This document shows positions 1 to 64,000 of a stretch of 64,000 nt of DNA, in pieces. How positions within the stretch are numbered: position 1 is the stretch's first letter; every line of letters starts with the position of its first letter. Position numbers and translations under genes: made by a program. A model generated the notes under the pieces. That model saw only the letters and a program-made list of their open reading frames with translations, made no database searches and had not been told where the DNA came from. Source of the DNA: Vermamoeba vermiformis (taxonomy: Eukaryota); the NCBI GenBank assembly GCA_045837725.1, contig JBEWZL010000069.1, positions 62,001-126,000 of the forward strand, in the 5' to 3' direction.

Positions 1-94
1 CACCTCCTTCACCAACGCACCACGAGGCTATAACAAGTAACGCAAAACTCACGATCCCCGTGAAAATGCTTGGTGTGAATAATCCAAGCACCAT
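1..94 (-). CDS. 5' end of a gene running off the window (hydrophobic N-terminus)
   Basis: ATG at 94 gives MVLGLFTPSIFTGIVSFALLVIASWCVGEGG, open to the window edge and divergent from NOG1. Confidence 0.4.
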   Translation of the reverse strand, partial: MVLGLFTPSIFTGIVSFALLVIASWCVGEGG

Positions 95-267
95 ATCGTT
101 GTGGTAAAGATATATTAAATAATAAAGAATAAAGTTTGACGTTTCAACTTTTTTTTTGGCCGAGCAACGTTGTCAAAATTTGGTCGCCGTTAGTTTTGTT
201 CTTTCGTTTTTAGCGGATCCCACAGGAGAACGAAGAAGACCATATATATTATAGCTCCTAATCAGCA

Positions 268-3200
268 ATGCCTCTTTACAATTTCAAGACCATCCAGGTC
301 GTCCCATCGGCCAAAGAGTTTGTGGATATCATTCTTTCCAAAACTCAACGAAAGACCCCTACAGTTATTCACAAGCATTATGCTATTTCTAATATCAGAA
401 AGTTTTATATGCGCAAAGTCAAGTATACACAGCAAACGATCCACGATAAGTTGACTCAGATCATCTCAGATTTCCCCATTCTTGATGTACGTATAGGCAA
501 AATAATATTTATGCTACAATCTATAATGCATGTGTTAATTATGGCGCGATTCGCAGCGCTTGGCGTTAATTTTTTAATTTCAAATCCAAATCAGATTGGG
601 ATTCGATCGCGAATAAAATTTATCAACGATATGATTTCGCTTAAAATATTGCTATTGACATTATCGATATTTTTATCTCATTGATGCGCGTACAGAAGCT
701 AACAATCATGTTAAAACAGGAAATTCATCCCTTCTACTCCGATCTGGCCAACGTTTTGTATGATAAAGATCACTATAAATTGGCTTTGGGTCAATTGAAC
801 ACTGCCAGACACTTGGTCGATACTATTGCTAAGGACTACGTGCGCCTCTTGAAGTTCGGAGATTCGCTTTACAGATGTAAACAGCTCAAGAGAGCAGCTC
901 TGGGCAGGTAAGAAATTTGCATATTTACCATAATATAATTTTTCGCCTTTTTACAGCGTATTATTTATCAACTGACGTTCTGATCGCTTGATCGCGATCG
1001 AATCTTGAATGACTTTTTGTATTGATCAACGTCCTAATTATTTTATTAATATAGAATGGTTAAATTGGTTGCTAAGAATGCTCCCGCTTTTGCTTATCTC
1101 GAACAAGTAAGTGTCACTCAAAACTCGGCTCGATCTTTTCCGGTTTAACACCATCGTTTTTTTTGCAAATAGAATTAATATTATACAAATAGAATATTAA
1201 TGATTAATTTAAATAGGTTCGTCAACATATGGCCCGTTTGCCATCGATTGATCCCAACACTAGAACTCTTTTGCTCTGCGGTTATCCTAACGTCGGAAAA
1301 TCATCTTTTATGAACAAGGTACGCATTATTATAATATAATAAGGACTATTTATAATATTAAAGCGAATGAAGCAAATTTACTCATAATATTATTGCGTAG
1401 GTTACTCGAGCCAATGTCGATGTTCAAGAATATGCTTTCACCACCAAATCACTCTTCGTTGGTCACACTGACTTTAAATATTTGCGCTGGCAGGTAAGAT
1501 TCGATTTTGAATGCGTGCATTCGCTGTGTAACAGCTCGATCCCGTCTGTAGATCTTATCGAACAAATTAGTTTTGCTTAACATTAATATTAGCGTCTCTG
1601 CATAAGTACATGTGGTTGTTTATACGTATACTATTAATAACACTATCATTATAGGTTATTGATACCCCGGGTATTTTGGATCACCCTATCGACGAAAGAA
1701 ACACTATTGAAATGCTTTCTATTACTGCTTTGGCGCACTTGAAGTGCAGTATTATCTATATTATTGATATTTCTGAGCGTTGCGGTTACAGTATTGCCGA
1801 ACAAGTAAGTCTTCAGCGAACTGGAGTGGATGCATCCGTTAACTTACGAGCAAGAATTATATAAAATTAATCGTTATGTTATATAGGTCGCTCTTTTCAA
1901 CAGTATTAAGCCTTTGTTTGCCAACAAGCCTCTTCTCGTTGTTTTGAACAAGACGGATCTTCGTCCTGTTGAGAACTTGAACCCTGAAGAACGTGCCTTA
2001 TTGCAAGCTCTTGCTGAGCATCCTAACACTGAACTCGTTCCTATGAGCAACATGACTGAGGACGGTGTTAGTCACGTTAAGGAACTCGCTTGCGAAAAGT
2101 TACTGAAAATGAGAGCCGAATCCAAGTTGCAAGGCAAAAAGATCAACGAAATTACCAACAGAATTCACGTTTCTATGCCTCAGCCTAGAGATAATGTCGT
2201 AAGTATAGTATTACAAATCATTTTGGACTAATTTCGGATCCACTTTTTGGATGCCGTTACACGAGCTTGAAAATTTATTCATTTATTATTTGATTTCGTT
2301 ATTCCGTTATATATGGTGTATTAATAATATTTACAGCAACGCCCTCCTTATGTTCCTCCTACAGTCGGTACAGTTGAGGAAGGTGAAGTCGTCAGAGAAC
2401 GAAGACAAGAATACGAAGAACAAATGGAACTCTACAGAGAAATGGACCCTGCCTACAAGGGCATTGATTGGAGAAGTAAGTATTCCTTAATACAATAATA
2501 TAACAGTGGTTTGAGGAAAGAGAATTTTTTTTGCGATCCGGATCTTGCTTTTGAAGTCTTAGTTCTGCTTTAATAACTAGTTATTAATGATATATTTCTT
2601 AGAATATTACACTTTGGAGAACGACGAATGGAAGTACGATAAGATTCCTGAGATTATGGACGGTCTCAACATTTCCGATTACATCGATCCGGATCTTATT
2701 GAAAAGCTTGAAGCCTTGGAGCGCGAAGAAGAAGAGCGTACTCGTAAATTGCAAGCCTTGATGGAGAGCCCTGATTGGGATGTAAGTAACCATTTTAAAA
2801 TCAGATCACGCGTTACGAAGAGTTTTTGGATCTGCTTCATTGTGCAATCCACTCGTTTCATATATTTATTAATGGCGTAATATTAATAGGAGGATGATCT
2901 CCCTGAATTGACTGAAGAGGATATGGAGAAGGTTCGCCGCATCCGTACCAAGAAGGCCCTCTTGATCCAACAAAGCGCTTTGGACAAGCCCAACAACGCT
3001 CCTATTATCCCCAAGAAGTATCAAGTAAGCATATATTTACTATTATTAAAGCGAATTTGAGCCTGGATCTGACCTGGAACTTTTTTTTTAGCCCGGTAAC
3101 ACCACTGAATTTGAAAGCCATTTGCGCGATTTGGGAATTGATCCCAGCGCTGCCGTCGAGCGTGCTAGGTAAGCTCAACACCTTCATTATACTATCATAG

Positions 3201-3619
3201 TCATATTCTTATTCTCTCGTTTAGATCTCGCAGCCGAAGTCGCGCTAGACCTGACACCTCGATGAGCAGAGGTCGTGCCAAGTCACGTGAAGAAGTTGAA
3301 AAAGAACGCGCTGTTTCCAGGACACCCAAGCCCGGCGAGGGTTTCAAGAACTTGAAGGTACTTATTCATATAGCGTTAATGTAACTTGTACCCAGCTGCG
3401 TTTTTTGGTGGATCTGATCTGGATCCGGATCTTTTGGGAACACTTTTTAACGGTTTAAATCTATAGGCTAAGAATATGGCCGAGAAGTTGGGTCGTTATG
3501 CTCAACGAGAACGCAATCGTGATGGTCGCAAGGGTGAAGCTGACAGATGGGTGCCTGATCTTAAGCCCAAGCATTTGTTTGCTGGTCACCGTGGTATAGG
3601 CAAGAACGATAGACGTTAA
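268..3619 (+). CDS. NOG1: Nucleolar GTP-binding protein 1 (NOG1/GTPBP4), multi-exon
   Basis: Exons encode [27 protein letters not shown] (G1), [21 protein letters not shown] (G3), NKTD (G4) and C-terminal [21 protein letters not shown] introns; TAA at 3617-3619. Confidence 0.96.
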
Positions 3620-3878
3620 GAAAGATGAAAATACGAATGTCGTACATAATAATCATCTAATCAATATAATATTTTATTTTGCGAAAGTTTTGTTAGCGAG
3701 AACGTCAAATTTGTTTGTCGGATCTAAAAAAGTACTTCGATTGCAAATAAATGTTCTTCAATTAAGATACGCGCCCTTATATAGAAATTTAACATTATTA
3801 CTTTGCAATTTGCCTAATATAAGATATTTATTACAAGAGTAAAATTCTAGCTACAAATAAAATAAATGATCGTTTTAT

Positions 3879-6265
<2,387 letters not shown>

Positions 6266-6717
6266 CTCCGTTTGATCTGCGTACCACTTGTTGCGATACG
6301 TTAAATGAAAAAGATTTAGTGAAATAGTTCACGCGTTCGTAATAAAAATTAAGAAGGGAACAACTATTTTTACGTCCGTACTAACCTTTTTGCCGTTTCC
6401 GTACAAAAATTTAGTTTGCCTTATTTGGAAGTCGCGCCTCTCCCAAAGAGTGGTACCAAATACCTTCTTGACTTACCTCCAATCTCTCATCAGCGATTTC
6501 GTCGAAATTCCTCCAGTTGGGATCTGTAGCTTGATTCTACCCAAAAAAAGGTAGTGAGGACGGATCCAATAAGACTGGCTTAAAGTCCATGGTGATAGTG
6601 TGGGTGAACGGCTCAAAGATAGTATAGGGCTGCTAAGAGTCGAAGGAAAAGTTGCCGTACAAAGCAAAAAAGAGGTGGATCGGATCTACTATTTTTAATA
6701 GCAAGATTTTTTTACAA

Positions 6718-9700
6718 TTAAAATCCAAATTCACCGGCTTTAAATCGCTTATTACCGCCTCCATCGCCTTCATCTCCGCCTTCAGCCTTTCGTTTCTTAT
6801 TGTCCCAAATATTTTCAATCTTCTTCATTTGGTTATTAATCTTAGCGGCTTTTTGGCCCTTTTGTTGCTTCGTTTTGCGACCATCGGCCATTTTAACTCC
6901 GAATTGGTACGCAGCTCTATTAATAAAAAAACACATTAGTCTCAATAGACTTATTTGCACATCGGTTATAATATCATAGTAAAGTAACATAATCTGTGCG
7001 GCAAGATCCAAACTTAGATCGGATCCAGATCCAGATCTAGATCTGCTCCCGAAGCATTGATGATATTGAATGTATAGCACATTATACTTACTTAGGAGTA
7101 GCTTCACGCGTTTGTTCGTATTTGAGCCAATCCTCGTCAGTTTCAAAGTCCCATCGCTTCAATTTCTTCTTCGTGTCCATCTTAGTGATATCATCTTCGT
7201 CTTCTTCTTCGCCCTGTGCAAATCCCATGCCTTCAAACGTACTATATATAACATTGATCAGTACGACGAATAAACTTGATAAAATAATAACGACGTGAGT
7301 TGTTGTTGTTACGTACGCAGGATAACATTCCATGTAATCGTCCTCTTCAATCTTTTTCTTGTCTTTTGGTTTTTCTTCGGCTTTAGGTCTATAACCAAAA
7401 AATTAGTTAATAATATCGATCAAAACTGTTATTAGTCTCAACCAAAGCTCATACTAGTACGGCACATGTCACGTGTTGGGGGATTAAGGGGTTTAAATAA
7501 ACGCGTGGCAGTAGTTGAGAATAGATTAATGAGATTTCCCCCAAACCCCTTAATCCCCCAACACGTGACACGTGTCATAGTCAAATTTTCAATAGTAAAA
7601 TATTACTATTATTATATTATAATTTTTTTGGCTGGTTTGTGGTGCAAAATAAAATTTGATTTGTGGTGAGGGCACAAGTTTCGATGACTAAATAAGGCTA
7701 TCCAAGTCAACTTACTTATTAGCAGTAGCTGCGCTAGCTTTAGGCAGGGGAGGCAAAGCATCATATGCAGCGTCAGAACTGAAGTCGTAGTCTGACGCGT
7801 CACCAGGGCCCATGGAAGGCATCATCGGACCCAACATGCCACTCGGCTCTGGCTTTTTCTCGTCTTTGTCGTTCAATGTAATATCATAGTCATCATCCAC
7901 GTCGTCAAAAATACTATATTTGGTAATCGTTAGTACTCGAGATTTCCTTTTATGGAAAAATGTTACTTACCTCGCAGAAACTTTAGGCTTTTGCTGTACA
8001 GGTGCGGGTTTAGCTTCGGGTTTTTCTAAAAATGGAAAGTTTAGTTATTATGATTACCAAATATAGTAATATATTGCTTTTACGGGCTTGTAACGTACCA
8101 ATTTTTTTCACTTTTTTATGACCGTGCTTCAGTACTGTCATAATTTTGCTAACTTTTTCGATAATCTCGGGATTAATCTCGCCAGATACGAGTTCTTCCA
8201 TCGCAGGCAAATCATCTTTGCTGCGCGTCACTATTGTTGGCAGTTCTTGGTGCAGATCCGGATCTAACTCAAAAACTAACGTCGTTCGGCCCTATTATAC
8301 TAATTTAGCACTAAATCCATAAAATACAGCATTGTATAGATATTAGAAGGTAGAGCAAACGTTAAAATGCGTTAAGAAATAAAATTAATAAACATTTTGG
8401 ATCGGATCCAGATGATAGTCTAATGCAAAATATGCGACATATATATAAGATTATATTATATGTTTAGTACATACCTTAACGAATGTGTCTATAGTCTCGG
8501 GATACTTCTTCAAAAACACTTCTCGAAACAGATTTCGGCCGAGCACTGTCTTGATCTCAGTCGGCATTTCCATCGCGCGAATTGTTCCGCCAGTGGTGAT
8601 CAATTGTTTCACGGCAAAGGGCTTGGAATGTTCTTCTTGTTCTTGGCGCGCTTTTTCTTCCGCCTTTTGTCGCTCTTCCTCTTCAAGTTCACTTTTGACC
8701 TAAAAAAAAATACTTAATTAATAAAAGACCAAAGAATAATAACAACTAAAGCAATATCATGTTGGATATAATATTTAAATGCAATTTCGTTGGAAAATTG
8801 GGTTTGTTCAGAAATTAGATCCGGTACGAAAAAAATAATTTCGTTGGTCGGTTAGGTATACTAGTAGACTTATATTATAGTAGTATATACCTTCTCTAAT
8901 AGTGCGTAATCAAGACCTTTGACCAAGTGCGTGTGTTCCAAATCACCTCCCAAGTATTTCGATCGTTCATATTCTTGTCTGCGTAACTCCTCTGGATCCA
9001 CTTGACTATCGAATACAACGAATTAAAATCCTCACTAATAATTAACATATCATTATTTTTATTACTTTAAAAGGGATTGGTTATTGTAAGCCCAATTTGA
9101 AATCAATTTTTTTTCTTCGAATAAGTTTGATAAAATTTGTACTGGATTTGAATGCTATTAGAATTGCGTATATAACTTACTCTTCACTAGGAGGAGGCAT
9201 ATTATGTAGTCCTACTGTCATTGTTGTTTCTTCTTCGTCCGCTGCATCACCTCCGTTCGCTCGTCGTTCCGCTGCTCGATCTCGATAACCTTCAGGTAAC
9301 ATTGCTTGCTTTTTCTTCATTCTAAAAGCAAATCATATTTTAATAAAACATACCAAATAAGGAAATTGTAAATAGAACTCTATTTTGAAATGGAATTGTC
9401 GTGGATCTGAACCAATTTCAAACGAAGAAGCAATTTCCTTAACAATATGGGTATATATTATAGTACTATATGGTATGCACGTACTTTTCTGCTTTTTTCT
9501 GCTGTTTGATCTTCCTGAATTCGGCGATTTGATCTGGAGTGACTTTCGCTTTGGCGCGAGTTGGATCCAAGTGCGCAAATTTGGACTAATAGGACAATAT
9601 TAGATATTAACCATTATATATGTACGGAGAATAGTTATGTTGAAGAAAGCAAAGGTAATAGAACGAGCATAGATCGGATCGCATCTTTGAACCCGATCGA

Positions 9701-10139
9701 GTGTGATCCTTGGGTGTTATAAGTATATAATAAATATCGTATTAGTTTAGTAAATAATTCTTACGCCTTCTTCTGTGTCTGGTCTACGAGGAGTCATCAA
9801 GAATTTTCTGAAATCTGAGTTTGAAAGTGCATTGCCACCGCCCAAGCTGAAAAAATTAAAATTATAATTAATACGTGTTATATAATATTAAAAAATGCGT
9901 ATAATTAATATTGATGCAATTAGAAAATAATTCTGAATTTTTGTAATAATTATTGAATTAATGCGTAATTCCTTTATTCCAATTGCAGCATTATTCTTGT
10001 AAAATAACACTAATAATTACTTGGATATGGCGTCCATGGCAGCGTTAGTCGGAGCGACCGGATTTGAAAACGAATCTGCATAGAAAAATCAATCAGCGTC
10101 CATTCGATATTTGCAATTAATTGATATACCTCCGGACAT
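6718..10139 (-). CDS. IK: RED/IK spliceosomal protein homologue, multi-exon
   Basis: MSGDSFSNPVAP start; RED_N motifs YRDRAAERR and SKYLGGDLEHTHLVKGLDYALL; RED_C motifs YMECYP and RWDFET...AYQFGVKMADGRKT. Confidence 0.9.
7467..7570. repeat. Perfect 28-bp inverted repeat in a RED intron
   Basis: 7467-7494 TGTCACGTGTTGGGGGATTAAGGGGTTT is the reverse complement of 7543-7570; 48-nt spacer. Confidence 0.9.
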
Positions 10140-10804
10140 AATGTAGTGTTATTATTATACAATAGAGCAATAATTCTGCCGCAAAATTTTGTACGTTTTT
10201 AGGGAGGCAGAAAAAACTGCCGTGACGCACTTCAAAAAAAGATTTTGTGCCTTCAATATCTATGAAGAGCATAATATTCCTATTTCGGCGAGCACACTTT
10301 AATAAATTTATCGCCGAACAGCAACCACACATCAACGAATAAACTTAACCGGTGATAGAACAGCTTATATAGTATATAATAGTCAGCGAATTAATCGTCA
10401 GCGTGGTCGTACTGTAAGGTAAGATCCCCGGCACTTTACCATCTGATAAAATTTTTGTTCAACTATGAATTATATGATTCTGTCTATTATATTTCGCATA
10501 TATATATATTATACCAATTATTGGTGCATAACAGAGCTTGAATTACACCAAAATTGAATTTTTTCGGTTTATTCGATCTGGCTCGGAAATTATCGTTTTT
10601 CCAAAATAGCTTCGCAGCAATACTTCATAATTTAATATAATACAAGGAAAATTATCTAAAGTATGATTTGCAGAAATTTTGTACATTCGATACTGCTGTG
10701 CCCCCATCCGCGAACTCTCTCTCAAGCAACAACAGAACAATCAAAATTGGCCTGGGAGTGGTTCTAGTTATCAAGTATGTAATGCTTTAGCACTATAGAT
10801 AAGA

Positions 10805-13755
10805 ATGCAACTGATTCTCAACAGTATAGGAATGGCTGCGATTGTGAATGAAGGTGCGACGTGTTACATCAGCGCATCTCTTCAGTTATTGTACAGTTTA
10901 GCACCGTTGCGCGAGCAAATCTTAATATGCAATCCTAAAACACCTCTTGGACTTGAATTGAAGAAGATATTTGTGCAAATGTCACAATTAAAAACCGTTC
11001 AAATTGGGCAACTCGCAACGTTAATGAACATCAGCAAGTCAGACTGTCGACATAAACAAGAAGATGCCCAGGAATTCATCATTAGTGTTGTTCATAAATT
11101 GGATAAAGACAAAGAGATGAAAAGAATTTTCTCGTCGGTGTTTGCAGGTTCGACTGTTACCACCATATCTGAGCGAAACATTGAACCATTTTTGGGTAAG
11201 TGCATTGATAGTTTAACGCAACTCTGACAGCAAAGTTGCAGATTTGTCCGTTCCAATTCCAAAACACCCAGCTCCAACTCTGATTGAATGCATTCAGTTA
11301 TTGTTCGACAACAATACAAAGTTTCATTCAATGCCGCAAGTACTGCTGTTGCATATAAAGCGATTTTCGGCCACTAAAAAGCTTACTTCTCGAGTTGAAT
11401 TTCGAGCAAAGTTGACAATACCAGCAACATTAAATGACAACAATTGCGCAGAGGCATTCAAGTTGCAGTCGTACATTGTCCATCAAGGTTCCAAAAACAA
11501 AGGTCACTATTGGACAAATAGTCTTTGTAATGGACAATGGATGGAATTGAATGACACAAAAATAACTAAAGTAAGGTATATCATTTTGTAGGCAACTTTC
11601 TGACATCAATAGATTAGTGGAGCTGCCAATCAAAAGTACTTTGAAGGCGAGTCTGTCGGATACCTAGTTGCATATGTTCAAGAGAGAGCTCAATCACCAA
11701 TGAAAGCTAAGAGAGCTGCTACCAAGAAAATTGATGATGATTATATGGACTGGGATACAGCATCAAGCTCTGATATGCCAGCAATTCACTCTATTGATAG
11801 TGACTCTTACGAAGCAAGTGAAAGTGTTGACTCTGACTACTGGTTTGAAGATTATGAGTGTGAGGAAGTATCGGATGAACAGCCGAAAGTAAACAAATTT
11901 GCTGATGGTAAGTAAAAAGGAATGCATTGATATTAATCTAATGGATTCCCAGTGAAAAAGCAAGCTGAAGTTGAGGGCTGGAAGATTGACGGCAAAAAGT
12001 TCAAATCCAAGAAAGATTACATCCCTCCTCCTGCTCCTGGCCCAAAGCGTGCAGTAATACTTCAGATAATCAACCAAATTCGGCAGCTACACAATCAATC
12101 CCAATTACAATCAGTTCTTAATGTCAGTCCCCTTGATTGTTACTTGTTGCTAATGGAGGAAGTTATTAACCACATTGTTTCCGAAACCAACAAGCAAAAT
12201 GACAAATTTAAGCTCACTTATAGTGATATTAGTGCGTACATCGGAGTAAGGATAGCCCAGCAATTATCTCCAAGTCATGCTATTGATGATGCTTGGGCAA
12301 CATTCAAGTATTCAAGAGGAATGTGGGGTAATCGTTGGATTGCCAAAACAATGCTCAAAGATGAATACAAGTTCATACACAGCAACAAGTCGTAAGTGAT
12401 TGTGCTGCATTTATCAATACTAATTCATTCAGTTTTGATCTTTATCATGTGTGGCGGCTCTTAAATGAGAAATATTCCTCAATTTGGACCCCTTATGGAA
12501 ACTTGGCACTTGATGATAAGGCAAATGCATGGAAAGGGCGTTCAATTTATCGAATTTACCGTCAACGGAAACCATTCCCATGGGCAATGTTAGAATACAT
12601 CACAATTGATGAAGCAGGCTGGATTGTAGCATTCATTCCACGTTATGGAGATTTTGCTAGTGTTACAAAGCAGTATCAACAGTGGAAAGAACGATATGAC
12701 AATTGGTTGCAAAACAAAGGAGATAAACCACCAGCATTCAAACGCTTGTTCCCAAGTGCCAGCAAGACAAACTTCAATTTACACATGGCTATCAATTTCT
12801 TGTTGTCAAGACTTCCTGACACTGATGGCAATTTGGCACCCTTTATAGTGTCTCCATGGACAGTTGATGACTGGAGTGCAATATTCTCTCGCGATATTTC
12901 CAACTATCAAATATATTGTGACAGAGAGTTCAGTTCTTATTGGCATCACTTTCGTCAATTCAAAGGTCTTGGATATACCTTGGGCATTGCTTCTGGACAC
13001 CACACTCATCTATTCCGCGACAACTTAGCCGTTGGTTTGAAAATTGGAGACTGGCATTCATTAACGGATAATTCAGAAGTCATTTTGACATATTCTGATC
13101 CTCAAGGTTCAGTTTGGGTTAGTAACAGGCATTCTGGAGAAGCTGTAGCATGCAGCAAGAAGCAAGGCAACAAGCAAGTCAAAAAGCAAAAAGTCGCTTC
13201 TGTCCCTACATTAATAGCACAGTACAGAAAGCATTTTTCAGCAGTTGACTCTCATAACTCCAAAGCCAAAAAATTCTTTTGGCCACATCGCATTCGCAAG
13301 GTAAAGACAGCATTTTATCTAAAATGGTGTAACATAACGTTTTAGGTTACTGATCGCTATGTGCTGGGAGACTGGGAGAGATCTGCTCAGGTTCAGGCGG
13401 AGCTATTGTACCAGGCTCTAACAGGCAAGGACATATCATCAAAGGAATTTCTGTCCACCTTGTCTCGCAGTTTGACAGAGAACTTTGTAACAAAGAGAGA
13501 GAGATCAACTTCTGTTGAAGCATTGGACTTAGCAAGGTCAAGTGCCAAACACAATCCTTATGCACACAGTTGCACGTATACTTTTGGATCACGGAAACGT
13601 TGCTTCCACTGCCAGAGTGAACAAGTTGATTCTTCTACAATGTAAGCTTACTTATTATTTCATTAATAACAGTCAACCTTAGGTATAAATGCCAACAGTG
13701 TAAAGTGCACCTCCACAAAAAGTGCTGGAAGAAATTTAAAGGAGTGAATTTATAA
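10805..13755 (+). CDS. USP (peptidase C19)-piggyBac transposase fusion with C-terminal Cys/His-rich domain; 5' end uncertain
   Basis: In-frame introns 11196-11241, 11571-11612, 11908-11952, 12392-12432, 13301-13345, 13642-13682. USP boxes NEGATCY, QEDAQEF, HQG..GHY, WMELND, GYLVAY. Transposase motifs LALDDK..WKGR..Y..RKP, IYCDREFSS, YRKHFSAVD. C-terminal CFHC..CQQCKVHLHKKC. Confidence 0.85.
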
Positions 13756-13793
13756 TTAAAATAGTAGTAATCTAGTTGTTAGTCAGGCAAGTG

Positions 13794-14057
13794 GTGACGT
13801 GTTCCACGTTGTGGTGTGACATGAGCACGAAAGTGACTGCTGTGGTTAGACGTAAGACTCTCCACATGTATGTGTGGGTATGAGTCAGAATGAGCCTTCC
13901 ACAGTAGAATTGCCACTGGTCTATTGGACTCTCCTAAGTGACGTGTTCCACGTTGTGGTGTGACATGAGCACGAAAGTGACTGCTGCAGTTAGACGTAAG
14001 ACTCTCCACATGTATGTGTGGGTATGAGTCAGAATGAGCCTTCTGCAGTAGAATTGC
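13794..14057. repeat. Two near-identical 120-bp direct repeats (period 144)
   Basis: 13794-13913 versus 13938-14057 (GTGACGTGTTCCACG...CAGTAGAATTGC), about 4 mismatches. Confidence 0.95.
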
Positions 14058-14138
14058 TTAGATAAGAGTTCAAAAAACCCATTTTTCAGTGATGGGTATC
14101 GTATACCCTTGCAGTTGGTTAAGGAATATTTACATATC

Positions 14139-16964
<2,826 letters not shown>

Positions 16965-17213
16965 ACCTTGCATCTTTATGTGCCAGACATTGACGAAAAT
17001 AATTGTTTTATGCTAAGTAACCCGGTTATTTCTTCAATCGAATTCGTAGAATAAAATATGCTCCTTAATTGTCCTAGCTGAGCGTTTCAAAATGAAAACC
17101 TTCGTGCAAAAAAAAAAGATTTGGGAAGAAGTAATTATAAGTTCATTTTTTGTACTGGCATGAAATCAGATCAACAAAATCGAGATCTGATTTCAGCATC
17201 GTATTACACTACA

Positions 17214-19481
17214 TTATATGCTTCCGCTATCACTAAGTGATTCTTGAAGCTGTTCATTGTCGCTGTCCTCTGAAGGCTTGGGTTCAGAGTCAGATTCGGC
17301 CGACACCGGCATGAAGTCCATTTCGCGAGTATGAATTACACTCCACCAGTAGATCCTATTGTCCGAGAATATAGCATATAGATAATTGGATTCAGCTGAG
17401 TACCATAACCAAGTACAAGTCGGAAACTTTTCGTTCAAAAGATCAGATTTCGAAATCTGGGGTGAGACGCAAACTATTTGCCGTTTGCTTTCCAAATCCT
17501 AAATTCAACATATATTAGCACATATTATAATACTATAGGCGTCAGACCTTTTCAATTTTGAGTCAACCTTGCGGATTCACAAAAAAAAAATTCAATTCAA
17601 TACCAACTTACGTAAACTAGCAGGCAAGGTCCATTAGAGCACGTAATATGACTTTCATAAGGAGAGAAAGCCAACAAATTCGGGTTAGACGCATCGAATT
17701 TTCCTTCAATAACCAAGGTTGCTTTTTGAAACAAAAACGGTTTGATCGCTATTTCAGTCGGGGTTAACGATGCAACCGACCTAAAAAAAAGATGAAATTT
17801 CAGAAATACTTTAACTAGGACTAGTATTTCATTAGTTTTTATGAACACTTACTGTCCTTCCGAAAGGTTCAAGTTGCTGAATCCGTGCGGCGAGGTTTGA
17901 ACTTGAAAAGTTTCGAGGTATCTTAAGCTATGGAGGGATGCGACTAATATCGACTTCAGTGGCTATATATAGATCTTGGCGCATTGTATCGTAGTATAAA
18001 CCTGTCAAACAAGAATGTTAGCAAAGATTTTTTTTGCAGTACAAGTTAATGACACGTGTCAACTAGAGGTCTTCATGACACGCCACAAATGTCAATTGCA
18101 AAGACAGGTAATCCGTGGACATGAACCGCTGCTGTCCAAATGACACGTGTCAAAGTGTCACCGGACACGTGCACAGTCTTTTTGCCTATATTTGGACAAT
18201 CATCGGTCATAAGCACCACGTGAGTGACGGACACGCCTCGATGACAGGTGTCAAGTCGGCTATAGTGTCGATAAAGTGCTGTACAAATAATGACACCTGT
18301 CAAGTTTTAATACCTACCGGTGATAACATGGTCCGATTTGAAGCCATGTTTCTTGAGCTTGTCTCCGACGTAAAAGTAAACTTCGTGTTTTGACGCGGCA
18401 AACAAAAACGGCAAGTCAAAGTTTCGGTCGCTGAAGTACACGTGACAGATCGGTTCTGGCAACTGTTTGGTGTCTATTAACGTCATTTTGTTCGTTGCAT
18501 CAAAGTACCATTGACTGATTTTGCCGTCCTAGAACAAATCTTTCGTTAAAATCGCTTTCATTTTTTTGGATGTCGATCGCAAAAAAAAAAATTTGTTCAC
18601 ACCTTAGCGCCGATAACAAAATTGGTTTTAACGCGCGGAGTGTAGTAAAAGCACGTGATTTCACTCGTGTGTTCATGAAGCGTTTGAGTTATTTCGTATC
18701 GATTTTCAGTTTGATGTTGTTCACAGACAAAAATTGTTCCGTCTGCAGTTCCAACAATGAGTTTATCGAATATAGTTATTCCCTTGACTAGTCTTCTAGT
18801 AGTAGGAAATGATATAGATTCTTCTTGGTGATATAAAGCAAGCGTTTCATCGCAAAAATTAAACGTCGGAATGTCCAGCGTGTCAGATCTGCCTCGTTGA
18901 TAAGTGAATAATCGAACTCTTTTGGCTATATTTCGATATAATTCAATAGGTACTCCTGGATTTATACTCGTTCGAATTTCTATCAGCGATTTGTGGCTAA
19001 TTATAGCTTTTTCTAATTGTGCAAGATCTTCAGCCGCGGTTGGCAGTTCGTCTAATCGAAGGTACTCTAGTGCAGAATATTTTGATATTATTTCAAATGC
19101 TGAGGGAAAGTTTTGATGCTCCGGATCTAAGCCTATCAATCGAGTAAAAATTACTTTTAATTTTGAAAATTAATTTTTTCGCTCTAAGCTCTTACTTGAG
19201 AGGTCAAGATACGTGACAATATTAGGATTGCTTCGATTTAATAGAACCAAAGGATCAATATTATTCTCCCATTCGTCCAACTCAAAATGGGTCCGCGATC
19301 TCCAAAGCAAATCTCGAAACTCCTTGCTAACCGCTTGAATTCTAATCAAAATTACTTAGATATTGTAAATTAATAGACTACAGATTTATAATTCTTACGA
19401 CAAGATGGCTGGGATGCTTTTCCGTTCCAAAAACGAACAGATGTGCAATTTAATTTCAATCGGTAATGCTTCGAACTCCAT
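17214..19481 (-). CDS. F-box protein with LRR-like and WD40-like repeats
   Basis: N-terminal F-box MEFEALPIEIKLHICSFL; LEYLRLDE LRR-like segment; LIVGTADGTIFV and TLHEHTSEITCF WD-like segments. Confidence 0.7.
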
Positions 19482-19601
19482 TTAGTCTATTGAGAAATAA
19501 TCATTACCTTGTTGTTTGGGTTTTGGGACCTAACTTTGGGGCTTGACTAAAGTTTGACCAAAAAAATTTGCCGCCATAATATATACGTGTATTTTGAACG
19601 A

Positions 19602-20524
19602 ATGAACACAAAATCGAGAACTATAGGCTTGTTGAGGCATATTAACGAGCGATATGACCTCGGAGTATGCCTTGACGCATTTCTGGCGACACCATTTTTC
19701 AGATTGAAGCTTCTGTTGCAGCTACAGGTGAGCAAAAATTATAATATCTATTTAATATGTATATATTAATATTTTTAGGTATATATGACTCGTACAAGTT
19801 ACTTTAAACGCGTGCAATAATTTACTAATTTTTATTTTGGATGCAGCACTATTATTTGGTTACTGGGGAGATAGATAAGCGTAAGACTGTTATTGGATGG
19901 ATACGGTCGATGTTAATGGAGGGTGGTCTGAGCGCACTATTCAAAGGTGGTGTTCTTCGTTCGATAAAAGCGATCTCATCCGAACCGCGCGCGCCATCGA
20001 ATACGCAACAGTCATTCATCAAGAAACTGATCAAAAATATTATTTTATTCACATTATGGCAACCTATTGACAGCTTGGTCGTATTGGTGATGGGATCTAC
20101 TTTGCGATCGACTCCAAAAATCTTGGCAGGCGTTTTTTCATCACCGAAAGGATTTATCGCGCTTTATAATGGTATAATTATTGGAATTATTGGTATTATC
20201 ATACAAAATATTGCCCTTGAAGGATTTAGCCGGATCTGGTCAAAATATTTCCAGCGAAGCCTCAGTGGACTCAAGGACCTTCCTATTAATATTTTAGCCT
20301 CTATTTTTTATTACCCTTTTAACACCATTCATCGGCAAATGATAATTACTGGAGTTAACGAGGGAATTTTCGGATCGAAAAAGTTGAACTTGTTATCGCT
20401 ATTCAAGCAACCTTTGTACGGCGGATTTTCACTAGAAATTGTTCGCTTAGTGTTTAATTTCCTAGCGAATGATTTTATAGAACTCTATCGTCTTTACAGG
20501 AGAGGCTGGAGTCAGATCAAATAA
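19602..20524 (+). CDS. Divergent mitochondrial carrier family protein (one intron)
   Basis: Three degenerate carrier signatures PFFRLKLLLQ, PIDSLVV and YPFNTIHRQM, followed by GGLSALFKG, GFIALYNG and LYGG. Confidence 0.75.
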
Positions 20525-20725
20525 AATAAACGAGGATTAGCGTAGGTGCTTTCACTTTGCCTGGATTCATTGCACACTATTGCTTTCATTAGACTGTTAG
20601 TTTCCATTCGATCTTCATCATCCCAATATAAAAATCTGCAAACGGTCCTTTTTTTTGCCCACGGGCAGGCAGAAGCAAACAAAACCAGAACTCCGGATAA
20701 AAGACACATAACTTCGAACGCGAAC

Positions 20726-21046
20726 ATGCAACAAATTGTTTTTATGGTATCCAACACCACTTCTGGTGCTAAAGTAAATCTGCGAGCCACTATCCCCAAA
20801 ACCCCAGTAGAAATTAAGAAAATCATTGCCGCAGGGTTAGTCGCGAAGAAATTATGGAAAATCAAGAGTGAAGAAGACATTAGCGAAGTTGTACTTCCGA
20901 GTGGCAAGTCGTGTCCAGAGTTAGTCGTCATAAACGACGGAGATACATTTTTTATTCGAATAGGCACAACGAAACAAAGCAGGCGAATTTTTAACAAACA
21001 AACATCCATAGGGAGCTCAGAGTTATCTCCTCTATTGATAAATTAA
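20726..21046 (+). CDS. Small hypothetical protein (106 aa)
   Basis: Open ORF from ATG 20726 preceded by an A-rich leader; no recognised motif. Confidence 0.35.
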   Translation: MQQIVFMVSNTTSGAKVNLRATIPKTPVEIKKIIAAGLVAKKLWKIKSEEDISEVVLPSGKSCPELVVINDGDTFFIRIGTTKQSRRIFNKQTSIGSSELSPLLIN

Positions 21047-21414
21047 CGGTGTTAGTTGTTAATAAAATAATTTGTATTTTTTAAACTCGGATCAATTAAA
21101 CTCATTTGTTACGTAAATGCCAGTAGACACCAGTCATAAGTTATGTTATGCCAAATATCCACAAATTAGTACTTATTTGCTTCGCAATTTGAATGGGCAT
21201 TCCCTTTTTCACTGTGGTATAGAAACAATGTTTTTCGAAACACGTTTCCTGCCGCGGTTTCGTTGGTAAAATAAACAATGTTTCGGTAGAAAACAGTGTT
21301 TTTTGGACCCGTTGTAGTAGATCCAGGGAACCGATTATGATATATATCTACTATTAATTATGCGAATAAAATTGATTTATTTTAAAGTTTACACTAATAT
21401 GTATAGTAAATTAA

Positions 21415-23356
21415 TTACAAATTGTACAAGCGAACTAAATATTCGTTGTACAAGATAGCAACATTTGTGTCTTCAACCGCGTTCAAATTCACTTTCCAGG
21501 CAAGGCTCTGTAATACAGATTATTATTGTTTAACTATCGAATTATGACTGTTGTTACTTACGTCGTAAAGTTCCAATGTATTAGGAAAAGATTCGTTTCG
21601 GTACGCAACTGGCGCCAATAGATTCAAGCCCAAGGCAAAAATCGATCTCTCGTAATCATTGAGTGATGGTTGATACTTACTAAGTCTATCGGACAACTCG
21701 GAATTTATAGTTATCGCTTCATTTCGGTAGAAGTCATAAGTGACGACCAATCGAAGGAGTGCAGTATAGCATTTTGTTTTTATCTTGTCCCACGGCAATG
21801 CGATCATCAAGTCACTCGCTTCTTTGGCTGATTTTGGATCCTGTTGATTGATGAGTCATTTGCAATTCTGTAACGCATAAAAAGTATACCTTCTTTATTC
21901 CGAGACTCCAAAGAGCGTTTGCTGTTGAAGTTGGGCTAATTTTGAAGGTCAAATATGCTAGAAGGGCCAGAAAAACCTAGACTCGATTCATTAATATCAT
22001 ATTGTTACTCTCAAAGCAACGTACGTGAAATCGGTGCTGTGCAACTTGAGGTGAAACAATCGTATCGGATCTTACTGACAGATCAATCAATAGCTACGTA
22101 GATTAGTAATTAGTAAAAAGACAAACGATAATACTTACAGTATATAAGCGAACGTTGCGATCGACGTAGGGGGCATCGAATGACAATGAATGCTCATTTT
22201 CATCTTCGTCAAACATCAATTTGACACGATTAGTGCTAGAGCGAAGCAGAACACTCTGATAGTATAACGTGAGCAAAGCAAGTACGAATCTACGTCACTT
22301 AATAAACTTACCTTCATTGCAGCACCGCTAATGTTCATCGTGCCCTATGAAAATGTCAATCGAGGTAGCACAGTAACAGATTATCATACCAGTGTATTCA
22401 AGGATGAAATTATGCTTGCTCTCGAGCTGCTTTTGTCCGGTTTCGGAATAAATGTTTTATCGCTTGGAACCAAAAACAAGCCCTCGATGTCCAGTACGTT
22501 AAACTTGAAAGTTGAAGCTTTTGCTGCATCTTTAATCAAGACGACTTGCATTTCCGGAGTTGGCGTGCGCTTTTTTGGGGTTTGCGCGCCTTGATTATTG
22601 TTATCGCTGTCCAAAATCAGCAACGCGTAGTACATTAATGTTAACTTACACAATCTTTTTGTTACGCAGAACCATTGACGCTGCCTTGCCGTCATCGTCC
22701 GATTCACTAGTTTCACTGAAACGATCAGCATTAGCATGATGTCATCGTTTTACTTACTCCAACTGTAATTGACTTTGTTCAACGATGTTCTCCGACTCGC
22801 TGTCGTTGACGTTGGCATTGGCTGCGAGTTCGAGCTCTGCCTGATGCTGTTTGACATTGCAATAAGTACGGTAATGAGATGCTAAAGAACCTACTCTTTT
22901 AATAGCACGGTGTCGACCTCGTAAGTGCTCCCACAATCTGGTTTTAATTACTCGTCTGATGATCTTCATACCAACTTCAGATAGCATTGCGTTCTTCTCG
23001 GACTGCCTGTGTCGTTGGTCGGCATAGAGACGGATGATGTGATTAAATTTTTTGCTTCCGATGTGCTCTATGAATACTTAGAAACCAAATTCAATCGGGT
23101 AACACAAACTTACTCTCGTATAAGTCTGACTCGCGGGACAAAACATCGGGCACTTCTGCGATCTGTTCGAGGTTCAGCATGAAGCGAGCACGTAGGTCTT
23201 CTTTTGTCTCCCGCAACAATTTGGTAAGATCCTATAAATTATTGTGAGAATAGTATGCCAAATAAGGGATCGACATACGCGAGATGTTCTATACAAAACT
23301 GCCGCCACAATTGCTCGGATCTCGGTGGCAGACTGGATTAAAAGCGCGTTATTCAT
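21415..23356 (-). CDS. Transposon-borne accessory protein of unknown function, multi-exon
   Basis: Short GT-AG introns separate coding segments (DLTKLLRETKEDLRARF; MKIIRRVIKTRLWEHLRGRH; ...ILYNEYLVRLYNL*). Lies inside the TIRs. Confidence 0.65.
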
Positions 23357-23733
23357 TGTGTTACGTTATGTTTCAGTAATAACAACAGTTTGGTTTTATG
23401 TGTGGTCCTTCGAGTGGAAACACAAGTAATTTGCAAAATTGAAACTGCGTTTTGTGTTTCAACTTTTTTTTTTACCAATTGCCGCCCAATTCTTTTGTTT
23501 GCGTTCAGTTATCCATGTATACCAAGGATATTACAATAATATATGTGCAACAGCTGGTGACGTTGAATGAGGTGCGGTGCCAAAGCAAATATTTGTGGTT
23601 GCCGTCGAGAATTTGTCTAGTTGAAATAAATATCCAACAACTATCGGAGAACTATTGAATTTTATACTTTAATCTCGTGGTTGTGTTGACTTAACGCAAC
23701 ACGGAGCGGATCCAATTTTAACATTTTCCAATA

Positions 23734-26693
23734 ATGAACACACACTTCTGTCCTATTTGTCCGGTGTCATTTGATCATTTTGATCGTCTGTGTCTTCACT
23801 TTGCAAGCCACTTTGTGGTAAACATAATGCCTTGATTAACTTTTCGCGCTTAGTAATCGATTTTAGAACGCTGAGGAAGACGTCTCCGACAGCGAAGTCA
23901 TGGAAGTGGAAATTGACCAAGCAATTGCTGATGACGCTGAGGAAGAGATACGTGGAAACTTAATTGTGAGAGAGACTGCCCCAGGTGTGTAATTCCAGTT
24001 TCAGCAAAGTACGTCAACTGACTGAAATTTCGTCGTGTAGCTTGCGCCGCGTGGAGCCTGGAGCAGAATGTTTTGCTTAGATTGATGACTTTGCATCGCA
24101 TAGGGGCTGTTTCTCGCGAGTCAATTTTGGAGATGCTATCACTGTGCAAAACTATTGCTTCGTTAGACGCTGACATCACGATTCGGAAAATGCTAAACTT
24201 TGAACGCGATTTCAGCGCAAACACGTTCTGCTTAAAACCTCACCATCGTTTCGTGGAGAGTACAAGTCTAGGAACAACCAGGACTTTCAAGATTGGTTTT
24301 ATTCCGTAAGTTCGCTGTTGTTGTAGATCGCGACCCTATATTTACTAGTAAATGATTGATAGGATTGCAATGCACATTGCACGCGCATATCGAATAGAAG
24401 AATGCAGTCGTAAATATCAGCTATGGAAAGAAAACGAACAAAATTTTGACGATATGAAAGACTTGTATGATTTGCCTCGCTTTCGGCAAAACCCGTTGAT
24501 GCTTGAAGACAGACGAAATCTCCTTTTGATATTCTACGTCGATAAAGTAAACCGCAATCGACAAGTGAACCTTGGCTGGAAGAATGTTTGGGTGCTTCGG
24601 TGCATTCCCGCTCAGTTGTCAATGCAAGAACGAGCAGACATGGAAAATTGGTGGGACCTCACGTTCGTACCTGGCTTCTTGCTTAAAGAGAAAGGTATAT
24701 TTCATCAACTCCTGCGTACTCGTACTAAACCTGTGTAGGAGTCAATTATTTTTTGGACCCCTTCGTCGAAGAGCTACTGCAACTTCGAACCAATGGCACA
24801 AGAGTTTTTGACGCATTAAAACGGGAACAGTTCTTATGCAAAGCCGACTATTTCGGAATAATTGGCGATCTTCCTGCCGTCGCCAACGTAGTATACTTTA
24901 AAGTAAGATAAACAGATTCGTTTTACCCTCGATTGACGTTGGGTTATCGTCAGGAAGGTGGTTACTCTAAACTCCTACGCTGGTGCATGCATTGCTTCGG
25001 TTTGCAAGGACAAACGTTCGATGAGCCGCCTCGCGTTAACACAAAACATTCTTGCGTGTTCGTCGAATTTGCCAAAATGAACAAATTGCACGATGCCGAG
25101 AACCACGCAAAATTCTTGGGAGTTAACGGTAGGTAACGAACAGCCTTAAATTGCTTAATTATTCTTAAAAAATTATTTGCAGGGTGCACATCGTTTTGGA
25201 AGCTTGAATCTTTCAGTACAGATACGATTTTCAACGATTTTTTTCACACCGTTCTTGAAGGAGAATTGAAAAAGCTAACGAATGAATTGTTCCACTCCAA
25301 CGCTCGCACTAGTACTGGCCAAGTGATACAGTACTCAATATTCGATCAAACTGAACTCAATATGATCAATATGATAATGGGCAGTCTGCCCTTACGACAA
25401 GATGATGAACGAATGGTAGATTTCGTTCGACGCCATCGATTTTACAGGTGCGTTCGAACAAAACCGATATGACGTAATATGTCATTAACTTTATTGCTTT
25501 AGTGGCCACCAAATGTATCTCTGGCTTCGCGTCGCTCTTCCTGTCTTGCACGAATATTTGCCAAAAACAGAGTGCGATTGCCGCGAAGGAATTCGAACCC
25601 AAATTGACAATGACTTACTAGAATATTTTGACCTCGATAAAACGCATCAATACTGGGATCATTTTGTTGGCATAAGAGAGTTCTGCGTGCTCTACATCAG
25701 ATTGACATCACATCTTGGTCTCAAGTTAAGCGTATGTACTGATTACGACGTTCTGTTCAATTAAACTAATAGCGGTGGTAGAACGAAACAATTGCTAACT
25801 ACAAAGAGCACATTAAAAAGATTATCCGATTAAATATGCACTTATATGGAAGCTCGTTCGCAACGATTAAGACTCACACTGAAGGTTCGTATTACTGTAT
25901 CTTTTCAAGGCAGCAAATTGACGTTCGCTCATAGCCTGTCATAGCATCGATCTCATGAAATTTCAAGGAAAACCTGGTTGGCTACAGTGTTTTACGCCCG
26001 AACGTGATAATCACAATATTAAAAGGTTGAATATCAATTCTAAAGATGTATTCTATCATCTGCTTAAATTGTCCGGTAAGTAATGATGGCAGCGATGTTT
26101 ATCGACTTTCTAACGCGTGATCAGAGATACAAAAGTCTGTGCACTTGTGCAAAGCATCGTCCAACGATTCTAAGGCTCAAGCTAGAGGTGGCGGTCTATA
26201 CAAACCATTCGATAGAAATTTCATGGAGTTTATTACCCGAGAGTATCAGCGATGGAATATACAGTTTCCGCAAGAAGCTGACACATTTGCGGTATCATAC
26301 AATACTATTACACTTGAACATTTTGAACTACACAAAGACAGTTTTTTTCAGTTCATTTCACCCAACAATTCTTACAGCGTTTCTCGGCTGCTCTACGTTC
26401 TTTATTACGGCGCAATGTATTGGATTGTAGCTGTAAGTATGATTATTAGATTAGTGCTGCACGATACTAACCATTTACCGCAGCGGGAATACAGTACCAA
26501 CGGAGAACCTGACCCTGACGTTGGTCTTCTGAAGCTCTATTTAGAGCAAAATACGATTCTTGTCCCTGCCGACAAAATTGCATTTCAAGTAATCGTGTTG
26601 CCCAAAAACTTGGAGTATTTTGTCCGCAACCATCAAACTTTCGATACTTGCGGTGAAACGCAGCCATATTATTGGCTCTGTAACGAATTTTAG
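23734..26693 (+). CDS. EnSpm/CMC-like DDE transposase with N-terminal C2H2 zinc finger, 10 exons
   Basis: CPICPVSFDHFDRLCLHFASH finger; core LLLIFYVD, LDPFVEELLQL..NG, IIGDLPA, CMHC, DFFHTVLEG, KTH, WLQCFTPER. All junctions in frame. Confidence 0.82.
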
Positions 26694-26819
26694 CGTGGCC
26701 GTGTTTTTTTAAATAAACGTTGTTTTTTATCAATACACAGCGGGAAAAGGCGAAAAACATTGTTTCTATACCACAGTGATTTGTTTGTAAATTTTCGAAA
26801 ATTATCTCTGAAGCAAGCA

Positions 26820-28258
26820 ATGGGCAACACAAGTCAACGAGCAAAATTAACATCGAGTCAAAATAACTCGATTAGTGACTCCTCAAGTTCGCTGGGCTCT
26901 GCACTTGCAGCTCTGGCGGTGGATGGAGCTGAAGTTCCAGCTGAAGTTTCCCAGTTGTCGACAACTACGTCAAACCCACTTAAAAAGAGTTTAGTATTTT
27001 CTATTGAAGAAGGACATGTATTTGGCGATGGCTTGGAGTTGGATTTGCTCCCAATGGAATTGTGGGATCTGATTCTCTCGTTCTGTGACGATCATACTAC
27101 TGCCCTAGTAATTCCCAGAATATGCAAAGTGCTATATAATGTAACGTCGGCCGATAGCATGTTTTGGAAGTTCAAATCTAGAGTTAGACACGGGGATGAA
27201 GAGAAGCCAGAAGTGCAAACTTGGAAACGATTTTATTTTAGTAGTAAGTATATTATTGCAATATTAATTAGCAATTTTTCATAATTAAATTCGTTACCTG
27301 TGAAAATTTAATTTCATCTGGAATTCCAAATTCTACTTCAACGCCTTTACTCACATTATAATTTCCAATAATGCAACGTAATATCGATATATTATTTATA
27401 TTTACGCGATAATATAACTTAGAATATTTACTAACGGCTAAACAACAGACAACATCAAACTGTTTCCGTTACTCGGTTTCGAGATCGGCAACGCGACTTA
27501 CGCTGAGTTATTGAAGGCAAAAGGAGCTGTAGCAAATACGTCAGGTCAATCGCGCTACGTTACCATCGAAAAACACAACTTTTGGGTCGAATCCGCTGAA
27601 CCTGGCAAATTTACTTTCATGTACATTGTTCGCAACATTTATCCTCTCCCTGAGTAAGTTAAAACGCGATAATATATAAGTGTCCTTTATTACTTATCCA
27701 TAGCCAAGTCAAATCGTCTAATTTCTCATTCTTTTGTACATCCCGCATCTGGAATGCTGAAAAAATGTACTATGCTAATATTTTTATATAGAACGTGGGA
27801 AGCACAAGGGTTTACGTGGAAGAAGTCGTTCAACGAGTACAAAAAGTTCTTCAAACGCTGGCCAGGCAATTACGTAGTGACCGAAGTACCGCACAAGAAA
27901 GAATTTATGAACAAGAACTGTTTTACAGCGCGAATATCGTCTATTGCTAAAGACAACGGCATGTTATATCAACTCGATATGCAATTTGGCTACGTTGAAG
28001 GTGAGTAACGTCGTGTAACGAACGCTACATCCGGATCGAAAATTTAATACTCTTCTTAGCATTGATAATAATTTTAAAGTGTCAAATATTAATACGTAAT
28101 TTCTTTGAATAGGAGATGAGGATACAGAAGGAACTTTGTACAGTATTTCCATCACATCTGCTAACGCGTACAACGGAGGCACGTCGCAATCGTACAAACC
28201 GAGATACGAGAACAAAGTTATCAGAGATGCACCTGTGAAAGGAGAGGTTTATATTTGA
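26820..28258 (+). CDS. F-box protein with putative N-myristoylation signal
   Basis: MGNTSQ start; LDLLPMELWDLILSFCD...ICK...FWK F-box; spliced to TGA at 28256-28258. Confidence 0.75.
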
Positions 28259-28844
28259 ACAACATATAATAATATATAAAAGGCGGTTGTTTCTGGTTGA
28301 ATTACGGAGAACTTTCTTGGCTGGATCTGCCCAAACGTTACAAGGTAATAAAACTTACCTTTTCCTCGTATTTATGCTCTAAGCTCTGTTATTTTACCGG
28401 AGTTGCTAGCAGATATTGATTCTTAAGAAATGTATTTATTTAATTATCTCAGTTCAATACCTTACGCTAGAAGTTTATCCCACTGTTGCAAGTTAATTAT
28501 AAAATTAATATTAATAAGTTACTAACCTCTCTAATTAATTAGAGATTCCTTTCGTTCTTGATAGCGATACTGCTTGCAAGATCCATTTCGAACTTTTTAT
28601 TGGGACAGAAAGTTTCGACCGAGATATTCGGCAGGACACTACCGAGGTACCTAAAAGTTTAAATAATACCATATATAGCATTATTAGCGCAACGTTCAGC
28701 CCAAAATAGCTCATTTGGGAACTTGATCCACATTTGGTGAATCACTGGACATTTTGTCTCGACCCCGAAATTGATTCTGACGACTCGCCAAATCAAAACA
28801 TAATCCGTTTATAGTAATCTACAACACGAGTCATATTTGTAATC

Positions 28845-30794
28845 ATGATCCGTATTGTTTTATGTGTATTATTATCGATGATGTCGTTAGCGCTCTGCGC
28901 GGTCGAAATTCAATCTGGTCAATTTGCTAATACGACGTATATATCGCCTAGGTACTTCACTTCGTGTAAGTACAGCCATATTAAACTATTTTACTCGTCA
29001 AAATTTCAAGATCTAACTTTGCATTTTATTCAGTCGAAGATTTTGGCGGATTCGATCCAGTAACTGGCTATATGACGACATATAACGCTAGTGATGTCTC
29101 AGGGAAGATCGTTCTCGCGTATTCATGGCTAACTGGACCAATGGGCTTTCATGAACTTCAAAATAGAGGCGCGATCGGCATCGTGGTTATTGATTGGCAT
29201 CAAGGTAGATCTTTTTTTCCTTAAAAATATAGTAAACAATACTAATAACACTATGGTATAGTTACTGGCGGTAGTTATTGCCTTTTTGCGACGTTAATTG
29301 AAAACGTTTCAATTCCAATCGTCGAAATTACTTACGCAAAGGGATCTAATGAGGAAGATACAGTACTTAAATTCGCCGACAGCGTATTTCAAGGAGATCA
29401 GCCTTTAGTCACTATAGCACCCGATGGTATGCGTTATTATATAATTTATTTGACGTTCGTCAATGTGAAATTACTGGATTGGATCCACAAATCGTTGTGT
29501 TGAAACCCCAAAAATATTCATATTTTCGATTTTATGCGATTAAATTCGTTTTTATTCCTAATTTCTGCAGCGAATTGTAAGCCCGTTAATTAACTTAATT
29601 TTTTTCTATATTTAGATAACTTATGGCGCGCTATGTATACCTCTATAGCCTATATTATCTTATTCCGAGCGATGTTTGGTGCCGTCGGAGTTGGTCTCAT
29701 AATCTTTGCCGCAGTTAAAATGGCGTTCTTTATCAGAATTCAAGGATCGCAATTCAATGTACCTCAAGTATGCTTAGCTTTGGAAATTATAGGAAATTTA
29801 AGTAAGTATTGACGGTAGTAATAATTATCCGTACCTAATCTTAATTTCCGAAGTTCGGATTCTTTACACGGTTGTCGATCCGTTTGGATGCGAGAATACT
29901 TTTGGCTATGCGGCTGGTCTTGTTCTTCAATCACTATCCATTCCATTCAATCTCTCAACTTTTATGCTTATAACATTTTATTGGTAAGTTCCGATCCAAT
30001 TAAACTAGCGGATTCGATCTGATATTTTTTTGTTAGGTACGAAGCCATTACAGATGCATCGATCCAGATCTACGCGTTCTTAAATAAGCTCAAAGTGGCA
30101 TTTTTCGTCGTAACAATCGTCATTATCGTCGTCCAAATCGTTCTCAGTATTTTGGCCGTTTACGCTACATTCAACAACATTGTTCCGCTATCAGTCATAT
30201 TCATCGTCATATCAGCTGGATTCCTAGTGTTCTATATCATCACCGCCGTTCAAGTATCCAAACGAATTAGAAAGGCTCTGACAATGACGGCACCAGATGT
30301 AGACAAGATCAACAATTTGAAAAACGTAAGTATCAAACCCCTTTATTCGCCTTTATTTTACTCGCTTATTTATCGCATTTATAAATCTACTTACAAGTTT
30401 GGTGCCGCTTTTTACATATAAAATTTGTAATTGCACCAGATCGTCGACCGTCGTAAATTTCCAGTAAAAAACACCTTATTAATGTATACGGTTATCAATA
30501 CTATAGGTAACGCAAAAAATGATATTCAGCGGCGTGGCACGAGTGATCGTTATTATTGTTGGCGTAGTCTACGCAGCTGGCAATAATTTCCTTGAAGGAA
30601 CACCAATTAATCGTGTAACTATTTGGTCTATGATATACGTGGCGTTATATCTGGATAGTTTTGCACGCATATATCTATTCGATACGAATAGAATTGCACC
30701 AACGAAGAGTTCAGGCGGATCTGCTACGACAAAGAATTCGAAGTCACTCAGCTCGAAAGTTAGTAGAACTGACGTTACTAGCCCTGAAAACTAA
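28845..30794 (+). CDS. Signal peptide + PA-like domain + multi-pass (about 7 TM) membrane protein
   Basis: Signal peptide MIRIVLCVLLSMMSLALC; DVSGKIVL..GAIGIVV..SIPIVEI PA-like segments; series of hydrophobic helices; Ser/Thr-rich tail. Confidence 0.7.
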
Positions 30795-30912
30795 GAATCG
30801 ATCATATAGAATCGAATATCTTATTTATTCCCGTACAAAGGTTGATTATTTTGACGAAAATTCATGTAGAAAAAAAAGAATTAAATTATGTTATTATTTA
30901 TTAATTTCAACC

Positions 30913-32373
30913 ATGACTACCACAAATGTATTTTTTCGCGTGTACTGCGAGACTAGCTACGGTCAAACAGTCCACGTCGTCGGAAATACGGCAGCTCTAG
31001 GAAACTGGATGCCGACTGACAACAACAAATTGCAATGGTCTGAAATGAATTGGTGGGAGACAAGTCCTATAGGAATAGTGCTGCCTAAACACGCTATTGA
31101 ATATAAATTCGTTATTAAAGACCAATCAGGCGGTCTTATCTGGGAATCCGGCGAAAATAGAATTATCAATAATAATTTTAGCAATGAAAGAATTATCGAA
31201 GTATTTAATCGTGAAAAAGAAACGTATAATTACCCAGATTCATTGGCCTTGAAGGTAAAAAATATTCTTTTTAAATTAATGAATAAACAATTGAAGACCT
31301 TTGGTTCTTAGGTAATGAGCTTTAATGTTCGCTTTGACAACCCAAGAGACGGAAAACATGTTTGGGACAATCGAAAAGACATCGTAAGCATTATACTAAG
31401 GTATTCTAATATTTTTAATTTCAAATTTCAGGTTTCAAAAATTGTTTCTGGATGCGATATTTTTGGTCTTCAAGAGCCTTTGCACCATCAAGTAACAGTA
31501 AGAACTCAACAATATACTAATATCAATGACTCCCTACGTCTTTAGTACGTCAAAGAACGACTTGGCACGGCTTTTGATTATGTTTCTTGGGCCGCAATGA
31601 CGGCCTGCAAAGCGGTGAAGCGTCGCCGATATTTTATCGAGCAGATCTGTTCAGCGTAAGTTATTGCCGCTTATGCTTGATTATATTTAGTGTTAGTTTC
31701 ATATAGCAAGAAATTTGTGGCGTAATTTGGTTGTCGGACTCGCCGAACGCTCCGGGATCTCGCGGATGGGGCGCTCGACTGCCTAGAATTTGCTCTTGGG
31801 TGAAACTAAGATCAAAAACTAAGTAAGTACTTATTCAATATTGATATAGTAATATTTACTATCGTATAGCAACGCCCCGCCTTTTTTTGTTTTCAACACA
31901 CATCTGGATCACGAGTCATTCGAGGCACGCAAAAAAGGCTTGCATTTGATATTAACGAAGATGAGAGCTATAGCTAACGGTCTCCCCTGTGTATTAATGG
32001 GAGATTTCAATTCTACACCCAGCGAAGGTCTCATTGACGAAGTGACGAGCGAGAGATCTGGCCAGAAATGGGGTACGTCCTAACAATCAATATTATAGGC
32101 TCAAATATATATAAATCATTTTAATTTTAATAATTATTACTAAATATAGGAATATTATTGTCCAATGCTGGATCAGGCAGTACTCACCCGACATTCGTTG
32201 ATTTTTGTAATATCAAAGACGCGACGTTCACCATGCTGATCGACTACATTTTGGTAACTAAAGGAATCGTAGTGCAGGACTATACTGTGCTTGAGAACGG
32301 CATTCCTGGCACTCCTGCGAGCGATCATTGTCCTGTTGTAGCGAACATTTTGATTGAAAACAAGTCATCGTAG
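30913..32373 (+). CDS. CBM20 starch-binding domain fused to endonuclease/exonuclease/phosphatase (EEP) domain; one apparent frameshift
   Basis: CBM20: GQTVHVVGNTAALGNW..IEYKFVI..WESGENR. EEP: MSFNVR, GLQE, FNTHLD, LMGDFN, IDYI, SDHCPV. Frame break near 31585. Confidence 0.85.
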
Positions 32374-32877
32374 ATCCGCAGTCATTAATACGCTGATTAA
32401 ACATAAATTTGATGTCCAATTGCATCCGCGATTAAGTATAATGTAGTTACTATAATAATCTGCCAATAGAATATACTTTGGACTCAAAAAACCTCTCTTT
32501 TTTTGGTGCATCCGGCTGGATCTTACTACAACACAGATTGGTGAAGAGATCTTCTGATAATTCGGTAAGTACAACAATATAAGTTAGATTCCATTCGAAT
32601 GGTTATTGTAGAGCAAGATCAAGATAATGCCGGAGTTTTTTGAAAGGGATCGTAAGGGCAAATTGGCGTAACATCTATTTTTCAGCATGATTCATTCAAA
32701 ATGTGATACCAGCGCTCGTAAGAAATAATTTTGCTGAAAAACACTCTAATTCGCCTTAAAGCCGTTATTCCGCAAATAAATCTCCGTTTGGCCGTGTGTA
32801 CTTTTGGCATTTAAATACATAGATCGCGAGAAGTATACTCAATTCAAATCAAACATATTAACTCGAAACAATACACA

Positions 32878-35776
32878 ATGGCTGAAGTGTGTAAGGAAAA
32901 TAGCGTGTATATTTATTGTAGGAAGGTCACCAAATAATGACGACTTGTAACGTCACTAAATATTGACAATCACGTGACAAGTGTCACCTATTTTCATTAC
33001 ATTTCCCTCTCCCCAGAGTAAACCAAGGCTTAAACATAGCTCCACCAGGATCGAAGGGCTGCAGTGGTAAGTAATTTCTATCGTAATTCAACTTCACATG
33101 AAATTTCCATATCTCCGTCTCTCGTTCGTCTCTTGCTCCTCTACAATTAATAGGATTGTTTCCATCATCTATTTCTCTCTCCGCTCTTCGCTTCAAAGCG
33201 TTGGGCCAATTTTTGCTCGGATCTGATCTCTCCGCGCTCTTTTGAATTTTATTTAAAAAGGCACCGCTCCCGAAGGCCCGGGCCTGTTTCACCTGTGTTG
33301 GGGCTGTCTCTGACTTCAAGTCCTGCTGCTCGGTCGCACTACTAATCTCTCGATGACGTGTAATCTCAGATTCGGTCCACAAAATCTCCGTCACATCTGC
33401 TGACGTGTCAATACTATCGACTAAAGGCTCTCTAATAAACATATCTTCACTGATAATATTATTCTCTTCACTTCTCTCTTCTTCGCCGTTCATTTTCTCC
33501 GCGTTCTGTAGCGCCTCCGCAACTCGATCGGGTATAACTTCTTCTAACGTACTTGACTCGCGTTCTCTCTTCTCTAAAGGGGCTTCTACCTTACTAAACT
33601 CTTTTTCTAAAGCACTTGCAACGATAAGCATGAACTTCTCCGACGATAAAAAAGTGATGACGTCACTCGCGCGATCCAATCGCTCCAGAATCTTCTCGAA
33701 TCTCCTTCTCAACTTGCCTAGCTTCTTCTCCTCTTCGCATAGGCGGGAAACCTTCCTCTCTGTCTTCTCTAACTTCTTAACGAATTTTCCAAGATCCCAA
33801 AGTTCGCATCCACTCAGGATCTCCTTTCTATACTTCGTAATTCTCTTCTTATAATTTTCCTTTCTCGCATTAATGCTCTTCTGAATTATGGCAAGCTTCT
33901 CCTTAATTTTCTTTGCTTCCAACTTCAGATTCGACACTCGCAAACTCTTCGGCAAACTTCCCTGAGCCCAGCCAGAGAATACCTCTATCTCCTTCTTCAA
34001 TTCTCGTCGTGCCGCTCGCACTTCCTCTAGCGACGGCAAAACCAACTTCTCCATCCGCGTTCCAAACGCGCGATCCAATCAATCCAACTCGATCTCACCT
34101 CCCACCCAGTGAGAGGGCCTGCTTCGCTACCAAATGTAAGGAAAATAGCGTGTATATTTATTGTAGGAAGGTCACCAAATAATGACGACTTGTAACGTCA
34201 CTAAATATTGACAATCACGTGACAAGTGTCACCTATTTTCATTACAAGTGCAAAAACAACAGCAAAGAAAACTCAAGTACCGAAATCTGGGCAAAACAGG
34301 TTTGAAAGTGTCCGAGATCTGCTTAGGTAACCCCAGAAATCGAATAAAATCACTAAAACAATACTTAATATCTTATTAGGTGCCATGACTTTTGGTCCCA
34401 GTGCTTGGGGAATGCCGAACACTGATGAAGGTACGTGATCTCCTTTTTCAGTGAAGGAAAACTAATCGCTGAATTTTCAGAAACGAGTTTCAAGATTCTT
34501 GATCGCTTTGCTGAATATGGTGGTAACTTTATCGATACTGCTGATGCCTACGGACCATTCCACTCTGAAATTATTCGTAAGTTGAATTCGGATCACTTTA
34601 TTGCCCTCGAATTCATTTGAGCTGACGCTTAAATAGTTGGCAAGTGGCTGAAGACTAAGAATCGTGACGATTTCGTTATCGCAACCAAGTTCTACAGCCC
34701 TGTCGGAACCAATGCCAACGATTGGGGTGCATCCAGAAAACACATTCTGTCCGCCGTTGAAGGGTACGCTACATCTACAAAATATTATTTTTTAGAAAGC
34801 TGCAGATTTTAGAATCTGTCGTGAGATTTCCCTGAGTTGAAATTAATCTAATTTGTTTTTTTCTTATGCAGATCTTTGAAGCGATTGCAAACAGATTACA
34901 TCGATGTTTACCAAATCCATGGCTTTGACGATAGAACGCCAATTGAAGAGACCTTAACCACCTTGAACGACCTTGTACGCGTCGGAAAAGTGCGTTACAT
35001 CGGTGCCAGCAATTTCAACGGTTGGCAATTGCAAAAAGCGGTGCTAATTAGCAAACAACTCGGCTTGGAAGGTAAATGTCACAATTTTCCAGGCTTGTCA
35101 AAGGTATTTGTTTCTAATAACTCCGTAGCGTTCGTTAGCTTGCAACAACAATACTCGTTGCTCGAGCGAAACTCCGAGAATGAAGCCTTTGAAGTCTGCA
35201 AGAACGAAGGACTTGGTATCTTACCTTGGTCTCCTTTGAAAGGTAAATAGTCGATAAATATCTGATGAGAAATGATTAAGTTGAAAGAGGCTTTTGATGA
35301 CATTTTGACACTTTGACAGGAGGACTTTTGAGTGGCAAATACTCTCGCCAGAAAGGAGCATCGTCCGATCCTAATTCAAGAGTTGCGTGGGCCGAGAAGA
35401 TTGGCTGGAAGCAAACAGCATACTCAAGCGTGAACAATGAATTTACTTGGAATGTCATTGACAAGGTACCCTCGAACATGACCAACTTTGACCTCATTTT
35501 TCTCGTACTAATTGATATTTGCAGATCGAAGAAGTTGCAAAGGAAGTCAACAAGAGCGTGGCACAAGTGTCACTTCGCTGGTTGCTGCACAAACCAGCCG
35601 TGTCATCAGTGATCATTGGTGCCAAGACCGTGCAACAACTTGAAGAGAACATTGAAGCTGGTTTATTCACTTTGACTGACGCGCAAGTCACTGCTTTGGA
35701 TGAAGTCTCTACTCGTCCCTTGGAGTATCCTTACGATATGAAGGAGGTCGTCAAGAAGTTTCTTAGCAACAACTAA
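32878..35776 (+). CDS. Aldo-keto reductase, interrupted after codon 4 by an LTR element
   Basis: Removing the insert restores [35 protein letters not shown]. Also [46 protein letters not shown]. Confidence 0.92.
32890..34246 (-). mobile_element. Small non-autonomous LTR retrotransposon (1357 bp)
   Basis: Identical 112-bp TG...CA LTRs (32890-33001, 34135-34246); 4-bp TSD AGTG (32886-32889, 34247-34250); minus-strand PBS TGGTAGCGAAGC (34121-34132); PPT GGGGAGAGGGAAA (33002-33014). Confidence 0.95.
32984..34054 (-). CDS. Intronless coiled-coil-rich ORF (356 aa) of the LTR element
   Basis: E/K/R-rich N-terminal half; fills the internal region and stops inside the 3' LTR; no RT, RNase H, integrase or CCHC motif seen. 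Confidence 0.7.
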   Translation of the reverse strand: MEKLVLPSLEEVRAARRELKKEIEVFSGWAQGSLPKSLRVSNLKLEAKKIKEKLAIIQKSINARKENYKKRITKYRKEILSGCELWDLGKFVKKLEKTERKVSRLCEEEKKLGKLRRRFEKILERLDRASDVITFLSSEKFMLIVASALEKEFSKVEAPLEKRERESSTLEEVIPDRVAEALQNAEKMNGEEERSEENNIISEDMFIREPLVDSIDTSADVTEILWTESEITRHREISSATEQQDLKSETAPTQVKQARAFGSGAFLNKIQKSAERSDPSKNWPNALKRRAEREIDDGNNPINCRGARDERETEIWKFHVKLNYDRNYLPLQPFDPGGAMFKPWFTLGRGKCNENR

Positions 35777-35855
35777 TTGATTATTTTCCTTTTTCTCCGT
35801 TTTCAAAAAAAAAGTCGTTGACATAAATAGAGCTTACATTAAAAAGCTGTCACTT

Positions 35856-37509
35856 TTAGAGAACGAGTAATACAACTACAATCATTGCCGACATGTAGTA
35901 CATGAGTGCGCTAGAACCACTTCTTAATTGCGAAGGGGTTGACTTGGCTTGAGGACTTTCAGAACCAGAAGGAACTTCGCGGTTGCTGTCATTCGGAGAA
36001 TTTTGATCGCTCGGAGAATTTCCGTTGGGCGAGGGCTGTTCATGAACGCCAAACAGCTCCCAGAACTTCTGTGAAGCACGAGGAAAAATCGTTTCCGGGC
36101 GTAATCTGTGATCACCGTCAAAGGCCAGCACGTCAAAATAGGAGTATATCGTGACATTGTTAGTCTCGTTCATGATAAAGTCGTGCGTGCGCTCAATGTA
36201 GTAATCGTTGTCGAAGCCTCCGCGGACATTAGCCCACACTCCGCATTCGTTCAAAATCAACGGCTTGCTGTGATTTCGTGCAAAATTTGCCCAGAATTCG
36301 AGACCCAAATATCCGCTGTGGACGGTGTTCCAGGCCTTTTGACGGAGCGATTGCAAGGTAGTGCTATTTGCGAGCAAAGTCCAAACAGTCGTCAGTGCCG
36401 GGCTCGACATTTGTGTTATTGACTGAGGCCCTCCATATTGACACATTATGCTCCACGCTGTCGTCAATGACAGAAAATCGCGTTGGTGACCAAGATCCAA
36501 ACGGTTGTGTACCTTCCCAATTGTATGTTCCATATCAATATCGTAGCTGTCAACGCCAACGTAATCGACGTATTCACCACCTGGCCAACAATCCGGAGCA
36601 TTAACAGCGTTATAACCGCCGTTAGGATTCCAAATCGTCTTGAAATTGTTGCCTAAAGTAGTTGGTGTCAAAAAAATATTTTGACATGTCAAGTTTTGAG
36701 CGTTGGATCTGACTTACCAGGCACAGAACGCATGGTAGTAACGATTTGGGCATAATAAGGTGCCCAGTAGTTGCACCCTGGGAGTGCAGTCCATTTGTAC
36801 CAATCACCGTTGAATTCCCAGCCGATGCGCAAGAGTGCAGTGGACAAATTGAACTTGACCAAATTTTCACCGAGGGTCTGAAAGTACTGATTGTATGTGC
36901 CTTGAGCTCCGGTAGCGATAGGTACTAACATATAATAATACGAATTAGTGTTTGAAGATTTATCGGTTTAAAAATCTGAAGCGGTCCCCTAGTAATAAAA
37001 GTTGACATCTTGACACGTGTCAAGTCAGTTGAACGACAAAATGCGAATCAAATCTTCTCGATGCGAAAATTAATTGCGTATAATGAACTTTAACGAGAAA
37101 GTAAATCGGATTCAAAATTTGAGACTAGATCCGGGTTTTGCTTACCACCTTCCACCAACGAAGGGATCATTGGGATCGAAATAATCATATGACGTTCTTC
37201 GCCTTCAGGTGCGCTATTAGCCCAAGTACTCCAGGGGCCAAGCCACCAGCCCTGACCGGCAATGTTGTCCCATGTTTCAGCTGCTTCGAACTCCATCGCG
37301 TAAACAACGGGATTGTTTAGCCGAAGACTGTAGTTTTGAACGTTATTAGGGCCCCATGGCGCAACGCCAGCGTAGACTCCAAGTTGAGGTTTTGAAGACG
37401 CGATCTGCCGAAAAAATTATTAGATCGAGGCACGAAACGAAAAGAAAAGATCACTTACAGATAATATTGCTAGAATAGTAAAGAAAATAACGAGTCCTTT
37501 TGTGTTCAT
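35856..37509 (-). CDS. Glycoside hydrolase family 26 (beta-mannanase-like), secreted, probably GPI-anchored
   Basis: Signal peptide; LRIGWEFNGDWY (acid/base Glu), WPGGEYVDYVGVDSYD, KPLILNECG (nucleophile); S/P-rich stalk and hydrophobic C-terminus. Confidence 0.85.
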
Positions 37510-37765
37510 CTTCTCGTGTTGATTTCTACTGGCAATAATTTCTTTTTTCGGTTAGGCCAAGTTATTTATGGCACACGAGAACTCATCCCGGGTCCAGTAC
37601 GAAAAAGACACAATTGACAGTAGGGGACTCGCAATAAACAATTGGTGGAATCTAAATCCGCTTTCTTCGCCCGGAAATTTCGCTTAAGATTTTCTTGCCC
37701 CTCCCTGGGCCATTGCGCGGTGAGTCTAGTTAACTAAACTTCGATATTATAAACACTATCAAGTC

Positions 37766-38826
37766 ATGGCGGAAGAAAGATCAACTAACCCCTTTGAGCG
37801 ATTGCTTGGACCAAAATTAGGGCGAGCAGTTGAGAGATTTACTTTAGCTCCGGTGACTCGCTTGAAACTGCTTCTGCAAACGCAGGTAATTGTTAGAAAA
37901 TTAGTTAATATTATTTATCTTAGCTTTTAGGTGTATTGATACTATTCTAAACTAGATTTGTGAAAATTTACTCGAGTATCAAATTTTAAATTTTTATAAA
38001 CGCTGTATAATTATATTTTATCACCGAATTTAGATTAAACGATATTATTAAAGCATTAATATTATATTTTTAATTTCAGAATTACCACATCCGTAACGGA
38101 AAACTTTCCGCGCCCTTGAGTTTTCTTGGTTGGACCTCGTTGCTTATGCACTCGAACGGATTCACATCATTATATAGTGGTGCATTATTAATGTTATTGA
38201 AAGTTGAAGCTGCGCTGTGGCTTGGTGACTGGATCAATTCTAAACGAATCTCTGCAGCCAAAAAAACGGATGAAAATAAGTATCAAAATCGCTCACAAAG
38301 CGCCATCAGCAAATTCATTATGAACATACTACTTTTTGGACTATTTTATCCTTTGGACACGATTGTTACGCGGGTTATGGCATCGCATCCGGATTCATCG
38401 ACTATCAGCATTTTGTCGGACACGTTCTCGTCAAAAGATAGTATAATATCGTTATATAATGGCTTTGGTATTGGAATGATAAGCATATTGGCTAAAGGAG
38501 CGCTATCTCTGGTTTCAACCTCCATCTTCTCTTACATTTCTCGATACTTTGTAAACTATCCAGGACGTGTGAGATTAGGCACGTTAAAGTGGTTATTTGG
38601 CTCAGTACCTTTAATTGGCACATATTTCTTGGACACCATCATGCGAGAATTGATGTTGGCAGATCGACTGGATTTGTCAGGTTTAGACTACGCTAAAATA
38701 ACTATCGAGCAACATGGTATTAGTAGCTTATATGGAGGTTGTCTATTCTATCTGACGTTCAGCGCTGTTCAAACATTTACTTTGGGGTTTATCGACGTCG
38801 TTGCTAGATTCAAATTTCCTCGTTAG
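37766..38826 (+). CDS. Divergent mitochondrial carrier family protein (one intron)
   Basis: APVTRLKLLLQTQ, YPLDTIVTRV and YFLDTIMRELM, followed by SLYSG, SLYNG and SLYGG. Confidence 0.78.
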
Positions 38827-39030
38827 GCTCATCTGGAGTAATTAATGAAGCTCATGACTCTTACATGTGCATATGTATAAATAAAATTAATTATAATGCC
38901 TTCAGCCTCCTCAGTACAATTTTTGTAATTACATTAGTCTTTCCGAATGTAAATGCAACTTGAGATGTAATGCAAAAAATTAATGCAATAATCATTTGAT
39001 TATTTATTATTACAAAATCTAGATTCAATG

Positions 39031-42000
39031 CTATTTGTTAACAATTTCGTCCTGGATCTTCTTTTTTGCTTCCTTCGAGAGCTCTTTGTAACTTGGCGAC
39101 TGTTCAATAAGACGAATATTTGATTTAATGAATTGCGCGCACTTCTTTTGGAATCTATCGACTTTGAATTCAGCAGCAAAAGTGTACGAGTCCAATGCAT
39201 CTTCGAGCTCAATGTCAAAATTCGAGCAAATAAAATCATCCAAAAATGCTTTCAATGCCGTTAACATGTACTTATGCGCCTATAAATATAGTATTAGTAT
39301 TTCAATTTTTCCGAGAATTTATATTTCATACCAATAAAATCATTTCCAAGCACGACATTGGAGACAAATTTGCAGCGTCTGAAATCTGATCGGTGTAGAT
39401 GAACTCGAGCTGAGCATGAAATTTCGTTAGAAATTACTATAAAAGGAAAGTATGGCTCAGATAACAGCAGTACGTACCACCAATAAGAAAACTTCAACAG
39501 AAATATCATCAGTGATGGGCAAGACGTATTGTTTAGCTTCGACCATTTCACTGCCAAACATGGCTGCAAAATATTGACTGCGCGCTGACAAAATGACTTT
39601 GTGCGCATAGATCTGTTTGCCGTGGATCTCGAACACAAGATCGTGGAACTCCGAGTTATTCACGTACGGCAAGAGGGCTATCAGAAGGTCAATTTTACGA
39701 GCTCGAAATTAAACGCTCAAAAACCTTACATTTGCCAAAGTGAGCAGGCATAGCTATTTTAGGCAAAGTAATTTTCTCAGCTTTGCAATACTTTGCCAAA
39801 ATTTCAAAATCTTGCGTGGCCTCATACTTCTTCGCGAGTGCAGCTAATTGATCTAACACTTGCTAAAAAAGGAAATTGCGTTAGAAGTGACAACCTATCG
39901 TGCATAGCGATATAGATTATTACCTTATTTGGGAACCAATCAATGGCACCGTAGTACAGGTAATGCACGAAGGCACGCAGAGCATATGCATCCAATGGAA
40001 CAACAGGTTGAGTGACAGTAACTTCAATAGGACCCTTTTGACCATCACTCGTGTTCGTGTTGTTTCCAATTGCCACAGGCTTGTTGAACTCTTCGTTTGA
40101 CACGCCAAGGATTTGCGGGAAGAAACTGCACGCGGAAAGCAACAAAATACGATGTGCTTTGATTCTCTGTCCCTATGAACCGAACGAAATCAATATACCA
40201 TATCGCCTCTTCAAAGGTCATATGACTTGCAATAATATTTTTATCTCGACTTACCCCAATGTTAATGACAATGTCGTGGTGATCGCCTGAGTGAATCAGA
40301 CTTCTAAAGCCGGAAATCAACGTGTCAAATGACTCGTTCTTTTTCAAGAACTCGATGACCGGAACATTCTCAGCTAAGCACGCGTAGTCAATGGCGCGAA
40401 GTCCGTTCGCTCCCACGAAGTTGATATTAACTTGACCACTGTTCAGAGTGCTCTGGATCTCGGATACGGTACCTCTAAAGGCTTTTTGTAGGATTACTTG
40501 ATGACCGCCGATGTCTGAGTACTTGGATCTAGCTCGCAAAATATCTCGAATTCTCATACTGTGCGCCGCTAACCACGTTCGTTGACCTTCAATAGAGGAT
40601 AAATCGAGCTAAATAATAAATTTTTTATTATTAAACGAGTGGTAATAAAGAGGTTAATAGAAACATACCTCGGCACCGTTATCAAACAGGAATGTTAGCG
40701 CCAAATTCTGACCACACAATGCAGCGTAGTAAACAGGCACTGTATATTAATAAACATTAATATGATATTAATTACGTCCCATGTGCTCAAAACTTCTTAC
40801 GATTGCCGTGTTCGTCTTTCTTGTTCACATTAACTTTTTCTTTAAAGACGTAATTACGCAGGTATTCCATGCTGCCAGTCTTTGCCGCATAATAAATATC
40901 CATATAATCCGCTATAAAGAATGTTAGTTATATTTTCTAGCAGTTAATGACCGGGCAAAAGTATCAAATTGCGAGTGACGTACCCGAAGACCTTAAGACA
41001 CCTCGGCCGCTTGAAGTTCGTAACATGAGTCTGTCAGACACGTGTGCGTCGTCCTTGGGAATGTCATTGATATTTGCAGGTGTGACATTCGTCTCTTTGT
41101 AGCCCCAAAATGACTCCGTAAGACCGAGTCCACCTTCGATTTGTTGAGATTCGATGAGTCTTCGCAATGACTTCCAAGCTTTCTTAGGTGTATCAGGAGT
41201 ATTAGCTCGATGCCATAAAGTGAAATATTTATCATGGACTTGTTCGGCAATGACACAACGAGTGTTTTGTTCTCCTTGAACTAACCAGTAAATTGCACGG
41301 ATATGAGGCAGTTCCGGTGCTGTAAGTACGACGTATTGGTCTATAATAAGACATTAATTAGTTCACTAAGATCGCTTAGTCTTGACAGAAATAAATATGG
41401 AGTAAATGACAGACAGCGGATCTAGGAAATTTGATGGAAGAAAGTTGGCTACGTACTGAACTTTTTTTGATTAATCATCTGTAATTTGGCCGTATTATAT
41501 GATGCGTGAGTGTCCATATACGGCTGAAGAGCCTCCACTTCCAACTCTTCATCAACAACTACCAACTCCTCAACGGGATCCAATTTGAATTCTAAATCGA
41601 ATTAGTACGGTTCATATAGATAGTTTAAATAATATTACCAGATTCGAGAATAAAGTTTAACGTAGCATCGAATTTTGTCTCCTTATGGAACCCATAAAAG
41701 GCGGTTGTAGTTTGGTTTGAGTTGGGCTGGTTAGATACAGAATAAGTTGCTTTATGAGTCTTCTTTCGAATGCTCGTAAATTCTAATGGAATTGTTGCCG
41801 TGCCAGCCGCTACATGAATAAGATAAGATTGCTTGTCGCCGAGTTGGATCAAAGATCTTTAATCAAACCTACCTTCATGTGGCATATTATAATGGCGCTT
41901 TATAAAAAACTCTATTATCAAATAGCCTCCAACAAAGTCCCTAGATAAGCTAAAAACGCGGTTAGAAACAATTTGCAATTCAAATGAGAAATTTAATTTT

Positions 42001-42349
42001 ATTTTAATTACCGCCAAATATTGCAGTATAAATAGAATGTAATATTAATAATTTAATTGAGTATTTAAAATTGCTACTTCTTACCCCAACGTTGCGGAAG
42101 ACCAAGTTTCCGTTGGCAGCTGGCTTGTAAAATCTATTTTTTCGCCAGTCCCACTTACTACATATAACTTCTTTTTCATTGCTACGATTTCGAAATCGGA
42201 TCCGGCGTTGTGGGCAACTGGAAAATCCAGATTAGAATTCCTAACTCGATCGCAAATTTAATCTTACGATCAATGGTGACTGTAAAATCATTCGCTTGCT
42301 TTATCCGTCCCTGTATAGTGTCTTCTTTTGAAGAGTGCCCGTTGCCCAT
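39031..42349 (-). CDS. Ankyrin-repeat and BTB/POZ protein (ABTB1-like), putative N-myristoylation
   Basis: MGNGHS start; ankyrin segments YYAAKTG, VPVYYAALCGQ, LRAIDYACL; BTB DLVFEIHGKQIYAHKVILSARSQYFAAMF. Internal exon structure only partly resolved. Confidence 0.78.
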
Positions 42350-43093
42350 GTTACTTCGTTCCATCGCAATCAAGTTTTGGTAAAGGGATAAAAAATAAAC
42401 GCAAAATTCCTCACTGACTGTTGATCATGAAACATAAAATAAATAACAGCTTCTTGGTAAAAATAAATAGCATGTTTTGTTTTTAATTGGTAGTGCTTTA
42501 TTACTTTTATCGTCGAGTACTTACCGGATGTGGCGACCAAGAAAAATTGTACCTTCGCTCTTCGAAGAACGTCAGCACTACGGTATAGCTATGAGCACTC
42601 TTATTCAATATCCGCAGTTATCGATAAATTGATAAATATCGGCAATTGTGTTAGTGGTTAATCAAAAACTGAGCTTTCCGCATCGCCATGTTCATAAGGG
42701 GATCGTCGGGCCTAGTGCATCAAACCATTGAATACATCTGCGCTATTGAAGTGGCAATGAGACCTATTACGTCGTTTGGCTGTGATCTCGCAAATAATCT
42801 CGCGTGTGAACTGCAAATCTTGCGCTGATCTGCAACGGTGAGCATCGACAAAATCGAAATTCCACTAACATCGAAACATCTTCAAAGGCAATCCAATCTA
42901 CCTACTTTCCTCTCCTAGGCTAGAGCTGCATTTCGTCGTCCACTGTATCGTCATCAACATCCAACATTGAATTGTTCGTAAATTTATTTATCCTTAGTCC
43001 TCTCGGGATCTACTATCTACTTCTATATATTCTCCACGCTAAAGAGATAAGGGGTTATATAAATTTAGGTTAAATTTTAAACAGAAAAACAAA

Positions 43094-44307
43094 TTAACGC
43101 GGATCGAGTCTCTGTCGCTTTTCAGGTCGTCGATCAGGTCCAGGTGAAGGACTACGGCTTCTCTTACGGCCGTCTGCAAACACGTCGTTAGTTCGTATGC
43201 AAATAATATATTTTCATTTCTACTTACATTCTGGGGGAGGAGGGCTTCGACGAGGAGGAGGCGATCGAGATCTGTATCGACCACCGCCACCATAACCTCT
43301 GTCACCTCTATAAACGCGATATATCAGTAACGGACCACAGTGCCAATATAAGAATGTAGAAGAGTGCAACATTGTAATGTAGAGATAAAGAAGCTCGATC
43401 TGCTTACCCATGAGGAGGATAATAGCCACCGCCGTAGCCACCGTGACCGCCATAACCTCTGTGAGGACGATCATAGTGATCTCTAGGGGCGTAGTGTGGA
43501 GGAGGACGACCTCGGTCTCCACGCTCGCCACCACGTTCGCGCATCTTCTTGTCGTAGCCCAAATCCCAATCCAGTCGCAACCTTCGGCCGTCGAGAGGAT
43601 AGTCTTGGTACTTATAAAAAGCCTCTTCGGCGTCTCTTCTGTGTTCAAATTCTACGAAGGCGTAACCCTTGCTCTGTCCTGTGCGTCTGAGGCAAAAAGT
43701 AAGAATCTGCAAGATTTGCAAACTGGTTGTTCTTCAACTCGTTTAAATTTGAATACTTACTGATTGAAACCAACTTTAACAAATTTAACGCGACCAAATC
43801 GCTCCATTAAATCACGTAAGTCTCTGTCGCGGATGTTGTATGACAAATTGCCAAAGAAAATTGTTTTTGAATTCTCGAGCTCACGAGGGTCTCTATATAT
43901 TTAACGCATTAGTATTACTTAGCAGGCCAACTTAGACGCTTGTTTTAAAATAATAAACCCGTGTGGACGAGAAAACTCTTTGCAGATGCCTTTTCATCCT
44001 TTGGAAGTAAAATGCTGAGGAGGAACTATAGATCTTACCTTCTATCTTTCGATCTTGAACGCGAGCGATCACGTCTGAAATCACGTCTGTCTCGAGATCT
44101 GGAACGAGAGCGATCACGTGGTGGCGGTGATCTCTCTCTCGAACGAGAGCGCGAGCGAGAACGTGAAGGCTCTCTTCTATCGGCCTCTGGCGGTGCATTA
44201 AGATCGGTAATTTGATCAACGTCAGCCTGCATAGTAGGTATTAATATTGTCCTCGGAATAAAGAAGTAAGAAATCGCACGATGATCGTCCTCGTCTACAT
44301 CCATCAT
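43094..44307 (-). CDS. SR-rich RRM splicing factor (Tra2-like)
   Basis: RS repeats flank an RRM (IFFGNLSY; RNP1 KGYAFVEF; LDGRRLRLDW). Confidence 0.85.
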
Positions 44308-44655
44308 TGATAAAATTTGCATATTTAATTACTAAATTTGCTGATTTTTATTGCCCTTAAGGCGAGTTTGAATGGTAATTAAATCTGCTCATCTTCGCAA
44401 GATTCGACGTTGAAAATAGCTTCACAAAATTCCATAAAAGATCATGATCGTACCATTATGTGTGGGTTACGTGTGCAATGAAAGTTCAATAAAGACCAGC
44501 CCAAACGACCAGCAACAATTTTTTTATTTTGGGAAGGAATTTGTCGGAGGATCTGCGGGTTGGCAAGAAAATGGCTCGCTGAATGAAATTAAAAACCATA
44601 CTAGCTCTACATAAATAGCAACAAGCATTATAATATAATTCTCGCATCGTCAAAG

Positions 44656-46720
<2,065 letters not shown>

Positions 46721-47596
46721 AACCATTTTAAATTTATGTATACGATACGAATTATGCCAATGTATTTATTTCCTCACCTTGTATAATGCAATTAATAATT
46801 AATAAATTGTAAGTACTCTTCACAACTTGCTTGCGGTCCGCAGTGGGCTCGTAAATCATCCCACGGTGAAGTACTCCTCGATAATATTTATAGTACGTAA
46901 AATCCCGTTTATAGGGTCGCAAAGTTGTCATACAAAGCTCACACACTCGAGAAAGTTCGTGTAGTATCACGAAAAATTGAATTAGCTTCAAATTGATTTT
47001 AGCAATATAAATCAGCATCTCCTTCATTGAAAATATATTTGCATAATTCTCTATGGACCGTAAAATGCAAAGTGGTGCGAATTGAATTTTGAATCGAAGA
47101 TCGAAAAACGCGCGTGCCCAAAAATTCGCCTCTATTTTTAAGTAAAGAAAGAAATATAGATGTACCGATGTATGAAGGTCTCGGGCAAGGAAAAGGATTG
47201 GTCAGTTTTACGGAAGATAAAAGAAAATTTACGTTTTCTGATCAAAGAAAAAAGCGGAGAATAATGGAAGAATTAATGCTAAACAAGCTAGTTCGTGAAC
47301 TTACGTTATCGATGCAAATGAAAGTTCATTAGAGAGGTTCGAACATCAATTACTGGCCCGAAAGTGCTGTTCAAAGGCAGAGTTCGGCCGATTCGTGGTC
47401 GAAGCATCCAGAAGAGGCAAAGGCCTGGCACGCAAGGCCACGCGAGGAAAGGTCCATCAATAATTCCCTGAATCTCTAAAAATAGAGAACAGCAGAATTT
47501 ACATCAGTTTCCTAAGATTACAATGCGGTTGACCAAAGTTTGACGATCTGGCCATAAAAAGAAAATTTTTCGCGTTTTTCAATTTCATAACAATAA

Positions 47597-48547
<951 letters not shown>

Positions 48548-48712
48548 ATCTGTTCCAACGGATTTACTTGTACATTTAGCGCTTCATGAAGCGCGAATAA
48601 ATGTCTGATTACTCATAATAATGTTTGTACGTTTTTGTCGTTAAATTAGAACTTACCCAACGGGTCAATTTCGTTTACTGATCCTTCGCATCTCTTTCGT
48701 GCAACTGTCGCC

Positions 48713-50669
48713 ATGTTAACAACCACAAAAGTCGTAAAAGCAGTTTCGACTGTGACTTCCAGGTCCCTAAGGAGCGTTCAAGCCTCTACTGGCGCTGCTT
48801 CTTTGTTCCACACACAGGCTGTCAGACGTGGATTGTCTCCTCAATCCCCTGAAGAATGTAATTACAACCGAGCAGAAAACGTCAAATAATTTTAATAATA
48901 TTATTTTGCTTCGTGGTAACACGCGCTAAACATTTTTCAGCAATTACTATCGCTTCCTTGATTATTTAAAATTAGATCGAGGATAATTATTATTTGTGTG
49001 CGTCCAGAGAACTAATTTATTGCAGATATCAATACACATAGGACACCACTTCGTGTTAGAAAAGCACAATTCGCCTCGTTGATTAATGAATGGAATAACA
49101 AAAATAATACCGCAAAACAGAGTGGATTTGCAAGAGATTGGGTCATTAAAGGTAAGAAATAATACTACAAATCGCCACATATTTTTATGATTTATTTTGG
49201 CCGTTATACAATCGTTTTGCATAATTATTAATTAATTTATGTCGATCAGCCGCTGCTATTATTGAAAGACCAGAAATTATTGCTCCTGAAGACCCTGAGT
49301 GGTTGGTTAAATACAGACAATGGCGAGAAAAGTAAGTTATGCACATTATTGATAATACAGCATATTTAGCAGCGTGTCAACAACGAGTCAAATCAATCGA
49401 ATGATCGTTATGGCGACAAGTTACAGTTGATAATTATTATACAAACCATGTACCACTCTAAAATATTAAGCGCCTGCTATAATTTTACCGCAACGGTTAC
49501 AATTAGCTCGATATTAATAGACAGTTTCGAAAGCTGTAACACGATGACTGACACGTATAATTATTGACGCATAATTGCTTTGTAGGTGGGAAGCGCCAAT
49601 TAAACAACAAATGCCTGATATTAAGACACTCTTAGAAGACGAAGATAAAAAGGCTTCTGGTGTTTCCACTGCCACTGGTGATAAAAAAGTAAGTGAACTT
49701 ATTCGCGGAGGCTTCTTCGAGCACCGTGCATAGAGATCTTAATTCAGCCATTTAATACGGTATATTGAAATCGAGCAGCATTTGATTATTTGATTTCTTA
49801 ATACGCGTGTGGTATTAACGTGGTACTTCAGGAAAAGAAAAAGAAGAAGGAAAAGAAGGGAGCCACTGAGACTGAAGATGAGGAAGCTAAGGCTAAGCGA
49901 GAAAGAGAGAGCAGAGCTGAGGAGTTGAGAAAGGCTAACGAGACTCAATCTGCTGAATTATTCGGTCCCAGAATCACTGAAGCTGATAAAGCAAATGATC
50001 GCAAGTCGTTGTACCGCAAATTGGACAAGAAGTTGTTCTTGATCGTCAAGCGAAAGCGAGACCAACACACTTGGCAATTCCCTCAAGGCGATTGGGTCAA
50101 GGGTGAAATGATTCGTGAGGTATGTACACGCGACACGTCGGTGAAACAAACAAATTTTCTTTCTTGATCTTCTCTCAATATCTCCGACCATTGCTGGTGT
50201 GCAATGAGCATTATTAACCGTTGTTATGATAGTCTGGTCAACGCCAGTTCATCGAAAAGTTCTCCTCTGATTTGGACGTCTATTTCTCTGGAAACTGCCC
50301 TCAAGGCGTCTACGGCTACGAGTTCCCTCGTGATGTTCAAAAGAAAATGAATGCTTATGGAGCTAAGGTAGGCACCTACTAGATGATGCACTGGTTGTTA
50401 CTTGTTATATTGAATGGCAATCTATAATACGATCGATTATTTCCGTGGTTGGTACGCGGATCTGATATTTTTTTTAGGTCTTCTTTATGTATGGATATTA
50501 TATCAAGGGCTCTCTTAAGATTATGGACGACAGCATCGTTGACTATTTGTGGGTTACTAAGGAAGAATTGGCTGAGTACTTGGATCCCGAGACCTACAAG
50601 TTCGTCTCTCAAATGTTGCCGGACACTTTCGTTGATCACACCGTACAAAAGGTCCATTACATTATTTAA
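48713..50669 (+). CDS. MRPL46: Mitochondrial ribosomal protein mL46-like
   Basis: Basic/hydroxylated presequence; AAIIERP, PRITEADKANDRKSLYRKLDKKLFLIVK..WQFPQG, GNCP, DYLWVTKEELAEYL. Confidence 0.85.
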
Positions 50670-50844
50670 AATCAGTGCGAAAAACTTGAATATAAATGAA
50701 ATAATAATCGAAAATAAAACGTGAATATTCAAAATGCTTGATCTCTGCGCGATCGCGTGACTTCACGCTTGGATTGAACGTAATAACGTTATGTATAACT
50801 ATACCATTTATAACACTATTTACATTAATTACAGGTGGTCAGAT

Positions 50845-51258
50845 CTATTGCTTCTGATCCTTTTGTTGTTGTTGTTGTTTGGCTCGTTCTTTAAGCTGAT
50901 TCTCGTGTTTGACGCGCAATTGCTCCATAAAATTTTCCCATTTTTGTTTCATTTCATCATCTTGCGGTGCTGAGGCTGTAGCTTTAACGGCGTGTTCATC
51001 TGCGACAGATCTTGTTATTATTTTCAATTATTTTTAAAATTTGAAATCACCCCAAAAGACTCAGTAATTTAATGCAAGTTGTCAGACATAGCTATTTTTG
51101 TCTTTGGAAAAATTATTGTCCACTAATTTTGCTTTCACGGATGTCAAGATCGCTCGTTAGTACTTACAGAAGCCAGACTTGATCATTACAAACTCCATTA
51201 ATCCACCAAAAACGAACGATACAGCACATAGCTTTCCGATATACCTTGACATTGACAT
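50845..51258 (-). CDS. Small single-TM protein resembling UPF0640/SMIM4 family; 3' exon frame uncertain
   Basis: Exon 1 MSMSRYIGKLCAVSFVFGGLMEFVMIKSGF followed by a GTAAG donor. Confidence 0.5.
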
Positions 51259-51381
51259 CGTGCGTGGTGTTCTGATCAAAATTGTTTGTGAGATCCGAAT
51301 TTACTACCTAACTTTCTTACAACCCGGAGCAAATTAAAACAATAATTTATTTATATAAGTTCAACAGCGTATTTATAATTA

Positions 51382-53400
51382 TTAAACATCTTTCTTGTCG
51401 TCCATGGGGATCTCGCGGCTCAACTTTAAGCTACCAGCACAACGCTACAAAGCAACATTAGTAATTGATCTACACGGATCATATCTTGCATTGAGTTTAC
51501 CTTGCTCAAGCCGTGCGCGAAGGCGTGTTGCTTATTCTTGGTGAATCGAATGTTAGGGCGCAAGTACTTCAAGTAACCGTCCCATGGCACGTTAGCCAAA
51601 CCAGCTTTGCGTGCAATCATAGACTAAGAACGTCAAACCAAGTTAATAAATGCTTATTAGGCGGCAGCGAAGTAGTGCTGATATGCATGTGATGAATTAC
51701 AGAACATTTTGGATAAATAAAAGTTTGTCAAAAAAGTGGATGTGGCACGTACCTTAACACGCTCAGAAAATTGTTCAGGAGTCTCATTAGGTTGTTTCGT
51801 TTGAGGCTCCAAGAACCAGACGTCGCATACAACAGCCCAGCTCGTCATCAATTTAAACAAGTGTTGCCAAATAGTTTGAATACGACTGTTCCAGAACGCA
51901 TCCACGAACAACTTACTAAACAGAAAAAACCATTAGAGGAGTGCTTGGCGTGCTTAATCGAATGGGCACTTACTTGTACTTGATGGCAACGGGGTAGACT
52001 GTAGCACCCAACTCGAAAGCACCCTTCTTGAACATAATTACATATTCGTTATTTACACAGACTCCTTCAGGGAAGATCAACAAAGGGTTGTTGTTCGGGT
52101 TGTTAATATGTTCCTTAATACTAAATAAAGACACTTAATTAGCACGAGAGTTTCAATTGCAACTAGCGATATTTTCACTTACGTTCTAGCGACCTTTTCA
52201 CGGTCCTTAGCTTCGTTACGTTGGAACCAAATGCCTCCCAAGCAGCCCAACACGCGGTCTTGAATCAAGCCTATAAAGTTCGTTAGTAAAAGTGAGTTCG
52301 TTAGTGCGATCTGAGACGGTTGGATCGTACCCATCATGCCGGGGTGTTTTTGACCGACCACTGCAAAGCTCATGTACTGCGACAAGACAACGACGTCAAT
52401 GACTGAGCTGTGATTGGCCACAAAGACTTGATTGGCGTGGCGGTGCGGACGAGTGCCGTGAATTTTGATGACACCGCTCCATGACAGAACGAATACTGAG
52501 GCCAAGAATCGAATCAACATACGCTGCAAATATTGCCATATTAGGAAAAATGTTGGTAGTATATATTTTTTGTGATGGTGGCTTACTTGATAGTGCTCAC
52601 GTGCTTTCTTGTTGGCGCCAAAGATAAAAGAGACGAGCACGAAGCCAAGCAAAAATGCAATCCAACCAGTGATCAAGGCAAATAGTCTAATATAAATGTT
52701 AATACGAGGTCATTGAGTGCGTAACTTTTTGTGGGAAGTAAGGCAGATTTGAGTTTGAAAAGTTGTACGAACCTTAAGGGGAACAAAACACCGTATCTGA
52801 ACACTACACCCAATAAATATGCTGGCAATAAATACGCATTCCAATTCCATTTTTCTACGTCGTGGCTGGCAAAGCATTTTGTAAATTGATCCTATTTATG
52901 GAAAATTAGTCAGAAATTCGTAATCTATCGAGCTAACGAAAGATATTGTACAAAAATATTATTAACGTACCTCGACCAACGTTTGCATGCCGCCGTTAAT
53001 GAATTGCATGCCATCTGACAAATTGAAGCTGCACAAAATTAATTGTAAATATTTTTGTAAATTAATTTTGATGTTTCGCATGCAGCGCTATCAATTAATA
53101 ATATTATATTAATTCTTACATTGTTCCTTTGCGAGTTTCTTTAGCCAAATACGCGTCGATCACCTTTTGGTCATTTTCTTTTTGCAAAGCATCAACCTCC
53201 TTTTGCGAGGGCTGATAAATGGATAAAATATCCGCTCTATAATTTAAAAATTATTAATTAATCTTTTCTGCTGAGCGTATCATAATTAATTTATTCCACT
53301 GATCCGAAAGTACTATCAGGCAACGACTAATGAATAAAACGTAATAATCCTGGCATGGATATATTAATTAATAAACATACTCGTCGTTAGGGCCGCTCAT
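51382..53400 (-). CDS. Glycerol-3-phosphate acyltransferase (GPAT3/4, GPAT9-like)
   Basis: VFVANHSSVID (HX4D), LLIFPEGVCVNNEY..FKKGAFELG, VDAFWNS, WDGYLKY; predicted C-terminal KKDV ER-retrieval motif. Confidence 0.92.
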
Positions 53401-53744
53401 GTGTTGATCTTGTGCGGAAAATTTTCAATGTGCAAGAAATGGAGCTGGACCATTTCCCTGCTAAAGCTTTCCAAGCGTTGCGGGCACTAGTTGATACGCT
53501 TACATTATTTGAGCAGTTCTATTGCGTTCAATTTCGTTTAATGCTATTTAAGTTCCGGATCTGCGTCATTCTGGATGTAGGCCTTTCTGCAGTGCAATAT
53601 TCCCCAAACGGCATTTTACATGCAGTAAGGAGAATGGTAATATCAGACTGTTGAGTGAGTTCGTTTGTATCTATATTTAGAGCGAAATCTTATTGATGGT
53701 GATTTAGCGGTTTATTTATTTTATCAAACAGCAGATTGGAGAAG

Positions 53745-56402
53745 ATGAACACGCCACAGTCTGCCTTAGAGTTCAATCCCTTCTTGAACTTGTCGAGGAG
53801 GTACCGTAGAGGACGGATTCGCAAAGTCTTTTCAGGCTTAAAGGTATTAATATGATTAACGCTACCTCTTAATAGTATTATATAATTATTTCTTATTATC
53901 TTCGAAGTTAGAAAATTTAATTGGGCAGGTCTTTGTCAAACTCACTAAAATTCAATTTAAATTAAAATTTGTCCAGTAATTTTTTTAATTTGCAAATTGA
54001 GAGATAATAATCGAGTCCCTCTGAATTTTATCATTGCTCGCAGAAGATATTATTTTTGCAAATTAAATTTCTCTACCCGCATCCTTTTCAGAGGAGTTAA
54101 TTTGCTCACAAGGCGAAATGTACACTATTTTATAACTTTCCTTTTATTGCACAATATTTATTTCAGTTGATTCTAATTTTTATTTGATTTGGATCAGACC
54201 GCCATCGCCTCACTTACAATCGTTCCTGTTCGTGGTATCATCACGCTACTGATTGGTGGCTGGATATTTGCGACATGCAAGCTGGCTACATTAGGATTAC
54301 CTCGAAATCACGATCCAAATAAGCAACCTCTGGCTAAGTAAGTGACCTTAAACCAGGATCCAACAATTCATGAAAATTCAATTTACTTTTTATCCTTTCG
54401 GATTTAGTTAATTAAGATATTATGCATAGATGGCGCTTTAGAATCATGAAGATGTCTCGCTTCTTAATGAGGACGTTGCTGTTCACCTGGGGATTTTACT
54501 GGATCCGATCTAAAGGCAAACCTGTTGGTGGACCACGAGCACCAATTGTTATTGCAAACCATAATAGTATATTGGATGCTCTATTATTATACTCCACATA
54601 TGCACCTTGCTTGTAAGTTTCATGCTTAGCTTAACGACTTTTCAGAGATGCACCCCGGATCGAATCTGCACATTTTTCTTGTTTGCCTTCGTTATGGCAA
54701 TACAATACTAATCCTTTTTAGTGTTGCCAAAAAAGAGCTCGAGAAGTTACCGCTCGTCGGAGGAATCTTACGTGCGACTCAAGCCGTGTTAGTGGACCGA
54801 CATTCAAAGACGTCACGCGAGGCACGTGCATCACGATCGGAATTCAATTCTTTAATGTGCTAAACAACCTGTCTATTATAGGAGACTATGGAGGCTATTG
54901 CTCGTCGAGGCCACTTTGCAGCCGCGGGAGAAGGTCCTCAAGTGGCCCTCTTTCCTGAAGGCACGACCACGAACGGCACGTACTTGCTCAACTTCAAGGT
55001 CGGTGCTTTCAAGCCTGGTTTGCCCGTGCAGCCCGTGCACTTGAACTACTATGACCCGTTGTTCAGCTGGACTGTCGGTAAGTCATCCATTCTCATAGGT
55101 ACCAATAATACGGTGTCATTAACATGTCACGTAGATAACACGCTGTGGCGCTCGTTGTTCAAGATTTGGGCCAACTTTAAGAACTCTGTTGAAGTAGTCT
55201 ACATGGAGCCTTACGTACGTCGTCTTAAGCTTTTACAAAAATAGAAACGTCTAACTATTATTTACCACCCGATAGGTGCCGAATGAGGAAGAGAAAAAAG
55301 ACGCACAACTGTACGTGAATGATTTATAATTGTCGTCGAAAGTGAATCTAATAGTCCTGTTTGTAGGTACGCAGACAACGTGCGAAGGAAGATGGCGGAT
55401 CAGATCGGCTTGCCAATCACGAACCATTCCGTAGAAGACGCCTTCTTGCTCATGGCTGTACGTTAACAATAATAACATATTCATCATGTGAACGCGAGTG
55501 TGAGCTAACAGAATTGACTTGCAGGCTCAAAGCTTACACGTGCCAAATCAAGCGATCAACGTGCAATACACCGAGCTCAAAAAACTTTACAATCTCAGCG
55601 TTGACGAGATTAAGAACATCCTCAAGTACGTCCTGATAGCTCTAGATAATGTAATCATATCACGCTAATAGTGTTTTTATAGGGTCTTTGCTACGATGGA
55701 CAAAGATCACTCGGGCACGCTCGACGCCACGGAGTTCGCTCAAGCACTCAACTTGCCCTTCACTCAAGAGGTCTACGATCTCTTCCACTTGTTCGATCAA
55801 GACGAGTCCGGCACGATAGGTACATATACATATATAATATATTAATATGATGATTTGTCGACTCACGGATCTTGTTAGATTTCAAGGAGTTCGTGCTTGG
55901 CCTGTCAATTTTGAACAGCAAGAAGGAGCTGGAAAGTGACACTGTCAAGTACTGCTTTACAGTCTTCGATGAGGTAAGAGCGTTAAATAGCACGTGGAGC
56001 TATTTCAGTGAAATGTGAGTACTGACAATTACTTAATTTGGAATAGAACAATGACGGCGTAATTTCTCGCGAAGAATTCAGAAAAATCATGTGCAAATTG
56101 TTCTTGAATATTAGACAAGATGATATTAACACTTTATTCTCTAAAATCGATTCCGACAAAGACGGATTCATTCGTTACGGTAAGTCAAACCACATCCACC
56201 AATTTTTTTTATGGTTTACTAATGCTTGGTTTAAGATGATTGGGCTAAGTTCGCTAAAGAAGAGCCTGGCTATATTTTCATCGCCAGCGATATTTTGCAA
56301 AAGTTCAAGCCCGAACAAGCTGGTCCTGTGGCTCAAACTATCAGCGGTGCACCTGAAGCTGAAAAAGCAATGTCGTACACTAAATTGAACAAATCTGTTT
56401 AA
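53745..56402 (+). CDS. LPCAT1/2-like lysophospholipid acyltransferase with EF hands
   Basis: NPF start motif, IANHNSILD, LFPEGTTTNG..FKVGAF.PG.PVQPV; EF hands DKDHSGTLD, DQDESGTID, DSDKDGFI. Confidence 0.92.
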
Positions 56403-56469
56403 TACAATAATATTAACGTATACTAATATCAATATGTATCATTTGTTTATAAATTAAAACTATCGTTCG

Positions 56470-59400
56470 TTACAACTTCATGTTCGGATCCGCTTCTTCG
56501 CTTCTCCAAGACAAATAATCTCTGACATAAGTTGTGGTATCGTCACGATCCGATAATACGAGATATCGTGCGTTTGCCATTTTTGGAATGTGTTCAGTGG
56601 GTTGAAGCCACTCGATTTTGCGTGATGGCAAGTGCCACGATGAAACGATTGGTGCATTTTGTGTGTGAATGAATAGCCGTTCGTTTGAGCACGGAACATT
56701 CTGCAAATCATTCATGAATGAGTTATTCAATAAATATTATAAGTACGAAATGTTATGTTTTACCTCGTAATTTATGTAGTTGGGGCGAAGCACATATTTG
56801 ACAATTTCTGTTTCAGATCCGGTTCGCAAGTCAACAAATCCAACTGCTGTCGTGAGACCACAATATCGACGTCCTCGCAAGTAATCAGGTGCATACCCCA
56901 ATATAAGCATTGTATTCTCATCGACTATCTTGGTGTATCTGATAGTCAACGTATCAGAAGAATTGGATGATTTTTGCGGCACCCAAATATCTTTCATTGT
57001 TCGCAAATCTGTGACCGTATAATGATTGCGTGCAGAAGTACTAGAAACAGTGACAATAGTATTGTTGAACGGATTAAATGTTGCAATCTCATTTTCTTTG
57101 GTATGCAATTCTGCCGTGACTATTTCTTGCTCAATGTTGTAGACGCAGCTCACTAAAAAATAATTAGTATTCTATGTGATAGCATTATATTGAAAAAATT
57201 GTAAATAATTGTTATGGGAAGTTTTTTTTTTGACACGTGTCAACGGTAATTTTTCACGTGTCATTCGTTGCAACAAATATCTAACCACGAAGCTCTCAGA
57301 AAACATTTATATTTCTAAGGCAGTTTGACACGTGTCAAAAACTGGTTTGTGAAGTACGTACCGGTCGGGCAAAAAATCGAGGTAGCGTCTATCGAAGTAA
57401 TTCCTGCCAAATCTTTTACTCTGCCACGAATGGCAAGATTTTTTAGCACTGGAGATTCAGTTTCGCTCAAAATTGTAAATATATGCATCAAGTTCTCGTT
57501 CCGTCTTGCGAGCAGCACTTTTGGCACTCGCGCTGCTTCATTATTAGTGTCTTTCAATAATGTGATAAATGACCGATGTGTTGTTGTGTTCGAAATGTCT
57601 GAAAGTTGTTGACTGTGACAGTTCCAATAAGAGACGTGTGTCGTATTGTAATTGGAGTCAAGGTCTTTCAAAATCAACCAATCATCGTTCAGCAAGAATG
57701 GCTTGCCTTTCAATTCTGCAACGTTGGAGTACTTGTTTTGTTGCCAGCTCGAGTTCAACCTGTAAAAAAACAATGTTAATACTGCTTCAAAAAGTGACAC
57801 GTGTCGTCGTCGCAAATCTGCGTGCGAAAGAAAATCAAAAGGACTGTCAACTTTCAAAAGAACATCGCATAACCCAAACAAGTATTGATTCGCTAAAATT
57901 GTCCTGCGATTAGGCCAGGACGCTATTAAGTGTCAAAGTGTCACTTTTTAACGATTTTTTATGACACGTGTCATTGTAAAAAAAGTTTGATCTTAAGTGT
58001 CAAAATCGGTCGTAAAGATAAGCAATGAAGTTATGACACGTGTCATTATCAAATGATTGATCTTTTTGTCACTTACTTCAATAGTCGCTGAACTCTCGTT
58101 CGATAAGGCAGTGTCACATCTTCAACGTGATTGAAGTACTTGACATGATAATGACGCCAAAGTTGCTCGTCTTGATTGAACAACGTTGTTTTGAATTCTT
58201 CGTCCAATGTCTTCGAGCAGCTGTATAACCTCGTCAAGTCATGTGGAGCAAGATGCATTGCAATTTCTTTGTATAGATCTTTCGGTAAATCGAACAGACT
58301 GTGACTTCCATTTATGGTAATATTTGCAGATTCCGACAATTCTTCTTGCTTTTTTGGTTTATCGATACAACGAAACAGCTCCCTAAAATCGTCGCGGTCG
58401 ATCATTTTCTGCAAATGTTGACGAATGGCTTGTGCGTTGTGAGGCTGACAGTGCTGCAAAAGATAAAAGAATAGCATTGTATATGTCATATTCTGCACCG
58501 AAAAACTCCAATGTTCAATGAATTTTTGCCACGCTGTGTTGGTGGTCTCGTCTTGTTCGACGATCATTTTAAGAGCGGCAAGAAATTCTACGGGATAAGT
58601 GTTCGACGGTCCTAAGTACTTTGAAAGATACGTAATCGCAGGAATTTCTCCCGCCTGGTTCCTAGAAAAAACCCCGGCATTAAATTTAAAAAAAATCAGA
58701 AAAAGTTTAGTACTAATACTGTAAACAAAAGATCGCTTTCCGGGCGATAGTATAAAAATTAACGTGTCTTTTTAAGCGAAATTTCATCGTTTAAATTTGT
58801 ACGGGTTGAACTTACGATTGCGAGGCAGCAGCAATGAGTTTTTGAACGTCCGTTGCATGTTTCTTCATCGCTTTCCAAATACGCTCAAAATCGACCACTC
58901 GAACACGTGCATGTCTTGTAGCGTAGTGTAGTATATTATTGCCGCTAGAATCTTGTTCTAAAAAAAAAGTCGTTAGATCAGATCGGATCCACCAAATTTT
59001 TTTTTGTGGTGGTTATTCTTACCTAAGAACCAATCAGGATATCTTTGCAAGTATTCTTCGAATTCCGTAGATTCCTTTAAATGGTGAAATACTTGCGAGC
59101 CCAGAACTATTTGTTTCTTCGTGTAATTGTTGTCTTTGAGCCAGTTCAGCATTCGCATCTTGTCTTTGAATTTCATATTCGATTGCATAATAGCTAGGCC
59201 TAATTCTTTTTCTGGAAAAAAACGAGTTAAACACAATCCATTGTCGTAAGATAGTAGACTAAAAAAAGGTACTAAGAATTTCAATAATTGCGTTAATAAA
59301 TAGAAAATGTCAGAGACCTCGGTTATTTGACACGTGTCAAAGATCTTAATTTTTTCACGTCACATAAAAAATATTAGTGCAACGTCGGGAAATAATTTAA

Positions 59401-60151
59401 CGTCAAAAAGTTGAAGGTGTCAAATATCGCTTGTTCTAACAAGGATAAGCGATTATATAATAAGGTTTTCTTAAATTAATAAAATTGATAAATTTACCGT
59501 CCGTGCAAACAGCGCCAAGGGTGAAAGCAGCCTTTAGGTACTTCGGTTTGTGCGCCAGGGTTAGCAAGGGAAAATCGTCTCTATCGATCAAAGGTGTCGC
59601 GTATTTAAGTCGCTTTATAATATTTCCTGAAGATAAACTTGGTGCGGAGGCAAGATCTGGCAAAAATTTTAGTTTGGAAGATCCGCAGCGGATTTGCCCA
59701 TACCGAATAGTTTCAACCATGTAAACTCTTCATAAGGTAAGTCGGTATTAATGCTTGATTTAATAAGCAATTTAACGGCCATTTCATGCAGACCAAGCCG
59801 CACAGCCTGCAACGAATCCGTAAGTCAAAAATTAAAGAACTTACTTTACGACTTACTACGCTAATTAAATCTTCTTCGTCTTCATTTTTTCTTATTATAG
59901 CACGAATTAATAAGCGTTCTTGAGCAGACAACAAAGCAGTGAAGGTTTCGACATCTGACGTTGTAATTGCGTCTTTTAAAGCCTAATTTTTATTCATTAA
60001 TTTCTAAACATATATATTTATCGTACAATAGTTATTGTATAACTTAAGCGTTTTGTATCGGTGTTATGCAATTAATTTATTTTCAGATTATCGAATTTCG
60101 GAACGGATTCGAGTCTTTAAGAACGCTACGTACCACTCTATTGCCTTCCAT
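56470..60151 (-). CDS. Tandem paralogue A: helical/ankyrin-like N-region, F-box, beta-strand-rich C-region
   Basis: LFDLPKDLYKEIAMHLAPHDLTRLYSCSK F-box; exon-by-exon homology to paralogue B. Confidence 0.72.
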
Positions 60152-60339
60152 TACTTGCTTAATCTGATTTATACGTGCAATCAAAAATAAGTGTCATTCA
60201 AAAACTGTTCTACTTGTGCCTTACTCACAGTGGGACGGGACACGAAGTGGTGCGTTCTTTGACAATTCTCAAAAGTGATTCGTAAAGACCAAATCTACGA
60301 ATCGTCATTTATTTGTTTATAAATTAAAACTATCGTTCG

Positions 60340-63300
60340 TTACAACTTCAAGTTCAGATCCGCTTCTTCGCTTCCCCAAGACAAATAATCTCTGACATAA
60401 GTTGTGGTATCGTCACGATCTGATAATACGAGATATCGTGCATTTGCCATTTTTGGAATGTGTTCAGTGGGTTGAAGCCACTCGATTTTGCGTGACGGCA
60501 AGTGCCACGATGAAACGATTGGTGCGTTTTGTGTGTGAATGAATAGCCGTTCGTTTGAGCACGGAACATTCTGCAAATCATTCATGAATGAGTTATTCAA
60601 TAATATATAATATGTTTTAAGTCTTACCGCGTAGGTGTTAGTGAACACGTGTTTGACTCTGTTTGTTTCGGATCCAGTTCGCAAGTCAACAAAACTACAA
60701 GCAGATGCATAAGTATATCGACGTGCCAACATATGATTGCGACACTGTCCCATAATAAACAGCGTATGCTCATCGACTATCTTAGTGAAAGTGATCGTCA
60801 TTGGGTGTAATGTCTTTCGTGGCACTTTAACGGTGTTGTTTGTGCGAATATCTGTAATCGCATAGTAATCGTTGCCATATGAAGAAACGGTGACAAAAGT
60901 TTTGTTGAACGGATTGTATATAGTTCTACTGTCGAAGTCGAATTTGGGCAGTTGTGCGGTCACTGTTTCGTATTCTATGTTGAATACACATCCAGCTTAA
61001 AATAGCGTTAGAGTAAGACATGATATTGTCCCAGTAAAATAGTGAAAATTTGAAAGAATTAGTGAAGGAGGATTGTTGACACGTGTCAAAGTGTCAATTT
61101 TTTCACACAGCTACGTACCGTACGGAAAAAATATCTGATTTTCGGTGATCGAAACAATGTCCTCAAAGACTCTTAAAGATCTGTAATTATCATCAGGAAC
61201 ATTTTTCAACGGAGCCGATTCTTTCTCGCTTAGAATCTTCAAGAAGAAATTTTGAAGACTTTTGTATTCGCTAACGAGCACTTTCGGAGCACTAGCTGAT
61301 TCAGTCGTGTCTTTCAATATTGTGCAAAATTTGTGGACTGAAGATGTAACTGAAATATTTGCAAAGCTTTGAGTATGACAGTTCCAATAAGCGACTGGTG
61401 TCGTATTGTATGACGTATAATACTCATTCGCAAGGTGGTTGCTCATAATAATCCAATTGTCGTTGATCAGTTGCGGCTTGCCTTTCATTTCTGCAACGGC
61501 GGAATATTTATTCTTCCGCCAGCTGGAGTTTAGCCTGAAAAATAAAACGTTAATAATAGGCAAAAACAAGAATTCAGAAGTTGACAGGTGTGCTGTCAAT
61601 TTTAAGTGTCAAACTCAACAACGAATTTATGACACGTGTCATTGTAAAAAAATCGATCTTAAGTGTCAAAATGTCCTGCTCAACAATGAAGTTATGACAC
61701 GTGTCATTATCAAAAAATTGATCGTTTTGTCGCTTACTTCAATAGTCGCTGCACTCTTGTTCGATAAGGCAGTGTCACATCTTCAACGTGTTTGAAGTAC
61801 TTGACGTGATAATGACGCCAAAATTGCTCGTCTTGATTGAATAAGATTGTTTTAAATTCTTCGTGCAATGTCTTTGAGCAGCTGTATAACCTCGTCAAGT
61901 CATGCGGAGTGAGTTGAATAATAATTTCTTCGAATAATTCTTTCGGTAAATCGAACAGGATTGTATGATGACTATCACTTCCATTTATGGTTATATTCGC
62001 TGATTCCGACAATTCTTCTTCCTTCTTTGGTTTGTCAATGACGTGAAACAATTGATGCAAGTCATCGCATTCAAATAATCTCTGCAAAACTCGTCTGAGG
62101 TGCTGAGTATTGTGCGGCTGACCGTGCTGCAAAAGATAACAATACAACATGCCATACTTCAAATTCTGCGTGTCATAACTCATGTGATGTTCAGTATACG
62201 TCATCCACGCTTGATTGATTTCGTCTTGTTCGACGATAATTTTGAGCGCGTTAAGGAATTCTACGGGAGTGGACGAATTACCCAAGTACTTTGAAAGATA
62301 GGCAATGGCTGGTACTACTCCCGATGAGTTCCTATAAACAAGTCATTAATTATCGAACAATGAAACAACGACGAAAGTAGAGTGATTCGTGTAGGCTTTA
62401 AAGCGCCACCGGACTTGATTTTGGCGATATCGCCAAAAAAAGGAGATAAACAGATAATTGTAAAATTCGATCGGACTTAACCGACAATTTTGTTATAGTA
62501 ATCACGTGCCTGGTTTCGATTGAAATTTACGGCTCATTATTGAGGTAAAACGTAATAATTTTTCACGGTAAACTTTACCTTTGCAACGCAGCAGTGATAA
62601 GTTTTTGTTTGTCAGGGCAAATTTTCTTCAATATGGACCAAGTTCGATTAAATGAAGAGACGCGTACCTTGTCATGTCTCGTAATTTCGTGCAGGATATT
62701 GTTGTGCGTTAACGGATCTTTTTCTACGAATAAAATTTTTAGATCTGATCTCGGATCTCGAGAGCTCAACGGTAAATTTTATTCGTACCTAAGATCCAAT
62801 CACCATCAGGATAACTTTTCAAGTATTCTTCGAATTCTGGAGATTGTATAATGAAGCGCCGTACTTCAGAAGTAGGTACGATTTGGTGCGTCACGTAATT
62901 GTTGTCTTTGAGCCATTGCAAAAGTTTGATTTTGTCTTTGAATTGCAAGCAAGATGTCATAATGGCCGAGCCTAAGGCACTCGCTATATAAAAAAAAAAA
63001 TACGGTTAGTTAAACTGAGGATAGTTTCAGTTTTTGACACGTGTCATTTGAAAAAACCAACAAAGCGATCTATATTAACTAATTTAGGCGTCGAAGCAGC
63101 GATTTTTTTTCCGTGAAATGATTTTCAAACACGCCGTTTGGCACGTGTCATAATGCTGATCGTAATTTAAACTTTTGGCGGTTTCGGTGACAAGCAGTAT
63201 TAAGGTATTTCATCAATTGCTTTAATAACCTCGGTAATTTAGTCCTATTAATAAAATTGATAAATTTACCGTCCGTGCAAACAGCGCCAAGGGCGAAAGC

Positions 63301-63906
63301 AGCTTTGAGGTACTTCGGTTTGTGTGCCAGGGTTGTCAACGGGAAATTGTCTTTAGAGATCAGCGGCGCAGCATATTTTAATCGTTCAATAATTTGGGTT
63401 GAGGAAGCATGTGGTGCGGAGACAAGATCTGGCAGGAATTTTAGTTTGGAAGATCCGCAGCGGATTTGCCCGTACCGAACAGTTTTAGCCATGTTATCTT
63501 CTCAAATGGTATTTTTGCATCCTCATAAGTCATAACAAGCAATTTAATGGCCAGCTCTTGTCGACCAAGATGAACGGCCTGAATTTTCAAATCCGCTTTT
63601 AGCACGAGTAGGGAAAGCTTGTAAGACTTACGTAGCTTATCAAGTCTTCATTTTGATTTTTTAATAGGTCTCGCAATGAGAGGCTATCCATTGAAGAAAT
63701 TAGACGGGCAAAGACTTCGACATCTGCCTTCGAAATTGCGTCCTTCAATGCCTGTAAAATAATTGGTAAAAAATGTTGTTCATTAATTATAATTATTTAG
63801 CACTAAAAGAGCTCGCTCATCTTCCGAGCTAGATTTTAATTTTACATTCCGATGCATTTCCCAACGGATCGTGCCCACCTACCCCGAATTTATCGTCCTT
63901 CTCCAT
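60340..63906 (-). CDS. Tandem paralogue B of the same F-box family
   Basis: LFDLPKELFEEIIIQLTPHDLTRLYSCSK; same exon order as paralogue A; near-identical last exon. Confidence 0.72.
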
Positions 63907-64000
63907 TAGAATTTAATCTGAGTGCGTGCGTTTGTTGTGGGCTTCATTGTAAGAAAAAGCGAGAACTGGCAAAATTCGGAAGCAGCACGGGGATGGTACC

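Follow-up and report, generated by a model that had tools for sequence, protein, structure and literature searches.

The perfect 12-base palindrome TGACACGTGTCA is a genuine, sharply delimited cis-element rather than a fragment of a repeat. It occurs in 15 exact copies in the window (the whole 64,000-nucleotide stretch analysed), and according to our gene models all of them lie within 11 GT..AG gaps, in six genes from five families. We tentatively read the 12-mer, at a confidence short of even, as a docking site on duplex DNA for a two-fold symmetric (homodimeric) protein, with a layout like that of TALE-homeodomain sites. A literature search found no published description of this 12-mer element.

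Excess and recurrence of the palindrome

A sequence-only reading of the window had listed 15 start positions and had put the number expected by chance far below one. Exact matching recovered all 15 starts, and the palindrome was absent from 100 dinucleotide-preserving shuffles (mean 0.00, maximum 0). With up to one mismatch we counted 21 sites against 0.20 expected, and with up to two, 26 against 2.26. The series is therefore made of 15 exact sites, six with one mismatch and five with two, about two of the mismatched ones corresponding to the chance expectation. The exact word is also found in introns of unrelated genes on environmental eukaryote-like contigs, and 23.4 kb of look-alike contigs yielded the exact word 15 times without any real variant. 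Within the window, copies are grouped regionally, at 15.6-18.3 kb (two genes) and at 57.2-63.0 kb.

Predicted host introns and genes

Gene models were built by reading the three frames by hand with GT..AG borders, together with a crude gene finder that we wrote ourselves. We infer the intron status of the copies from these models; three RNA runs gave 8, 26 and 34 reads over 20 kb, and RNA joints elsewhere in the window (4034|4085 and 5065|5281-5284) match our gene model. The gene finder placed 14 copies in introns and none in exons. It left unassigned the copy at 37011, which hand reading puts in a gap with GT..AG borders that separates two exons of a GH26-like gene. The earlier statement that all copies are intronic, in six genes from five families, agrees with both the hand-read frames and borders and the gene finder.

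Regarding the individual hosts, a RED/IK-like gene (with a RED_C match) has a predicted 327-nt intron on the minus strand (7389-7715) with the copy at 7566-7577, which makes up the outer end of the right arm in a hairpin element of 122 nt (7458-7579). A STE20-like kinase gene presents two copies in predicted plus-strand introns: 15635-15646 in a 69-nt intron (15620-15688) that splits a W codon ahead of MAPEV, and 16150-16161 in a 59-nt intron (16112-16170), with the 3' splice site 9 nt beyond the copy. An LRWD1/DHU1-like WD gene, an assignment that is only a lead (Atlas score 0.87), has a putative minus-strand intron (17928-18313) whose 3' border is uncertain, at 17928 by the gene finder versus about 17963 by eye. 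It contains two exact copies (18050-18061, and the one that opens a 20-mer at 18141-18160), two centre variants (GG at 18242-18253 and its reverse complement, CC, at 18291-18302) and several half-sites. The GH26-like gene, whose Pfam match is weak, carries the copy at 37011-37022 in a minus-strand intron that hand reading places at 36926-37145.

The remaining copies are in two tandem F-box-like paralogues, genes A and B, which together account for nine of the 15. Our models give each of them three host introns, all on the minus strand. In gene A these are 57153-57361 (copies at 57231-57242 and 57326-57337), 57904-58076 (57962-57973 and 58034-58045) and 59212-59497 (59328-59339). In gene B they are 60975-61118 (the 20-mer again, at 61077-61096), 61535-61737 (61630-61641 and 61695-61706) and 62984-63269 (63035-63046, plus a one-mismatch copy with an arm change at 63139-63150). 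The 15 copies do not represent as many independent events, since genes A and B alone supply nine of them and one pair of their corresponding introns is about 84% identical; we counted about eight independent introns. Where the paralogous introns no longer align well, an exact copy is still found in each, which suggests that the copies have been retained.

Position relative to splice sites had been put forward as a check, and placement inside introns proved indistinguishable from random: the first copy was no more than 31 nt from the 5' splice site in six of 13 introns (5.06 expected), and placement at the 3' end was seen in four (5.07 expected). For eight independent introns, the chance of finding no copy outside introns is about 0.002 to 0.05, depending on how the non-exon DNA is split. 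The half-site GTGTCA reaches 1.47 per kb in predicted introns, against 0.23 in exons and 0.49 elsewhere, by the classes of our own gene finder.

Architecture of the site

The palindrome is composed of two inverted TGACA cores with exactly two bases between them. Pairing TGACA with TGTCA at gaps of 0, 1, 2, 3 and 4 bases gave 1, 1, 19, 0 and 0 sites in the window, where no everted arrangement with two intervening bases occurs. Among the 19 sites the central dinucleotide is CG in 15, GG in one, CC in one and AG in two. All ten arm positions are exact in these 19, and a single arm mismatch is present in just four others, with 2.45 arm matches at up to one mismatch expected by chance. Of 30 flanks, 29 have A or T as the first base outside the site. 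The CG centre creates a CACGTG middle. The CACGTG core with TGACA half-sites described from the sequence alone is confirmed.

Larger arrangements also recur. Four of the 11 introns are two-copy introns, their exact copies spaced by 65-95 bp. A fixed 20-mer, made of the full site, then AA, then a third half-site, is found in four unrelated places: at 18141 and 61077 in the window, in environmental contig L002 and at the L003/L011/L039 locus. Palindrome pairs at 53-83 nt spacing are very rare in prokaryotic contigs, with six stretches in the whole genome_contigs collection. Both LTR-like repeats of one small element in the window hold a centre variant (32975 and 34220). LTRs are a common place for protein sites, and we counted this observation in favour of docking.

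A putative docking site on DNA

We propose that a homodimeric, sequence-specific protein would dock on the palindrome in duplex DNA, on a site laid out like a TGIF/MEIS-type TALE-homeodomain dimer site, but with a centre resembling an E-box. Single sites, pairs and extra GTGTCA half-sites would form small clusters in the introns of some genes, where the bound protein may serve as a regulatory mark or a chromatin mark inside genes. The excess, the anatomy of the site, the lack of a common repeat and, by predicted gene models, the intron location are observed; the binding of a protein, DNA rather than RNA as its target and the effect of binding are what we infer here. The constraint pattern, with exact arms, a variable centre and A/T flanks, looks like that of a protein-DNA contact. 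The sequence-only reading had offered a dimeric DNA-binding protein, a chromatin-positioning signal, an RNA splicing element and a tiny mobile-element footprint. Among these the dimeric protein fits best, because of the strict inverted TGACA cores, the 2-base centre and the A/T flanks, while a core splicing signal is unlikely. The placement within introns, no different from random, also fits a DNA site, unlike a splicing signal.

Several observations count against docking. It leaves the intron restriction without an explanation, as there are no copies in intergenic or transposon DNA. Near-misses are far fewer than exact copies, which is unusual for transcription-factor sites, since these normally tolerate mismatches. 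Binding alone gives no account of how identical 12- to 20-mers arose in unrelated sequence. The CG centre also departs from the GC, GG or CC of the TALE sites that we traced in the literature: the 2-bp gap between inverted TGACA cores is present at 19 sites, and CG occupies the centre in 15 of them, GG or CC appearing just at 18242 and 18291. No TALE homeodomain gene was seen among the window ORFs scanned.

Alternative explanations

The first alternative is that the word acts in RNA. Two self-complementary copies, or one copy together with a half-site, would form a stem of 12-17 bp in the pre-mRNA and fold long introns, looping out the intervening sequence and thereby helping or regulating intron removal. 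We regard this as doubtful, even though it is the sole reading considered here that predicts the intron restriction directly. The minimum-energy fold joins copy to copy in three of the four two-copy introns (stem lengths, flanks included, of 14 and 17 bp), a prediction that fits pairing in RNA as well as it fits docking on DNA. One more intron is predicted to pair an exact with a one-mismatch copy over nine bases (62984-63269), and another shows pairing of 37-nt arms. Relative to shuffles, the fold z-score averaged -1.79 in the 11 motif introns and -0.23 in 30 sampled introns lacking the motif. However, better folding is partly built in, since a palindrome and its copies must pair. Host introns, which span 59-386 nt, are mostly long (144-386 nt in nine of 11, whereas 93 of 171 predicted introns measure 45-110 nt), but the two in the kinase gene are ordinary short introns that need no folding. 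A precedent comes from teleost (AC)m-(GT)n introns, in which complementary elements bridge the splice sites (PMC4691745).

Other features of the copies sit poorly with pairing in RNA. Seven of the 15 have no exact partner in their own intron and are equally exact, and there is no bias towards intron ends. In the largest host intron, the two exact copies are predicted to fold with adjacent half-sites and not with each other. Mismatches fall mostly at the centre of the supposed helix, where they would be most harmful, and by our reading the one arm variant gives an A-C clash rather than a wobble pair. Neither does the A/T rule for the flanking base have an obvious reason in RNA.

A second alternative, which we consider unlikely, is that a tiny functionless module of 12-20 bases spread as a foldback or MITE-like end, as the footprint of an insertion or excision event or by some other process, and survives only where it is harmless. 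The mismatch series would then reflect a recent burst at about 3% divergence, the regional grouping is what local hopping would give, and four separate origins of an identical 20-mer, in unrelated places, are harder to envisage than its copying. One copy constitutes the outermost 12 bases of the 37-nt terminal inverted repeat of the hairpin at 7458-7579, with TA on both sides. As terminal palindromes are also direct repeats, recombination could collapse a pair to a solo copy. Yet no mechanism is known to us by which a bare 12- to 20-mer would be inserted. Neutral insertions should accumulate in intergenic and transposon DNA, which makes up 22-30% of the window and has no copy, and the exact copies in each of the diverged paralogous introns favour retention over six independent recent insertions. 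In fungi, introns with long terminal inverted repeats multiply without target duplications, as described in PMC8469720, and this provides a precedent.

The sequence-only reading had also raised membership of all copies in one repeat family, and we found no such family. We compared 18 units pairwise, in both orientations, against shuffled controls; apart from the paralogues, flanks and spacers behaved like the controls and nothing was shared beyond the word, the best unrelated pair scoring 30 against a null maximum of 27. No consistent direct repeat, as a target-site duplication would leave, was found in the flanks of singles and pairs, and the hairpin at 7458-7579 is alone in having TA on both sides. 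A MITE or transposon family was rejected for this lack of shared internal sequence and of target-site duplications. We also rejected the introner class, since the host introns have only the word in common and are not near-identical as whole introns.

Copying and pairing may also be combined. The word could be a eukaryotic 'highly iterated palindrome', a 12- to 20-base module copied into introns lineage-wide and kept exact by pairing in the pre-mRNA, either between copies or with a trans-acting partner; we find this rather improbable. Its copying would follow an undescribed mechanism, with neither target duplication nor carried flank, making the module a nuclear counterpart of REP/HIP and a universal intron zipper, and we likewise lend this limited credence.

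A core splicing signal, in which the UGACAC half-site would serve as a branch site that the palindrome supplies in either orientation, is very improbable. Six UGACAC half-sites outside the palindrome do precede a predicted 3' splice site by 8-31 nt, and the copies at 16150 and at position 254 of L003 are 9 and 3 nt ahead of theirs. Most copies, however, are 40-220 nt away from the 3' splice site, and in the predicted introns that contain the word the distances to the 3' end are 9 to 177 nt. The signal is unlikely because just two of the seven kinase introns carry the word (10 of 171 predicted introns overall) and its position in the intron does not differ from random placement. The usual branch-like words TTAAT, CTAAT and CTAAC were found in 42 of the 66 candidate-bearing introns among 93 short ones, and TTGAC in seven. 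Finally, chance, base composition or an assembly artefact has a negligible probability and is refuted by the zero copies in 100 shuffles and the recurrence of the word, in similar context, in independent environmental assemblies.

Implications

If bound by a protein, the palindrome would be an unusually information-rich, almost invariant class of intragenic site in a compact eukaryotic genome, and would give a handle on how regulatory or chromatin marks are placed inside the genes of such genomes. If its action is in RNA, introns would have a generic pairing module for folding that can be used repeatedly, a kind hitherto known only from the simple AC/GT repeats of fish. If it is copied, it would point to a way, so far undescribed, in which very short palindromes spread in eukaryotic DNA.

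Comparison with known systems

HIP1 in cyanobacteria and REP/REPIN in bacteria are short exact palindromes that occur densely, in unrelated surroundings and also as doublets, their function and spread being unsettled. The window word shares with them the short exact palindrome scattered in unrelated surroundings. Both are prokaryotic, HIP1 occurring in coding DNA too and REPs being longer and intergenic, whereas the window word is eukaryotic and intronic.

Among intron-associated elements, the symmetrical (stw)introns of Hypoxylaceae (PMC8469720) and introners (PMC9860276) show a similar inverted symmetry without target duplications, and one host intron of the window carries 37-nt inverted arms. 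However, (stw)introns and introners share sequence over the whole intron; the window introns share only 12-20 bases, and the two paralogues have the same introns. The teleost (AC)m-(GT)n repeats (PMC4691745) are alike in being generic complementary sequences reused in many introns, confined to introns and predicted to pair. They are simple, variable in length and have partners at opposite intron ends, while the window word is a fixed 12-mer, often alone and with no end bias.

E-box and G-box sites, bound by bHLH and bZIP dimers, have a palindromic CACGTG centre, as does the window word with its 12-bp two-fold symmetry. We rejected this class: CACGTG is present in 15 of the 19 sites, but variation falls at the centre of that core and the invariant part is the TGACA arms, the opposite of the E-box, which is fixed in its centre. 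The HES5 word CGGCACGTGCCA stands in the same table as the MEIS3 word (PMC5449588), and the 10-base core GACACGTGTC occurs in plant stress papers.

Solved and SELEX sites of TALE homeodomains share the layout of the docking site that we tentatively propose. A crystal structure of the TGIF1 homeodomain contains the oligonucleotide 5'-ATTGACAGCTGTCAAT-3', chains A and B of the protein making up the biological unit (PMC6158717), and MEIS3 is tabulated with the word TGACAGGTGTCA (PMC5449588). The TGIF1 site TGACAGCTGTCA and the MEIS3 word have the inverted TGACA cores, 2-base centre and 12-bp length of the window sites, and the TGIF1 crystal oligonucleotide also has A/T beside the cores. The window variant at 18242 is identical to the MEIS3 word, and that at 18291 is its complement. 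These TALE sites are described as transcription-factor targets, whereas the window word is intron-confined, near-invariant and iterated.

An exact palindrome with invariant arms

The observation of an iterated palindrome is real and unusual. The sequence-only reading had listed the starts of an exact 12-base word, TGACACGTGTCA, and all of them were borne out, with 15 exact copies in the 64-kb window. No copy appeared in 100 dinucleotide-preserving shuffles, no other 12-base palindrome is found more than twice in the window, and parts of the word head its k-mer tables. When mismatches were allowed, we found 15 exact sites, six with one mismatch and five with two, against chance expectations of 0.20 sites (at most one mismatch) and 2.26 (at most two). 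Hence, a tail of decayed copies is absent.

The word is built of two inverted TGACA cores around a 2-base centre. TGACA lies opposite TGTCA at exactly this spacing in 19 places in the window, while other spacings or the everted order gave none or single cases. The centre is CG in 15 of the 19 sites, AG in two (both inside identical LTR-like repeats), and GG and CC in one each. Only four sites show one mismatch within the ten arm positions, with 2.45 matches of at most one mismatch expected by chance. Of the 30 bases that directly adjoin the word, 29 are A or T. Four unrelated places share a 20-mer in which the word is followed by AA and a third half-site: two introns of the window (at 18141 and 61077) and two environmental loci. 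The CpG observed/expected ratio is 1.22 for the whole window and 1.35 for the predicted intron class; CpG is not depleted, so methylation decay plays no part.

Location of the copies in predicted introns

The window is eukaryotic and gene-dense. It contains genes for NOG1, a P450, a RED/IK-like protein, a STE20-like kinase, an LRWD1/DHU1-like WD protein, mitochondrial carriers, a CBM20 protein, an aldo-keto reductase, a GH26-like protein, polyubiquitin and acyltransferases, together with a piggyBac-like region and two tandem F-box-like paralogues. Its Pfam matches are without exception to widespread families, and Rfam and tRNA scans of the window gave no match. A protein search returned one weak hit without a name, and Atlas look-ups pointed to no lineage. 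We read by hand the frames around each of the 15 copies and also ran a self-written, crude exon-chaining gene finder. The finder divided the window into 47.8% exons, 36.3% introns and 16.0% neither, an intron share that is too high because it fuses adjacent genes and crosses two transposon-like regions. Predicted introns carry GTAAGT and branch words of the CTAAT/CTAAC/TTAAT type.

Fourteen copies were assigned by the finder to introns, none to exons and one (37011) to neither class; by hand, the latter falls in a GT..AG gap separating two exons of the GH26-like gene. The earlier claim that the word occurs in introns only, in six genes of five families, agrees with this outcome, the 15 copies falling into 11 introns inferred from gene models. 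Nine of the 15 copies sit in the F-box-like paralogues, where one pair of paralogous introns is ~84% identical and its four copies therefore count as two events, and we arrive at about eight independent motif-bearing introns. If introns make up 25–36% of the window and another 16–30% is intergenic or transposon DNA, eight independent sites outside exons would all land in introns with a probability of ~0.002–0.05. According to the gene models, then, the restriction of the word to introns is suggestive, not proven. The density of GTGTCA half-sites is 1.47/kb in the predicted intron class, 0.23/kb in exons and 0.49/kb elsewhere. The word is no general intron feature, being present in only 2 of the 7 kinase introns and in 10 of the 171 predicted ones. 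A link with long introns was considered and proved to be largely an effect of target size.

Three RNA runs (X15, X16 and X17) placed 8, 26 and 34 reads on positions 4001–24000 at 95–99% likeness, so few on 20 kb because the RNA stems from a diverged relative; at one joint, 24 of 29 letters agree with the window. These reads confirmed two predicted introns, neither of them motif-bearing. The RNA, whose species label is that of the best-matching DNA run, is only about 83–95% like this segment, and the runs probably come from another strain or species than the window.

Occurrence in other genomes

We scanned metagenome contigs for two copies of the word 53–83 nt apart, and 100 stretches were returned. 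Most of them are tandem or inverted repeat arrays from unrelated organisms (GC 0.25–0.70), and none of the metagenome loci overlaps the window except for one 33-nt match. Six locus groups resemble the window, as judged by a GC of 0.34–0.41 and short GT..AG introns: L003/L011/L039 (one locus), L002, L008, L032, L047 and L078. In L032 the intron that holds the pair belongs to an XPD-type helicase gene, in L003 to an Arm-RhoGEF-PH gene. Over the 23.4 kb of these look-alike loci, 15 of 15 sites are exact and the sole near-miss overlaps a full site. The pair pattern is very rare elsewhere, with 6 stretches in prokaryotic genomes and 1 in viral contigs.

Another environmental organism carries the 12-mer three times, 42–44 nt apart, in a ~250-nt dispersed repeat with extended hairpin flanks (loci L017, L020, L045, L051, L052, L057, L065, L072, L076, L080, L087 and L099). 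There the palindrome is put to another use.

Candidate explanations

We tentatively favour the reading that a symmetric dimeric protein docks on the word in DNA. The paralogous introns are consistent with a retained site. The only copy in intron B1 of one F-box-like gene (60975–61118) aligns with the second copy in its counterpart A1 of the other (57153–57361), in poorly conserved surroundings, and A1 has ~95 additional bases that contain its other copy. Introns A3 and B3 (59212–59497 and 62984–63269) hold one exact copy apiece, and these do not align with each other. The persistence of copies in diverged paralogous introns favours retention and argues against a purely neutral recent insert. 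Across the two genes (56441–63800), identity is mosaic: a 293-nt stretch at the 3' end is 98% identical and the remainder 72–90%, which suggests patchy gene conversion.

One could also argue that the copies act as an RNA zipper, pairing with one another in the transcript, a reading that we hold to be rather doubtful. Copy-with-copy pairing is present in the predicted fold of three of the four two-copy introns, and the mean fold z-score against own shuffles is −1.79 for motif-bearing introns (n = 11) and −0.23 for sampled controls (n = 30). The better folding is partly built in.

That the word is a tiny copied module is unlikely. After masking of the word, 18 units, with flanks of 35 nt for pairs and 60 nt for singles, were compared in both orientations, and high scores came only from one overlapping pair and the paralogues; the top unrelated pair scored 30, with a shuffled-partner maximum of 27. 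The copies form no repeat family, and no consistent target-site duplication was seen in their flanks. The one structural exception is the copy at 7566, which makes up the outermost 12 bases of one arm of an intronic hairpin element (7458–7579). This element is 122 nt long, has TA on both sides and 37-nt inverted arms that are 92% complementary, and brings the fold z-score of its intron to about −7. Its inner arm sequence has no second copy in 107 loci or in viral contigs.

Other putative mobile or repeated sequences were noted in the window. The piggyBac-like region was rejected as a source, as it is without ends related to the word; its ORFs (DDE_Tnp_1_7, about 10000–14700) have a DNA-run depth ~2.5 times that of their neighbours, and clear terminal repeats were not found there. 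A small LTR-like element (32890–34246) has two identical 112-nt direct repeats that start with TG and finish with CA, AGTG at both outer sides, and a single 364-aa ORF on the minus strand with no Pfam family; each repeat contains a centre variant of the palindrome. A candidate DNA transposon (21209–26779) has terminal inverted repeats of 29 nt that match perfectly, lie 5.5 kb from each other and have TTT at their outer sides; its interior holds 13 ORFs without a Pfam family and no copy of the palindrome. Tandem repeats comprise three 45-nt units at 44041–44164 and a 120-nt pair, 97% identical, at 13794–14057.

A splicing signal is very improbable. Among 13 independent introns, six have their first copy no more than 31 nt from the 5' splice site (5.06 expected) and four have their last copy no farther than this from the 3' splice site (5.07 expected), so the 5' bias apparent by eye is not real. 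A few half-sites do occupy the expected branch-site location, and the branch-like words typical of 93 short introns are TTAAT, CTAAT and CTAAC. Chance, by which 15 exact copies would be an accident, can practically be dismissed.

Something else takes up the rest of the probability. No single explanation covers the three main facts, near-invariance, unrelated flanks and intron restriction, all together, and the case for a mechanism is weak.

Comparison with known systems

Closest in kind are cyanobacterial HIP1 and bacterial REP elements, which are iterated short palindromes. Yeast Cup9 and Tos8 may prefer TGACAC, but a literature search for their sites yielded primers only and gave this preference no support. 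We found no description of the word in introns in the literature searched. The 12-mer appeared solely within primers in Ebola work, the 10-base core had no intron context by title and abstract, and the 9-mer with 'intron' gave nothing relevant by title among the matches listed.

For the RNA reading, the closest parallel is offered by the intron-bridging AC/GT repeats of fish (PMC4691745). As regards intron origin, the symmetrical (stw)introns of Hypoxylaceae (PMC8469720) and introners (PMC9860276) come closest; both have whole-intron sequence common to their members, unlike the introns of the window. As for the proposed docking site of a dimeric protein, the word resembles TALE-homeodomain dimer sites in its inverted TGACA cores, 2-base centre and A/T flanks. 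TGIF1 was crystallised on ATTGACAGCTGTCAAT (PMC6158717), and MEIS3 is listed with TGACAGGTGTCA (PMC5449588), the latter word being identical to the GG-centre variant at 18242. The CG centre yields the E-box CACGTG as well, but in the window it is the arms that do not vary and the centre that does.

Follow-up and report, generated by a model that had tools for sequence, protein, structure and literature searches.

Probable recent insertion of a small non-autonomous LTR retrotransposon into the first coding exon of a Vermamoeba vermiformis aldo-keto reductase gene

Introduction

When an LTR element lands inside a coding exon, is it removed from the transcript as a new intron, or is the gene simply interrupted? 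This question is raised by an aldo-keto reductase gene of the amoeba Vermamoeba vermiformis, in which an LTR element lies antisense in coding exon 1, after codon 4. The gene is contained in a 64-kb stretch of contig JBEWZL010000069.1 (positions 62,001 to 126,000 of the forward strand), here called the window, and all coordinates below count from its first letter. The original prediction proposed that the element is positioned to be spliced out in frame, with a donor from the LTR edge and an acceptor from the target duplication, as an introner-like route to intron gain. On the evidence assembled below, we consider it probable that a small non-autonomous LTR retrotransposon has recently inserted, in antisense orientation, into coding exon 1 of one of two reductase copies, which are most likely alleles. 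An ordinary recent insertion allele is the most likely description of the interrupted copy, and clean in-frame removal of the element is less likely.

Results

Structure of the element

The element occupies 32890-34246 of the window (1357 bp) and is bounded by direct repeats at 32890-33001 and 34135-34246, which are identical at 112 of 112 positions, each starting with TG and ending with CA. The LTR pair is far beyond chance expectation, and two matches to a 42-nt LTR probe occurred in none of 100 shuffles. The letters AGTG flank the element on both sides (32886-32889 and 34247-34250) as a 4-bp target duplication; direct TG..CA repeats and a target duplication of 4-6 bp are the structural features of an LTR retrotransposon. 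The boundary is compatible to the same degree with a 111-bp LTR and a duplication of 5 bp, since an A stands both ahead of the left AGTG and at the end of the LTR. The termini of the element form an inverted repeat at 13 of 14 positions.

The sense strand of the element is the minus strand, as shown by a purine run at one LTR, a TGG stretch just inside the other, and the location of the only long ORF on that strand. Read in this sense, the 3′ LTR at 32890-33001 is abutted by a polypurine tract (33002-33016), whose plus strand is a run of pyrimidines that ends in CAG. The 5′ LTR lies at 34135-34246, and an 18-mer starting with TGG, 2 nt from it at 34115-34132 on the minus strand, is a candidate primer-binding site whose plus strand resembles a tRNA 3′ end (...ACCA). 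ARAGORN returned no tRNAs from the window, hence no local tRNA for comparison with this stretch, and Rfam returned no families for the whole window; a sigma-70 promoter and terminator scan was disregarded as inapplicable to a eukaryote. Two LTRs without a single difference, a duplicated target, a purine tract, a candidate TGG primer site, and an ORF that is intact all speak for a recently inserted LTR retrotransposon. The LTR pair, the duplication, and the minus-strand ORF establish the antisense LTR element after codon 4 as originally described.

The single ORF of the element (P0001, 357 codons including the stop) runs on the minus strand from 34054 to 32984, stops within the 3′ LTR, and leaves no space for another long ORF. 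A Pfam search of this ORF (E up to 1 above cut-off) assigned no family, and the two rows returned were both below cut-off. Four relatives were identified among 5.8 billion proteins, and a search of longer proteins gave none. A profile search of 1.84 billion representatives retrieved only the family itself, five proteins (relatives P0002-P0006 only); a cluster look-up gave single-member clusters whose names are at most "hypothetical protein." The AlphaFold2 model of the ORF has a mean pLDDT of 57.8, with confidence confined to the N-terminal half, which is helical. With a limit of E up to 0.001, a Foldseek search of this model against the PDB gave no match; weaker rows were generic helical bundles. 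A Gag identity was considered for this ORF and dropped, with no Pfam match and no Foldseek match at that E-value. Protein-pattern scans gave 595 matches in metagenome contigs and 535 in viral contigs, none of which was confirmed, and an exact 21-nt LTR-end pattern had no match in the metagenome contigs. Separately, a neighboring ORF reached a best score of 0.85 in the protein atlas, which serves as a lead only.

With respect to the enzymes of an autonomous element (protease, reverse transcriptase/RNase H, and integrase), no Pfam family was found, and no relatives of greater length. The 1357-bp element, with one orphan ORF, thus appears to encode neither reverse transcriptase nor integrase and would be mobilized by the enzymes of an autonomous partner with the same LTR end, primer site, and leader.

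The interrupted reductase gene

The reductase start codon at 32878 is the first ATG past an in-frame stop at 32812. The start codon and codons 2-4 (32878-32889, plus strand) form the first part of exon 1 and join in frame to 34251, from where the rest of the gene extends to 35776 in pieces at 34251-34326, 34380-34430, 34481-34576, 34637-34763, 34872-35071, 35129-35242, 35320-35465, and 35525-35776. The joined reading comprises 357 amino acids and a stop with no internal stops, so that apart from the element the gene is intact. PF00248 was found above the curated cut-off on four of the seven exon pieces scanned, with profile positions 21-289 covered. The gene has seven introns of its own, all 50-108 nt long, and these were the set against which the proposed splice sites were compared.

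Splice geometry and competing sites

On the plus strand, the edge of the element reads T|GTAAGG, placing the proposed donor GT at 32891-32892, and the right target duplication supplies the proposed acceptor AG at 34247-34248. On paper, the splice signals would come from the element end and the target duplication, with the GT starting at LTR position 2 and the AG being duplication positions 1-2. Deletion of 32891-34248 (1358 nt, GTAAGG ... AAG) preserves the reading frame and adds one Leu, giving a product that begins MAEVLQKQQQRK... The 5′ LTR carries a second GTAAGG donor on the plus strand at 34136, and a solo LTR would leave a GT..AG interval of 113 nt (34136-34248). Recomputation reproduced these figures, along with every other sequence statement of the original prediction, including its own caveats of an AAG acceptor and a competing CAG ending at 33016.

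Under the nascent intron reading, the element would be removed as a 1358-nt intron, the product would be a functional reductase longer by one Leu, and LTR-LTR recombination would later shrink the intron to 113 nt. In favor of it, besides the preserved frame, the GTAAGG donor equals the donors of the reductase's own introns in quality, and 13 of the 17 letters before the proposed acceptor are pyrimidines, within the range of 8-14 of 17 in these seven introns. The recombined length of 113 nt would also be near that of the longest reductase intron (108 nt). Against it, the proposed acceptor is AAG, which occurs in none of the seven introns, and the hypothetical 1358-nt intron would be 12 times longer than the longest of them. 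The element also presents stronger competing sites on the plus strand. A GT..CAG interval of 126 nt (32891-33016) uses the same donor with an acceptor preceded by 15 of 17 pyrimidines, and splicing there would place TAG TAA directly behind codon 4. Within the element, we counted six donors with at least a 5/6 match to GTAAGT, including a perfect GTAAGT (6/6) at 33067-33072, and seven YAG acceptors preceded by 12 or more pyrimidines in 17 letters; an AATAAA lies on the gene's strand at 33434-33439. Finally, an element with TGT..ACA termini and a 4-bp duplication would appear "in frame" in about 1/16 of exonic insertions by chance, because the only requirement is a duplication starting with AG. 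Taken with the DNA and RNA reads described below, we regard removal of the element as a nascent intron as unlikely.

DNA reads contain the gene without the element

The DNA run that best matched the window (X1, with 0.63 of the stretch's sampled words present) was searched for alternative forms of the locus. X1 is not an independent sample since it may be the sample behind the window's assembly. Runs X4-X20 (metagenomes and runs from other organisms, with small shares) were left out. One contig in X1 joins 32886 to 34249 through a single C and represents the gene without the element: it has only one copy of the AGTG site, and codon 4 reads CTG. This contig has 30 letters on its shorter side, one below the rule for bridging records. 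Its depth of 290.3 equals the depth of the variant letters at 32819, 32820, 32828, and 32856, each of which accounts for 290.3 of a total of 513.7. The copies with and without the element are also told apart at 32887 and 34295. Because the empty-site form accounts for about half of the depth, the insertion is probably hemizygous and young, and the interrupted allele needs no rescue to persist. The presence of an uninterrupted copy thus also speaks against a nascent intron.

The uninterrupted form could instead be a recent duplicate gene; the insertion would then be fixed where it lies, and the interrupted copy would be a dying duplicate. The five differences within about 100 bp (four other-letter sites and the C at the joint) would be many for alleles in many organisms, and the flank depth alternates between about 250 and about 600, which equally fits two alleles. 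However, about 30 letters away on either side the variant path appears to return to the window sequence, which is how a heterozygous site would behave, and a depth ratio of roughly 1:1 is what two alleles would most simply give. We consider a duplicate improbable, slightly more so than the nascent intron. An assembly artefact, in which a repeat was misplaced in the gene, is very improbable. Although only 0.63 of the sampled words were present in X1 and no listed piece spans the whole stretch, a perfect 4-bp duplication with exact LTR boundaries is a signature of integration rather than misjoining; about 223 of the 513.7 depth at the four variant sites does not come from the empty-site contig; and the sole loose end at the left junction comes from the flank of another copy.

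Further copies of the element were evident in X1 as loose ends in which LTR edges are joined to foreign flanks, indicating further near-identical copies in this run. Summed depth was about 560-7080 over the element and about 210-670 in the flanks, a quantity that is not equivalent to copy number. The left flank of one other copy (loose end at 34134) ends in AGTC, an AG start, with an ATG 13 nt before the LTR, as the nascent intron reading would have it, but two of the three right-hand flanks shown for other copies lack an AG start. AGT was seen in four of six flank ends, with the left and right ends of the present locus counted separately, too few to test for bias. The original prediction had called for a collection of other copies and solo-LTR remnants; the 64-kb window contains none of either, which also counts against the nascent intron.

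We find it decidedly improbable, more so than either the nascent intron or the duplicate, that the LTR family is a true introner, although the AGTC flank with its nearby ATG and the flank ends with AGT are hints toward it, in numbers far too small for a test. Such a family would have termini (T|GTAAGG...pyrimidine run-ACA) that act as splice signals and an integrase that favors AG-starting 4-bp targets behind start codons; its antisense exonic insertions would be removed in frame with a one-codon scar, and its solo LTRs would become 113-nt introns.

RNA reads at the locus

Three RNA runs carrying the same species label were read to 46-48% each, about 12.9 million records per run; their strain may be too unlike the window. 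No read fell on the reductase exons in the three runs, the one exception being a read in X21 of which about 31 letters lie there (34263-34294). This outcome would fit a gene that is silent or very lowly expressed or a strain that is too unlike. No splice joint was found in these runs, in which the reductase exons had no coverage to show one. In all three runs, about nine reads per run fell only on 34097-34144 and then ran into an LTR and interior unlike those of the element, which shows that a relative with this 48-nt block is expressed.

Proposed fate of the interrupted copy

In the insertion allele that we favor, the interrupted reductase copy would be null or strongly reduced. An intact second copy, together with absent or very low expression of the gene in the sampled RNA, may explain why it is tolerated. 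Any transcripts of the interrupted copy would most likely end early or be spliced at several cryptic sites, and the first such splice would remove 32891-33016 and lead to an immediate stop. Counting against this view, in-frame splicing could still occur where the reductase is expressed.

Discussion

The introner-like route therefore stands in its geometry, with GT..AG boundaries and a preserved frame, and falls short as a functional reading, given the empty-site form, an AAG acceptor seen in none of seven introns, and the stronger competing sites and AATAAA inside the element. LTR-derived introners, acceptors from target duplications, and the splicing of exonic LTR elements have all been published already.

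Short LTR elements with no polymerase genes are known from plants as the TRIM, SMART, and TR-GAG families, which are small, have very short LTRs, lie in or near genes, and are presumed to depend on an autonomous partner. The present element shares with them the short LTRs, the small size, the lack of polymerase genes, the presumed reliance on an autonomous partner, and a position within a gene. The label TR-GAG cannot be claimed because its ORF has no detectable likeness to any Gag.

An older parallel comes from Drosophila. In 1990, Fridell, Pret and Searles reportedly described a 412 element antisense in the first exon of vermilion that is removed at cryptic sites near its ends. This splicing is said to have been shown at the bench and to be inefficient, with several donors and a mutant phenotype that remains. 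The likeness to our locus is that of an antisense LTR retrotransposon in a first exon; splicing in the reductase is hypothetical. The work of Fridell, Pret and Searles (1990) on retrotransposon 412 in a vermilion exon is cited in PMC2586383 and PMC4691828, the citing literature mentioning "an antisense TE insertion at vermilion."

Among introners, a recent survey (Gozashti et al. 2025, PMC12130899) attributes about 12% of confidently classified families to LTR retrotransposons and reports one plant species in which full Copia elements and solo LTRs both make working introns. The introner-like route was thus already in print and is not new with this locus. As in those LTR introners, the reductase has an LTR element in a coding exon, bounded by GT..AG (PMC12130899). 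The families described there comprise many annotated and expressed introns, whereas the present case is one copy with an AAG acceptor and an uninterrupted copy alongside. In Micromonas introners, the donor comes from the element edge and the AG from the target-site duplication (PMC11282704), exactly the donor and acceptor geometry proposed here. The Micromonas elements, however, are short DNA transposons that carry inverted repeats, make 3-nt duplications, and are present in thousands of spliced copies (PMC11282704); the reductase element has LTRs and a 4-bp duplication, and its splicing is hypothetical.

A further precedent is an exonic ONSEN insertion in Arabidopsis that was fully intronized, as supported by long-read cDNA (PMC12112155). 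In that study, this case is treated as an exception, most exonic insertions having given truncated transcripts. ONSEN is an autonomous 5-kb Copia element and ours a 1357-bp non-autonomous one, yet both are new whole-LTR exonic insertions (PMC12112155). The Micromonas introners (PMC11282704), the LTR introners including solo LTRs (PMC12130899), and ONSEN (PMC12112155) thus provide precedents for a nascent intron.

If in-frame splicing were true, the reductase would have caught an LTR element in the course of turning into an intron, with the target duplication as the source of the acceptor and a scar of one codon, and would give a mechanistic picture for LTR-derived introners, which have so far been reported mainly at survey level. 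The TGT..ACA termini nevertheless make any such element look "spliceable" in about 1/16 of exonic insertions. As the evidence stands, the interrupted copy is an ordinary allele with a young insertion from a small non-autonomous LTR family that had no name before. The insertion can serve to mark ongoing retrotransposition and differences between haplotypes in Vermamoeba vermiformis.

An LTR element behind codon 4 of an aldo-keto reductase gene

On the plus strand an in-frame stop lies at 32812, and the next ATG is that at 32878. When 32878-32889 was joined to 34251 and seven GT..AG introns were removed, a reading of 357 codons with no internal stops was obtained, and four of seven exon pieces matched PF00248 (aldo-keto reductase) over profile positions 21-289. 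The joined reading and the profile matches bear out the original prediction that the retroelement (32890-34246) interrupts an otherwise intact gene behind its codon 4, in antisense orientation. The reductase introns are 53, 50, 60, 108, 57, 77 and 59 nt long; all seven start with GTA, and they end in CAG (four) or TAG (three), never in AAG. A 285-codon open frame on the minus strand (35859-36713) is convergent with the 3′ end of the reductase and matched no Pfam family; some members of the protein-atlas clusters nearest to it carry glycoside hydrolase family 26, which at a score of 0.85 is no more than a lead.

One pair of direct repeats, 112 bp each and perfectly identical in the window, was found at 32890-33001 and 34135-34246. 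A 42-nt probe from the repeats had no match elsewhere in the 64 kb, and two matches to it arose in 0 of 100 shuffles. Each repeat starts with TG and ends with CA, its two ends form an inverted repeat (13/14), and AGTG stands at both sides of the pair (32886-32889 and 34247-34250). As A is the neighbouring base in both places, the duplication may instead span 5 bp and the repeat 111 bp. The interior (33002-34134) is polar, with the minus strand as its sense strand. In that reading a purine run (33002-33016) directly abuts one repeat, a TGG-starting 18-mer (34115-34132) lies 2 nt from the other, and the only ORF begins at 34054 and has 357 codons, its stop at 32984 falling within the 3′ repeat. 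The element is an LTR retrotransposon with full anatomy and without polymerase genes, and is non-autonomous.

Other repeats and open frames occur in the window. A 326-codon open frame at 12365-13342 (plus strand) matched part of the piggyBac-type transposase profile PF13843 (E 3e-09) and is probably what remains of a DNA transposon. A 228-nt unit is repeated in tandem at 47627-48610 in at least four copies, with 67-84% identity to the first, and long open frames are found there on both strands (47585-48583 minus, 47597-48547 plus). Several repeat pairs at 56441-63511, spaced 3661-3870 nt apart with 72-98% identity, indicate tandem duplication of a segment of ~3.7-3.9 kb with minus-strand open frames.

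The element protein and its relatives

P0001, the protein from the ORF of the element, matched no Pfam family above the cut-off. Four relatives with 39-84% identity were found among 5.8 billion proteins, and a search for longer relatives found none. Against 1.84 billion representatives, a profile of the five sequences added a single fragment to the four relatives already known and returned nothing else. Invariant blocks occur in the N-terminal half of the alignment, and a motif immediately before the polypurine tract is conserved, indicating that the ORF is a real, conserved gene of the element lineage. The structure model showed a confident helical bundle at residues ~9-167, disorder beyond it and no significant fold match; a Gag label would be by position only.

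An uninterrupted form of the gene

In X1, the best-matching DNA run (share of window words 0.63), a contig passes from 32886 to 34249 through a single intervening C. This contig represents the gene in its element-free form, in which the duplicated site occurs once and codon 4 reads CTG; on its shorter side the joint has 30 letters, against a bridging criterion of 31. Its depth of 290.3 is identical to the variant depth at 32819, 32820, 32828 and 32856, each with 290.3 of 513.7 total, so that about half of the X1 gene copies are uninterrupted. The simplest explanation is that two rather different haplotypes are present and one of them bears a hemizygous insertion, and X1 may be the very sample behind the window; a recent duplicate of the gene would look the same here as an allele. 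The two copies are highly divergent: within ~100 bp that lead up to and include the insertion site (32819-32887), the uninterrupted form has five differences from the window, and a separate contig has a further one at 34295.

Summed depth in X1, which is not a copy number, was ~560-7080 over the element versus ~210-670 over the flanks. This excess, together with loose ends that carry LTR edges on other flanks, shows that other copies exist. Among the loose ends shown (32890, 33001, 34134, 34247 and 34250), the left flanks of other copies have AAGT and AGTC as their last bases, and the right flanks CCTT, TATG and AGTG as their first. An ATG stands 13 nt before the LTR in one left flank, and a TATA-like run ~20 nt before it in another. 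These flanks, far too few, hint at a family taste for AGT and gene 5′ ends. The identical LTRs, the intact ORF and the empty-site form indicate a young insertion.

Splice geometry and competing signals

The element had been proposed to be removed as a new in-frame intron, and the arithmetic holds: excision of 32891-34248 (1358 nt) preserves the frame and adds one Leu, and the second LTR alone, from the GT at 34136 to the same AG (34247-34248), gives an interval of 113 nt. This geometry follows from the TGT..ACA ends of the element, the sole requirement being a 4-bp duplication starting with AG, for which the chance would be ~1 in 16. With the LTR ends forming an inverted repeat, the opposite orientation would give the same geometry, so for these two sites nothing is special about the antisense position. 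In-frame splicing as the predominant outcome is favored by a donor as good as the real donors of the reductase and by 13/17 pyrimidines at the acceptor, within the range of its real introns (8-14). Only two features are unusual, the AAG acceptor, used by 0/7 real introns, and a length 12 times that of the longest; we consider this outcome improbable.

Other signals are present on the strand of the gene. The antisense strand of the element is pyrimidine-rich (C+T 63%) because its coding strand is purine-rich. Six donors match GTAAGT at 5/6 or more positions; the one at 33067 is perfect, and the LTR donors (32891 and 34136) are among them. Fifteen NAG sites were listed, requiring at least 12/17 pyrimidines upstream or being the proposed site itself, and seven are YAG (33016, 33511, 33721, 33742, 33928, 34030 and 34109). 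The first of these is the competing CAG anticipated in the original prediction, and corresponds to the polypurine tract read antisense. With the LTR donor it delimits a 126-nt interval, near the reductase intron sizes, whose use would place TAG TAA directly behind codon 4. An AATAAA lies at 33434.

RNA matching the stretch

Three RNA runs with the same species label as X1 were read to 46-48% each (~12.9 million records per run). Nine reads were placed per run, every one only partly on the stretch. Eight to nine per run lie on 34097-34144 and then run into a different LTR, and in one run (X23) five of these also run into a different interior; in another (X21), one read has ~31 letters on 34263-34294. 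The 48-nt block 34097-34144, the only stretch matched by the former reads, comprises the LTR end, putative primer site and leader. A related element with this block is expressed and is perhaps the autonomous partner; the common block would fit a non-autonomous element using the enzymes of a partner. Exons 34348-35000 had zero depth in every bin across the portions read, and no RNA joint was seen in these runs, which lack depth over those exons. The reductase is so either silent or very low in the sampled RNA, or the RNA strain is more than 5% unlike the window.

Comparison with known systems

An exonic insertion of 412 in Drosophila vermilion is reportedly antisense. PMC12130899 assigns ~12% of classified introner families to LTR retrotransposons and describes working introns formed in one plant by full Copia elements and by solo LTRs. 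A model in which the element supplies the donor and the target duplication the AG appears in PMC11282704. In PMC12112155 a fully intronized ONSEN insertion in an exon is described as exceptional, most insertions there being truncating. On these precedents for LTR introners, duplication-derived acceptors and exonic LTR insertions, the proposed route is already established; if true here, only the family and the organism would be new. For intron gain at this locus the in-frame GT..AG geometry stands and the biology is unsupported. The locus likely carries an ordinary and young insertion allele, probably hemizygous, from a small non-autonomous LTR family; this allele would knock out or cripple one copy of the gene.
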